A stretch of 63,035 nt of DNA, counting the filler, from Octopus bimaculoides (Eukaryota), in assembly GCF_001194135.2 (NCBI RefSeq). It is 6 parts of 6 records of this genome, joined end to end, with 100 filler letters (N's around TTAATTAATTAA, not from the genome) between each part and the next. Parts side by side here need not be neighbours in the genome. Positions count along the whole stretch, not along the records: positions 11,918 to 28,533 come from NC_068996.1; positions 28,634 to 45,929 come from NC_069006.1; positions 46,030 to 56,078 come from NC_068984.1; positions 56,179 to 61,092 come from NC_069007.1; positions 61,193 to 63,035 come from NW_026298669.1; 1 more part is not named here. One strand, 5' to 3'. A program made the position numbers and the translations under genes. This document shows positions 1 through 63,035 of the stretch, one piece after another. Numbering within the stretch: position 1 is the stretch's first letter; each line of letters begins with the position of its first letter. A model generated the notes under the pieces. That model saw only the letters and a program-made list of their open reading frames with translations, searched no databases and was not told the DNA's origin.

Positions 1-150
1 GTTCTTGAAAATTGGTTACTTTCCCTAAAACTATATATATTTTATATATACTTTATCTATAAGGCTCAATTTAATTTTAATTTTTTATAAATTGATTTTA
101 ATTGAGTTTTTTACCTGTAATTTTGGATTTTGTCCCTAATAATATTATTA

Positions 151-181
<31 letters not shown>

Positions 182-1098
182 TCTCTTTTGTATATTACTG
201 CAGTTACGGACGTTTGTTTTATGAGAGAAAGATTATAGAACTGTAGATTTGGTGGTTCGTTGATATTTTAGCCTTGAAACTTAGGGGTTCCCTCAGTGAG
301 TCACTCAGATATTTATTTTTGATTCTTTTTGTATGTTATTGACATACTTCTGATAACACCATGTTGTGCTTCTTTGATATTTCAACCAGAAGTCTCTGGT
401 TTTATCATTTCCTGCAGACGTTCACTTGTTCGTTTTCTGGATTACAACTTGAATTGTTATTCCCTTACATGTTTAGTCAGGTGTTACATTTGTTTTTTGG
501 AGTAATCTCGCTGTTTGTCATTGCTGTAATATCAGCAATCCCTCACAAGATTCTATTTTTCTTCATTTTGGTGCTGAATTGATCTCTAGTTAATTTTTGC
601 TGCGTTTATAAAATTCTGTGTTGGTTTGTTTGTCTAAAAGATCGTTTTCTCTCATATAACCTCTAATGAATTCTTAACGATCGCTTTCCTTTTAATGCAG
701 CTATTTTGTTATCTATTTTTATTTCTTTGTAATGTACTTCTCTTCTTTCTCTCTGACTTCTGTTGTGCCTTTTTCTATATTTGCTTAGTGCATTGAAGGA
801 GGCAAAACAGACTAGTGTCTGTGTTTCAAGGAAAAGATGAAACTAAGAGAAAAAATAATGACATTGGGAGACATTGTCGCCAACAAATTAGGTGTATCCC
901 ATTTGCTGTGTTTTACAAGGAGAATTTGCGAGTCATTAGCTGTAGAGGTTTGTGGCACTTAGCGAAATTATACTGATATATCAATATTTTATTGATGCAG
1001 CATAGCCACATGTTTCATAAACACTCTCCACACTCTTGAGGCTGAGGTCTCGATGCCATAATGTGACATGTCGAGCAGCTTTATTTTACAAAAACCAG

Positions 1099-1119
1099 GA
1101 GTCGATCTAAGCTCTACAG
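1099..1119 (+). CDS. Candidate 21-nt micro-exon (phase 1-1, reads VDLSST) or 3' end of a longer exon (MSSSFILQKPGVDLSST)
   Basis: ttattttacaaaaaccAG | gagtcgatctaagctctacag | GTGAGA; splice-like signals in unique sequence; no homology recognised. Confidence 0.15.
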
Positions 1120-1329
1120 GTGAGAGCGGATAGTATGGAATCCTGCTCGAAAAACTGTTATTGTCATCTAAGCAGCCTGCGTTGCCACACTAATTCTACT
1201 TCGGGATTACTTCAAACGAGGAATAGCTCCTTCTCCAGCCATATACACTCCCTGTTTCTGTGACGCATTTATTTTCCGATTCTTCGCAGTATTATTTATT
1301 TTTACCCTTTGAGTGAATTGGAGCAACGT

Positions 1330-1440
1330 CAAATAAAATGTTCTGCTCAAGCACACAATGCGTTGCCCAATCCAGGTATCGAAACGACAATCTTACGGTC
1401 ATGAGGCTGACACCCTAATCAGTAAACCATAGTAAGTCCT
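1330..1440 (-). mobile_element. tRNA-derived SINE head fragment
   Basis: Reverse complement resembles the head of the SINE at 22098-22340 (ggtgtcagcctcatgaccgtaagattgtcgtttcgatacctgga). Confidence 0.55.
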
Positions 1441-3219
1441 ACAGTTCATCGAACCACTGAATAGTTATTATCGAAACTGACTGGGATCCATTTTGCTAAT
1501 GTTATCAATAACAGTGAAAACTCTCAACATATTAGAACATAATACTAGAAAATTTACAAAAAGAATAAAGAATCCTGTAAATCCTTCATAAAATTAATCC
1601 CAACAAAATAGGGAACTATTTTGCTAAAAACATGATTTATCACTTTCTTTTAATTGCTAAAAGAAAAGAAATTTTATTAAAACATGTTTTCTTCTGATTG
1701 AAACTTCTTCCTTATATATATTTGTTTTATATATTTGTTTATATATGTGTTTATATTTTTGTTTATTGATCGTCAGTTATCGTGTAGGTTGAATGTCTCG
1801 AGCTATATTATTTCAATATCGCGATTTGTTTTTGTACTATTTTGTAAACTTTATTTTGTACTTTTATTGGATCTTTCCGTTAAAATGCTTTTATTATAAT
1901 TTCATTGCACAGTTACCGATGTCCTATTTCCCAGTGAGAGAGAAAATGTACGTGGTTCAATTAGTTCAACACGATACTGCGTTTGTATTAGTTCAATCTT
2001 GCTTCCATTTCTTTTTAAATATAAATGTCACTGAAGAAAAATGCCAGACGCCAAGATTAAAAGAATATAATCGGTTTCATGTATGCAAATGGTGCATTAT
2101 TTTCCATGTATTGTTATATATACAACTGAGAATATCTCAGTATGTGAATTTGCTTTTTATATGTGTGAATGTGTGTAACTACGAGTGAGATGTGTGTAGA
2201 AATTACATTGAGAGAGATTGGCTTCACGAAGTGTTATTTTCAATGAAAACCAAAGAACATATAATCCGTCAACACCATTGTGAATTTCTCGTTAGAAGTT
2301 TCGTTTTGGAAACAGAAACCAATATTCGTGCCAAAACCGCAGCAATCGAAATCGTTTTCAATCAAATGAACTATTTCAAAAGATGTTGTATTTTTATGGT
2401 GCTTCAGCCGTAGACACCGGCTAATTGCGTAGTAGTGGGGCATTAAATTACAAAGTTCTTTCTTTATGTCTGTTTGGTAAAGTTATAAATGCTATGCATG
2501 TATAATGAAAACTTACTGTGTTTACTGTTGTTGTGGTGAGGAGAGTTTGGCCAAGATGATTCGTGCGTGTAAGAGTGATATTTTCGGTGTGAATATGCTT
2601 TTGTATCTAGTATAATTATTATGTTCTGTGAGTGAGGATGTGAGGAAAACAGGGGGATAGAGGTAAATAAAGCCGTAAACCGAGATATTTAGAAGCATTT
2701 ACTAAGACAACCGACTAAACCATATCGCCCAAAGTTATGTGAGGAAATGAAGTCACTTGCTTATCAATACCTCGAATAGAGGTTTACAAAATACGCATAA
2801 CAAGGTATAACAAACTTCACTCAATGGAAATTAATCATAGGCTCGAACAGTTGACAGTAATTCAAAGTAAATAAGTGAAGATTAATTTATTTTACAATAT
2901 CTCCATATAGTCTGATGTTGATTAGTGCCAAATCATCCGTAACTGACGGTAGTCATTTAGCCGTAACTTCCTATCATCTCTTCAGATATACTATAATTTT
3001 TAAGAAGTGAAAATTGTATTGAGACGTTGTAAATGAAATTGATGTGTCGAAAAGCCCGGATAAGAGCGATATTTTTTTTATGAATGTTTTCTAACTAGAA
3101 TGACGAAGGAAAGCCTATTTGTTTGCACACATGTTGCAAACTTTGGTTCGATCTGGTCGAGCCGCTTGAGAATGCATAGGAAACAGACATATATATATGT
3201 AAATATATATAAGAGAGAG

Positions 3220-3250
<31 letters not shown>

Positions 3251-3310
3251 NNNNNNNNNNNNNNNNNNNNNNNNNNNNNNNNNNNNNNNNNNNNNNNNNN
3301 NNNNNNNNNN

Positions 3311-3370
<60 letters not shown>

Positions 3371-3849
3371 TATCGGCCACGTGGTAGAGTTAAACAGTAG
3401 TGACATTAAACTATAAGGCTCGTAGAATTTATCGTGCAGGCTCTAATAGACATTCAAACAATTTCCATTAAAAAAAATCTTATACTAGTCTACATACATT
3501 AACATTTTATTCTGTCAGTTTTCAGAACAAGAAATGTTATTGGAATAAAATTATTCTTCGATATTATCTAATATTATTCAATTATTGGAAAGGGTGTTGA
3601 GATTTTTTAAAATCTGACAGTTTTGCTGAGTAAAGTATCTACAAAATACGAACTAGTATGGCTTTCGATTTGGCAGCGACAGCTTAATATATCTTCCTTA
3701 CCGTTTGAACGATATTTTGTTTGTATTTAGAATCCAAACGTATGACATATCTTAATTTCATTTTATGTTTTCAAAATCTGATACAACGCCTATATTTTGT
3801 TTTAGAAGCTAACACTGGAAATCTGCAGCGTAGGATTAAATGTAGAGCT

Positions 3850-4700
3850 GAATCAAACATGTTGAGATTTAAAGAATCCAATCACACCCAATAACGGCCA
3901 CTAGTGTTATTTTCAAAGAACTCTCTTGGTTTCAATTCTATCCTTAATTTGCATATATGACATCGCAAATGTCATGAAAAACAAATTAGGAATGTCGCAG
4001 AAGATACTAAAATTCAGAAAGATTCCAACGGATTAAGCGACGAGGAAACGTTATAGCCGACCTAATATGGCAACAGATATATTCTCTCAGCTTCTTGAGA
4101 ACTTCACAAGGAATCTAATAATAACAGAGAATTACACTTGCCAAGAGTAATGTCGGTTGGGACCATTCACATAAGCAGTAGTAATAACGTTGGAATGGCA
4201 CGCAGGAGAATCTCTTGCATCCTCAGAATATTCCCACACGGTTATACTTAAAATGTTGCTCTGTGTGATCTCTACATTCCATGCAGAATTTCAAAACTTT
4301 TACAAAATAATGGCAAAACAAGTCTTGATTCCTTCGCTTGCCTCCTAATATGTAGATTCTGTTCCCATCGAAGTCCCTATGAGCGCTGACACGTTTTAAT
4401 AATATAAAAAGTATTCCCTAAGTATTTCTACATTGCAGCTCAAATATTACCCACAAATACTAACACTGGAATTCTGTACCACGTGTCACCTTCTATACCA
4501 CAAATCGAACTCGCATCATATAACCACACTTAATACAACTATATAAATCAGCCTCTCCCTTCCAAATCACAATAACAAAAGAACCAATAATATTCCAGTT
4601 GCAACTGGAACAATTCTGCCAAGAAATAGCAGACAAACCACCGACAGAACAACTTCAACGAATAATTCTTTGGAAATTTAACGGATACATCTGAAAGTAG
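3850..4700 (+). mobile_element. Heavily decayed LINE ORF2 3' region (L1/Tx1-like)
   Basis: Stop-riddled coding-like sequence with a CRFCSHRSPYER*HVL CxxC...H remnant resembling the zf-RVT/zinc-knuckle end of L1/Tx1 ORF2. Confidence 0.25.
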
Positions 4701-5083
4701 ATCTCACAAGAGGAATTGTAACTTGAAAATTATGTAAGCATATGTATACAAGCCCACACTCTCACAGACACACCCACAAATATTTTGTGGAGATGGATGT
4801 GTGTTTGCGTGTGTACATGTGAATGCACACGTACATATATGAATGTGCGTATGTACTTATATACGTCATATTTCTTCATAACTGATCTTGTAAGACTAAC
4901 ACATCTAGCAATACCTATTAATTTTCTAAACCAATAATTTTTATAATAAGGCCTTTTCAGTATATCTACTTGACTTAAACTTCAATATATTTAATTATAT
5001 TATGATACATCAAAGCTGACAGGAATTGTAAAGTAGATAATTGCACGTGAATATTTAAATACATATCTGTTCGCCTCTCTGTC

Positions 5084-5122
<39 letters not shown>

Positions 5123-5339
5123 ATGCAGATAGATATATACATAGATGTTCTTATTGGCTTAATGAAATTATTCGCTTTATGGAAGTGCCATGGTGTAGAG
5201 AATATATACACACACAAACTCACGTGCGTGCAAACACATTTATGAATACACATTTATATATACGAGTAAGTGTTTGTGTGTGTGTGCGTGTCAGCATACT
5301 TTTATTTCTTTTAGCCAGAGGTTGTGCCTATGCTGAGAC

Positions 5340-5580
5340 TCACTGCTGCCGTGATTGATTCTCTCTGATTCTATCTTCGGGAGTGGCTTTCGTGTTCCGT
5401 CCAGGGATGCAGGGATGTGTGTTCATTCAGAAAACAGTTTGTCTAAGGTTTGTCTCAGGTGTTCTGGGAAGGAATTGAAAGGATTTTATGTACTTTAATC
5501 CTGACCTACCTACAGTGCAGGGTCCTTACTCTAGATGGACACTTAGGATATTTGGCACTATGCGGAGGGATCCAATTCGG
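5340..5580 (-). mobile_element. Possible CR1/L2-like LINE 3' fragment
   Basis: Minus-strand translation LKYIKSFQFLPRTPETNLRQTVF*MNTHPCIPG loosely matches the CR1/L2 ORF2 tail (LFNSLP...LD.FL..VPDEP). Confidence 0.25.
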
Positions 5581-5759
5581 TTATCATTGTAGCTTTCAAT
5601 CACAATGTTAAGTGCTAAACTTCCCAAGTTCGTTCATATATACAAGATCCTGTGAATAAACTGTCGTCTAAATTACGCAAAGATGAAGACAACACTGACT
5701 TCACATTTTAACATATATTTACCAAAATTATATAGACAGATTGAAATGCGTAAGAATAA

Positions 5760-6400
5760 ATATATTCAATAAATTGGCATTGGCTCCAACCTCGGCTTCC
5801 AGACGCCTTCGGAATCACCAGTAACACTTTTGGACCGTCTCCTTGTTTAAGGTGGTGATTGCTGCCATAATCCTTGTTTTCGGTTCATCTTTGGTGTTAT
5901 AAGAAGTTTCGTTTGTATCTCGCTCAGCTGCACTACACACATAATAATCAAGGGGGTTGCAGTCTGGGGAGTTAGATGGGCAGATGTTAGGGGTGATGCT
6001 GTAAGAGAAATTATCTGGCAGCCCTGACTGGGTTCTTTTGCTTGTGGCATGGTTCAGAGTCCTGTTGCCAGACAGGGTCTTCCAGCAGCCACTTTCTTGA
6101 CCCAGGGCAGCACTAACTCCTCCAGGCACTTGATGTAGGCCTCCCTGTTGAATCTAAGGCCATTTGAGAAGATGAATGGAGGCATAATATTGCCATCCCT
6201 AGTGACCACTCCAAACACCATGATGTTGACTGGATGTTTGATGTTTTATCACCGTTGGCACATATCTTCAGATTCAACTGTCCTTAGATTGACACGCAAA
6301 CACTCTGAAATGTACGTATTGGAGATTCCGGCACGAATTCCAACCTGTCGTTTCCAAATTTCTGGCAGGAAGCGACCTCTATTATATGCATTTACGTTCA
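5760..6400 (-). mobile_element. Tc1/mariner (DDxD-type) transposase remnant, C-terminal half
   Basis: ORF 5815-6129: HATSKRTQSGLPDNF...ICPSNSPDCNPLDYYVCSAAERDTN, matching the WPPNSPDLNPxDY motif of IS630-Tc1-mariner transposases. Confidence 0.85.
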
Positions 6401-6464
6401 AATTGCGAATACATAACCGATTTAATTTGTTATATACATACGTTTATATACACGTGTGTATGTG

Positions 6465-6520
<56 letters not shown>

Positions 6521-8879
6521 GTATATACAGAGAGGTGTGTTTGTGTGTGGTGTATATGTATCAAGTTCCTGTCACTTTATTTTGTATAATTTACGAAGTA
6601 CGGTGTAACCACGTGCATTTGTCAATGTCCATACGAAGCGTTAATAAACCTTGATACTTCATGGGAAGTGGTATATTTTCTGCATCGTTGATTTTGAGTT
6701 ATAAACTTGAAGACATATCTAGGACCAATTCGGATCACATGTTTTCGCACACATATTTGTTTTATATTATAATTAAAAACAGCATAATACATTGGTATCC
6801 TTCACATTTTAGTTATTTTAGCGAGGCGATCCTTTATTGCTGCCATATGCAATCAATATAAACGGAGATTGGAAAATACAAAGTAAAACTTTTCATAATT
6901 TCATGTATATTGTTCATAATCAAGTTTTAGGTGGAAATTTGATTTTATAGGAAGCAATATGATATATAATTTTCACTGCAGGTAAACGGAAATAAAACTT
7001 GAGCATGTATGGCTATGAAAAAAAGATATAATCAAAAAAATATTTATTAAATGTATTGCCCCATAAAATTATATGTAAGCGCAGGAACAAATATGATAGA
7101 ATATCAAAATTTTATGCAACGAACCCATGGATGTTTTTATATATGTGAGGTGGCATCACGATTAAGATATGCACATGTGTATACTTTTCCCCCCAAAACA
7201 ATTACAAAATGCAAAGCTTCATTATAAATAGATGTGATATGAACAAAGAAACAGTTGCCTCCTCTGCCATAACATTAAACAAATGTTATATGTACTATAG
7301 CTGTAATTAATTTGAATTTCTTTTTTTCACGTGTTGATCTTTCTTTGAGCATCATATCCATAGCAATAACATACTCCGTTTTGTTACATATTATCTTTCG
7401 ATAAACTATTTACTATCGGAATTGAGCTAAGATATTGAATTATCTGCTTCATTTTCCTTTTGTTTATTCAAAATAATTATTGGTGGAAAATAGTGAAAGA
7501 ATAACAATACACTGTATCGTTGAAGACACATACTGTAACTTTCAGTTGATTCTTCAACTGGATTGTTCATAATAGAACACCTACGCCTACCCAGCGACCA
7601 TTTTCGGTCGATAATTTGCAATGTGCTGGTTCTTTGTATGTGCCTTATTCAATTATTTTCAGCATTTCGTCTGTAAAATTGTTCCATTTTATTTTTACTC
7701 TGTATTCTATTTTAATCACAAAATATTCTATAAAAATACAATCTTAATAATTATCCGAATTAAGAATATTTATTTGATATAATATAAATGAAATATTTTG
7801 TTTTCTTTTCTTCATCATCTTAAATAAAATTCCACTTAAAGTTAGACAGTATTCAAACTTTTTAATAAAAGAACTTTCGAGAAACTTAAAATGTTTAAAA
7901 TAATATATTTAATAAAAAAACAGGCAAAACAGAAACGATTCTAATAAACAGGGAAAACGGAAGTCATTACTTTTTAATATTTTATTTTTACTAAAACACA
8001 AATTATCCTCTTTTTTTCCGTCAATTTAGTGTTTAAATCTTAGATTTTAGGCAAATATGCCACATTGAAATAATGTTTGTTGTACGTCTTCGTGAACATG
8101 AAGCAATACTTTTGTTTTTATGATTTTCTTGATTTTGTAGCAGTTTTGGTCAAAGTAAGATATTATAATTTAAAAGTTACAGTTTTTATAGCATAATAAA
8201 TGGTTTATTCTTTGTTTTGTTAATACTATTTTACATGGCAGACGAATCTCATTATCTGTACTGAATTTCGGAGTTTTGCAAACATTAAGAATATTTGGTA
8301 AAAATTAATGTGTAAAGAATAATTTTGTAGCAAATATATTTATATAAGTAGTTATTTGTGAGGGCATGTGTGAGCCTGTGTGCGTGTATCGAAGACATGT
8401 ATTAATTCAGACTCATAGAATTAGTAGAGTATTAGAAGGGAGACCAGATAAGCACTAAATCAACCAACATATTGCTGGTATCAGTAATTAGGAGTGTAGA
8501 ATTTGTGAAGCGAGCTACTTTGGGAAATTAGTAGGAACTTACGACAAACATATTTGATATTAGCTTTGTTGGTGAAAAGAAATTCATTTTCATATTTGTA
8601 CGTACTTATGATAAAGTGTGCGTTAACGTCAATATTTATATCACTTATGATACCTACAATACAAACACATACAGGAAGTAGCATGCACACACATACACAC
8701 GAAATTTTGTTGCATAATATGTATGTGTGAGTATTTATGTGTGAGTGTTTGTGTGAGCGCGCGTGCGTGTGGGTGATCATGTGAGTGAGTGTGAGTGTGT
8801 GTCGAATGCGTGTGTGAGTGCGTGAGAATATGTGAGTTTGCGTGTGTGTGTTTGTTTGCGCGCGCACGCGCCTATATAT

Positions 8880-9500
8880 TTGCATGTAATTTCGTATGAT
8901 ACCTAACTTGAAAACGAATGATGGTTTCATATGTTTCGTAGCACTAAATTTGTCCCATCCGCCAAACAGTAACTGATCCTTCCAGCCTCTGCTAAACGAC
9001 TTCCACCAATTCTATAAAACCCCACTTCATTGTTTCTACAAGCAGCACTGACCCTCGCTTCCCATTCCATTCCACAGAGATATTTGGTAAATCTACCACA
9101 AATCAATCCCATCTAAATTCAAGATATGTTACATACACAGTAACAAGGGTTATATAATCAAGGTGATGCGCGCATCTCTGCATAACCAGAACTTCACAGA
9201 CATTGGCAATAACTCCTATATTGCTCTCAAACATTTCATCTTCAGTTCATATCTTTTATTCAACACACATCCCCCATCTCTAAACGAATTTATCCGGCTA
9301 ATTAGGTAGATGATGCAGTATAACATTCACAAGGAGGTCAAATATTCTAACCCTGTCAACTATCTTGCTAATGCACTCACATGCAATGTCTCAAACGTAA
9401 TGAAGCCATTGTTGACAACATTCTACCACACGTTACTTCTCTATCGTATATGTAATTGGGCAATCTTCGACCTGGTTATAACCAGCGGCGCCCACTTATC
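8880..9500 (+). mobile_element. Possible decayed LINE 3' end
   Basis: Coding-like but stop-riddled (KHFIFSSYLLFNTHPPSLNEFIRLIR*MMQYNIHKEVKYS); only loose resemblance to L1/Tx1 ORF2 tails. Confidence 0.2.
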
Positions 9501-10052
9501 ACATGAAATTACTAATAGATAATATAATTTTATAGATTATAATTATGCTTATTGTACTTTTAAGATAGATAGAGAGATAGAAGGGCGGACAGACAAAGAC
9601 AGATAGATAGATAGATAGAAGGACGGACAGACAAAGACAGATAGAGAGAGAGATACATACATACATAGAATTCACAGTATATAAAAGAATCCATTTTACA
9701 TACAAACGAATGTATATATGCGTGTTGAGTGCGATCGTGTGTATATAGATAGACAGATAAATAAGTGAGAGTAGTAGCAGTAGTAGTAGTAAAAGCAGTA
9801 GCAGCAGTATCTGCTGTTCTATGAATTTTTTATAACCATACTCATACCTGAAGTTACAAATAAATGTAATACATACCAGTTTCTGCATCACATCCTCTGC
9901 ACTAAAGCATCAGTTTTCCCATCTTATGACGGGACAATTTCATTTATTGCCGTACCTGACGCTATATTGTGCCTACAATACAACACTGTTACACTATTGA
10001 TTCTTATACTCCCACATTACACAATAGATGCTTTCGCTTTCTTGTATGAATG

Positions 10053-10087
<35 letters not shown>

Positions 10088-11164
10088 CATGTATATCAAA
10101 ACTACATTACATCTTTAATTCCCCAATATACAATGATACCGCAACAGATTTATATTTAATCGGGTTTCAGTATTAGTTACGCAAATGTATGTCTTAGGGT
10201 GCAATATAAATATGAGTGTATGGAGAGAGAGCGAGAGAGAGGGAGAGGAGACAGAGGGAGGGAGGGAGAGAGACAGAGAGGGAGAGAGACAGAGAGGGAG
10301 AGAGACAGAGAGGGAGAGAGACAGAGAGGGAGAGAGAGAGACAGAGAGAGACTAAAGAGATCGAAAGCTAAAGAGATTAGAAGATAGTCGCCCCTTTTCA
10401 ATAGATTGTTGACTTCCGTCAGTACAATATGCACTTAATTTTCCTATTACAGTCATATGCTGTATTGAATTGAAACTTTTATTCGATCTTTTGTCTGTCC
10501 TCCATCAATATGCCCTGGGAACCCGATTTATTATCAGATATTTTTGTATATTCAGAAATTGCAGATTCGGTTGCTCACACTAAGTTGTAGGAAGACAACA
10601 AAACAATTTCAACGTATCTATTAAAATATATCCTCAGCGCAATTTAGTTTTACATTTCTTTAGTGAGAGATTATAAACTTATGAATAGAAATATTTCTTT
10701 ACTTGAAGTGACACAACTAACCTTTCAGAAAAGTTCGTCTATTTTTGACGGGGCGTCGACGTTACTGATTTTATATCTCTAGCGTCGAGCCGAACGTATT
10801 GATCACATAATATTATGTATTAAGCTGTTAATATACGTCGTCAGAGATAATATTTTCAAAATATAGAAGGGTTTCTTTCACTTGATTTCACTTTGAATAC
10901 ACATTTATTTGAATAGATATTCATTTGGTCTGTTTTTTTTATTATTATTAGTGGTTCTTGATTCTGTTGTTTTTATTTCTGTTATTGTTGGATATTTTTA
11001 CCATTTTTATTGTCCGGGGCGGGGTAATTCATAAGCAATTTATAGTGCGTTTATTCACCGCCGTCTATCATACTGGTGTCCAGTTGTGGACGGCAATGAT
11101 GACGACGCAAGAAGACTAATATATAATAAATAAGTAAAATATAGTACAAGACACGCACACACAC

Positions 11165-11222
<58 letters not shown>

Positions 11223-11648
11223 GCAACATACAGCATCTTGATAATTGTTATTTAGTTATCGTTTTTTTTTATTTCAAAATATAAACATTGTGATTCGAGT
11301 TCAAATCACTAGGTAGTAAGTTGGTGTTTGAGACTACTAGATATTCCGGCTACATATAATAATAATTTAAGCTGTTGACGCCATAAGAACTTAGAAACTG
11401 CAAGAACGGAAACTAATTCGTATTCAGAAAAGAGAATCCCCAAGCGAATAATACTAAAACACGAACATTAACTTTCATTCCATTCCATTCCATTATATTA
11501 TATCATATTATATTACATTATATTCCATTCCATTCCATTCCATTCCATTAAAATAATCCTGACGACTTTGCTGCACCAAGCAAAATAGGTCTTGCACGAA
11601 CTTCAGCTAAAGCCCCGTTGTTTCATGACGCTTGTCATTTGCGCAACG

Positions 11649-11817
11649 AGGCAAACTGTAATCTCTTTATTACCCACTAGGGGCCAAACGAGGCAAACTG
11701 TAATCTCTTTATTACCCACTAGGGGGCAAACTGTAATCTCTATTACCCACTAGGGGCCAAACGAGGCAAACTAATCTCTTTATTACCCACTAGGGGCCAA
11801 ACGAGGCAAACTGTAAG
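11649..11817. repeat. 42-bp minisatellite, about 4.5 copies, cut off by a gap
   Basis: Unit aggcaaactgtaatctctttattacccactaggggccaaacg repeated with small deletions. Confidence 0.95.
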
Positions 11818-11917
11818 NNNNNNNNNNNNNNNNNNNNNNNNNNNNNNNNNNNNNNNNNNNNTTAATTAATTAANNNNNNNNNNNNNNNNNNNNNNNNNNN
11901 NNNNNNNNNNNNNNNNN
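11818..11917. other. Scaffolding spacer N44-TTAATTAATTAA-N44 (also at 28578, 45974, 56123, 61137)
   Basis: The same palindromic six-frame-stop 12-mer is centred in N-gaps five times. Confidence 0.95.
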
Positions 11918-12639
11918 ATATATATATATATATATACATATACACACACACACATCTAATAATTTAATGCCTAAATCTGTAAAATAATATTGAAGAATAT
12001 ACTCATTCCTTTTCTCTTTTTTTTTTCTTTTCTGCTTTCTTTTTTTTTTTTCGTTTTTGCTTATGAAAACTGTAAAAAAAACCTCGGTTTGCATAAAGCA
12101 AAAAACAAAATGGACACAAAAATCAGTGAATTAGCAGAATTGCAAGAACATCAGACCAAATGTCTTATGGCATTTGGTCATGACCCTTAATGTTCTGAGA
12201 TCAAATCCAGCTGAAATTAACTTTACCCTTCATTCCTCCTCTCAAGTTGATAAATAAAATGAAGTAACAGTCAAACTCTGAAGTCATTTCATATTCTTAT
12301 TTATCAATGTTAAATGGAATTAGAACAGAAAGTTGGTCACAGTAAAATTTCATTTGAGATTGGACACTACAATGGCAATTTTTAGATGCCAAATCCTCAG
12401 ATTTCTATTTCTGTTTTAGCTGTCAGTGGAGTTTTGTTTTACAATTAGCACAGAACTTTGCATAAATGTCAGAAGAAACAAAACTGAGCAGTGTTTGGTT
12501 TTTTTAAATGTTTTTTATTTCAAATACATTAATGTCACAAATGAAGTTGATGTTATAATTGAGAACAGTTTATGAATATAATGGAATCTAATTTGCTGGG
12601 ATATTGAAACAAACAGCATGACAGATGAGGCTTGATAAA

Positions 12640-12790
12640 AACTTTTTTACTTCCCGACCATATACGGTTCCAGTTTCTGTCCCGCTGCATGGCATTTTGG
12701 GCAAGTGTGTCTTCTACTACAGCTTCAAACTGACCAAAGCCTTGTCAGTGGATTTGGTAAGTGGAAGCTGAAAGAAGAGTGTTGCATGTG
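12640..12790 (+). mobile_element. tRNA-derived SINE (family A), 5'-truncated
   Basis: ggttccagtttctgtcccgctgcatggcattttgggcaagtgtgtcttctactacagc...gtggatttggtaag matches copies at 14988 and 18405. Confidence 0.75.
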
Positions 12791-12924
12791 TGCGTGTGTG
12801 TGTGTGTGTGTGTGTGCATTCATATGTGTGTGTGTGTGTGTATATGTGTAGTGTGTATGTGTCTGTGGTGCATGTGTGTGGTGTGTATGTGTGTGTATAT
12901 GTGTGTGTTAGTTATTCTTTTATT

Positions 12925-13110
12925 TTTTTTTTACTTGTTTCAGTCATTTGTGTCCATGCCAGAGCACTACCTTGAAGGGGTTTAGTTGAACAAATCGACC
13001 ACAGGACTTATATTTTAAGCCTAATATTTATTCTAACAGATTCTTTTGCCAAACTGGTAAGTTACAAGGATGTAAACACACCAACACTGATTGTCAAGTG
13101 GTGATGGGGG
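12925..13110 (-). mobile_element. SINE family A 3' half
   Basis: Reverse complement of the tail at 15180-15550 (ttgacaatcagtgttggtgtgtttacatcc...gcatgg...aatgactgaaacaagtaaa). Confidence 0.7.
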
Positions 13111-13184
13111 GAGAAACACATACACAAAGACAAACATACACAGATATATATGTTTGTGTGTGTGTGCGTATGTATATATATATG

Positions 13185-13600
13185 GCTGTACGAACAGCCA
13201 TGCTACATGGCAGTGACACATGGGCTGTGACCGCTGGGGACATGTGTAGGCTTGAAAGAAACGAAGCTAATATGCTTTACTGGATGTGCAATGTCACTTT
13301 GCATGCATGACAGTGTGTAAGTGTCTTGAGAGAAAAGTTGGACATAAGAGGAATCAGATGTGAGGTGCAAAAGAGACGACTGTGCTGATATGGTCATGTG
13401 ATGTGTATGAATGAGGACAGCTGAGTGAAGAATTGTTGAACAGTGGAGGAAACCTGTGGAAGGGGTAAACCTAGGAAGACATGGGAGAAGGTGTGGAAGC
13501 ATGATCTTCAAACATTGGGCCTCACAGAGACAATGACAAATGACCAAGACCTTTGGCATCATGCTATACCTGTGAAGACCCATCAAGCCAAATAAGATCA
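13185..13600 (+). mobile_element. RTE-clade LINE 3' fragment
   Basis: AVRTAMLHGSDTWAVTAGDMCRLERNEANMLYWMCNV...LREKLDIRGIR...RRL..YGHVM...GRGKPRKTW, the typical RTE ORF C-terminus. Confidence 0.9.
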
Positions 13601-13810
13601 TAGTCATGGCTGATGCTGGTGCTGTGTAACTGGCACCCATGCCAGTGGTATGTAAAAAGTACCCACTACACTCTTGTAGCGGTTGGTGTTTGGAAGGGCA
13701 TCCAGCCATAGAAACCATGTCAAAACAGACTGGAGCCTGGTATAGCTCTCTGGCTTACCAGTTCCAGTCAAACCATCTAACCTGCCTAAACGGATATTAA
13801 ATGAAGATGA
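13600..13810 (+). mobile_element. RTE-associated SINE-like repeat (family B) ending in (GAT)n
   Basis: gtacccactacactcttgtagcggttggtgtttggaagggcatccagccatagaaacc...gatattaaatgaagatgatgat; homologous to 24030-24230 and 25050-25410. Confidence 0.75.
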
Positions 13811-13821
13811 TGATGGTGAGA

Positions 13822-13860
<39 letters not shown>

Positions 13861-14424
13861 ATCATCATCATCATCCTTTAACATCTGTTTTCCATACTGG
13901 CAATGGTTGGATGGAAACTGAAAGAAGCAAGTCATGTTAAGTATATATGTATGTATGTATGTATCAATGCATATGTATGTATGCCTGTATGTCTGTATGT
14001 ATGTGTGTGTATGTATTTTTGTATGTATGTATGTGTGCATATGTATGCATGCATGCATGTATGTATGCATGTAGGTGTGTTTGTATGTATGTATGTCTGT
14101 ATGTATGTTATGTATATGTATGCTTGTATGTATGTGTTTATGTATGTATGTATTTTTGTATGTATGTATTTTTGTATGTATGTATGTATCTATGTATTTA
14201 TATATTTAAGCATGTATGTATGTGTTTATGCATTTATGTATGTAATGTATGTATGTATATATGTATGTATGTGTTTTTGTATTTGTTTGTATTGCATTTG
14301 TCCACCACCACTGCTTGACAACCAGTGTTGGTTTGTTTATATCCAAATAACTTGGTAGTTTAGGAAACAGAGAGATAAGTTATATTAAATCTCTGAGTGA
14401 GAGATAAATAGTAACAGTATGAGA

Positions 14425-14863
14425 TCGTAAAATATATTTGGCAACTAAATGTGACAGTCCTATAGAGGACGGTGTTACTGTTGCTTTTAGCCCCAGGAAG
14501 ACGATTCCGCACTGTTACTGTTTATCTCTCACTTAGAGACTTAATATAACTTATCTCTCTCTTTTCCGAGATTAGCGACAGTATGTCACTAGAGAAAGGA
14601 TATAGTATTTTGCGAGTGGAATGAGTTCTTCACCACTAGCCAGTGATTAACACACACTGAAGATGGGTAACTACCCAGAAACCTGGGTCTGTGTGTATCA
14701 TGTAAGACTAGAGATGGGAGCGATGACCTCCCTCACAAATACTAATCAGACACAGACTGTGTGTCATTGGCCGGCTGGAGGAGATGTCTTCCTGAGGCTA
14801 ACAACAACAGTAGCACTGTCCTCTTTTGGACAACCATGTTTAGTTGGCAAATATATTTTACGA
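14425..14863 (+). mobile_element. Element E1: ~78-bp imperfect inverted ends enclosing a hammerhead ribozyme
   Basis: Left arm 14425-14502 (tcgtaaaatatatttggcaactaaa...gttactgttgcttttagccccaggaagac) is the inverted copy of 14786-14863. Confidence 0.85.
14644..14700 (+). ncRNA. Type I hammerhead ribozyme with canonical core; predicted cleavage after GUC at 14689
   Basis: tgat-ta-ACACACA CTGAAGA TGGGT-aact-ACCCA GAAA CCTGGG TC TGTGTGT-atca: stems I, II and III, CUGANGA and GAAA all present, 2-nt bulge in extended stem I. Confidence 0.9.
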
Positions 14864-14987
14864 GTTTAGGAAACATAACCAATAAGCACCAGACATAATG
14901 AAAAAGTATTGGGATTGATTTATTCGACTAAAAGCTTTCAGGGTGGTGCTCCAGCATGGCCACTGTCCAACAATTGAACCAAATAAA

Positions 14988-15550
14988 AGGAGTGGCTGTG
15001 TGGTAAGTAGCTTACTTACCAACCACATTGTTCCGGGTTCAGTCCCGCTGCGTGGCACCTTGGGTAAGTGTCTTCTACTATAGCCTCAGGCCGACCAAAG
15101 CCTTGTGAGTGGATTTGGTAGACGGAAACTGACAGAAGCCCTTCGTATATACGTGTATGTATTTGTGTGTCTGTGTTTGTCCCCCTACCATCGCTTGACA
15201 ACTGATGCTGGCATGTTTACATCCCTGTAACTTAGTGGTTTGGCAAACGAGACCAGTAGAATAAGGCAGAGAATTGGCAGAAACGTTAGCACGCCGGGTG
15301 AAATGCTTAGCAGTATTTCATCTGTCTTTACATTCTGAGTTCAAATTCCACCAAGGTCAACTTTGCCTTTCATCCTTTCAGGGTCGATAAATTAAGTACC
15401 AAATTTCTGGGCCTTGTGCCTAGAGTAGAAAAAAAAGTAGAATAAGTACTAGGCTTACAAAGAATAAGTCCTGGTGGTCAATTTGTTCAACTAAAGGTGG
15501 TGCTCCAGCATGGTCGCAGTCAAAAGACTGAAACAAATAAAAGAATATAA
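14988..15550 (+). mobile_element. tRNA-derived SINE family A, full length, interrupted by a family C SINE
   Basis: A-box ggctgtgtggtaag, B-box ggttcagtccc; tail ...ctccagcatggtcgcagtcaaaagactgaaacaaataaaag. Confidence 0.9.
15266..15435 (+). mobile_element. tRNA-derived SINE family C nested in SINE A
   Basis: ggcagaaacgttagcacgccgggtgaaatgcttagc...gagttcaaattcc, A-tail, 11-bp TSD agtagaataag at 15255-15265 and 15436-15446. Confidence 0.9.
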
Positions 15551-15784
15551 GAGTAAAAGATTATAGTATTTTTGAAGGACTTGTAATCTCATAGATAATT
15601 TATTTTCAACTGATTATTCGCTCTACTCTTAATTACACTAAAAGTTCATTGTCTATAGGAAATATGATAAAGTAAATAAATAGAATTGGAAAGTATTTTG
15701 GTAATACAATATGGTTAGTGATTTCTTGGCTATAATCAGATACAGAGCAATTTGCTTTGCTTCAAAATGTCCTTTAGATCTTTA

Positions 15785-16135
15785 TTATCATCACCGTTTA
15801 ACATCCGCCTTCCATGCTAGCATGGGTTGGACGATTTGACTGAGAACTGACAAACCAGAAGGCTGCACCAGGCTCCAATCTGATCTGGCAGAGTTTCTAC
15901 AGCTGGATGCCCTTCCTAACACCAACCACTCCGAGAGTGTAGTGGGTGCTTTTTATGTACCATCAGCACAAGAGCCAGTCAGACAGTACTAGCATCGGTC
16001 ACGTTCGGATAGGGCTTTTTACATGTTACTGGCACAGGGGCCAGTCAGAGAGTACTGGCATTGGCCACGTCTGGATGGCACTTTTTATGTGTCACTGGCA
16101 TGGGGAGCCAATCAGGCAGGCCTGGCATTGTTCAC
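15785..16135 (-). mobile_element. RTE-associated SINE-like repeat (family B)
   Basis: catcaccgtttaacatccgccttccatgctagcatgggttggacg...ctggatgcccttcctaacaccaaccactccgagagtgtagtgggtgc. Confidence 0.8.
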
Positions 16136-16489
16136 TCAGTTTTTGTATATCTCTTTAACATTTTTGATACCAACCTAACTGTGGCTACCCTTTCTGGTTC
16201 TAAGCTTATTGTTTGTAATTGATCTAAATTAAAACCTTCTTCCATCAAAATTTCATGTTAATTTGTGTTCCAATCATCAGCTTAATTGCAACAAATTTAT
16301 TTCACTAAACTGTTTGTTATTTTAAAAATTAATTAAAACAAGGGAGGTGTATTTAGAAATATGGTAACAAAAATGAGTTAATAAACTTTATTCTTTCTTC
16401 CTTTTCTATCTGAGTCTTTCATAGTCAGTTTTGCAGTTACAATAATTTTGAGAAGATAAAATATACTCTAGGTATGCTGATACAAACAT

Positions 16490-17218
16490 TAACTGATGAT
16501 GATGATGACATTGATGGCGACGATGATGATGATGATGATGATGATGACGATGGTGATGACGATGATGACGATAGTGATGTTAATAATGGTGTTACTGATG
16601 GTGGTTGTGGTGGTTGTAGTGGTGGTGGTGGTGGTGATAATGCCACCACCAACACAAGTGGCACTGACAATGATGATGATGGCCATAAAAACATCAGCAG
16701 CAGTGATGTGATGAGGTAACGATGGTGATGATGATGTCGACTACAACGATGATGACATTGATGATGATGATGATTGTGATGGCGATGATGACGATGACGA
16801 CGACGACGGCAATGGTGACGATGATGATCTCGATGGCAAGGGAGGTAACAACAATGATGACAATGACAAACAAGAATAGGGATACTCACCCTGATGATGA
16901 TGACAATGATGATGGTTATGAGGATGATGATGACAAGAGTGNNNNNNNNNNGGTGGTGGTGGTGATAATGCCACCACCAACACAAGTGGCACTGACAATG
17001 ATGATGATGGCCATAAAAACATCAGCAGCAGTGATGTGATGAGGTAACGATGGTGATGATGATGTCGACTACAACGATGATGACATTGATGATGATGATG
17101 ATTGTGATGGCGATGATGACGATGACGACGACGACGGCAATGGTGACGATGATGATCTCGATGGCAAGGGAGGTAACAACAATGATGACAATGACAAACA
17201 AGAATAGGGATACTCACC
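16490..17218. repeat. Degenerate (GAT)n/(GGT)n low-complexity tract with an exact ~267-bp duplication across a 10-N gap
   Basis: 16624-16890 is identical to 16952-17218. Confidence 0.9.
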
Positions 17219-18214
17219 NNNNNNNNNNNNNNNNNNNNNNNNNNNNNNNNNNNNNNNNNNNNNNNNNNNNNNNNNNNNNNNNNNNNNNNNNNNNNNNNNN
17301 NNNNNNNNNNNNNNNNNNNNNNNNNNNNNNNNNNNNNNNNNNNNNNNNNNNNNNNNNNNNNNNNNNNNNNNNNNNNNNNNNNNNNNNNNNNNNNNNNNNN
17401 NNNNNNNNNNNNNNNNNNNNNNNNNNNNNNNNNNNNNNNNNNNNNNNNNNNNNNNNNNNNNNNNNNNNNNNNNNNNNNNNNNNNNNNNNNNNNNNNNNNN
17501 NNNNNNNNNNNNNNNNNNNNNNNNNNNNNNNNNNNNNNNNNNNNNNNNNNNNNNNNNNNNNNNNNNNNNNNNNNNNNNNNNNNNNNNNNNNNNNNNNNNN
17601 NNNNNNNNNNNNNNNNNNNNNNNNNNNNNNNNNNNNNNNNNNNNNNNNNNNNNNNNNNNNNNNNNNNNNNNNNNNNNNNNNNNNNNNNNNNNNNNNNNNN
17701 NNNNNNNNNNNNNNNNNNNNNNNNNNNNNNNNNNNNNNNNNNNNNNNNNNNNNNNNNNNNNNNNNNNNNNNNNNNNNNNNNNNNNNNNNNNNNNNNNNNN
17801 NNNNNNNNNNNNNNNNNNNNNNNNNNNNNNNNNNNNNNNNNNNNNNNNNNNNNNNNNNNNNNNNNNNNNNNNNNNNNNNNNNNNNNNNNNNNGGAATGAG
17901 AAGAGGAGGGAAAAGATACGCATAACATCGTCCATAAATCTTAAAAGATTCTAATGGTCCAATGTTTAATTTCAGAGGAAAAGGGATACCATTACCTAAC
18001 TTTCTCACACTGTCAGTTATCTAAATACCCCTAGGTAAACTGTGACCTGTAGAATGAAGTTGTCTTGCCTTGAGATGCAATGAAACCTTTGGCACATTGT
18101 CTAACACCTTATCCACCCAATACATGAAGGAAGTGCTATCCAATGATGATGATGATGATGATAAGGTCGATAGAAGAAGTGATAATATGATAGATATAGA
18201 CTGGAGATGAGCAG

Positions 18215-18810
18215 TGGATATTGTTTTCAAATTTTGGCACAAGGCCAGCAAAATTATAGGTAAATCAATTACATTGACCCCAGTGTTTTACTGATCCTTA
18301 TTAGTTTATCAACCTTGAAAGGATGAAAGGCAAGATCAGTCTTCGCAGAATTTGAACTCAGATTGTAAAGATGGACCAAATGTTGCATAGAATTTTGTCC
18401 AGCAGGCGTAGGAGTGGCTGTGTGGTAAGTAGCTTGCTTACCAACCACATGGTCCCGGGTTCAGTCCCACTGCATGGCACCTTGGGCAAGTGTCTTCTAC
18501 TATAGCCTTGGGCTGACCAAAGTCTTATNNNNNNNNNNGTGTGTGTGTTTGTGTGTCTGTGTTTGTCCCCCCACCATCGCTTGATAATCGATGCTGGTGT
18601 GTTTACGTCCCTGTAACTTAGCAGTTCGGCAAAAGAGACCGATAGAATAAGTACTAGGCTTCCAAAGAATAAGTCCTGGGGTTGATTTGCTCGACTAAAG
18701 GCGGTGCTCCAGCATGGCCACAGTCAAAAGACTGAAACGAGTAAAAGAGTAAAGAGTAAAGAGTAAAGAGTAAAGAGGGAGCATGCTATTGATTCTGCCA
18801 GCTTGCCATC
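18215..18810 (-). mobile_element. SINE family C, split by an inserted family A SINE
   Basis: 18215-18400 and 18781-18810 (gattctgccagcttgcc) join to one reverse-oriented copy. Confidence 0.75.
18405..18780 (+). mobile_element. SINE family A with (GAGTAAA)n tail
   Basis: ggcgtaggagtggctgtgtggtaagtagcttgcttaccaaccacatggtcccgggttcagtccc ... gactgaaacgagtaaaagagtaaagagtaaa. Confidence 0.9.
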
Positions 18811-20989
18811 TTACGGGCAGAAGATTTTGGCAAAATAGTCAACAGTTCGACTGAATGCCATTCACACACTTATATAAAATATATATATCGTCTGAGTTCA
18901 AATCCTGCTACGTGTTAAACCTTGCATTTCATACTCATGGGGTTGATAACATGAGCACCAGTAATATACATTGATTGATTTTGTCAGTTATGCCACAGCT
19001 TAATTCAAATTATTTGGTCTTGTGCCAACACAAAAGAAATCAATAATCGAGAGTAAAGATAAAAGTCAGGGGGGAAGGATACATCCTGGCAAACATACAA
19101 GATTAAGGGAATTCTAACACTTGTTGAAAATATTTTCATCAAGAACAACGTTGTCGATGTACCATTACCACCACCACTGCCACTGTCATCGTCATCATTA
19201 TTGCCGCCATCGTCATTATTGCTGTCGTCGTCGTCGTCGTCGTCATCGTCATCGTCATCATTATCATTTTAACATCTGTTCTTTAATGTTTTCACTACAA
19301 TAAACAGGTTGGCATTTGGCCCCATGCCATATACATGAGGTATAGGTGATGAGAAGTTCCACAGCAACCACAGGTAGGTACCATTTTATGGTAATCAGAG
19401 CATTTGTAATCATATTAATTGGATACAGTCTCTGATAATGACCTAATTCAATATAGTTCTTACATATCAATAAACATCAGATATTAACTAATACACCTTA
19501 TTTCTGCATTATTTTGTCTTTCGATTCATTTATTGTAATTTTGTACTTTAAGCCAAAGGAATATGAAACAAGGAAACAGAGAGGATTTTTTTTTTAGAGA
19601 TTACTTTTGTGAAAATACTCACTAATAAAAATCATTTGTGTTTTTCCTTTGACCAAACGCATATGCATACAAACACACATACATACATGTGTGTGTGTGG
19701 ATCAGTTTACATTACACATACCCATACATAGGTGTGAGTGCATGTATGTGCATGTGTGTGTGTGCATGTATGTATGTATGTATGTATGTATGTGTGTGTA
19801 TGTATGTGTATGTATGTGTGTGTGAGTGCATGTATGTGTGTATGTATATATGTGTGTATGTGTATGTGAGTGTATGTATGTGTGTGTGCATATATATGTA
19901 TGGTTGTGCAAGTGTGTGCATGTTGCATGTTTCTGTGAGTTTGTGAGTGTGTGAGTGCATGCATGTAAGTACATGTGTATCTGTGTATGTGTGGGAGTAT
20001 GTGTGTGTGTGTCTTTGAGTGTGTGAGTACAAGTGTGTAAGTGCATTGTGTGTGTGTGTGTGCATGCTCTTATCTGTATGGCCAAATGGTTAAGAAGTTT
20101 GCTTCACAATAATGAATGAAGTCTCAGAGCAAATCCCACTGAAGTGCAGCCTGGGTAAATGTCTTTTGCAACAGCCTCAGGTTCTGCCAAGACCTGTGAG
20201 GAAAACGAAGGAGGCAGAAACTGTGTGAAAGCACTTAAGGTAGCTTCTACCCGTAGTTCAAATATCCACCCTTATCACATACTGAATCATGCAGATTCTG
20301 CTTGAAAGTTACATTAACAGTATGAGTGTCTAAGGAATACTCAACCATCTTCATCATCATCATCATCATTATCATTTAACATCTGTCTAACATGCTGGCC
20401 CTGGTTTGAGCTGGTCAGCTAGGAAGCTGTCCAGACTCCAACTGTCTGTTTTGGCATGTTTTTTTTTTTTATGGCTGGATGCCCTTCCTAACACTAATCA
20501 TCTTAGAGTTAGCTGGATGCTTTCTCCATACCACAACCAGGGATGCATTTAAGCAGCACCAGCATGAGGGCATTTTATGTGGTGCCTGCACTTGTAAAGA
20601 ACAAACCTGCATGTATGGATGACAGAGATTTTATTTAGCTTGACTCCTCTTCTCCATGTACATGCTACTCCAATGAGCGGGTAATCCCATTGATAAAACA
20701 ACAGAATATTCATCACTGAAACTGATAGTGCTTTGTTTACATTCATGTGTCATTGTATCAACCAACCAGACTATTTGATGTTGTTATACACCGCTGGTCA
20801 CAATGCGCTTCCTCGCATTGTTTTACCACTCAAATGATGCTACCCAGCTGGCTAGGTGGGCAGGTCCATGTTCCTCATTGACAAAGGAAAGCCAATCTTT
20901 TGAAGGGTAACCCATTTACAGCTGATCAAGTAAAAACAAAAGATAAAGCTAGTTCCACTTCCCCAGTCCATTCAAATGAAGCACGTTTT

Positions 20990-21230
20990 TTTTTCACTCT
21001 AAAGAATACTAACTTATCTCAACAAGATGTAGATATTTCATTAGCAACTAGAATAACTGTTATCAAATTTAATAAGATTTGGACCCATAAGAACAGGGAA
21101 AATAACTTTGATATAACCATGGGGTCATGTGACTCTGAATCTTCTGGGTATATACATATCACATTAAAGAAGAATTTCAGAACATGGTAAGCATTGGTGA
21201 GATGCATTATTCACTGTAAGGTAATGGAGT
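20990..21230 (+). mobile_element. Penelope-like element reverse transcriptase remnant
   Basis: ORF 20900-21190 contains WTHKNRENNFDITMGSCDSE, resembling the W.KK...FDVTMGSYDGAE motif recalled from a PLE RT clade. Confidence 0.55.
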
Positions 21231-21299
21231 AAAGTTAGCTATGGGAGGAATAAAAAAAAAGATTTATAAGATTTTTTTTTTTCAAAAAAATAGATTTGT

Positions 21300-23570
21300 C
21301 TACTACTTTGATAATAATTGCAAAATAGTTATTTCATTGATATTACTCTAGAACTTTATACCAGTCTCTTTAGACTGTATCATAAAATATGTGAGTCACC
21401 TTTCTAATCACCTCAGAGCTGTCGTGAAGTATATGATTAATGAGATCTTTTCCTGTATCTTTATGCTTTCAGCTAATGGAGTTATTTTCAAACAAAACTG
21501 ATCCTCTTTATAATTTTGAGGTTTGTTATTATCCTTTCAAATTTTGGGCTCTTTTTTTTTTCTTTTTCTTGGGGGTGTACTTAATTGTTATTAACTCTTT
21601 AGAGTAGGTCTACAAATGACATCAGTTTTTGATTGGCTTGTAAGAAACCTGATATTTTACTACCTTGAAACTCCCTGTTCATAATCCTGGTTTTTGACTC
21701 TGTAGAAAAGAATGTTCTCAATACATTCTCTGACCAAAGCCAGGCTTGATTAACTTTGAAAAACTTGACCGACAGATGTTTTGAAGCTTGTTACAGACAC
21801 ACTGAACTTGTTCTTCATGTATCAGGAAGTCTCTTTTACTGTCAGTAACTTAGGGCCCAAAGTACTTGAAGTTACTGATCTGCTTTGAGATGTGGATTAC
21901 TGTTTCAAAAAAACTGGTATGTGACTTTCAGCCTGATTAATGGTCATATACATAGTCAATTTTCTTTGCTTTGAGGAACTGACTGACTTTGGCTACAGTG
22001 CTCCCTAAGGATGTTAGTAAGTCTTCCATATCCCACAGCTGACGATATGTATGGATAAGATCATTGCTAAAGTTAAGGTTAAATATAGGTTCTGCTGGTG
22101 GAGGCACGTGGCCTAGTGGTTAGGGTGTCAGTACCATGAACGTAAGATAGTGGTTTCGATTCCTGGACCGGGCGACGCATTGTGTTCTTGAGCAAAGCAA
22201 TTCATTTCACGTTGCTGCAGTCCACTCAGCTGGCAAAAATGAGTAACACTGTAATGGACTGGCGTCCCATCCAGCAGGGGAACACATATGCCATTGAAAC
22301 TGGGAAACCAGGCCCATGAGCACATTTACTTTTTTTATTTTAGGTTCTGCTGACTTCTTTGATAACTTCTGCTTGATTGTGAAATGTCATGGACGATATC
22401 AAAACTTTGCTTAAGAATGTAGTCCAATGCTCTTACTAGAAACTATTTTGCTGGGCTGTCTGTTTTGCACAAAGTTTGATGCTTTTGGGGAGGTTTTTTT
22501 TTTTTGCATATGATGGTGATAGCTTTGACATTTTCAACTGGCCTACCATAGTGCAACAATATATGTAACATGGTATTTTCTATTGACACTATGCCTTGGA
22601 GAAATTCACAGATACAATTGATGCTTTTCACTTGAAGATTCCGATGTTTTCTATGATTCTTCTAAGAGTAATGATTTATAGACATGTTGATCTACCTTTG
22701 TGGAAGCCAGTTTGGTTCCATCATAGGATGCAACTAATATGACGGTAAATTCTATAAAGGAGCATAGAATTGTAGATTTTTTAAGGCAAGAGATGAGAGT
22801 GTAATTCCCCAGTAATTCTGAAATAGATGATGACCATTTTTTTCTTTCTTTTGAGAAGGGTTTTGGTTTGTGTTCTTTATAGGTTTTGTTACAGAAGTTC
22901 AACTGATGTTTTTGGAAGAGTGGACTCTTTCAGATGTTATCTAGGATGTTATATAGACCAGCTGTTTTGTTTTCTTGATCATTTTAGGCATATTTTAAAA
23001 GTATTTCTATGGTAAATGGGCCAATCTGGATTGGCAGGCTATCTTCTATTTTGTGGTGGAAGAAAGAATTGTTGTCAAATTTGATGTTGCATAGCTCTCT
23101 TTTACTTAAAAGGAATCTGAAGTATTGAAACTAGACATCAAAACACTGACTAGTGATTTCCCTCACAGAGCATATAACTGGAGAAGCTCCAATTTGTATA
23201 TTCAGTCAATTTCTACCCATTTACTGCCCATACTGCAGCAGGTTTGTTTTCATTGTTTTCATTTTATTCTATTTTGGACTTTGTATGTGCTTTTACAGCC
23301 ACCTTGCACTTATCATCAAGTGTAACTCCAGCTAAATTAAGGTTCCCTTCATTATTCTTTGTGGACTTAAATTGATGTTTCAGGGCTGATTTCATCATGT
23401 CCTCTCAATCACTTGTTATATTCTTCTTTGAAGCAAATATTAATGTCTTCTTTCTTTTCTTAGGGACAAGCTCTGGTGTTATTAAATCTCTTTTGGCAGT
23501 GGATATGGAGTTGTATACAACCTTGTTACTCTTGTTTTCAGGCCTCTCACAATGAGTGATGGACCAGTTG
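21300..23570 (-). mobile_element. Decayed RTE/RTEX-like LINE ORF (RT domain and flanks)
   Basis: Frameshifted minus-strand pieces IIEKHRNLQVKSINCICEFLQG..TMLHILLHYGRPVENVKAITII, ALDYILKQ, DLNFSNDL (cf. DLDFADDI), NFKYFGP, VCNKLQK align in order with RTE-type RT. Confidence 0.7.
22098..22340 (+). mobile_element. tRNA-derived SINE (family D, CORE-like body) inserted in the LINE remnant
   Basis: gtggaggcacgtggcctagtggttagggtg..ggtttcgattcc; 12-bp TSD taggttctgctg at 22086-22097 and 22341-22352. Confidence 0.9.
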
Positions 23571-23754
23571 TGTACTAAAATTATAAGCTCCTTGCATTGT
23601 TTAGCACTGCTTGTTACTTTTCCCGGTTCATTTATTACATTCAAGCTAGAAAAACATGGTTTAAAGGCGTCAAAATTCACATGCATACAACTCTCTTTGA
23701 ATGGGTTAAATCTAACCTCAGAATTGTTTCAGACAATGCCAGATATTTGTTTAT

Positions 23755-23984
23755 GAAAGACCAGCAATCATCCATGCATATCAACCTCCCCTTTCCACAC
23801 CACTAATATTATCCAAGGGAAAGGTAAAGGCTGATACAACTTGGCACCTGTGACATTGCAACTCATTTCTACAGTTGAGTGAACTGGAATAACATAAAAT
23901 AAAGCGTCTTGCTCAAGAACACAACACACAGCCTGTTTTGAGGATTGAACTCACAACCTCATAATTGTGAGCCTGATGCTCTAA

Positions 23985-23990
<6 letters not shown>
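23755..23990 (-). mobile_element. tRNA-derived SINE (family E)
   Basis: Homologous to 32229-32561 and 52786-53117 (ttatccaagggaaaggtaaaggctgatacaac...gtcttgctcaagaacacaac...gaactcacaacctc). Confidence 0.8.
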
Positions 23991-24026
<36 letters not shown>

Positions 24027-24029
24027 CAT

Positions 24030-24230
24030 GCCAAAACTAACCTTACCTGTGCTAGTGCCACATAAAAAGCACTGAGTCCACTCTGCAGAGTGGTTGGTGT
24101 TAGGAAGGGCATACAGCCATAAAAATCCTGCCAAAACAGACACAGTAGCTTGGGATAGTTTTCTATCTGGTTGGCTCCTACCAATCGTCCTACCCATGCC
24201 TACACGGAAGGTATATGTTAAATGATGATG
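24030..24230 (+). mobile_element. SINE-like repeat family B
   Basis: gtgccacataaaaagcac...gagtggttggtgttaggaagggcatacagcc...gttaaatgatgatg. Confidence 0.75.
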
Positions 24231-24966
24231 AGGATGAGGATGATATTATATATATATATATATATATATATANNNNNNNNNNNNNNNNNNNNNNNNNNNN
24301 NNNNNNNNNNNNNNNNNNNNNNNNNNNNNNNNNNNNNNNNNNNNNNNNNNNNNNNNNNNNNNNNNNNNNNNNNNNNNNNNNNNNNNNNNNNNNNNNNNNN
24401 NNNNNNNNNNNNNNNNNNNNNNNNNNNNNNNNNNNNNNNNNNNNNNNNNNNNNNNNNNNNNNNNNNNNNNNNNNNNNNNNNNNNNNNNNNNNNNNNNNNN
24501 NNNNNNNNNNNNNNNNNNNNNNNNNNNNNNNNNNNNNNNNNNNNNNNNNNNNNNNNNNNNNNNNNNNNNNNNNNNNNNNNNNNNNNNNNNNNNNNNNNNN
24601 NNNNNNNNNNNNNNNNNNNNNNNNNNNNNNNNNNNNNNNNNNNNNNNNNNNNNNNNNNNNNNNNNNNNNNNNNNNNNNNNNNNNNNNNNNNNNNNNNNNN
24701 NNNNNNNNNNNNNNNNNNNNNNNNNNNNNNNNNNNNNNNNNNNNNNNNNNNNNNNNNNNNNNNNNNNNNNNNNNNNNNNNNNNNNNNNNNNNNNNNNNNN
24801 NNNNNNNNNNNNNNNNNNNNNNNNNNNNNNNNNNNNNNNNNNNNNNNNNNNNNNNNNNNNNNNNNNNNNNNNNNNNNNNNNNNNNNNNNNNNNNNNNNNN
24901 NNNNNNNNNNNNNNNNNNNNNNNNNNNNNNNNNNNNNNNNNNNNNNNNNNNNNNNNNNNNNNNNNN

Positions 24967-25017
<51 letters not shown>

Positions 25018-25049
25018 ATATGTATGTATGTATGCATGTGTCTGTTGAG

Positions 25050-25410
25050 TCAAGTGAAATCGTAGTTATGGCTGATGCCAGTGCCACCTCACTGGCACAC
25101 ATGCTGGTGGCACATAATAAGCACCATTCAAGCATGGGTTGATGCCAGTGTCAACTGACTGGCTCCTCATGCTGGTGTCACATAAATAGCACCATCTGAA
25201 CATGGTTGATGCCAGGGCCCACCAACTGGTTCCTGTACTGGTAGCACGTAAAAACCACCCATTGCACTCTCAGAGTGGTTGGCATTAGGAAGGGCATCCA
25301 GCTGTAGAAACTCTGCCAAATCAGATTGGATCCTGATGCAGCCACTGACTCTCCAGTCCTCAGTCAAACCATCCAACCCATGCCAGCATGGAAAACGGAC
25401 GTTAAACGAT
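25050..25410 (+). mobile_element. SINE-like repeat family B with internal sub-repeats
   Basis: ...cagagtggttggcattaggaagggcatccagctgtagaaactctgccaaatcagattgg...catgccagcatggaaaacggacgttaaacgatgatg. Confidence 0.8.
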
Positions 25411-25424
25411 GATGATGATGGTGG

Positions 25425-25489
<65 letters not shown>

Positions 25490-25714
25490 GATGTATTTAT
25501 ATGCAATACATATATATATCATCATATATATATGTGTGTGTGTGTGTGTGTATATATATATNNNNNNNNNNNNNNNNNNNNNNNNNNNNNNNNNNNNNNN
25601 NNNNNNNNNNNNNNNNNNNNNNNNNNNNNNNNNNNNNNNNNNNNNNNNNNNNNNNNNNNNNNNNNNNNNNNNNNNNNNNNNNNNNNNNNNNNNNGTATGT
25701 ATATATACACCCAC

Positions 25715-25860
25715 ATGACAGGCTATCACACTGTTTCTGTCTACCAAATCCATTCACAAGGTTTTGGTCAGCCCAGGGCTACAGTAAAAGACTCTTCTCC
25801 TAAGTTTCAGAAGGTGGGACTGAACCTAAAACCCTCTGTCTGGAAAACAGCCATACCAGC
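25715..25860 (-). mobile_element. SINE family A 5' half
   Basis: gtttctgtctaccaaatccattcacaaggttttggtcagcccagggctacagtaaaagac...gggactgaacc. Confidence 0.7.
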
Positions 25861-25999
25861 ACCTACATGTAGATACCCTGTATATAAATGTATGTGCGTG
25901 TGTGTACGTGTGTTCAATTATATTTTTCAAACTGTTAACTTCATGTTTAGAAATTAATTTTTTATTTTCTGCTTTTTTAATATTTACATCTACCCTAAA

Positions 26000-26205
26000 G
26001 CAGTGAGCTGGCAGATTCGTTAGCACACCCAACAAAATACTTAGTGGCATTTCATCTGTCTCTATGTCCTGAGTTCAAATGCCTTCAGGGTTGACTTTAC
26101 CTTTCATCTTTCCAGGATCAATGAAATAAGTCCCAGTTGACCAATATAATCAACTTACCTGCCTCTCCTGAAACTGCTGGCTTTATGCCACAATTTGAAA
26201 CTAAC
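26000..26205 (+). mobile_element. SINE family C
   Basis: gcagtgagctggcagattcgttagcacacc...gagttcaaatgcc...gctggctttatgccacaatttgaaac. Confidence 0.8.
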
Positions 26206-26374
26206 GTTTACTTCTAACCTATGTTTATACATCAATCCTTATTAGATGTCTTATGCAGAGAGAGAGAGAGACAGAGACAGACAGACAGAGTTCAGATAAG
26301 GAAGCTTTATTTCTAAACCAATGATCAAAATATGTTTATCCACTATGCTGACCCATATCAAATGAATTCTTTAT

Positions 26375-26560
26375 AGTTTGGAGCAAGAAGCATTCTCACT
26401 CCAACATTTCTGTGGCACAGAAATTCCCCTTGATAACAGATATACTGCCCTCCACAACCTTCCTAATCCAGCATGTGACCTTGTTGAAAACAGAGACCTT
26501 GGGCACATGATGGTCTGTGGATTGCCCTATGTAGTATCTTTATATACTTTGAAAGACTGA
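26375..26560 (+). mobile_element. Decayed L1/Tx1-like 3' (zf-RVT) fragment
   Basis: TFLWHRNSP then ALHNLPNPACDLVENRDLGHMMVC, resembling FLW..LH..LP...C..C...E...H...C. Confidence 0.3.
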
Positions 26561-26847
26561 TAACTTTTAGAAGATTTTGGGCTGATAAATGGATAATAAT
26601 CAATGACATTTAATTGTTTGAATCTGCTGTTGTTTTTCCTTTTGGCTTTGTTAAATATCAATAAGTGATGCAGCGTTATTTTAAGACCTCATTGGATTTA
26701 AATTATTATTTAACATTAATTTAGTCTCACTGGTGATGAATACTGCTGAGTGTAAAAGTCAGCTGCATGAAATAATCATGTTTTGCTACATACATTATTT
26801 AACAGTCTCTACACATTTCTAACATAGAATTCCAAATTGCTAATATA

Positions 26848-27709
26848 CAGGGTGTTTGCAATAAATTTGATGATTTTTGTTTATGCCTCCTTTTTTTTTT
26901 TTTTCTCTCAGAAACAGTTTGATGCAGTAATGTTGGAGAGCATAAATATTAAAGTTGTAATTGAGAAAAAATTAGCTGACGTGGAAGACTGGAAGCCACC
27001 TGAATGTTGGGAAAGAGTTACCTGTATCATGAGGATTTGTACCAGGTGTCAAAATGCCTACATCATGACTGTCGCTCAATGCTCTGTGAACATTATAAAG
27101 GCTATAAGAGATGACATGGACATCTTGAAAACCAAGTTTCCCCAAACTGTGGTGGTCTTTGGGTGTGCTTCTAGTGAGCGCGACATGTTCCACCCTGCAT
27201 CTTTGAACAGAGACTTAGGCTCAATTCAGACAGGTCTGTGAAGCTGCTGAAGACTGTAGATAATCCCTGACTGGAGAGGATTACTGCTGGAAGGCCATAT
27301 GTCTGGCAGCAAGATTCAGCTCCTTGCCATACCTTCAGAAAGAGTCAAAAGTGGTTGTCAAAGGATTGTATGACTTCAACAGCTCTTAATTCTTCCAACT
27401 GTAATCCCATGGATTACTATGTGTGGGGCACAGTTGACAAAGACACCAACTGCTCTGATTGTAACACCAAATCTGAGCCAGTGGCCAAGATCAAGATGTT
27501 CAAAGATCTTCCCAGGGACACAGTAACGAACACATATGCCAGGTTCTGAAGCTGTCTTGAGGCCAGGGTGGAAGCTGAGGGCAGCTACTTTGAGTAAACT
27601 ATTATCTCAGCCATTTAAAAAATTTTTTAAAGATATTTCTATCTCTAGACGGGATATTGCATTTTCTTTTCCTTTCATGCAAATTCTCAAATTTAGCCTG
27701 AACACCCTG
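26848..27709 (+). mobile_element. Internally deleted Tc1/mariner element with both TIRs and TA target duplication
   Basis: TA|cagggtgtttgcaataaatttgatga ... ttctcaaatttagcctgaacaccctg|TA; transposase pieces KTKFPQTVVVFGCASSE, WQQDSAPCHT, SNCNPMDYYVWGTV. Confidence 0.9.
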
Positions 27710-28677
27710 TATATGCATTACGTATGATATAAATCTAGTAAATATTTTATACACCCTGTATGTGTCATCACTAGCAATGATGACAGTAACAGCAGTGGCG
27801 GTGGCAACAGCACCAACATCAGCAGCAGTAATAGTGCCATCTTCAGCATTTTTTCTTTTACTTCTGCTTTTCCATGCTTGCATGTGTTGACCAGGCCTTC
27901 TCTCACACTACATTTTACCATTTGTCAGAAATGCCTTCATCGTCTTTAGGACATTCAGACTTCTTAAGATCAACCATCACTGTTTCTTCTATGCTTCTGT
28001 CTTTCACAGATTCTTTCCATTTTAATCACTAAGCATTTCTTTACCTCACTGTTATTCTCTGCATGCCTGAACCAGCACATTCCTCTTTTGTGTAAACTAC
28101 ATTAGTTTCCACAAGATAAACCTGATTATTAAACAAACCCTAACCAGAATAAATAAATACCAACTCAATCCTGGAGGCAACAAAATTGTCCAGGAATAAT
28201 GGGATGAGGCTATAGTAGAATTTGGGTTATACATCTTTAGATGTATACCTGACTTTCCTACTATAAACTTAGAATATAACGGAACGCTGAACTCCAGACT
28301 ATCAACTTAAACAACACTTTATTCAGGTGGTAAATATATACATCTTTAGTTCTTGTTGTTACAGCTTCTGTTGTTGGGACGTTGTTATGTAGGTGTGAGT
28401 GAGCTGTCGAGCGTAAGTCCGAAAGATGTAGAGAGACAGCTTAACACGTAAAGAGGCTGTCTCCAGAGTTCGAATGTTAGAGACACTCTTGACACGTCCA
28501 TTGCTCTATGCTGGCCAGCAAGAAAGAGAATGANNNNNNNNNNNNNNNNNNNNNNNNNNNNNNNNNNNNNNNNNNNNTTAATTAATTAANNNNNNNNNNN
28601 NNNNNNNNNNNNNNNNNNNNNNNNNNNNNNNNNTATATATATATATATATATGTATATATATACATAACCTCTTCAG

Positions 28678-28721
28678 TCAAGTATCGGCAGAACACCTAC
28701 AGAGTTATGTCAAGGCCTGAG
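28678..28721 (+). CDS. Candidate 44-nt internal exon of an unidentified gene
   Basis: ctcttcAG | tcaagtatcggcagaacacctacagagttatgtcaaggcctgag | GTGAGT; two open frames (SSIGRTPTELCQGL or KYRQNTYRVMSRPE). Confidence 0.4.
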
Positions 28722-30109
28722 GTGAGTAAAATTGTATCCCATCCTCTTTCACTTTCTGGACAAAGTGCCAAGCTGTTTTTGGTATCTAGGTGAGGCTGTG
28801 TTATACTAGGCTAAGGTACTTATTTCCTGAAAATGAGAGGAATAATAATGTGGATTGAAAAAGGCATTATCAATTCTTCGTGTTCCGTAATGACATAACG
28901 ATACATTCACATTTCTGTCCGAGCATCTCGCTTCCACCTGTGCCCCTCGCTGCACAGTTTTAATTCAAATCTGGTATGAAGTAAATGAGGGGCAAATTCC
29001 AAATTCCATTTTGTCACTGTGGATAAGTCACTAGTCTATCGCATAAGTTACTTTCCCGGATGATCACACTCTCGCTTCGTTTTATCCATCCGGCCACCCA
29101 CTCTATGTCAATCACACTTCACTTGAAACAAATTTTAGATCACATGGTCAATTGAATATTTATCCACTGCTCCCCCTCTTTCTCTCTCACTTCCCCCCCC
29201 TCTCTCACCCTGTCCTTCTCTCTCACGCTGTCCCCCTCTCGCATTCTGTCCCTCTCTCACCCTCTTCTCCTCTCCGCTTCTTGGTCATACCACCGATATG
29301 ACGTCACCAACAATTGATGAACCATCTTTGACGCTTAATGATGACGATGATGATGATGATAATGACGATGGTGGTGGTGATGGCGGCGGCGGCGGTGGTG
29401 NNNNNNNNNNNNNNNNNNNNNNNNNNNNNNNNNNNNNNNNNNNNNNNNNNNNNNNNNNNNNNNNNNNNNNNNNNNNNNNNNNNNNNNNNNNNNNNNNNNN
29501 NNNNNNNNNNNNNNNNNNNNNNNNNNNNNNNNNNNNNNNNNNNNNNNNNNNNNNNNNNNNNNNNNNNNNNNNNNNNNNNNNNNNNNNNNNNNNNNNNNNN
29601 NNNNNNNNNNNNNNNNNNNNNNNNNNNNNNNNNNNNNNNNNNNNNNNNNNNNNNNNNNNNNNNNNNNNNNNNNNNNNNNNNNNNNNNNNNNNNNNNNNNN
29701 NNNNNNNNNNNNNNNNNNNNNNNNNNNNNNNNNNNNNNNNNNNNNNNNNNNNNNNNNNNNNNNNNNNNNNNNNNNNNNNNNNNNNNNNNNNNNNNNNNNN
29801 NNNNNNNNNNNNNNNNNNNNNNNNNNNNNNNNNNNNNNNNNNNNNNNNNNNNNNNNNNNNNNNNNNNNNNNNNNNNNNNNNNNNNNNNNNNNNNNNNNNN
29901 NNNNNNNNNNNNNNNNNNNNNNNNNNNNNNNNNNNNNNNNNNNGGTAGTGGTAAGCGTTGCTAGGTTTGTTGGCTTCAAATAGAATAGAATAGAATGGAA
30001 CGTTTATAAACATTCGACAAAGTCAACTTCACTGTTGGCCAAGGTGACTTCCTTTGTCAGCAGACGCACAGACAGACAGACGGGCAGACAGGCAGACAGA
30101 CAGATAGAT

Positions 30110-30156
<47 letters not shown>

Positions 30157-30605
30157 CACACAATGGAGAGGGGTGGGAGGAGGGGCAAAAGTTATGTAAA
30201 CAGAGCTTTTACAGAGATTACAAAATGGCCGTGTAGCACACATTCATATATATATATGTAAATACATACATATACATACATGCATACACACACATATATA
30301 TGTATACACACACTCACATATATATGTATACACACACTCACATATATATATGCATATATATACATATATACATGCATATACATACATACGTATAAATACA
30401 TACGTACATACATACATATATATATATACACACACACATATATATGTATACACACACACACTCACACACACACATATATATATACATATATATATACACA
30501 TACATAACCTCATATGTACACAGACACGTTTCAAGATCATTCTCACGCCTAGGTATTGCTTGTATGTGGTAATTAGTGCAAATTTTTGCGCCCCCTATCT
30601 ACCTT

Positions 30606-30638
<33 letters not shown>

Positions 30639-30641
30639 ATA

Positions 30642-30695
<54 letters not shown>

Positions 30696-30815
30696 AATGT
30701 GTGTGTGTGTGTGTACTATTATTTGTTTTTATGTTCAGTTATAACTAAATCAAATTTACATTAATCTGATGGGTTAAACATTTATTATTCTTTTGCAAGA
30801 ATATTATTGACGTTA

Positions 30816-30885
30816 GTGACTTCTAGGTGACGGCTATTTCAGACACCGTCGACGATGGATTAATTGACCGAAATATCGAAGTCAC
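30816..30885 (+). ncRNA. Degenerate hammerhead-like motif
   Basis: TCGACGA tggattaattgacc GAAA TA TC gaagtc; the core has TC in place of CT and the proximal stem I is broken. Confidence 0.3.
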
Positions 30886-31092
30886 TGTCAATACACCCAC
30901 ATACACACGCACACGCACGCATTAGTGGTCAAACCATATGGGTGTCTACATTTAGCTAATTTGGAATCCACCTAGTTGTCATTCCTCTTATATGTATGTA
31001 ATGTAATTTTCTGAATCTTCAGATTTTCTTCAATATGCTAGGCCACTGGTTTAAATTAATATAATTTTTTTAGCCTTATTATTTAAATTTAC

Positions 31093-31147
<55 letters not shown>

Positions 31148-31550
31148 NNNNNNNNNNNNNNNNNNNNNNNNNNNNNNNNNNNNNNNNNNNNNNNNNNNNN
31201 NNNNNNNNNNNNNNNNNNNNNNNNNNNNNNNNNNNNNNNNNNNNNNNNNNNNNNNNNNNNNNNNNNNNNNNNNNNNNNNNNNNNNNNNNNNNNNNNNNNN
31301 NNNNNNNNNNNNNNNNNNNNNNNNNNNNNNNNNNNNNNNNNNNNNNNNNNNNNNNNNNNNNNNNNNNNNNNNNNNNNNNNNNNNNNNNNNNNNNNNNNNN
31401 NNNNNNNNNNNNNNNNNNNNNNNNNNNNNNNNNNNNNNNNNNNNNNNNNNNNNNNNNNNNNNNNNNNNNNNNNNNNNNACAATAACAAAAAAACAAAAAA
31501 CAACAAAGTGAGGACGTGATATGGATAGTATTATTGGACGCTCAGGAAAG

Positions 31551-31626
<76 letters not shown>

Positions 31627-32228
31627 TTTTATATTTACGTTTGTGTGGTATTTGAAATACATACATGTGCAGTGTTAGTAGATTCACACAGTTGGGGCTT
31701 GATCAGACTAATATAAATCTCGTAAAAACTCCAAAAAGCATAAAATAATGCTCAGAGTAAACGATCTTTGTGCAGGTGTGTACATGTAAAATATATACAT
31801 ACATATAATTGAATTTATATCTACGAAACACAAAACACGTTAACATGTGTTACAAGATTAATTTCTACAAAAGATAGGTCAACGCTTCCAGATTGCTAGA
31901 TACGGTTCTTTTACGATAAGCAGACGACTTCTTGTAAATCGCTGGTTCTTAACCGGGGCCCATATATGCCTTAGGCGTTGATATAAGATTTTTTAAGGGC
32001 CCACGAAAGCAAAATAGCAAATTGGGGACCCAGAGGAGTATTTTAAGGGTGTATGAAAACAACTAGGTTTCTGTCACTGATGGAGATGTTCTCCACGCGG
32101 GCGGTACCGCACCCAATGGGACTCTGGGCTTGTCGATGGAGGCGTTAGGCTTTAGGGGTGTTGAGTGGTGGGGCGGTGAGGAAACATAATTAACATACTA
32201 AATTTTACCTGAAGTGTAAAAAGTAGTA

Positions 32229-32561
32229 AAGATCCCCTTCGGTCATGAATGAGCATGAGATTGTACCTAGAAAGTCCCCCCTCCGAGGCACAAGTCCAGG
32301 CAAAGTTGTTTCTGGAAGACCAGCAGTCGTCAGGCATACCAGCTCCCTTCTCCATGCCACTGATGTTATCCAAGGGAAAGGCAAAGACCAGTACAGCTTG
32401 GCACCAGTAACATTGCATCTCATTTCTACAGCTGAGTGAACCGGAGCAATGTGAAACAAAGTGAGTTGCCCATGAACACAACACACAACCCAGTCTAGGA
32501 ATCGAACTCACTACCTCATAATTGTGAGACCTACACATTAACTACAGAGTCATGCGTCTTC
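32229..32561 (-). mobile_element. tRNA-derived SINE family E, full length
   Basis: Reverse head gaagacgcatgactctgtagttaatgtg...gagttcgattcc, CORE-like body ttgtgttcatgggcaactcactttgtttcacattgctccggttcactcagctgtagaaatgag. Confidence 0.85.
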
Positions 32562-33096
32562 AGTCATAAAATTTTATCTATATTAGTAATTATATAATAC
32601 ATGATAAAACTAGTAATTGTTTGATTCAGTGCCCTTGTAGCTCTCCGCTGGTTCTAGTTCCTTTATGACATTCTGCTAGTCAAGATTAACATTGGATGTT
32701 TCTGTCATTTATAAAGGCACTTTTTAATCATCAAATGGCTATGTGGGTCCATCCGAGTAAAATAGGAATGAAAGGTAAAGAAAAAAAAAGGAATTGAGAA
32801 TCACTGGGCAACCACGTGCAACCACGTCATTTCTAATTTTCTTATCTATCCGCCCACTGTTCCTAGACAGTCGAGGATTCTATGGCGAGTTCACCCGTTC
32901 GTTTGAAAGATCTTGTTTATACGCTACAAGGATTGGGTTTATATCAGCCTTCTTCACCAAGCTAACCTGTTGGGTGTGGCATTGTAGTCACCTACGGCCC
33001 AACCAACTGAACAGGTTCTACTGCATCATATGTCACCTACAGCACTCAAAGCGTTAATGAACTTTACATGCATACATACATACATACATACATACA

Positions 33097-33127
<31 letters not shown>

Positions 33128-33538
33128 TATATAATATCAGGTCGCTCCTGGTAACATGTCACCCAGTACAACATATCGCATGGTCGGGTCGTCGGTGACT
33201 AAGCCGGTAACCCTCCGCCTAGCATGCTTGGTGAGAAGGGTATGCATCTATATATACATGTAGATGTAGGTATGCACATATATGTATGTATATATGCATA
33301 TGCTCACATATCATTTGTATTATATATATATATATATATATATATAGGCATGCATGTTTTGTGTGTGTGTGTGTGTGTGTGTGTATAATACACGCACGCA
33401 CACACACACACTCACACACAGAAAACGTGCATGCCTCGAAGTGTGTCTATGTACGTGTGTATATTTGTAATTATAGATGCCCCCAATAAATTAATGTAAA
33501 ACAGTGGATGTGTTGTACTTAGTACTACTGGCTACTGT

Positions 33539-33581
<43 letters not shown>

Positions 33582-33649
33582 CAGAGAGAGAGGGATCAGA
33601 AACAGGTTAAGTGCGAAGGAAATATGCATTATTTATGATGGGCCTACAG

Positions 33650-33673
33650 TTTGAGCAGCGGTTTTTCTGGTCG
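33650..33673 (+). CDS. Candidate 24-nt micro-exon
   Basis: ggcctacAG | tttgagcagcggtttttctggtcg | GTGAGA; open as FEQRFFWS (phase 0) or LSSGFSG (phase 2). Confidence 0.25.
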
Positions 33674-34768
33674 GTGAGAAGCAGCAGACTGATTCTGTTA
33701 GTATTAAGAAAATAGAGACCTCATGTGGGGAGTTCATAAATTATCTTTACAATTAAAAAAAAAAAAGAAAAAAATGAAAACGTAAANNNNNNNNNNNNNN
33801 NNNNNNNNNNNNNNNNNNNNNNNNNNNNNNNNNNNNNNNNNNNNNNNNNNNNNNNNNNNNNNNNNNNNNNNNNNNNNNNNNNNNNNNNNNNNNNNNNNNN
33901 NNNNNNNNNNNNNNNNNNNNNNNNNNNNNNNNNNNNNNNNNNNNNNNNNNNNNNNNNNNNNNNNNNNNNNNNNNNNNNNNNNNNNNNNNNNNNNNNNNNN
34001 NNNNNNNNNNNNNNNNNNNNNNNNNNNNNNNNNNNNNNNNNNNNNNNNNNNNNNNNNNNNNNNNNNNNNNNNNNNNNNNNNNNNNNNNNNNNNNNNNNNN
34101 NNNNNNNNNNNNNNNNNNNNNNNNNNNNNNNNNNNNNNNNNNNNNNNNNNNNNNNNNNNNNNNNNNNNNNNNNNNNNNNNNNNNNNNNNNNNNNNNNNNN
34201 NNNNNNNNNNNNNNNNNNNNNNNNNNNNNNNNNNNNNNNNNNNNNNNNNNNNNNNNNNNNNNNNNNNNNNNNNNNNNNNNNNNNNNNNNNNNNNNNNNNN
34301 NNNNNNNNNNNNNNNNNNNNNNNNNNNNNNNNNNNNNNNNNNNNNNNNNNNNNNNNNNNNNNNNNNNNNNNNNNNNNNNNNNNNNNNNNNNNNNNNNNNN
34401 NNNNNNNNNNNNNNNNNNNNNNNNNNNNNNNNNNNNNNNNNNNNNNNNNNNNNNNNNNNNNNNNNNNNNNNNNNNNNNNNNNNNNNNNNNNNNNNNNNNN
34501 NNNNNNNNNNNNNNNNNNNNNNNNNNNNNNNNNNNNNNNNNNNNNNNNNNNNNNNNNNNNNNNNNNNNNNNNNNNNNNNNNNNNNNNNNNNNNNNNNNNN
34601 NNNNNNNNNNNNNNNNNNNNNNNNNNNNNNNNNNNNNNNNNNNNNNNNNNNNNNNNNNNNNNNNNNNNNNNNNNNNNNNNNNNNNNNNNNNNNNNNNNNN
34701 NNNNNNNNNNNNNNNNNNNNNNNNNNNNNNNNNNNNNNNNNNNNNNNNNNNNNNNNNNNNNNNNNNNN

Positions 34769-34834
<66 letters not shown>

Positions 34835-35922
34835 TACTTATTCCTTGAACTCAAATAAACATTACCAAAATGCCACACCCTAAATATTCTACATTCACAC
34901 ACACACACACTCACACACAAACAGAATACATATCCACACCGTCAAAATACGTGATTACAGTGCGTGCGTGCGTGCGTGCGTGTGTGAGTNNNNNNNNNNC
35001 AGTGCGTGCGTGCGTGCGTGCGTGTGTGAGTGTGTGCGTGTGTGTGTTTTGGTCTTATACACTCCTCGTTTATATACTCATCTTACCACACTCTTAGCTA
35101 TAACGTAAGTTATCATATTGAACTACTCGGTGGAATTTCAGGTGGTCGTCTGCAATGTTTCACCTGTATTATATCCTAGTAATATTGTTGCGCACTATTA
35201 TATATGTAATACAGATGCATGTTTAGTGACGTCACCCTCTTCATATACACACTTATACAGCAACCGCATAGTCTCTTATACAAGCAAGACTTGTGAACAA
35301 CTCTCTCACACACACACACACACATACACACACACACGTAAGCAAACGGGTAAAAACTCAGAAACTCTCTCCTACACCTACATACGCATTTGTATGTGTG
35401 TATGTTTGTATACATATATACATGCATATATATANNNNNNNNNNNNNNNNNNNNNNNNNNNNNNNNNNNNNNNNNNNNNNNNNNNNNNNNNNNNNNNNNN
35501 NNNNNNNNNNNNNNNNNNNNNNNNNNNNNNNNNNNNNNNNNNNNNNNNNNNNNNNNNNNNNNNNNNNNNNNNNNNNNNNNNNNNNNNNNNNNNNNNNNNN
35601 NNNNNNNNNNNNNNNNNNNNNNNNNNNNNNNNNNNNNNNNNNNNNNNNNNNNNNNNNNNNNNNNNNNNNNNNNNNNNNNNNNNNNNNNNNNNNNNNNNNN
35701 NNNNNNNNNNNNNNNNNNNNNNNNNNNNNNNNNNNNNNNNNNNNNNNNNNNNNNNNNNNNNNNNNNNNNNNNNNNNNNNNNNNNNNNNNNNNNNNNNNNN
35801 NNNNNNNNNNNNNNNNNNNNNNNNNNNNNNNNNNNNNNNNNNNNNNNNNNNNTATATATATATATATATAAATATATATATATAAATATATATATAAATA
35901 TATATATATGTATATGTATATG

Positions 35923-35953
<31 letters not shown>

Positions 35954-36040
35954 ATAGTTGACATTTACAAACCCCAACAATGTCGAAGAGAATAAAGAAC
36001 AGGTATTCGTATGTATATATATATATCGCATTTCACGAAG

Positions 36041-36101
36041 CTGCCTCTTTGACTACATCAAAGAAAGCCTCAACCTGCTACTGTCAAATTTGGATAAATA
36101 A
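36041..36101 (+). CDS. Candidate terminal coding exon (CLFDYIKESLNLLLSNLDK*)
   Basis: tttcacgaAG acceptor; amphipathic-looking peptide; AATAAA overlaps the stop; joins in frame with 28678-28721 with or without 33650-33673; no homology recognised. Confidence 0.25.
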
Positions 36102-36199
36102 ACGTTGCGTCGGTCACCGTATATCATACGAGATCACGGATAACTTCGCCTACACCTGGCCACCAAGGATACAGTTACTAACACACATGCAATACAATA

Positions 36200-36320
36200 C
36201 ACCACCACCATTATCATCATTATATCACCACCATCACAACAACCGGCACCACCGCCGCCGCCGCTGTCATCATCATCATCATCATCATCATCGTCATCAT
36301 CGTCATCATCGTAATCATCG

Positions 36321-36358
<38 letters not shown>

Positions 36359-36486
36359 GTCATCATCATCATCGTCATCATCATCATCATCGTCATCATC
36401 ATCATCATCATCACTATCCTCATCCTCATCATCACCGTCCTCATCATCGTCGTCATCATCATCATCATCATCATCACCATCATCAC

Positions 36487-36524
<38 letters not shown>

Positions 36525-36530
36525 CCCATC
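36200..36530. repeat. (CAT)n trinucleotide tract
   Basis: About 100 degenerate CAT/CGT/CAC units. Confidence 0.95.
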
Positions 36531-36778
36531 GTCGTCTGTTCTGTTGCCGTCCGCTGTTCTTTTAATAATGTCTTCGTCTTCTGCTTTGTATTGGTATGTG
36601 TGTCACCAGGACGGCAACATAATCTCTTAATTCTCCACCAACCCAAACAACTATATATTAGCAGCATCAAATAACATCAGACAATATATATTACAAGGTT
36701 AAAGATGATATAGTTTGAAATTAAATGACGCATGTAGTCTGGCTAATATGTCATATGTACATATACATGCATATACAT

Positions 36779-36812
<34 letters not shown>

Positions 36813-37534
36813 NNNNNNNNNNNNNNNNNNNNNNNNNNNNNNNNNNNNNNNNNNNNNNNNNNNNNNNNNNNNNNNNNNNNNNNNNNNNNNNNNNNNNNNN
36901 NNNNNNNNNNNNNNNNNNNNNNNNNNNNNNNNNNNNNNNNNNNNNNNNNNNNNNNNNNNNNNNNNNNNNNNNNNNNNNNNNNNNNNNNNNNNNNNNNNNN
37001 NNNNNNNNNNNNNNNNNNNNNNNNNNNNNNNNNNNNNNNNNNNNNNNNNNNNNNNNNNNNNNNNNNNNNNNNNNNNNNNNNNNNNNNNNNNNNNNNNNNN
37101 NNNNNNNNNNNNNNNNNNNNNNNNNNNNNNNNNNNNNNNNNNNNNNNNNNNNNNNNNNNNNNNNNNNNNNNNNNNNNNNNNNNNNNNNNNNNNNNNNNNN
37201 NNNNNNNNNNNNNNNNNNNNNNNNNNNNNNNNNNNNNNNNNNNNNNNNNNNNNNNNNNNNNNNNNNNNNNNNNNNNNNNNNNNNNNNNNNNNNNNNNNNN
37301 NNNNNNNNNNNNNNNNNNNNNNNNNNNNNNNNNNNNNNNNNNNNNNNNNNNNNNNNNNNNNNNNNNNNNNNNNNNNNNNNNNNNNNNNNNNNNNNNNNNN
37401 NNNNNNNNNNNNNNNNNNNNNNNNNNNNNNNNNNNNNNNNNNNNNNNNNNNNNNNNNNNNNNNNNNNNNNNNNNNNNNNNNNNNNNNNNNNNNNNNNNNN
37501 NNNNNNNNNNNNNNNNNNNNNNNNNNNNNNNNNA

Positions 37535-37945
37535 ATGGAAACACCTAGCATCATAGCATCATAATTTTGAAATATCTGTAAAACCATCAAAAGCTTGTTT
37601 ATCTTTGTTTTTTTTATTTATTATTAGTGTTGTTTAATGTTTTGCTAAAATTGCTGTTTCTTTTCAAATATCATCAGAAAAAAGGTAATTAAAATTCCTT
37701 AAAATGACAGATCTATCGGACTTTCGGAGAGGTCAAATTGTTGGTGCTCGTATGGCAGGTGCTAGCATAACGAAAACAACCGAAATGTTTGGTGTATCAA
37801 GAAGTACTGTCTCGAAAGTAACGACAGCCTTTGAGAAAGAGGGTAAAACCTCCTCGTCGAAGCAAAACTCCGAAAGAAAACCAAAGCTTTCAGATAGGAA
37901 CCGTCGGAATCTTACGCGAATTGTTTAGAAAGGACCACAAAAGTA
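37535..37945 (+). mobile_element. Tc1 transposase N-terminal (paired-like HTH) fragment with 5' UTR
   Basis: ORF 37704-37928 MTDLSDFRRGQIVGARMAGASITKTTEMFGVSRSTVSKV...SERKPKLSDRNRRNLTRIV. Confidence 0.9.
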
Positions 37946-38455
37946 TATATGTATGCATGTATGTATAAAGTCTCAGTAAGAAAACTTACGAAGCACACAA
38001 GACAATAGTTTAGCATTCAGTGACACTATCTGAGATGCGTAACGCATAAGATAAGGCAGAACTGGCAGAGAGTTTCGGAGAACTGGGGAGGCTGGTTACA
38101 TTTCAGTGCCACTGTGTTTATTACTGATGTAAATATGTATGTATGTATGTATGTGTGTATGTATTGTATGAGTGTATATAGGTGCGTATCTATGTATGAA
38201 TGTTCGTTTGTCTGTCTGTTTGTATGTATGTGTGCGTGCGTGCATGCATGTGTGCATGTATGCATGGATGCTTGTATGTCTGTATGCTTGTGTATGTGCG
38301 TGCATGTATTATGGGTGTATGTGTGTATGTATGTTTGTATGTATGTATGTGTGTATGTAATGTATTGTATACATACACACATATATAGACACACACACAC
38401 ACACACTCACTAAAATAATATACATTATATATACGTTATTATACGCATATATAGG

Positions 38456-38792
38456 TACAGGCGTAGCTGTGTGGTAAGAAGCTTGCTTTCCAGCCACACG
38501 GTTCCGGGTTCCATCCCTCTGTGTTGCACCTTGGGCAACTGCTTTCTACTATAGCCTCGGACCGACCAAAGCCTTGTTAGTAGATTTGGTGGATGGAAAC
38601 CGAAAGAAACCCGTCGTATATTTATATACGACGGGCTTCTTTCAGTTTCCGTCTACCAAAATCCACTCACAAGGCTTTGGTCGGCCTGAGGCTATAGTAG
38701 AAAGCAGTTGCCCAAGGTATCATGCTGTGGGACTGAACCCGGAACCATGTTGTTGGTAAGCAAGCTACTTACCACACAGTCACTCCTGCGCC
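38456..38792. mobile_element. Two family A SINE heads in tail-to-tail inverted orientation
   Basis: 38456-38620 (+) and 38625-38792 (-) meet at cgtatatttatatacg. Confidence 0.9.
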
Positions 38793-39579
38793 TATATATA
38801 TATATATATNNNNNNNNNNNNNNNNNNNNNNNNNNNNNNNNNNNNNNNNNNNNNNNNNNNNNNNNNNNNNNNNNNNNNNNNNNNNNNNNNNNNNNNNNNN
38901 NNNNNNNNNNNNNNNNNNNNNNNNNNNNNNNNNNNNNNNNNNNTATATATACATGAATACGTACATCATATCCATATATATGTGTGTGTTTGTGTGCGCG
39001 TCGATGTGTATGTGCGTGTATATGTGGTGTGGTGTTTATGTACATATGTGTGTGTATGTATGTATGCTGGAGTAAGATAACATTCGTCCCCTTGCCGCTG
39101 TTGGTACATGACGTCTTTATGTCGCTTATCTCGCCATAACAACAACAAACCACAGCATGCCTGATGCCAGCCTGGCTTAATACAACTGTAATAACCGAGA
39201 GAATCGGAGAAAATTCAACGTTTATCTATTGTTTCTTCTGAATGTCAATTGTTGCCAATTATTGCCCTGATTTCCTTCCTGCGATTTCTTCTCCCAGCGT
39301 CTAGCAACGTTTAAAGGACATTAAAAGACAATCGAAAAGAGAGAGATAGAGAGAGTGGGGAGAAAGTGCAAGAGACAGACAGACAGATAGAGAGGGAAGG
39401 AGAGAGAGATAGAGAGAGTGGGGAGAAAGTGCAAGAGACAGACAGAGAGGGAAGGAGAGAGAGATAGAGAGTGAAGGAGTAAGAAAGAATTACAATTATT
39501 TTCTTCAATTGCTAAGCTAACTTCAAATTTAACCTTTGACCCCGTCCTTATGACATCGGCGTAAAAACCCAGTGAGAAA

Positions 39580-40135
39580 CTCTTGTCCTTTATCAACAAA
39601 AGTCTTTTTAATAACCACAAGTTCCGCCAAAAGTTGTTCAACTAAACAACGTAAAAATAAGCTACCGCTGTTTACTCTTTATCAACAAAAGTTTTAATAG
39701 CCATAAATTCGGCCAGTATTTGTTAAACAAAGGCAATGTTATGGTGAGCTACCGCTGCCTTCTCCTTATCAACAAAAGTTTTCTTTATATCTACAAGTTC
39801 GGCCATATGTTGTTCAACAAAAACAATACAGCTCTTTACCATTTATCACAAAAGTTTTCGTGATAGCCAAAAAATTGAGCTAGTAGTTGTTAAAGAAACA
39901 AGCGTCATAGTGAGTTACAACTGTTTTCCCTTTATGAAGAAAAGTTTTGTTAACAGCCACAAGTTCTGCTGTAAGTTGTTCAACAAGATCAACATAAAGG
40001 TGAGCTACAACTGTTTACTCTTTATTAACAAAATTTTCTTAATAGCCGCAAGTTCCTCCACAATTTGTTCAACGAAAGTAATGTAAAAGTACAGTTGCCT
40101 CTCTTTTACTAAGAAAGGTTTTCTTAATTACCTCA
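39580..40135. repeat. Degenerate 77-90-bp tandem repeat, about 7 copies
   Basis: tttatcaacaaaagtt-like anchor recurs at 39591, 39680, 39767, 39844, 39933, 40023 and 40107. Confidence 0.85.
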
Positions 40136-40412
40136 AGTCTCCCTTGATTTTCCGAGTAAAAATAGTCCTTTCCCATTGAAGTCGAGAGGGGATGTTCTTC
40201 CATAACTTTACCCCCCCCCCCCCAAATTATTTCTATTGTTGTTCATGATGGCGAAGTTTGTGGTAGTTGTTGATCTAGTTGTTGCTTACAATTACTTCTG
40301 GTTCTGTTGGTTATTGTTGTTATCATTGTATATGATGATGATAATGATGATGATGATGATGATGAGGATGCTGGGGGTGGGAGGTTGCTTTGTTTTGCTG
40401 CTGCTGTCGTTC

Positions 40413-40490
40413 TCAACTGCCAAGGTATTCGTATATGAAGAGTTCAACAGAGGAACGGAAGAGGTCACCGTAGAGCACAATGAACACATT
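40413..40490 (-). CDS. Candidate terminal exon (NVFIVLYGDLFRSSVELFIYEYLGS*)
   Basis: gtgtctAG acceptor on the minus strand and 26 codons to TGA; the plus strand also reads open (VFVYEEFNRGTEEVTVEHNEHILD), so the strand is ambiguous. Confidence 0.15.
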   Translation of the reverse strand, partial: NVFIVLYGDLFRSSVELFIYEYLGS

Positions 40491-40539
40491 CTAGACACGT
40501 TTTACGCCTATCAAATATTTAGAACATGTACGTATTACG

Positions 40540-40584
<45 letters not shown>

Positions 40585-41679
40585 ATACACATATACACAA
40601 ATATATATATACATATATATATATATCTAAATATGCAAACATATACATATATANNNNNNNNNNNNNNNNNNNNNNNNNNNNNNNNNNNNNNNNNNNNNNN
40701 NNNNNNNNNNNNNNNNNNNNNNNNNNNNNNNNNNNNNNNNNNNNNNNNNNNNNNNNNNNNNNNNNNNNNNNNNNNNNNNNNNNNNNNNNNNNNNNNNNNN
40801 NNNNNNNNNNNNNNNNNNNNNNNNNNNNNNNNNNNNNNNNNNNNNNNNNNNNNNNNNNNNNNNNNNNNNNNNNNNNNNNNNNNNNNNNNNNNNNNNNNNN
40901 NNNNNNNNNNNNNNNNNNNNNNNNNNNNNNNNNNNNNNNNNNNNNNNNNNNNNNNNNNNNNNNNNNNNNNNNNNNNNNNNNNNNNNNNNNNNNNNNNNNN
41001 NNNNNNNNNNNNNNNNNNNNNNNNNNNNNNNNNNNNTATATATATATATGTATGTATGTATGTATCTATGTATGTATGTATGTATGTATGTATGTTTGTT
41101 TGTTTGTTTGTTTACCAACTTCCCATACAACATCGACTCCCTACTGGTTAAGCAGTTTAACATTTCTGAAGAAAACGAATAACAAAGAAAGAACGAAAGA
41201 AACAATGAACAAACGAAAGGAAAGATTTAGGAATATTTGTCGTCTCAGTCGGGAGTGAGAGAAAGCGCAATTCGATCTCGGTTCCATCGCGTTATAAACC
41301 AACCGTTTTTTGTTATTTCTACTTCATTATAGAAGCAACGGACGTAACACTGATGTGCTTCTCGTACTACCGTGTTCTCGTATATAAGCGTATGTTTGCA
41401 TGTGTCTCTGTATATGTGCGTGTATGTGTGTGTATATATGCATGTGTGCGTGTGTGTATACATAACTACACTCATATACAAACGTGGTCCCTCTAACGGT
41501 TACATCTATTACAAGGGAGTTAACCAAATTGTAGTACGTAGTAGGATCTTTCTATGTATGCGTGCCCTTTTTAATGTGTGTATGTGTGTGTGTGTGTACA
41601 CACACACATACAGACAGACACACATATATGTATATATAGTTGAAATTTAAAGAAAAACGAGAGACGAAAACAGGTGCAT

Positions 41680-41760
41680 AAACAACAAGCAGGTGTATTA
41701 GTTTGACGCTCTTCAAGGTGAGAAAGTCTTTTACGTTTCGAGCCTACGCCCTTCAACAGA
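41680..41760 (-). mobile_element. Penelope pLTR-like fragment with variant minimal hammerhead
   Basis: CTGTTGA A GGGC-gtag-GCTC GAAA CG TA aaagac; A6 is replaced by U and the 5' strand of stem I is missing. Confidence 0.5.
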
Positions 41761-42168
41761 TTTTTCAGTTTGCTTAAGAGTCTTTTAGATCTGATGAAGT
41801 GATTTTCTTTTGATTTTTCGGACCTTTCCTCGTCATATAAGACTATATCTGATGTCTTTGTGGACAACATTTCTGACTGTTCCTTCTGACACATGGAGAT
41901 CTTTAGCAGTTGACCTCATGGATTTTCTGGGATTGTAATCAATGGTCTGTTGAACTTGCTGGATAAATACAGGCGCTCTGATGATTTCAGAGCGTTTAGA
42001 ATGCATTTTTTTTTGCTTTGATACTGGTGATACGTTTCCATCTTCAGTCTCTAGCTCCTTAAAAACTTTGTTGACGAAAGATCTGGCAACTTTTAAAAAA
42101 TCGAGATATTTCTAAATCGCTATAACCACAATAACAGCACGCCTCTTCATTTCTTGTGTAAGCTGAGG
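41761..42168 (-). mobile_element. Tc1/mariner transposase N-terminal remnant (probably the same clade as 5760-6400 and 26848-27709)
   Basis: PQLTQEMKRRAVIV..FLKVARSFVNKVFKELETEDGNVSPVSK..HSKRSEIIRAPVFIQQVQQTIDYNPRKSMRSTAKDLHVSEGTVRNVVHKDIRY. Confidence 0.85.
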
Positions 42169-42179
42169 GNNNNNNNNNN

Positions 42180-42223
<44 letters not shown>

Positions 42224-42761
42224 ATATGTGTGTGTATGTATGTATGTATGTATATATGTATGTATACACAAACATATATATACGTGTATTTATGTATACG
42301 TACATGTATGTATGCATGTATGTAAATTCATCAATGTATGTGTGTGTGTGTATTCAAATTCATTTGTAAGCAGTTTCACACCAAACCCTTTCTTTCTCTT
42401 TATATAACTGACTGTAAGGAATATCTAGAATATCTATGACAACAACGAGATGATTAGAGGAAATTCATCAAATTGTCTGCGACATGTTGGACTGCAAGCA
42501 AGCAGATAACGTAAACTGCGAGAGCTTTCAACGAAATTGTTTTGTTTTCGCCTCTCCTCCCTTTGTCAGTCAAGCTTATCTGTAGTTACCGTTTACATTT
42601 TCTTTATTTCGTATAATCAGCAGACACTTTCTTGGTGACATCAGACAGATAAACCAGTCATTTCCACTAACGCAGGAACATTTCACTGCCTTCTGTCGCC
42701 TCTTTTTAAAAAAATTTTTATCAGTCCTGCCAGCAAAATATTTATTGTTATATAGCGTTCT

Positions 42762-43266
42762 AAGGCAGCGAGCTGGCAGAATCGTTTGCACGTCGGCCAT
42801 TTGTACGTCTTTATGTTCTGAGTTTAAATGCCACCAAATTCGATTTTGTCTTTCACCCTCTCGGGCTCGGTGAAATAGGCACCATTAATCAACTTATCCT
42901 TCCCCCGAGATTGCTGGCCATGTACCAAAATTTGAAACCAATATTATTATTATTGTTAAAAGTGGTGAACTGACAGAATCATTAGAGCGTCGGATAAAAT
43001 GCTTAGCGGTATTTCGTCTGTCTTTACGTTCTGAGTTCAAATTCCGCCGTGGTCGACATTGCCTTCCGTCTTTTCCAAGTCGATGAAATAAGTACCGGTT
43101 GAGTACTGGGATCTAGGTAATCGACTACCACCCACCCCTGAAATTGCTGGCCTTGTGCTAAAATTTGAAACCATTATATACTCTGCCAAGGTGACGAGCT
43201 GGCATAATCGTTAGCACGCCGGGCAAAATACTTAGCGGCATTTCGTTCGTCTTAACGTTCTGGGTT
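42762..43266 (+). mobile_element. Three head-to-tail SINE family C copies (third truncated)
   Basis: Heads ggcagcgagctggcagaatcg (42764), gtggtgaactgacagaatc (42962) and ggtgacgagctggcataatcg (43191); tails aaatttgaaacc. Confidence 0.85.
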
Positions 43267-43399
43267 CAGTAGATGACCAAGATGTCTAACCTTTGTCTCA
43301 TCTTGCTCTCTCCACTCCACAATGCGTTGCTGTGGCCGCCTTCCTTTCCGTAGAACCATGAAGGTCTCTTCCATAGAGTCTACCAGATCCAGTCTTCAC

Positions 43400-43448
43400 A
43401 TGGGTTAATTAGCATATTAGGCAAACCCTAATATGCTAATTAACCCAT
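43400..43448. repeat. Perfect 22-bp inverted repeat with 5-nt loop
   Basis: atgggttaattagcatattagg caaac cctaatatgctaattaacccat. Confidence 0.95.
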
Positions 43449-44128
43449 AACTGGCACCCTACGCCGAGTCAGAGTAGGCTTGGGAACAATAGTGACCAAG
43501 AGGTGGATCCATACTCCTCAAAACCCTAAAACTCCCGATCCAGGGCCCCACAACTGGAGGCAGTTTAAAATCATGCCCAGGACAGGGAACGAAGAAAGGA
43601 CGTTCGATCGATGTTTTATGATGTGTGTGTGTGTGTATGTGTGTGTGTGTGCATGCGTGTGTATGTGTGTGAGTATATGAGCGTGTATGTGAGTGTGCAT
43701 TTTAAAGTACAGAGTTACAGCGGTTCTTTCACAGCAATTCTATAACTCAGCAGACTTGCACATCAAGATCGTTCTATCACCTTTCATCCTATCATTTACC
43801 TTGCTAAATGTCAATGAATTTAAGCAGAAGTTCATTCCACTTTCATGACTAAGTTATCACCTTAGTGTCTCTTCTGTCGCTCCTTAACAGCGATCACTTA
43901 AGAATAAACAGGGTGGACTGATATATATAATCCAAAAACCTTGGACGTCGACATTGTCTTATCATTTATCATCCTATCCTTTATTTTACTAAATGCCAAC
44001 GAATCAAAGCGGTTATTCTTTTCTGTTTCGTTGGTTAAATCTCACCCCATTGTGTTCCGTCGCTCCTTTACACTAACCAATATTTATTGAGTATTAATCA
44101 TATTAATTTGTGTTGCTGTTTCTTTCAG

Positions 44129-44236
44129 TGATTCTAAATCCGGATTAAAAAAAGAAAATAAATCAAGAAACACCACAGCAACCTCGTCTGACGTGTTCAT
44201 CAGGCGAGCTGACACAGCTCTTGTAATATATGTGAT
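44129..44236 (+). CDS. Candidate 108-nt symmetric (phase 2-2) exon
   Basis: gttgctgtttctttcAG acceptor; DSKSGLKKENKSRNTTATSSDVFIRRADTALVIYV; donor at|GTAAGC. Confidence 0.2.
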
Positions 44237-44672
44237 GTAAGCACTAATTTAATGTTGTGAAAAGATTAATTTCTGTCACACGGCAAACAAACGGAAGGTA
44301 AGGGTGACCGTATCATGCGTGATTCAGAGAAGTGGTGATAGGGAACGAAGAAAGGCGGTTCAACCGATATTTTATGATGTTTAAAGAAGATAACAACTTT
44401 TGGTCACTTTGGTCCTTTGTAGTTTATGTTAGGTTATGTTAGGTTAGGGATAGACTAGTTAGTATATTGTGCGTGTGTGTGTGTGTGTGTGTGCATATGA
44501 GTATGTGTGTGAGCCTGCACTTTAAAGTAATTTAAATAATACACACACACACACACACACACACATACATATATAATAATCAAAGATAAAATCTTTATAA
44601 GATTTTGTCGAGTATCCAGTACGAATTAAACCATATAGGTAACAATTAATACAAGTATATATAATTATATAA

Positions 44673-44711
<39 letters not shown>

Positions 44712-45027
44712 GGGCACTAATGAAAAGCGCCACGTGCGAGAAATAGATGCCAAATGGCTCTAAAGACTACAATTATTTACTCCATTAGCACGGAGTGAAA
44801 GCGAGGAAAGTGAATAAAAAAGATAAAAAAAAAGTTTAACCATAAATCGATTTGTAATTTAGAGATGTAAAATCTTCTAATCTTCTAATCTTCATCATTA
44901 TGGTATGACAAATTGTACATAATTATAAACATTTATACATACCAATACGAATAACTTGTATTCATAAGCATATATACAAATGTTCACATTTATGTAGAGC
45001 TAAATCTAATTCGATTCCAGGCAGTGA

Positions 45028-45098
<71 letters not shown>

Positions 45099-45099
45099 G

Positions 45100-45265
45100 C
45101 AACAACAACATCGAAAAATACCTTAGGAATGAGAACCCAGGTTCGAAATTTTCCCAAGACACCTGATGAAGGCTGGAGGGTATATCAGCCGAAAACTTGT
45201 GTTAAGAACAAACAAGATGAGGATAAATATCTATCAATTGTAAATAATGTAAATAATGGAGACTG
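45100..45265 (+). mobile_element. Penelope pLTR-like repeat following (AAT)n, carrying a minimal hammerhead
   Basis: GACAC CTGATGA a GGCTG-gagggtatat-CAGCC GAAA ac TT GTGTT at 45158-45203. Confidence 0.7.
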
Positions 45266-45372
45266 GCAGAATCGTTTCATGATGTGGTTTACATGGATGA
45301 AAAAATAAACATGCTACAAGCGGAAGCTAAAAGAACCGAAAATTTCTTGTTAGGGGGAATATTGGTTGGAGG

Positions 45373-45540
45373 CAGGGCCGGCTCAAGATATCGGCAACTA
45401 CGGCAGTCGCCTGAGACGCCATGTGCCTTTTACTCTACATTTTCAGTTTTTTCTCCTTGTGAAAGTTTTAAAAAGTTTAAATTGTTAGGGCGCCGAAGTT
45501 CAGCTTTCCCGGGACATCAGTAACCCTAGGGCTGGCCCTG
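45373..45540. mobile_element. hAT-type MITE, 168 bp
   Basis: TIRs cagggccggctc / gggctggccctg (10/12 match); 8-bp TSD gttggagg vs gttggatg (7/8 match). Confidence 0.8.
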
Positions 45541-46919
45541 GTTGGATGAATCAACAATTGTTGCCAGTACCGTTGGAAGGAGTGGTATTGGCAACAGGTA
45601 TTGATATTGTAATGACTAGCTAAGTTCGTAGCTAAGAGACGGGAATGTCGCGCTATGCAAGATTCATGCAGAAGATATGAAAATATCATTGTTCTTGTGT
45701 CATAATAAATGAATAGTTTTATTAAGTAGAAATATATTATGTATCATTATTTGCTTAGTAGAATGAATTAATGTGATTTTTCGTTTAAACGAAATGAAAT
45801 GATTCAATCGTTGATTAATGGTGACATTATCTTGTAAAATCACGTAAAAATGTCATAAGTATGTGTGTGCGCGTAGATATATGTATGTGTATGAATATAT
45901 ATATATATATGTATGTATATATATATATANNNNNNNNNNNNNNNNNNNNNNNNNNNNNNNNNNNNNNNNNNNNTTAATTAATTAANNNNNNNNNNNNNNN
46001 NNNNNNNNNNNNNNNNNNNNNNNNNNNNNTATATATAAAGGCATTAATGTCAATAAACAAATTAGATATATTAAATGTAACAGTTTGATTGTGGCTTCAT
46101 TTATCCAATGTTGATTGCTTCCGTTACGGCTCACATATTGTAATAAACTACATCTACCAACATTATGATGGATCTCCAAACCCCCAGAAACAGCTGTTCG
46201 ACTTATAACACCTTTCCTCCTCCCCTTTAATTTTCTCTGTCATATGTACTCTGTGTAAGTTGAATCTATTAATGTAAATATCTGTATATTTATACTTAAA
46301 TATTTATCATCTGATAATCTCCACTTTTAACTTTCTCTCATTTTGCATATATACATATATAACACATTTTGTATTTCATACTCAAGCTGTTATATTTATC
46401 ATAGCTAATTAGTTTATCCACATAACTGCCCCCATATCTGATCAATTTGATCCCTCTTATAGCCACTCTTTACCCTGAGGAATTAATCCTCTGTAAAAAT
46501 GCCAAAGTCTAAGTTTGGATCATATGAGCACTAAGTGTCTTCTATACTGAGAATTTCTAGATCTCATCTGTTGACTGTATATGTGTGTCTGTATGTGTAT
46601 TCATTAAATACATTCATGCCTTCATTGTACTTAATTAACACAGGGGGAACAATTTTAGGAGAATCAATTAGTTTTTTACTGTTTATTACTTTCTCCCCAC
46701 CCCCTCCGTCATCCTCTATCTTCCTTCCCATGTTCTTTCTCTTCCAGTGCCTTGCTTGAACTTTCCAGTTCCCTTTAGGGAAGTGTTAGCACCCACTTCA
46801 GGAATTCCTGATATAAGTACTACTTTGTTTTTATGCAAGCATGCATGTAACCGAGTGAAAAAAACACCAAATAAAGAGGCAATTTATGCCAGAAAACAAG
46901 TAAAAAAGCAATCTTTCAA

Positions 46920-47108
46920 TATGAGTCTCATAAATGTGAAAATCCACTGTTGATTGTTTGGCAATTTTGGTAAAGAATTTTTTTTTATTTACTTTTGTTT
47001 TCATGTCCTGTTGAAACTGACATTTGCCTTTGCAGTCCATGAGAGAGGTGACAATTGAAACACACAGTAGCACACACACACACGAGTGCTCATGCACATG
47101 CACAAACA

Positions 47109-47147
<39 letters not shown>

Positions 47148-47215
47148 ATTGACATTCATGACCATGAGTTGAATAGGGAAACATGCATACACATTCACTC
47201 ACAAATACACACACA
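46920..47215. repeat. ~300-bp repeat, inverted copy of 51195-51490
   Basis: cataaatgtgaaaatccactgttgattgtttggcaatt...catgtcctgttgaaactgacattt vs the reverse complement at 51380-51485. Confidence 0.85.
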
Positions 47216-47290
47216 GACACACATATATATATATATATATATATAAGCAATGTTAATTCTCTAAATGAAGTATTAACAGTAACTGCACAA

Positions 47291-48080
47291 TAAAGTGTAG
47301 TATGTTGCCACTTAAGTGTGGCTGACCCCTAGGGGTGGATGTTACTGTTGCTTTTAGCCCCAGGAGGACATNNNNNNNNNNNNNNNNNNNNNNNNNNNNN
47401 NNNNNNNNNNNNNNNNNNNNNNNNNNNNNNNNNNNNNNNNNNNNNNNNNNNNNNNNNNNNNNNNNNNNNNNNNNNNNNNNNNNNNNNNNNNNNNNNNNNN
47501 NNNNNNNNNNNNNNNNNNNNNNNNNNNNNNNNNNNNNNNNNNNNNNNNNNNNNNNNNNNNNNNNNNNNNNNNNNNNNNNNNNNNNNNNNNNNNNNNNNNN
47601 NNNNNNNNNNNNNNNNNNNNNNNNNNNNNNNNNNNNNNNNNNNNNNNNNNNNNNNNNNNNNNNNNNNNNNNNNNNNNNNNNNNNNNNNNNNNNNNNNNNN
47701 NNNNNNNNNNNNNNNNNNNNNNNNNNNNNNNNNNNNNNNNNNNNNNNNNNNNNNNNNNNNNNNNNNNAATTAACATTGCTTGTTTTCACCTTTTCGATAT
47801 CAGTGAAGAAATTCACTGGAAAAGAAGATATAAGATTGCCAGGTTTTTGTCTCTCTCGCCAAGGTCAGTAGCTATCGAACGCCGACGAAGGGAAATAACC
47901 CTGAAATCCGGATCCGTTCGTGCTGCAGATCGTGGTGAGAGGGATAACTTCCCTTGGCAAACAGGACACAGTCGTGTGTCGATAAGCCAGCTGGAGGAGA
48001 TGTCCTCCTGGGGCTAAAAGCAACAGTAACATCCACCCCTAGGGGTCAGCCACACTTAAGTGGCAACATACTACACTTTA
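47291..48080 (+). mobile_element. Element E2: 81-bp perfect inverted ends (left one abuts a gap) enclosing a hammerhead
   Basis: 47291-47371 is the exact reverse complement of 48000-48080; arms share gttactgttgcttttagccccagga with E1. Confidence 0.8.
47868..47926 (+). ncRNA. Type I hammerhead ribozyme with U4-to-C core change; predicted site AUC at 47914
   Basis: gtagc-tat-CGAACG CCGACGA AGGG-aaataa-CCCT GAAA TCCGGA TC CGTTCG-t-gctgc; palindromic stem III (ATCCGGAT). Confidence 0.8.
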
Positions 48081-48559
48081 TATATATATATATATATACA
48101 CATACATACACATACATAAAGCTGAACACACACTCTCTCTCACACACATACACCCATACAACTATCATCTTTCTTATACACTTACACACATAAATACATA
48201 TACATATATTTTTTTCTGTATATATGTATTTATGTATGTATGTACGTATGTATGTGTGTGTGTGTATGTAGATTTGCATGCATTTGTGTATATCTGTGTG
48301 ACTGCATATATACAATATGTATCTTTGTGTATGTATATGTATTTGTATGTATGTATTTATGTAACCCATGCCAGCATGGAAAGCGGATGTTAAACGACAA
48401 TGATGATGGTGATGTATGTACGCATTTAAGTATATGCATATATGTGTATGTACCCTCTGTATCAGTCAGTGGATGAAGTTCTTTTCTCACTCACCGCCAT
48501 TTTCTTTTCTTGTTTGTTTCTAAAGATACAGAAAATCGTTTACCTATTTATGATTATGT

Positions 48560-48790
48560 ATGTATGTATGTTGTGTTCTTGAGCAAAACACCTTATCTCA
48601 TATTACTCTGCAATCACTCCGATACCTGGCGTGTGGTACAATGTGCATTTGTTCAGGAAATATCGATTTGATGGAGTGAGTGAACTAATGTGTGGCACAA
48701 ACATTTGATCATTATAAACAAATCATTTGTGCAGGTCGTTTGGCAAAGGCTGTATGCTCATTCATTGTCTTCAACAGGAGCATCCATCAT
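48560..48790 (+). mobile_element. 5'-truncated SINE with CORE-like body
   Basis: Begins gttgtgttcttgagcaaaacaccttatctc, as in the body of families D and E. Confidence 0.5.
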
Positions 48791-48934
48791 CATGTATGCA
48801 TGTATGTATGTGTGTGCAAGTGTGTGTTTCACTATTCAGCAGACATGAAAGTCAATGTGTTGTGTGTGTGTGTGTGTGTGCATGCATACGTATGTATGTA
48901 TGTTTGGGATATATATTTGATAGTAGTTTACACA

Positions 48935-50525
48935 GCCTAAAAATGCTTGTAACAATATGATGTTCGTTTAGGAAGCATATTCCATACTGTTGTTGCCCTT
49001 GATAAGTCTGGCCTTCGTCCCCTTTTGTCAATTACTTGACCCAAATATTTGATTTTTTCCATCAAAATTCACTTTTCCTCTTTTAGTCTAAACCGCTATT
49101 CATTTATTTTTCCAAATACTTTTTTAATATGCTTTAAGTGTTGCTCCGCCGTCTCACTCTTTATCAAAATACCATCAAGATAAGTGATAGCTAAGTTGCA
49201 ATTATTTAATATTGTGTCCATCACTTATTGGAATATGGCAGGTGCCACTTTTACTCCAAAAGGAAGCTGCTTGAAATTATACAATCTATGCTGTGTGTTG
49301 ATTGTTAAAAGGTTTGTGCAATCTTCCTCTACCTGTATCTGTAGATAGGCCTCAGAGAGGTCTAACTTTGAGAAAATTTTTCTTCCATTGACCCAAATAT
49401 TTGATTATTTTTTTCTTTACATAAACCATTGGAGCTGGTCAGTCTGAACAGTCAACTTTTTCAATTATAGCTAGACTTTATAGTCTTTCTAGCTTTTTAT
49501 TGAGCTGGTCTAATGTCACAAATGGCACGTTCCATTTGGACCTAAAACCAGGTGTTGCCTTTTCTTTTGCCACATGCCTTACTTTTGTTTTAGTAAAACA
49601 GCCTAATCCTTCCAAAAACATTTGGAAACAATCTTTTAATATTTTGTCTCAGTTCTTCGACTTCATTCAAACTTTTAACCATACCAACTACATTTTCACA
49701 GAAAACACTAATGGAAGTATCCCACATTTTAAATAACTCCATGCAATCTGTGCCAAATAGGTGTAGTGATTTTTTTCAGCACATAAATGATTGTCCTTTT
49801 CGTTTCACCGCAAAAAGTTACATTGCAAATATATTTGCCGATGATGTATAATTTCTTTTCTGTAACACCATATGCTACTTTATTTGATTTAAATAATTTT
49901 GGCTTACGGATTCACCACCATGTTTCTTCCTTTATGATAGTGATGTCACTACCCATGTCTAATTGCATCAAAATGAAACACTAGTGGTTTCGATTCTCAC
50001 CTTTATGAATTTTCTGTTCATTGTACAAACTTTTCTCTCTGATGACAAACTATTTATTTTTTCTCGTTTGGTCCAATTTTTTTGTCATCTTAGTTCTGCA
50101 GTGCAATTTAATGTGTCTTGCATTCCCAAAATGAAAACATTTCACTTTTTTGAACAGACACTCTTTTCTCAGGTGCCTACCACCACATGCCTTACGTGGG
50201 TTTATCTCCTGATATATATCATGGTTTTTGTGAAACACTTTATCCATCTTCTAACTTTTTCACGCTGGTTTTATCTGTAAACAATCTCTGTGTTGGATTA
50301 CTTCTGTGTCGTGCTTATTTTTAATATCATATTGCACTCTTCTGATACTTTCTGGAGAATTGTATCCTGGTTCATTTACAGCTTTGCAAGAATTTTCATT
50401 TGGACTTCTCTGTCGTTTTTAGCAGTAAGTCTCTGAGCAAAAATCAGGCTTCTCAAAACCAAAAAGGAGAAAGCTGATTCAAAGACAACTGATCCAAGCC
50501 CTCACTGGAACTGTAAAACTTTCCA
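48935..50525 (-). mobile_element. Decayed Ty3/gypsy gag-protease-RT
   Basis: In order on the minus strand: LIFAQRLTAKNDREVQMKILAKL (gag), CGGRHLRKECLFKKVKCFHFGNARHIKLHC (zinc knuckle), MQLDMGSDITII (protease), LDLSEAYLQIQV..LPFGVKVAPAIFQ..YLDGILI (RT), YLGQVIDKRGRRPD. Confidence 0.9.
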
Positions 50526-51167
50526 GAAGTTTATCATTTAAGTATATATATTAGCATGCCTAGATATGTAAGTATATGCATGAGAATATATACATAAAAC
50601 AAAACATACACATCTGTACATATACCTACATACGAAACTACCCTGTTAATGCTTTTGAAATTCCAATGAAGGAGCCTTGGATCTAAGTTAGAAACCAGCT
50701 CCTTTTCTATTGGCAAAAAATTTTGAAATAAAACTAATTATGACATACATACATATATAATCGTAAAAAGGTAAACAATTTTCAGTATACTGAGAAACAA
50801 AGAAAAAATGATGATGAGAAACGAACCCCAGATGCTGACTGGTACTGAATGTGTGCATACACATACATGCATGTACTTACACATGCACAAACGTATATAC
50901 ATACACTTAAATACTTACACACAAATACATATACATACACAATAATACATATTGTATATACACACTCATGCAGATCTGCACATACACACGCAGATCTGCA
51001 TGCATACATACGTACGTACATACATACATACATACATACATACATACATACATACATACATACAAGACATATGTATAGTGTATGTATTTATGTATGTACA
51101 TGTATAAGAAAGACAATGGGTGTACATATGTGTCTGTGGGTGTGTTTGTGTGCGAGTATGTTCATCT

Positions 51168-51194
<27 letters not shown>

Positions 51195-51202
<8 letters not shown>

Positions 51203-51264
51203 TGAATGTGTGGCGAGTGTGTCTCACCACTCAGCTCATGGACGTGAAAGTAAATTTGTGTGTA

Positions 51265-51315
<51 letters not shown>

Positions 51316-51490
51316 ATGTTCGTGCGCGCGTGCTACCGTGCGTTCTACTTCTCACCTTCCTCGCAGACTTCAAAGGCAAATAAATGTCAGTTTCAACAGG
51401 ACATAAAAATAAAAGTAAATATATTAAAATTCTTTACTGAAATTGCCGAACAATCAGCAGTGGATTTTGACATTTATGACACTCACATCG
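51195..51490. repeat. ~300-bp repeat, inverted copy of 46920-47215
   Basis: Both translate to similar KCQFQQD.K.KVN..KFFT.IA.QS.VDF.IY.THI on opposite strands. Confidence 0.85.
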
Positions 51491-52446
51491 ATGTAATAAA
51501 TTACTATATTATTTTCATTTTCAAACAAAAACAATAGACGAAGAACAGGAATCATATACGAGATAGCAACTATGGTTTTGTTTAAATAGTGTAGGTTACG
51601 TATGAAGTATATTAACAATCTTTCGTCGTTTAATCTTTGGTACTACTAAAGCAGAGTGGTCCCGAACGCGCAGTCGCGCGTCCGCGCTAGCTAGTCGTGA
51701 GTGGTCGATCCTACAAAAAGTGCGCGTGTGCAAATGAATAGATGTGTTTAGTATTAGGGTTAGGGTTAGAGATAGGGTTAGNNNNNNNNNNNNNNNNNNN
51801 NNNNNNNNNNNNNNNNNNNNNNNNNNNNNNNNNNNNNNNNNNNNNNNNNNNNNNNNNNNNNNNNNNNNNNNNNNNNNNNNNNNNNNNNNNNNNNNNNNNN
51901 NNNNNNNNNNNNNNNNNNNNNNNNNNNNNNNNNNNNNNNNNNNNNNNNNNNNNNNNNNNNNNNNNNNNNNNNNNNNNNNNNNNNNNNNNNNNNNNNNNNN
52001 NNNNNNNNNNNNNNNNNNNNNNNNNNNNNNNNNNNNNNNNNNNNNNNNNNNNNNNNNNNNNNNNNNNNNNNNNNNNNNNNNNNNNNNNNNNNNNNNNNNN
52101 NNNNNNNNNNNNNNNNNNNNNNNNNNNNNNNNNNNNNNNNNNNNNNNNNNNNNNNNNNNNNNNNNNNNNNNNNNNNNNNNNNNNNNNNNNNNNNNNNNNN
52201 NNNNNNNNNNNNNNNNNNNNNNNNNNNNNNNNNNNNNNNNNNNNNNNNNNNNNNNNNNNNNNNNNNNNNNNNNNNNNNNNNNNNNNNNNNNNNNNNNNNN
52301 NNNNNNNNNNNNNNNNNNNNNNNNNNNNNNNNNNNNNNNNNNNNATATATATATATATATATAATAAGTATATATATATACATACATATATATATATGCA
52401 TGCATGTATAAAGAGAAAGACAAAAACTAAAAGCCGAATTACTTAC

Positions 52447-52478
52447 CGCTGCGTTTTTAGCGTTGTTACTGTTGCCAT
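52447..52478 (-). CDS. Candidate first coding exon (MATVTTLKTQ, phase 2)
   Basis: ATG at 52478, perfect donor cagcg|GTAAGT; the ATG lies inside an X-box match. Confidence 0.25.
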
Positions 52479-52484
52479 AACAAC
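52471..52484. promoter_or_regulatory. RFX X-box match
   Basis: GTTGCC AT AACAAC fits GTHNYY-AT-RRNAAC exactly; a single degenerate motif can occur by chance. Confidence 0.3.
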
Positions 52485-52785
52485 AGTATAGAGTTATCTT
52501 TCCTTCCTTAAATCTGTATTTACAGATATTCCCTAGCTTTTAATCATCATTCACACTCACATATTAAATCCACTTCAGAACCAAAACAACAAAGAGTTAA
52601 AAAATTAATTTTTAATTAGACAAATCTGCCTTGGCTATCATATCTCTCTCGAGAATTTTCTTCAGTTTTATTTTACATCCCTGTATCTTTCCGTAATTTC
52701 ATTTTCAATTTAAAATATTTATTAATTTATTTTCACTTCAGTATTGTACTTATATGTGCATATAGATATATGTGCATGCATATAT

Positions 52786-53117
52786 AAAGACCTCTTCGGT
52801 CAAGAATGACCATGGGATGCACCCAGAAAGTCCCCATTCGAGGCACAAGTCTGAACAAGGTTGTTTATGGAAGACAAGCAGTCACTCATGCATACCAGCC
52901 TCTCGCTCCACGTCACTGATGTTATCAAATGGAAAGGTAAAGGCCGATACAGCTTGACACCAGCGACGGCGCAACTTATTTCTACAGCTAAGTGAACTAA
53001 CACAGCATGAAATAAAGTATCTTGCTCAAGAACACAGCAAAGAGCCCAACCCGAGAATGTAACCCACTACCTCATGATTGTCAACCAGACGCTCTGACCA
53101 CTGAGCCATACGTCTTC
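52786..53117 (-). mobile_element. tRNA-derived SINE family E, full length
   Basis: aaagacctcttcggtcaagaatgaccatggg...gtatcttgctcaagaacacag...gctctgaccactgagccatacgtcttc. Confidence 0.85.
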
Positions 53118-53392
53118 GAGCTTTGAAGATCGTGAGTGTAGTGGACGCCCATCTGTCATCGATGACGGTCAATTAAAGATCGTCATTGAGAAAGATCACG
53201 CAAAACCACTCGAGAACTAGCAAAAGAACTTCAAATTAGCCAGAAAACTGCCTGCAACCATTTGCAGGCGGTCGGAAAATAAGTAAAAGCTCGACAAATG
53301 GATACCACACGATTAGAATGAAAATCAGAAAATGCACAGATATGAAATTTGATCGTCGCTTCTCCGTAACCAGACCGATCCATTTCTCGACC
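53118..53392 (+). mobile_element. mariner transposase fragment (Hsmar1/cecropia-like), running into a gap
   Basis: EDRECSGRPSVIDDGQLKIVIEKD..TTRELAKELQISQKTACNHLQAVGK...LDKWIPH..ENQKMHRYEI..LLRNQTDPFLD. Confidence 0.85.
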
Positions 53393-53959
53393 NNNNNNNN
53401 NNNNNNNNNNNNNNNNNNNNNNNNNNNNNNNNNNNNNNNNNNNNNNNNNNNNNNNNNNNNNNNNNNNNNNNNNNNNNNNNNNNNNNNNNNNNNNNNNNNN
53501 NNNNNNNNNNNNNNNNNNNNNNNNNNNNNNNNNNNNNNNNNNNNNNNNNNNNNNNNNNNNNNNNNNNNNNNNNNNNNNNNNNNNNNNNNNNNNNNNNNNN
53601 NNNNNNNNNNNNNNNNNNNNNNNNNNNNNNNNNNNNNNNNNNNNNNNNNNNNNNNNNNNNNNNNNNNNNNNNNNNNNNNNNNNNNNNNNNNNNNNNNNNN
53701 NNNNNNNNNNNNNNNNNNNNNNNNNNNNNNNNNNNNNNNATGCAATGGAAGAATTAGACTTTTCTGTTATATTTTCTGTAATGAACTGGAATACCTATGA
53801 TTCGAATTTCATCAGAATTGCAGATGAGAGTTCTTTCCCTCTTTACACACCATAAAAAAATTCTAATCATGGCACATGTATCCCATACTACTGATCTTTA
53901 TGCGCAGATTCCAAAATTCCAGTCTTTGGAAGCTGTTCAAAGGTTTTTGCTCCCGAAAA

Positions 53960-56045
53960 ATGGAAGTCATGGAGCTCTAAAGTGTGGGAGTTAAGGCCCC
54001 TATTGGGGGTGGGGGTGTTAATGTCAACCTGAGAAGTTGAATTGTTGAGAATCTTTTTGACTTGGATGTTATATCTATTGTTCGAATTTCTTTGAAATAG
54101 GAAATATATGTATGTTCACTGGATTTGTAAAAGAGAGCAAAGCTACAGGAAACCAAAAGACAAATGATCACAATAAGCAGTCAGCTAGCCTACCCTAGTC
54201 GTTACTACTCACCAATGTACAATTCCTCACCATACAGGTGACAGGCACAGCCGTAAGATGCATTACGGATCTGTAGCAATTGGAAGGGCGTGACCCAACT
54301 GAAATAAACATTAACAACTGTGTGACGTGAGGGCTAAGGGGAAATGAAAGTATCACTTCTGGAGTTTGCAAATGACCACTATACCGATAGGTAACTGGAC
54401 AGAATAAATTTCCAATCTATAAATGTCTGAATAACCAGTCACTCATCTAGGAAGGCCTTGAAATCAATGTTACCACCTGAGGACTATGTGTGACTCAGTG
54501 ATAATAAAAAGACTCATAGGAGATCTGCAACCAAATAACTTTACTCAACACTTTGCAACTGAATCAGTGGAGGCAAGGATGCCTCTCATTTACTTGACAA
54601 TTTATGCACCACATTACAGAAATCACAATCTAAGTATATCTCAAAGGAAACTCTTACATTGTTGTACCATTGAATTACAAATAACGCTCATCTTTTGTGC
54701 TCGGTTGACCCTACAGCTTCCAAGAGTACAACTGCATTCGTCTTTGCTTAGATAAAATGACTAAATTGTGGGTGTTAAGTCCCCATGAAGAGGTCTTTCT
54801 AACTTCTAAGGAGATGAAATTTTAGAAATATTACTTCATTCGTGTCTAATATGTATGGTTAAAATTTCATCAACAGCAAAAATATATGAATTTTCATGAG
54901 GGTTATGGCCCTTGTGCATAGAATATAATTACCAAATTTCGTAAAGATCCATTCAGTACTTTTGACCTAGTTTTGGATCATAAAAATGACTAAAATTTGG
55001 GAGTTAAGGCCCCCATTAGGGGGTCTTAGAATCTTTATGAAAAGTGGAAAGTTTGAGAATACATCTTGATATGTGTCAATTACCCAGGGTTGAAATTTCA
55101 TCAACATCGAAAATGTATGAATTTTCATGGGAGTTCTTCCCCCTTTAAACCATCACAAATTTAAAGTAAACATACTGCATTATACCCGCCCTTATGCATT
55201 GAATCTAAGTTCCAAATATCATAAGGATCCATTCAGTAATTTTGGTCCATGAAATTGTCTGAAGCACACAGTATTACTCTTCTCCGTAGACTTGGATTTT
55301 GTGTTCCAAATTTCTATCAGTTTCTTCTTGTCAAACCAGTAAGTTATGGGGATGTAAATAAACGAACAGCAGTTATGAAGCAGTGATGAGGGAAAAACAG
55401 AGATAAAGACACAAAGATTTCGATTTCACTTGCCTCAACAGGTCTTCGCAAGTAGAGTTTAGTTTCCAACGAAGGAAAGGTACGCATAAGTGGGCTGGTT
55501 ACACCCCATGCAAAGGCCACAGGTTATGGTCTCAACTTGGCTTGCTGGGTCTTCTCACGCACAGCATATTTCCAAAGGTCTCGATCACTAGTCATTGCCT
55601 CGGTGAGGCCTAATGTTCGAAGGTCGTTCTTCACCACCTCATCCCAGGTCTTCCTGGGTCTACATTTTCCACAGGTTCCCTCAACTGCTAGGGTGTGGGA
55701 TTTTATCACACAGTTATCCTCATCCATTCTCGCCACATGACTATACCAGCACAATCGTCTCTCTTGCACATAACAACTGATGCTTCCTAGATCCAACTTC
55801 TCTGTCAAGGTACTTACACCCTGTCGAATATGCACACTGACCCATGGTTGAAATTTCATTAACATCGAAAATTTATGAATTTTCATGTGGGTTCTGCCCC
55901 CTTTAAGCCATCTCAAATTCAAACCAAACATACTGCATTATACCTGCCCTTATGCATTGAATCTAAGTTCCAAATATCATAAGGATCCATTCAGTAATTT
56001 TGGTCCATGAAATTGTCTGAAACACACAGCATTACCCTTCTCCCT
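53960..56045. repeat. Modular interspersed repeat (possibly Helentron/HINE-like) with internally reiterated blocks
   Basis: Blocks gggagttaaggcccc, aaatttcatcaaca..aaaat.tatgaattttcatg and ccaaat.tc.taa.gatccattcagta recur at ~53985, 54770-55030, 55086-55285 and 55846-56045; the class assignment is from memory only. Confidence 0.55.
55440..55830 (-). mobile_element. RTE-clade LINE 3' fragment
   Basis: ORF 55524-55931: EKLDLGSISCYVQERRLCWYSHVARMDEDNCV..VEGTCGKCRPRKTWDEVVKNDLRTLGLTEAMTSDRDLWKYAVREKT. Confidence 0.9.
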
Positions 56046-57742
56046 AGGCCGTACATCTATATATAGACATCTACACATNNNNNNNNNNNNNNNNNNNNNN
56101 NNNNNNNNNNNNNNNNNNNNNNTTAATTAATTAANNNNNNNNNNNNNNNNNNNNNNNNNNNNNNNNNNNNNNNNNNNNAAAAGAGTAAAAGAGTAGAGTC
56201 ATTCTGGAATTTTTTATTCCATTTATTTATTTATTTGTTTTGGTAAATGAAGACGATGCTTGATAGGAATGGATTTTTATTTTCAAAGCCATCTTGGCGA
56301 AAAAGCATCCTCAGACAGAATCAGGAGAGCTGCCGTCACTCACCAAGACGGTGTTACGATGACGGAAGAGGAAATTGAAGACGTTTGTGCGCGCGCGCGC
56401 TTGTATGGAGAGGTGTGTATGCACGCGCGCGCTTGTATGGAGAGGTGTGTATGCACGCGCGCGCGCGCCTTGACACGCAACTTCGCCGTATATATTGCAC
56501 GATAAGGTGAAGGTGGTGGAACCCGTTCCTCCTCCTACTCTTCTGTTCTCTTTGCTACTTTCATGCGTTTTCTCCCCTCTCTCTCTCTCTGCCCATCTCT
56601 CTCATTCTCCTCTTACCTCACCCCTTCCTAACACATTGTTGCGCAGTGACGTCTTTTCCCCTTTCTCGCTCTCTTCCCTTCCCTCTTCCTGCAACTCCCT
56701 GCAGCTTGTTGCTCAGCGACATCCCCTCTCTCTCTTTAACACTTCACGTTCTCCTTTCCCTTTCTCACATTCCTTTTCTTACATTGCTCGGTGTAGCCCT
56801 TTCTTCTCTGCTTTCCCCCCCTCTCTCTTACTCCTTTACTCTATCTACCTTCTCTATCCGATTCCCTCATCCTTTCTCCCATTCAAAGAATCTCAGCCTC
56901 AGTGTACTGCTACCATTGATGTCCTTACATCTTTCTTCTTTACTTCCCCCTCTCTCACAACATACTTTTTTTTTATCCACTCCCACTATCCCTCCGCATG
57001 TATTACTTGTTACTCGTTGATGGCCCTTCCTCCCCTTCGTAAAATTTCTAAATTCCCCCTCCCTCATTCTACATCTATTTCTACCTGCTCGTGGTGGTAG
57101 TGACACAGACGACGTACTCTCTCTCTCAACCTCTTCCTTTCTTTCTGTCATTCTGATTTCTCCTCCTTTCCTTTCTTGCACTCTCTCTTCCTTCTCCTCA
57201 TCCCCCCTCTCTCGTACTCATTTTTGTTTTGTTTTTGCAAATTCCACGTTTACTTCCTCCGTCGTCCCCACCTCTATTATGACATTCACCACATTCCTCA
57301 CCATCCTCTCCTCCTACTCTTTCTCACTCTTACATCTCACTCTGTCTTTATACACATTTCATGTCCTCACCCTCTCTCGCATATTTTAATTCTTTCCTTG
57401 CCACTCCTGTTCTTACTGTATCGTCTCTTTCTTCCCAATCTCTCACACCTCTTTCCTTAGTAACATTTCCCTCTCCTTCCTCTGCTACTCTCTGTCATTC
57501 TCTTCTCTCTTTCTCCTCCTCTCACTCTCTTTATCTCTCACCTCCTACCAAGTCTTCTTCCTCCACCTTCGTCTACTTGTATATTAGAACTTCTTTCTTC
57601 CGCCAGTAACTTTTTCTTATGTACGACTTTTTCTACCACTTTTCTCTCTCCTTTCACCCTCTCTATCCCTCTTTCTTTTTCTTCCACTCTCTCTCTTTGT
57701 CTGTATCTGTCCCTCGATCTCCACCTTCTCTCTCCTATCTCT

Positions 57743-57860
57743 TTGTTTAGCTCTTTCTCCTCTCTCTCTTTATCTAGTTCTTTCTCCTCTCTCTCTTTGT
57801 CTAGTTCTTTCTCCTCTCTCTCTTTGTCTAGTTCTTTCTCCTCTCTCTCTTTGTCTCTGT
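57743..57860. repeat. 27-bp pyrimidine-rich tandem repeat, about 4 copies
   Basis: tctagttctttctcctctctctctttg units inside a 1.4-kb CT-rich tract. Confidence 0.85.
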
Positions 57861-58303
57861 CTATCTGTCTTTCTCTATTTCGCATATTTCATTCCTTCAT
57901 TTCCCTTCTCTCTTTCTCTCTCACTCCATATCATCAGATGTCGGTGATGGCAAACGAAGAATGGTTTTTGCTCACTGACGGTGACAGTAGTAATAGTAGT
58001 AGCGATCGTAGTAGTAGTAGTAGTAGTAGTAGTAGTAATAATAATAATAATAATAATAATAATCTTAAGTCTTGGCAGCGTCAGCGTTGACGTTAATAAG
58101 GGTGGCTGGTATTTGACGTTAGCAGCATTGACGGTGACGACGATTATGATGATGATGATGATGATGATGATAATAGTGATGATGATGCCAGCCAGAAGCC
58201 AGTTTGCTCAGAAAACAAACCAAACTTTGTAGTTCCTACTACTATATGTCACTTACTAAATTTAGACTGGAAGTTTTGCAATGTTTGGTGTGAGTTCTAG
58301 TGT

Positions 58304-58334
<31 letters not shown>

Positions 58335-58912
58335 TTATATATATATATTTTACACTTATGTACATATATACACCTTGTATGTGTGTGTATATATGATTTA
58401 CATGCATATTGCGTATGTGTAATAGAATTATGTATACACATATCTATCTAATAACATTTGTGTGAGTGTGTGTAGGATGTCTCAGAATTAACTGTAGATA
58501 GTTAATTCTGTGACCCTGTATAATAACATTTGCGTGTGTGTGCATCTTCATCATGCTTTAACGTCCATTTTCCATGCCGGCATGGGTTGTTGCGCGCGTG
58601 CGTGCGTGCGTCTATTTATATATATAACACTTGTGTATCTTACCTTCATACATATATTTGTAGTTCTTGTAAGTAATATTTCTGATGATGGTGATGTGAT
58701 GAGTAAAATTTTTTATGTAAGGTATGAAGTATAATCCTGGGATTAATGAATAAATGAAAACCTCTTGATTTGTTTTGATGTGAATAAGATATTACTGAGA
58801 AATTGAAGAAGTATTTGTTTTCGGATTGATGAGACATTCCTGCTGAAGTGTAAAACTGGATATCTTTTCTCCAAGAAACGGTTGTGAACTGGTAGTCATT
58901 AAGAGCATTTTG

Positions 58913-59212
58913 CAAAACTTGGTACACTCTGTTGGGGGAAAGTTGGTACCCTCTGTTGGGCGGGAAAGTTGGTACCTGAAACTTGGTACCCTCTGTTGGG
59001 AGAAAGTTGGTACCCTCTGTTGGGCGGGAAAGTTGGTACCTGAAACTTGGTACCCTCTGTTGGGCGGGAAAGTTGGTACCTGAAACTTGGTACCCTCTGT
59101 TGGGAGAAAGTTGGTACCTGAAATTTGGTACCCTCTGTTGGGCGGGAAAGTTGGTACCTGAAATTTGGTACCCTCTGTTGGGGGGAAAGTTGGTACCTGA
59201 AATTTGGTACTT
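58913..59212. repeat. Modular minisatellite rich in GGTACC (26- and ~40-bp units)
   Basis: Modules gaaagttggtacc, tgaaa(c/t)ttggtacc and ctctgttggg(cgg/a/gg) in varying order. Confidence 0.95.
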
Positions 59213-59297
59213 GAGTTGGGGGAAGGGTTCGTACCCTGTGTTGGAGGAAAACTTGATCTCCTTATATTTGCCAACTCACCTATTTCCAAAAAAGGTT

Positions 59298-59922
59298 AAA
59301 GTTTCCCCACAGTTGGACATGTTTTCATGGAATATTGTTATGGTCAGGCCCACTTAGAACTATTACAAAATATCAAGACTAGGAGACAAACATATGTACA
59401 TACATACATGTATGTGTGTGTGTGTGCACTAAATCCACTGTAGTGTATTTGCTTCACCTATTTTCAGTCTCCTTTGTATATCTTCTGCATTCAATGCCTG
59501 TGTCTTTTTTAGCCATGCAACAATGCACTTCATTGTGCAAACTTGGTACCATCTAACCTTACACTAAAACACAGAACCAGCAGAAAACTTGGTACCCTTA
59601 TATTCACCAACCCTTGCTTGTTTTCAAGCAGTGTTAAATTTTCCTCACAGTTGGACATGTTTTTGCATGGAAGATTGAAACTGAACAACTCTGCTTGCAT
59701 TATGGTTGGGCCCACTTAGAACTAATGCAAAATAACAAGACTAGGAGACATACACACTCATACGTGTATGTACACACACACACACACACTGGTTTCTAAT
59801 ATTATGAATCCACTGGAATATATCTGCTTAATTTATCTTCAGTTTCCTTTGTATATCTTCTGCTTTCAATGTCTGTGTCTTGTTAACCATGCAGCATTGC
59901 ACTTCATTGTGTAAACCTTGTA
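59298..59922. repeat. Diverged tandem duplication of ~260-290 bp
   Basis: cacagttggacatgtttt...cccacttagaacta...caagactaggagaca...ctttgtatatcttctgc...gcacttcattgtg at 59298-59550 and 59637-59922. Confidence 0.9.
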
Positions 59923-59924
59923 CA

Positions 59925-60314
59925 TTTTTTTTGTTGGCACTCCGTCGCTTACAACGTTGAGGGTTCCAGTTGATCCGATCAACGGAACAGCCTGTTAGTG
60001 AAATTAACGTGCAAGTGGCTGAGCACTCCACAGACACGTGTACCCTTAACGTAGTTCTCGGGGATATTCAGCGTGACACAGTGTGACAAGGATGACCCTT
60101 TGAATTACAGGCACAACAGAAACAAGAAGTAAGAGTGAGAGAAAAGTTGTGGTGAAAGAGTACAGCAGGGTTCACCACGATCCCCTGCCGGAGCCTCATG
60201 GAGCTTTAGGTGTTTTCGCTCAATAAACACTCACAACGCCCGGTCTGGGAATCGAAGCCGCGATCCTGTGATCGTGAGTCCGCTGCCTTAACCACTGGGC
60301 CATTGCGTCTCCAC
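59925..60314 (-). mobile_element. Full-length tRNA-derived SINE with poly(A) tail and 12-bp TSD
   Basis: Head gtggagacgcaatggcccagtggttaaggcagcggactc..gcttcgattccc; TSD aaaccttgtaca at 59913-59924 and 60315-60326. Confidence 0.95.
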
Positions 60315-60704
60315 AAACCTTGTACAATCTACCCTCTATTGAGAATGAGAGAACCTCTTCATCACCAGCAGACATAGTAGCTCCCTGAGCTTTTTCTGTT
60401 ATTCTAGCAATTATGCCTTCAGAATATCCTCATATGTGGCTGATGAAATCACCTAGGTAACAGAAAACACGGATTATTTTTATGGGATCTGCTACATGTT
60501 GGTGAGAACTTTACTGTTGCCTGACTGCCAGCAGTGCCTACACAGCTGACAGCTCACTATGAAATCTTTTATATCTGTTTTTCTTACTGTGACCCATCTG
60601 CATCTCTTGTGCATCCATAGTTTACACTAACATTGGCATGGCTGCATTGTTAAGGAGCTCACTTGGTAACCATCTAGTTTCAGGTTCAGTCCCACTGTGC
60701 AGCA

Positions 60705-61055
60705 CCTGTCAGACAGCTGAAAGCGTCTGAGCAGGTCTCTGAGGCATTTGCATCCCCGTCTATTCCTATCTCTGCTCACGTAGTCTAGATGCATGTCCAG
60801 GGTAGCATTCCAGTCCCCCCACTAAAAGTAAAGGATGAGACGTTCCTAGGAATACTTCTAGACGTCGAAAGAAATCCGGCCGACCTGTTAAAGGCGGTGT
60901 GTAGACTGATACGAGTCGAAAAGCACACCCATTGCTGCCGTCAACATCCAGGACGACCAGTCTACCCTCCAGGACTACGAATATTGTCTTTACTTCGAGA
61001 TCCAGACTCTTGCGAAAAAGTACCACCGTGCCACTACCACCCATTCTCGGCAGAC
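60705..61055 (-). mobile_element. L1/Tx1-type AP endonuclease fragment
   Basis: GTVVLFRKSLDLEVKTIF..EGRLVVLDV..FRLVSVYTP..RPDFFRRLEVFL..LLLVG, then GDWNATLD after a frameshift. Confidence 0.85.
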
Positions 61056-61869
61056 AGTATATATAGTATATATAGTATATATATATATATATNNNNNNNN
61101 NNNNNNNNNNNNNNNNNNNNNNNNNNNNNNNNNNNNTTAATTAATTAANNNNNNNNNNNNNNNNNNNNNNNNNNNNNNNNNNNNNNNNNNNNACTAGGGA
61201 CATTGGAGGCATATTCAGGTGACATTACGTGTCAATATGTAAGGCCGTTGTTGTTGTTATTGTTGATTCTTGCATTGTTGTTGTTGTTGAGATTGTTTGG
61301 CCCCAAATCTATCCCCGTCGAACTATCTTAATACCAATTTTGTGACCATCACGTCATTTTCGCTATGTTCAATGTATGGTGCTCGGGATACACCATTATC
61401 CAGCTGGCATATTCTTCGTTCTCTAAAGGAGTTGCTGTAGGATGTGAGGGGTATTTAGCTGCTATTTCTAAGAAGTCTAGTGAACCCGCTGAGGTTCCTT
61501 CGGAGAGTAGATGGGTGAAGAGAACTGGAGGCGGAATAAGTTAGTGATAGTAAGAATGGTTGGTTATGCCATGTTGATAATGTTATTGATGATGTTGATG
61601 ACAATTTGCATCTTTTATGGTGCAGCCGATGAATAGCTATGAGTCAATGCTGCTCAAATCACAAGATATCATCTATAGCTAAATTGTGCGTAATTTTCTT
61701 AAAATATTATAAAACATACAAAAAGAATCTTGCAAATAACTATAACAAAAAAGCAGAATGACTAACAATTTGGAACGTGTCTGATTCTGTTCAAGTGCTT
61801 TCGCTTATTACAGCTTCTTGAACACACGTGTTATGAGTTAATTTTTATAGAAGAACTTCCTTATGGCAT

Positions 61870-61905
<36 letters not shown>

Positions 61906-62497
61906 NNNNNNNNNNNNNNNNNNNNNNNNNNNNNNNNNNNNNNNNNNNNNNNNNNNNNNNNNNNNNNNNNNNNNNNNNNNNNNNNNNNNNNNNNNNNNNN
62001 NNNNNNNNNNNNNNNNNNNNNNNNNNNNNNNNNNNNNNNNNNNNNNNNNNNNNNNNNNNNNNNNNNNNNNNNNNNNNNNNNNNNNNNNNNNNNNNNNNNN
62101 NNNNNNNNNNNNNNNNNNNNNNNNNNNNNNNNNNNNNNNNNNNNNNNNNNNNNNNNNNNNNNNNNNNNNNNNNNNNNNNNNNNNNNNNNNNNNNNNNNNN
62201 NNNNNNNNNNNNNNNNNNNNNNNNNNNNNNNNNNNNNNNNNNNNNNNNNNNNNNNNNNNNNNNNNNNNNNNNNNNNNNNNNNNNNNNNNNNNNNNNNNNN
62301 NNNNNNNNNNNNNNNNNNNNNNNNNNNNNNNNNNNNNNNNNNNNNNNNNNNNNNNNNNNNNNNNNNNNNNNNNNNNNNNNNNNNNNNNNNNNNNNNNNNN
62401 NNNNNNNNNNNNNNNNNNNNNNNNNNNNNNNNNNNNNNNNNNNNNNNNNNNNNNNNNNNNNNNNNNATATATATATATATATATAAGGCATCTTTAT

Positions 62498-62950
62498 GCA
62501 ATATAAAGCCAAAAAGGAAAAAATCTCTGTTGCCACTAATTGTGACTGATGGTGCAGGGTAGCCCTTATATTGATAGAAATAGGGGCTAAAAACTCTTAG
62601 GGCTGCATAAAGTACATGTCTGAGTATTGACAGGGGAGATAATCGCCCCACAGCGAGCGAATTCATCATACTTGTATAGTTTCGCTTTGAATTAAAAGCT
62701 CATCAGTGATGACTACTCTATCGTTATATGGTTTGGCTACATCCTGCCTGTCAGTATATAATATTTGCCATACGAATCAATGGTTGATTCAGCAAAATGG
62801 CAATGGGGGAATTATAAGATAAAGATGTCGGTTATAAGCAATATAAAAACCAAAGAGGGAAAATTCAATTGTCACTAATTGTGACTGAGTGTACCGGGTA
62901 GTACCTTCGTTGCTAGAAAAAGAAGGTAAAAGCCCTTAGGGATGTCTAAG
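62498..62950 (-). mobile_element. Element E3: ~340-bp unit plus part of a second direct copy, containing a hammerhead
   Basis: gcaatataaa..ccaaa..gg.aaa..ttg(c/t)cactaattgtgactga..g.ac/c.gggtag at 62498 and again at 62838. Confidence 0.65.
62659..62718 (-). ncRNA. Type I hammerhead ribozyme with canonical core; predicted cleavage after GUA (between 62669 and 62668)
   Basis: Minus strand gagt-ag-TCATCA CTGATGA GCTTT-taattc-AAAGC GAAA CT-ataca-AG TA TGATGA-attc. Confidence 0.9.
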
Positions 62951-63035
62951 GCAGGGCATAGACATATGCCTCTTTGCGGCCCAAGGGGCTTTTAGCTCTT
63001 ATTTTATGCGCTATAGGTGCTACTTTGTAATGTCA

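What the first reader, a model, noticed from the sequence alone, without database searches (positions are those of the whole stretch)
14425..62950. A structure-conserved family of short hammerhead-ribozyme elements in inverted and tandem arrangements (E1, E2, E3)
Seen: three type I hammerheads whose stems differ completely in sequence yet all pair. Stem I is ACACACA/TGTGTGT, CGAACG/CGTTCG and TCATCA/TGATGA; stem II is TGGGT/ACCCA, AGGG/CCCT and GCTTT/AAAGC. Each has an extended stem I with a small 5'-strand bulge or loop. Each is followed by a G-rich hairpin (gggag-cgatgac-ctccc; aggga-taact-tccct; gggg-cgattatct-cccc) and, about 140-160 nt after the cleavage site, a related terminal motif (E2 cagccacacttaagtggcaaca vs E3 cagtcacaattagtggcaaca, 19/22; E1 weaker). 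E1 and E2 also share a gacaca/tgtgtc hairpin and carry their last ~80 bp as an upstream inverted copy, while E3 repeats its end directly at 340 bp. Established: Penelope-like pLTRs and metazoan non-LTR retrozymes carry type I hammerheads, and PLE pLTRs occur in both direct and inverted layouts. Inference: these are non-coding, non-autonomous self-cleaving RNA elements under structural selection that a sequence-only masker would call MITEs. I cannot tell whether this family is already described.
Basis: partly seen in the sequence, partly recalled or inferred. Interest (0 to 1): 0.85.

Follow-up and report, generated by a model that had tools for sequence, protein, structure and literature searches.

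The report
Octopus retrozymes with Penelope-type insertion footprints
Three short non-coding repeats in what is likely an octopus genome each carry a hammerhead-ribozyme motif and an inverted partial copy of themselves, so they are likely ribozyme-bearing parasites copied by a Penelope-like retrotransposon enzyme, a known kind of element whose helper has only been proposed.

Summary
The three type I hammerhead motifs are real (3 found; 0 in 100 shuffles at the stricter settings). Each lies in an ORF-less unit of 340-359 nt whose end runs on into its own start. All three loci, not two, have an inverted partial copy at the 5' side. In E1 and E2 that arm carries a 45-55 nt tail. E1 has a perfect 13-bp target duplication; E2 and E3 end in (TA)n. 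This is the footprint of Penelope-like (PLE) insertions, not of MITEs. RNA reads on E2 show the predicted head-to-tail junction (48 of 895 and 42 of 660 reads; unit 345 nt), and family variants mostly spare the predicted fold. Against activity: no read ends pile up at the cut, E2 has a U4C core change, and RNA variant frequencies track DNA, as for read-through. Cleavage, circles and the helper element are not shown. E1 and E2 are one family (61% alike); E3 is linked only by short motifs. Verdict: non-LTR retrozyme-type elements, likely PLE-mobilised. The kind is known; the footprint was not found described for retrozymes in the papers I read.

The parts
14357..14369 (+). E1 left target-site duplication (13 bp, AGTTTAGGAAACA)
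   Evidence: identical to 14863-14875; the empty site is colinear with other copies of the host repeat
14370..14424 (-). E1 tail (55 nt) on the inverted arm; a copy of the unit's own start
   Evidence: 48/55 identical to 14505-14559
14425..14502 (-). E1 inverted copy of the unit's 3' end
   Evidence: 65/78 identical to 14786-14863
14505..14863 (+). E1 direct unit, one whole monomer (359 nt, GC 0.42)
14650..14696 (+). E1 type I hammerhead motif; predicted cut after 14689; self-complementary stem III
14863..14875 (+). E1 right target-site duplication
47245..47289 (-). E2 tail (45 nt) on the inverted arm, abutting (TA)n
   Evidence: 47259-47289 matches at 30/31 the letters that RNA reads carry across the junction
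47290..47371 (-). E2 inverted copy of the 3' end, cut off by an assembly gap (47372-47767)
   Evidence: 82/82 identical to 48000-48081
47768..48081 (+). E2 direct unit (314 of 345 nt visible), ending in (TA)n
47876..47920 (+). E2 type I hammerhead motif, U4C core, palindromic stem III ATCCGGAT; predicted cut after 47914; predicted extended stem I about 47847-47947
48047..48068 (+). terminal hairpin motif shared with E3 (62548 and 62887, minus strand) and, weaker, E1
62485..62834 (-). E3 last unit with tail, ending in (TA)n
62663..62712 (-). E3 type I hammerhead motif, canonical core, non-palindromic stem III; predicted cut after 62669
62835..62944 (-). E3 upstream partial unit (direct, pLTR-like, period 339-340)
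   Evidence: 74% over 112 bp
62960..63035 (+).
   Evidence: 47/65, score 49 against 18.0 +/- 3.2, 0 of 500 shuffles

Best explanation
These are ORF-less 340-359-nt hammerhead-bearing units of the non-LTR retrozyme type that are likely copied into new sites in trans by the reverse transcriptase/endonuclease of a Penelope-like element. Shown: hammerhead motifs, unit length, head-to-tail junction in DNA and RNA, inverted arms, tails, a 13-bp target duplication, (TA)n ends. Inferred steps: (1) a head-to-tail RNA is made, by read-through or as a re-ligated circle; (2) the PLE protein binds the hairpin module downstream of the hammerhead; (3) it nicks AT-rich DNA on both strands about 13 bp apart; (4) it starts cDNA at one of two internal sites 45-55 nt apart, one strand giving the direct arm and the other the inverted, truncated arm with its tail; (5) the arms are joined head to head. 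Because the inserts run intact across the predicted cut site, the template cannot have been a cut linear monomer. The hammerhead would cut multimers into monomers, in E1 and E2 likely only as a dimer and slowly; this is untested.
For: Layout at 3 of 3 loci matches PLE insertions in print: inverted truncated copy plus 30-40-bp tail (PMC8557442); inverted pLTR, 31-bp tail and 8-10-bp TSDs (PMC3846280); tail as the stretch between two internal RT start sites, both strands cut and extended, AT-rich targets (PMC11167929). 13-bp TSD with a colinear empty site. Junction reads 48 of 895 and 42 of 660, up to 66 nt on the short side. E2 circle folds at z -8.5. Of 40 listed variants on the E2 fold, 21 are unpaired, 13 keep the pair and 6 break it, against 14.6 +/- 2.5 expected; a double change in stem III keeps the palindrome. 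Size, GC 0.39-0.45 and canonical hammerhead fit non-LTR retrozymes (PMC7229834; PMC4209133). No RT or GIY-YIG hit in or next to the units among 266 frames scanned. (TA)n-targeting PLEs are listed for Octopus (PMC8557442 supplement).
Against: No helper PLE was found; no genome is held. Nine window motifs gave no hit in the Octopus Hydra or Naiad consensus records, and their ends showed no convincing likeness by eye. No locus in the window shows two hammerheads in tandem. No pile of read starts or ends and no dip at the E2 cut. RNA variant frequencies follow DNA (r 0.91-0.92), both orientations are equal, and the level is 57-69 reads per million: no sign of abundant circles from a few loci. Tails are longer than the 30-40 bp in print. 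E1 and E3 circles fold only at z -2.1 and -2.8, and E3's stem I is not favoured in its whole unit. The variant test uses 40 of 75 rows, linked variants and a fold derived from E2 itself.
Confidence: 0.75

Rival explanations
1. They are solo pLTRs or 5'-truncated ends of autonomous PLEs, not a self-standing non-autonomous unit.
For: Same layout as autonomous PLE insertions. Read depth doubles over 47985-48066, where reads bring other upstream sequence, so the 3' module is shared with other elements.
Against: The tail is the unit's own start, not an ORF start. Reads close the unit on itself at 345 nt. The hammerheads are canonical (stem I 6-7, stem II 4-6 bp), not the minimal PLE type with a 7-8-bp helix II. 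The other upstream sequence in those reads resembles E1 by eye.
Confidence: 0.1
2. They are pieces of a hammerhead satellite spread at the DNA level or by another retrotransposon class (LINE, DIRS, Helitron-like), and the inverted arms are later rearrangements.
For: Retrozymes form satellites, and local tandem amplification is proposed in bioRxiv 10.64898/2026.07.22.740005. E2's 396-N gap could hold one more monomer (345 + 31 + about 20).
Against: The same inverted-arm layout occurs at three loci of different sequence; E1's TSD encloses both arms; the tail sits on the inverted arm as in PLEs. DIRS lack TSDs (PMC8969392); no poly(A) or simple-repeat LINE tail is seen at E1.
Confidence: 0.08
3. 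They are MITEs moved by a transposase, and the hammerhead is a passenger.
For: Short, non-coding, inverted repeats near both ends; two lie in (TA)n.
Against: In E1 the outermost left sequence is inverted to an internal stretch (14505-14559), not to the right end. The TSD is 13 bp. E3 has a direct partial tandem. The unit continues head to tail in reads.
Confidence: 0.03
4. The E1 and E3 hammerheads were kept by host selection after insertion, for example as RNA-processing signals.
For: If the arms were identical at insertion, neutral decay would leave the motif passing in only 12-17% (E1) and 3-7% (E3) of 5000 simulations.
Against: Arms copied from different RNA molecules explain this as well: E1's TSD is still perfect (13% expected), and its inverted arm is nearer E2 (14/65 differences) than its direct arm (20/65). 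The loci were picked for intact motifs. No host gene was tied to them.
Confidence: 0.04

Closest known systems
Metazoan non-LTR retrozymes (Cervera and de la Pena 2020, PMC7229834; mussel units 350-390 bp, axolotl 330 and 350 bp)
   Same: Canonical type I hammerhead, 340-359-nt ORF-less unit, GC under 50%, TSD longer than 4 bp, head-to-tail continuity, predicted self-paired fold.
   Different: Here the copies are dispersed, with one visible hammerhead each, and carry an inverted arm and tail; 'inverted' has 0 occurrences in that paper's main text. Cleavage and circles were shown there and are not shown here.
Penelope-like elements with inverted pLTR and tail (Adineta Pen2a, PMC3846280; Anolis Poseidon, PMC11167929; Naiad and Hydra clades, PMC8557442)
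   Same: Inverted truncated arm at the 5' side, tail on one arm, partial direct tandem, TSD of about 10 bp, microsatellite targets, hammerhead upstream of the inferred RT start sites.
   Different: No ORF; canonical rather than minimal hammerhead; tail 45-55 nt; no sequence link to a named PLE found.
Xenopus retrozymes as non-autonomous PLE derivatives (bioRxiv 10.64898/2026.07.22.740005) and non-autonomous Chlamys elements such as MRC1 (PMC8557442)
   Same: Same proposed relation: ORF-less units that depend on a PLE.
   Different: The preprint's evidence is co-occurrence and pLTR sequence likeness; it sampled no mollusc. The evidence here is the insertion footprint. Chlamys elements mostly lack hammerheads.

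Membership tests
non-LTR retrozyme | canonical type I hammerhead (helix I about 6 bp, II about 4 bp, short helix III) | tested here: met
   definition in PMC4209133. E2 carries U4C.
non-LTR retrozyme | non-coding monomer of 150-450 bp, GC under 50% | tested here: met
   359, 345 and 340 nt; GC 0.42, 0.45, 0.39; no Pfam hit in frames overlapping the units
non-LTR retrozyme | tandem array with two or more hammerhead units | tested here: inconclusive
   One hammerhead per locus; head-to-tail junction in reads; E2's gap and the window end hide parts; no genome held
non-LTR retrozyme | TSD longer than 4 bp when present | tested here: met
   13 bp at E1; not readable at E2 ((TA)n) or E3 (window end)
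non-LTR retrozyme | highly self-paired monomer | tested here: met
   Predicted only: E2 z -8.5; E1 -2.1 and E3 -2.8 are weak
non-LTR retrozyme | self-cleavage | not testable with these tools
   Indirect only: no read ends piled at the cut
non-LTR retrozyme | accumulates as circular RNA | tested here: inconclusive
   Junction reads fit circles, tandem or partial-tandem transcripts alike; the junction is also in DNA
non-LTR retrozyme | no PBS or PPT | not tested
   Not searched for
autonomous Penelope-like element | RT plus GIY-YIG ORF | tested here: not met
   266 N-free frames of 55 aa or more; the only RT hit is a Ty3/Gypsy-like remnant 1.1 kb from E2
autonomous Penelope-like element | direct or inverted pLTR layout | tested here: met
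   Inverted arm at 3 of 3 loci, direct partial tandem at E3
autonomous Penelope-like element | tail at one end | tested here: met
   55 nt (E1) and 45 nt (E2), longer than the 30-40 bp in print
autonomous Penelope-like element | minimal hammerhead (helix II 7-8 bp, helix I 4-5 bp) | tested here: not met
non-autonomous PLE derivative | sequence likeness to the ends of an autonomous PLE of the same genome | tested here: inconclusive
   Only the consensus set in the PMC8557442 supplement could be looked at: none of 9 motifs in an Octopus record
MITE | terminal inverted repeats at both outer ends | tested here: not met
   E1's left end is inverted to an internal stretch
MITE | transposase family sharing the ends | not testable with these tools
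   no genome held

The most novel reading that the evidence does not exclude
The template is the re-ligated circle itself: a PLE dimer primes both target strands on two different circular RNAs at two fixed internal sites, and E1's direct arm, which begins and ends at the same point of the unit and is exactly one turn long, is the footprint of an RT that went once round a circle. That would be genomic evidence for circRNA-templated retrotransposition by a PLE and would give the hammerhead a role (making the circles) in a very high-copy octopus family.
Probability: 0.2. Interest if true: 0.75.

Novelty: new variant of a known kind. Interest (0 to 1): 0.45.

Why it matters
Which enzyme moves animal retrozymes is open: the 2020 paper calls PLEs a strong candidate and the 2026 preprint argues from co-occurrence and pLTR likeness. 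The role of hammerheads in PLE biology is also open. These loci carry the PLE-specific footprint (inverted arm, tail, TSD) on ORF-less hammerhead units, an independent line of evidence, and they name two candidate RT start sites. The E2 family looks young and very numerous (7435 DNA contigs lay on 317 bases), so the question can be tested by one genome-wide alignment and a few RNA assays. It also warns that repeat pipelines may file such elements as MITEs or unknowns.

Tried and rejected
Rfam on the whole window was swamped by microsatellite matches to miRNA models; the repeat finder likewise. No genome is held, so copy number, orthologues and the helper PLE could not be searched. Two exact-pattern scans of metagenome contigs found 0 matches. 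Three look-ups in earlier findings gave nothing. A profile of the three units found no further copy in the window. The RT fragment near E2 was rejected as a partner: it is Ty3/Gypsy-like. Two by-eye likenesses between E3 and Hydra-1_Obim were rejected: short blocks near its 5' end, whose rough hand-scored alignment is at shuffle level, and a 7-bp inverted pair at E3's inner junction, which follows from the inversion itself. The absence of variants from the core and stem II is not significant alone (0 of 38 places in 19 of 314; P 0.08). A covariance model was not built: three sequences, one barely alignable, would only restate the input. Priming by microhomology was considered; PMC11167929 reports initiation without homology, and the 1-6 shared bases at these ends do not decide it. 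The supplement of PMC7229834 could not be read and the preprint's supplements were not seen; either could list cephalopod retrozymes.
Full report
Observation. The window is microsatellite-rich animal DNA with 7420 Ns. The nearest named relatives of a retrotransposon fragment in it come from Octopus sinensis (80%) and O. bimaculoides (76%, 74%) (3 of 5 hits), so the host is likely an octopus. Local dinucleotide shuffles gave a hit in 2 of 100 at the loosest setting and 0 of 100 at three stricter ones. Rfam reports only E3, below its gathering score. All three are of the canonical type (stem I 6-7 bp, stem II 4-6 bp, short stem III), not the minimal type of PLE pLTRs (PMC4209133, part 1 of 4 read). 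Stem III is self-complementary in E1 and E2 (self-duplex -9.8 and -10.9 kcal/mol, no hairpin) but not in E3; that paper ties such stems to cleavage as dimers. E2's core is CCGACGA; U4C considerably lowers activity in vitro yet permits viroid infectivity (PMC3088659, passages).

Anatomy. The inverted arms of E1 and E2 do not stop at the unit's end. They go on into a copy of the unit's own start: 55 nt in E1 (48/55 identical to 14505-14559) and 45 nt in E2. So end is followed by start, and the unit is a closed, permuted monomer: 359 nt in E1, 345 in E2, 339-340 in E3. E1's whole insert, both arms, is enclosed by a perfect 13-bp duplication, and the empty site aligns across the junction with three other copies of the host repeat in the window. 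E2's two outer ends and E3's visible end abut (TA)n. E3 has an inverted arm too, at 62960-63035, running off the window (47/65; 0 of 500 shuffles). E1 and E2 are colinear round the unit at 61%, with both halves above shuffles (0 of 500 each). E3 shares the terminal hairpin motif with E2 (20/23; 1 of 500) and a post-cut stretch with E1 (33/49; 1 of 500), but its upstream part is at shuffle level (217 and 368 of 500): a distant lineage at most. No PLE ORF is near. Of 266 N-free, non-repetitive frames of 55 aa or more, the one RT hit is a broken Ty3/Gypsy-like remnant.

Reads. Of 24 runs listed, 19 hold half or more of E2's sampled words. I laid 4 of them on 47768-48084 at 85% likeness: two raw RNA runs of one study (about 6% of each read), one contig set guessed to be RNA, one guessed to be DNA. 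The predicted junction is there: 48 of 895 and 42 of 660 reads go from 48081 back to 47768 through 31 letters that match E2's own tail at 30/31, with up to 66 and 57 nt on the short side, more than E2's tail could supply. Three reads join opposite strands (47865/48004), as another inverted-arm copy would. The DNA set lays 7435 contigs and shows the same tail as a loose end in 42, so the family is large and varied and the junction exists in DNA; the summed depth is no copy number. Of 75 variant rows 40 were shown. On the predicted E2 fold 21 are unpaired, 13 keep their pair and 6 break it, against 14.6 +/- 2.5 breaks when the same changes are placed at random (P about 2e-4). The variants are linked and the fold comes from E2, so the P value is too kind. 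T47907C and A47912G occur at like frequencies (20/246 and 27/250; 9/182 and 12/183) and together keep both the stem III pair and the palindrome. C47914A (57-60%) keeps a cleavable triplet by the NUH rule (recalled).

Results against activity. No place shows a pile of read starts or ends, and depth does not dip at the cut. RNA variant frequencies follow DNA (r 0.92 and 0.91 over 40 rows), both orientations are equal, and the level is 69 and 57 reads per million. That fits read-through of many copies, or DNA carry-over, as well as circles. Library strandedness and poly(A) selection are unknown, and circles could have been lost. The Anolis PLE study also found no reads ending at its hammerhead cut, and 8 of 9 Xenopus retrozyme dimers did not cleave in vitro. 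Cleavage should not be assumed. The G-rich hairpin is not a shared fold: p 0.18, 0.00 and 0.89 in E1, E2 and E3.

Mechanism. PLE insertions are described with an inverted 5'-truncated copy next to the unit and a 30-40-bp tail, and with microsatellite bias (PMC8557442, passages and supplement). An Adineta copy has an inverted pLTR, a 31-bp tail on one arm and a 9-bp TSD, and pLTRs there moved other DNA in trans (PMC3846280, passages). Purified Anolis Poseidon protein cuts and extends both strands of AT-rich DNA and starts RT at two internal sites downstream of the hammerhead; the tail is the stretch between them (PMC11167929, parts 1-2 of 4). E1 is that structure without an ORF. I infer that a PLE protein recognises the hairpin module after the hammerhead and primes both nicked strands, giving a direct and an inverted arm. 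The start sites lie about 167-174 nt after the cut and 45-55 nt beyond that. A cut linear monomer could not template an insert that crosses the cut site intact, so the template was uncut multimer or a re-ligated circle. E1's direct arm starts and ends at the same point of the unit, as one turn of a circle would give; this is one case, and E3 is longer than one turn. E1's arms differ by 15% and E3's by 23-24%, yet the motifs and the TSD are intact, which neutral decay gives in 12-17%, 3-7% and 13% of cases. Arms copied from different RNA molecules is the simplest reading; picking intact loci also contributes.

Comparison. It works like a non-autonomous PLE. As a non-LTR retrozyme it meets the hammerhead, size, GC and TSD tests (PMC7229834, parts 2-4 of 6 and passages); tandem arrays and circles are inconclusive, cleavage untested. 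It is not an autonomous PLE (no ORF) and not a MITE (no terminal inverted repeats at both outer ends; PMC8969392, passages). A 2026 preprint already proposes that retrozymes are non-autonomous PLE derivatives (parts 1-3 of 5 read), as does a review (PMC7761336, passages). Octopus has (TA)n-targeting Hydra and Naiad PLEs, but I found no sequence link to them, so the helper is unnamed.

Novelty. Ten library searches showed no paper describing an octopus retrozyme or this footprint on retrozymes; most listed papers were seen only as listings. The giant squid genome paper counts 235 Rfam hammerhead-1 hits without analysis (PMC6962438, passages). The 2026 O. vulgaris repeat annotation has 0 occurrences of 'hammerhead' or 'ribozyme' (PMC13282606, passages). 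Dfam, Repbase, subscription journals and two supplements were not seen, so the family may be catalogued under another label.

Verdict. Observation confirmed with corrections; interpretation partly supported. New variant of a known kind; confidence in the best explanation 0.75; interest 0.45.

Noticed in passing
window about 48900-50150 (-): Broken Ty3/Gypsy-like pol remnant (RVT_1, E 2e-8 in 49228-49404); nearest named relatives are Octopus K02A2.6-like proteins.
   Followed up: partly
window 37689-37925 (+): Helix-turn-helix frame (HTH_23, E 3.6e-7), likely a Tc1/mariner-type transposase remnant (label recalled).
   Followed up: no
window 14290-14960; copies at 12950-13110, 15176-15258, 18562-18747, 55333-55397: The repeat into which E1 inserted; copies about 69-74% alike.
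   Followed up: partly
window 14988-15116, 18404-18526, 38440-38806: A second dispersed repeat, 82-90% alike, with an inverted pair 71 nt apart; looks like a tRNA-derived SINE (recalled; ARAGORN finds no tRNA).
   Followed up: no
window 47992-48007 and 14777-14792: E1's inverted arm, and the one opposite-strand joint in reads (48004), end near the loop of the same hairpin; E2's arm reaches the gap there too. Possibly a preferred stop.
   Followed up: no
window 47372-47767: The 396-N gap is about one monomer plus the missing 31 nt plus 20; E2 may hide a collapsed tandem dimer.
   Followed up: no
reads on 47950-48059: Both RNA runs hold loose ends of what seems a truncated copy inside one expressed host transcript (46 and 41 reads at one end, 61 and 22 at the other).
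   Followed up: no
window 343-579 (+): Weak SPRY match below the curated cut-off (E 7e-4); probably chance.
   Followed up: no
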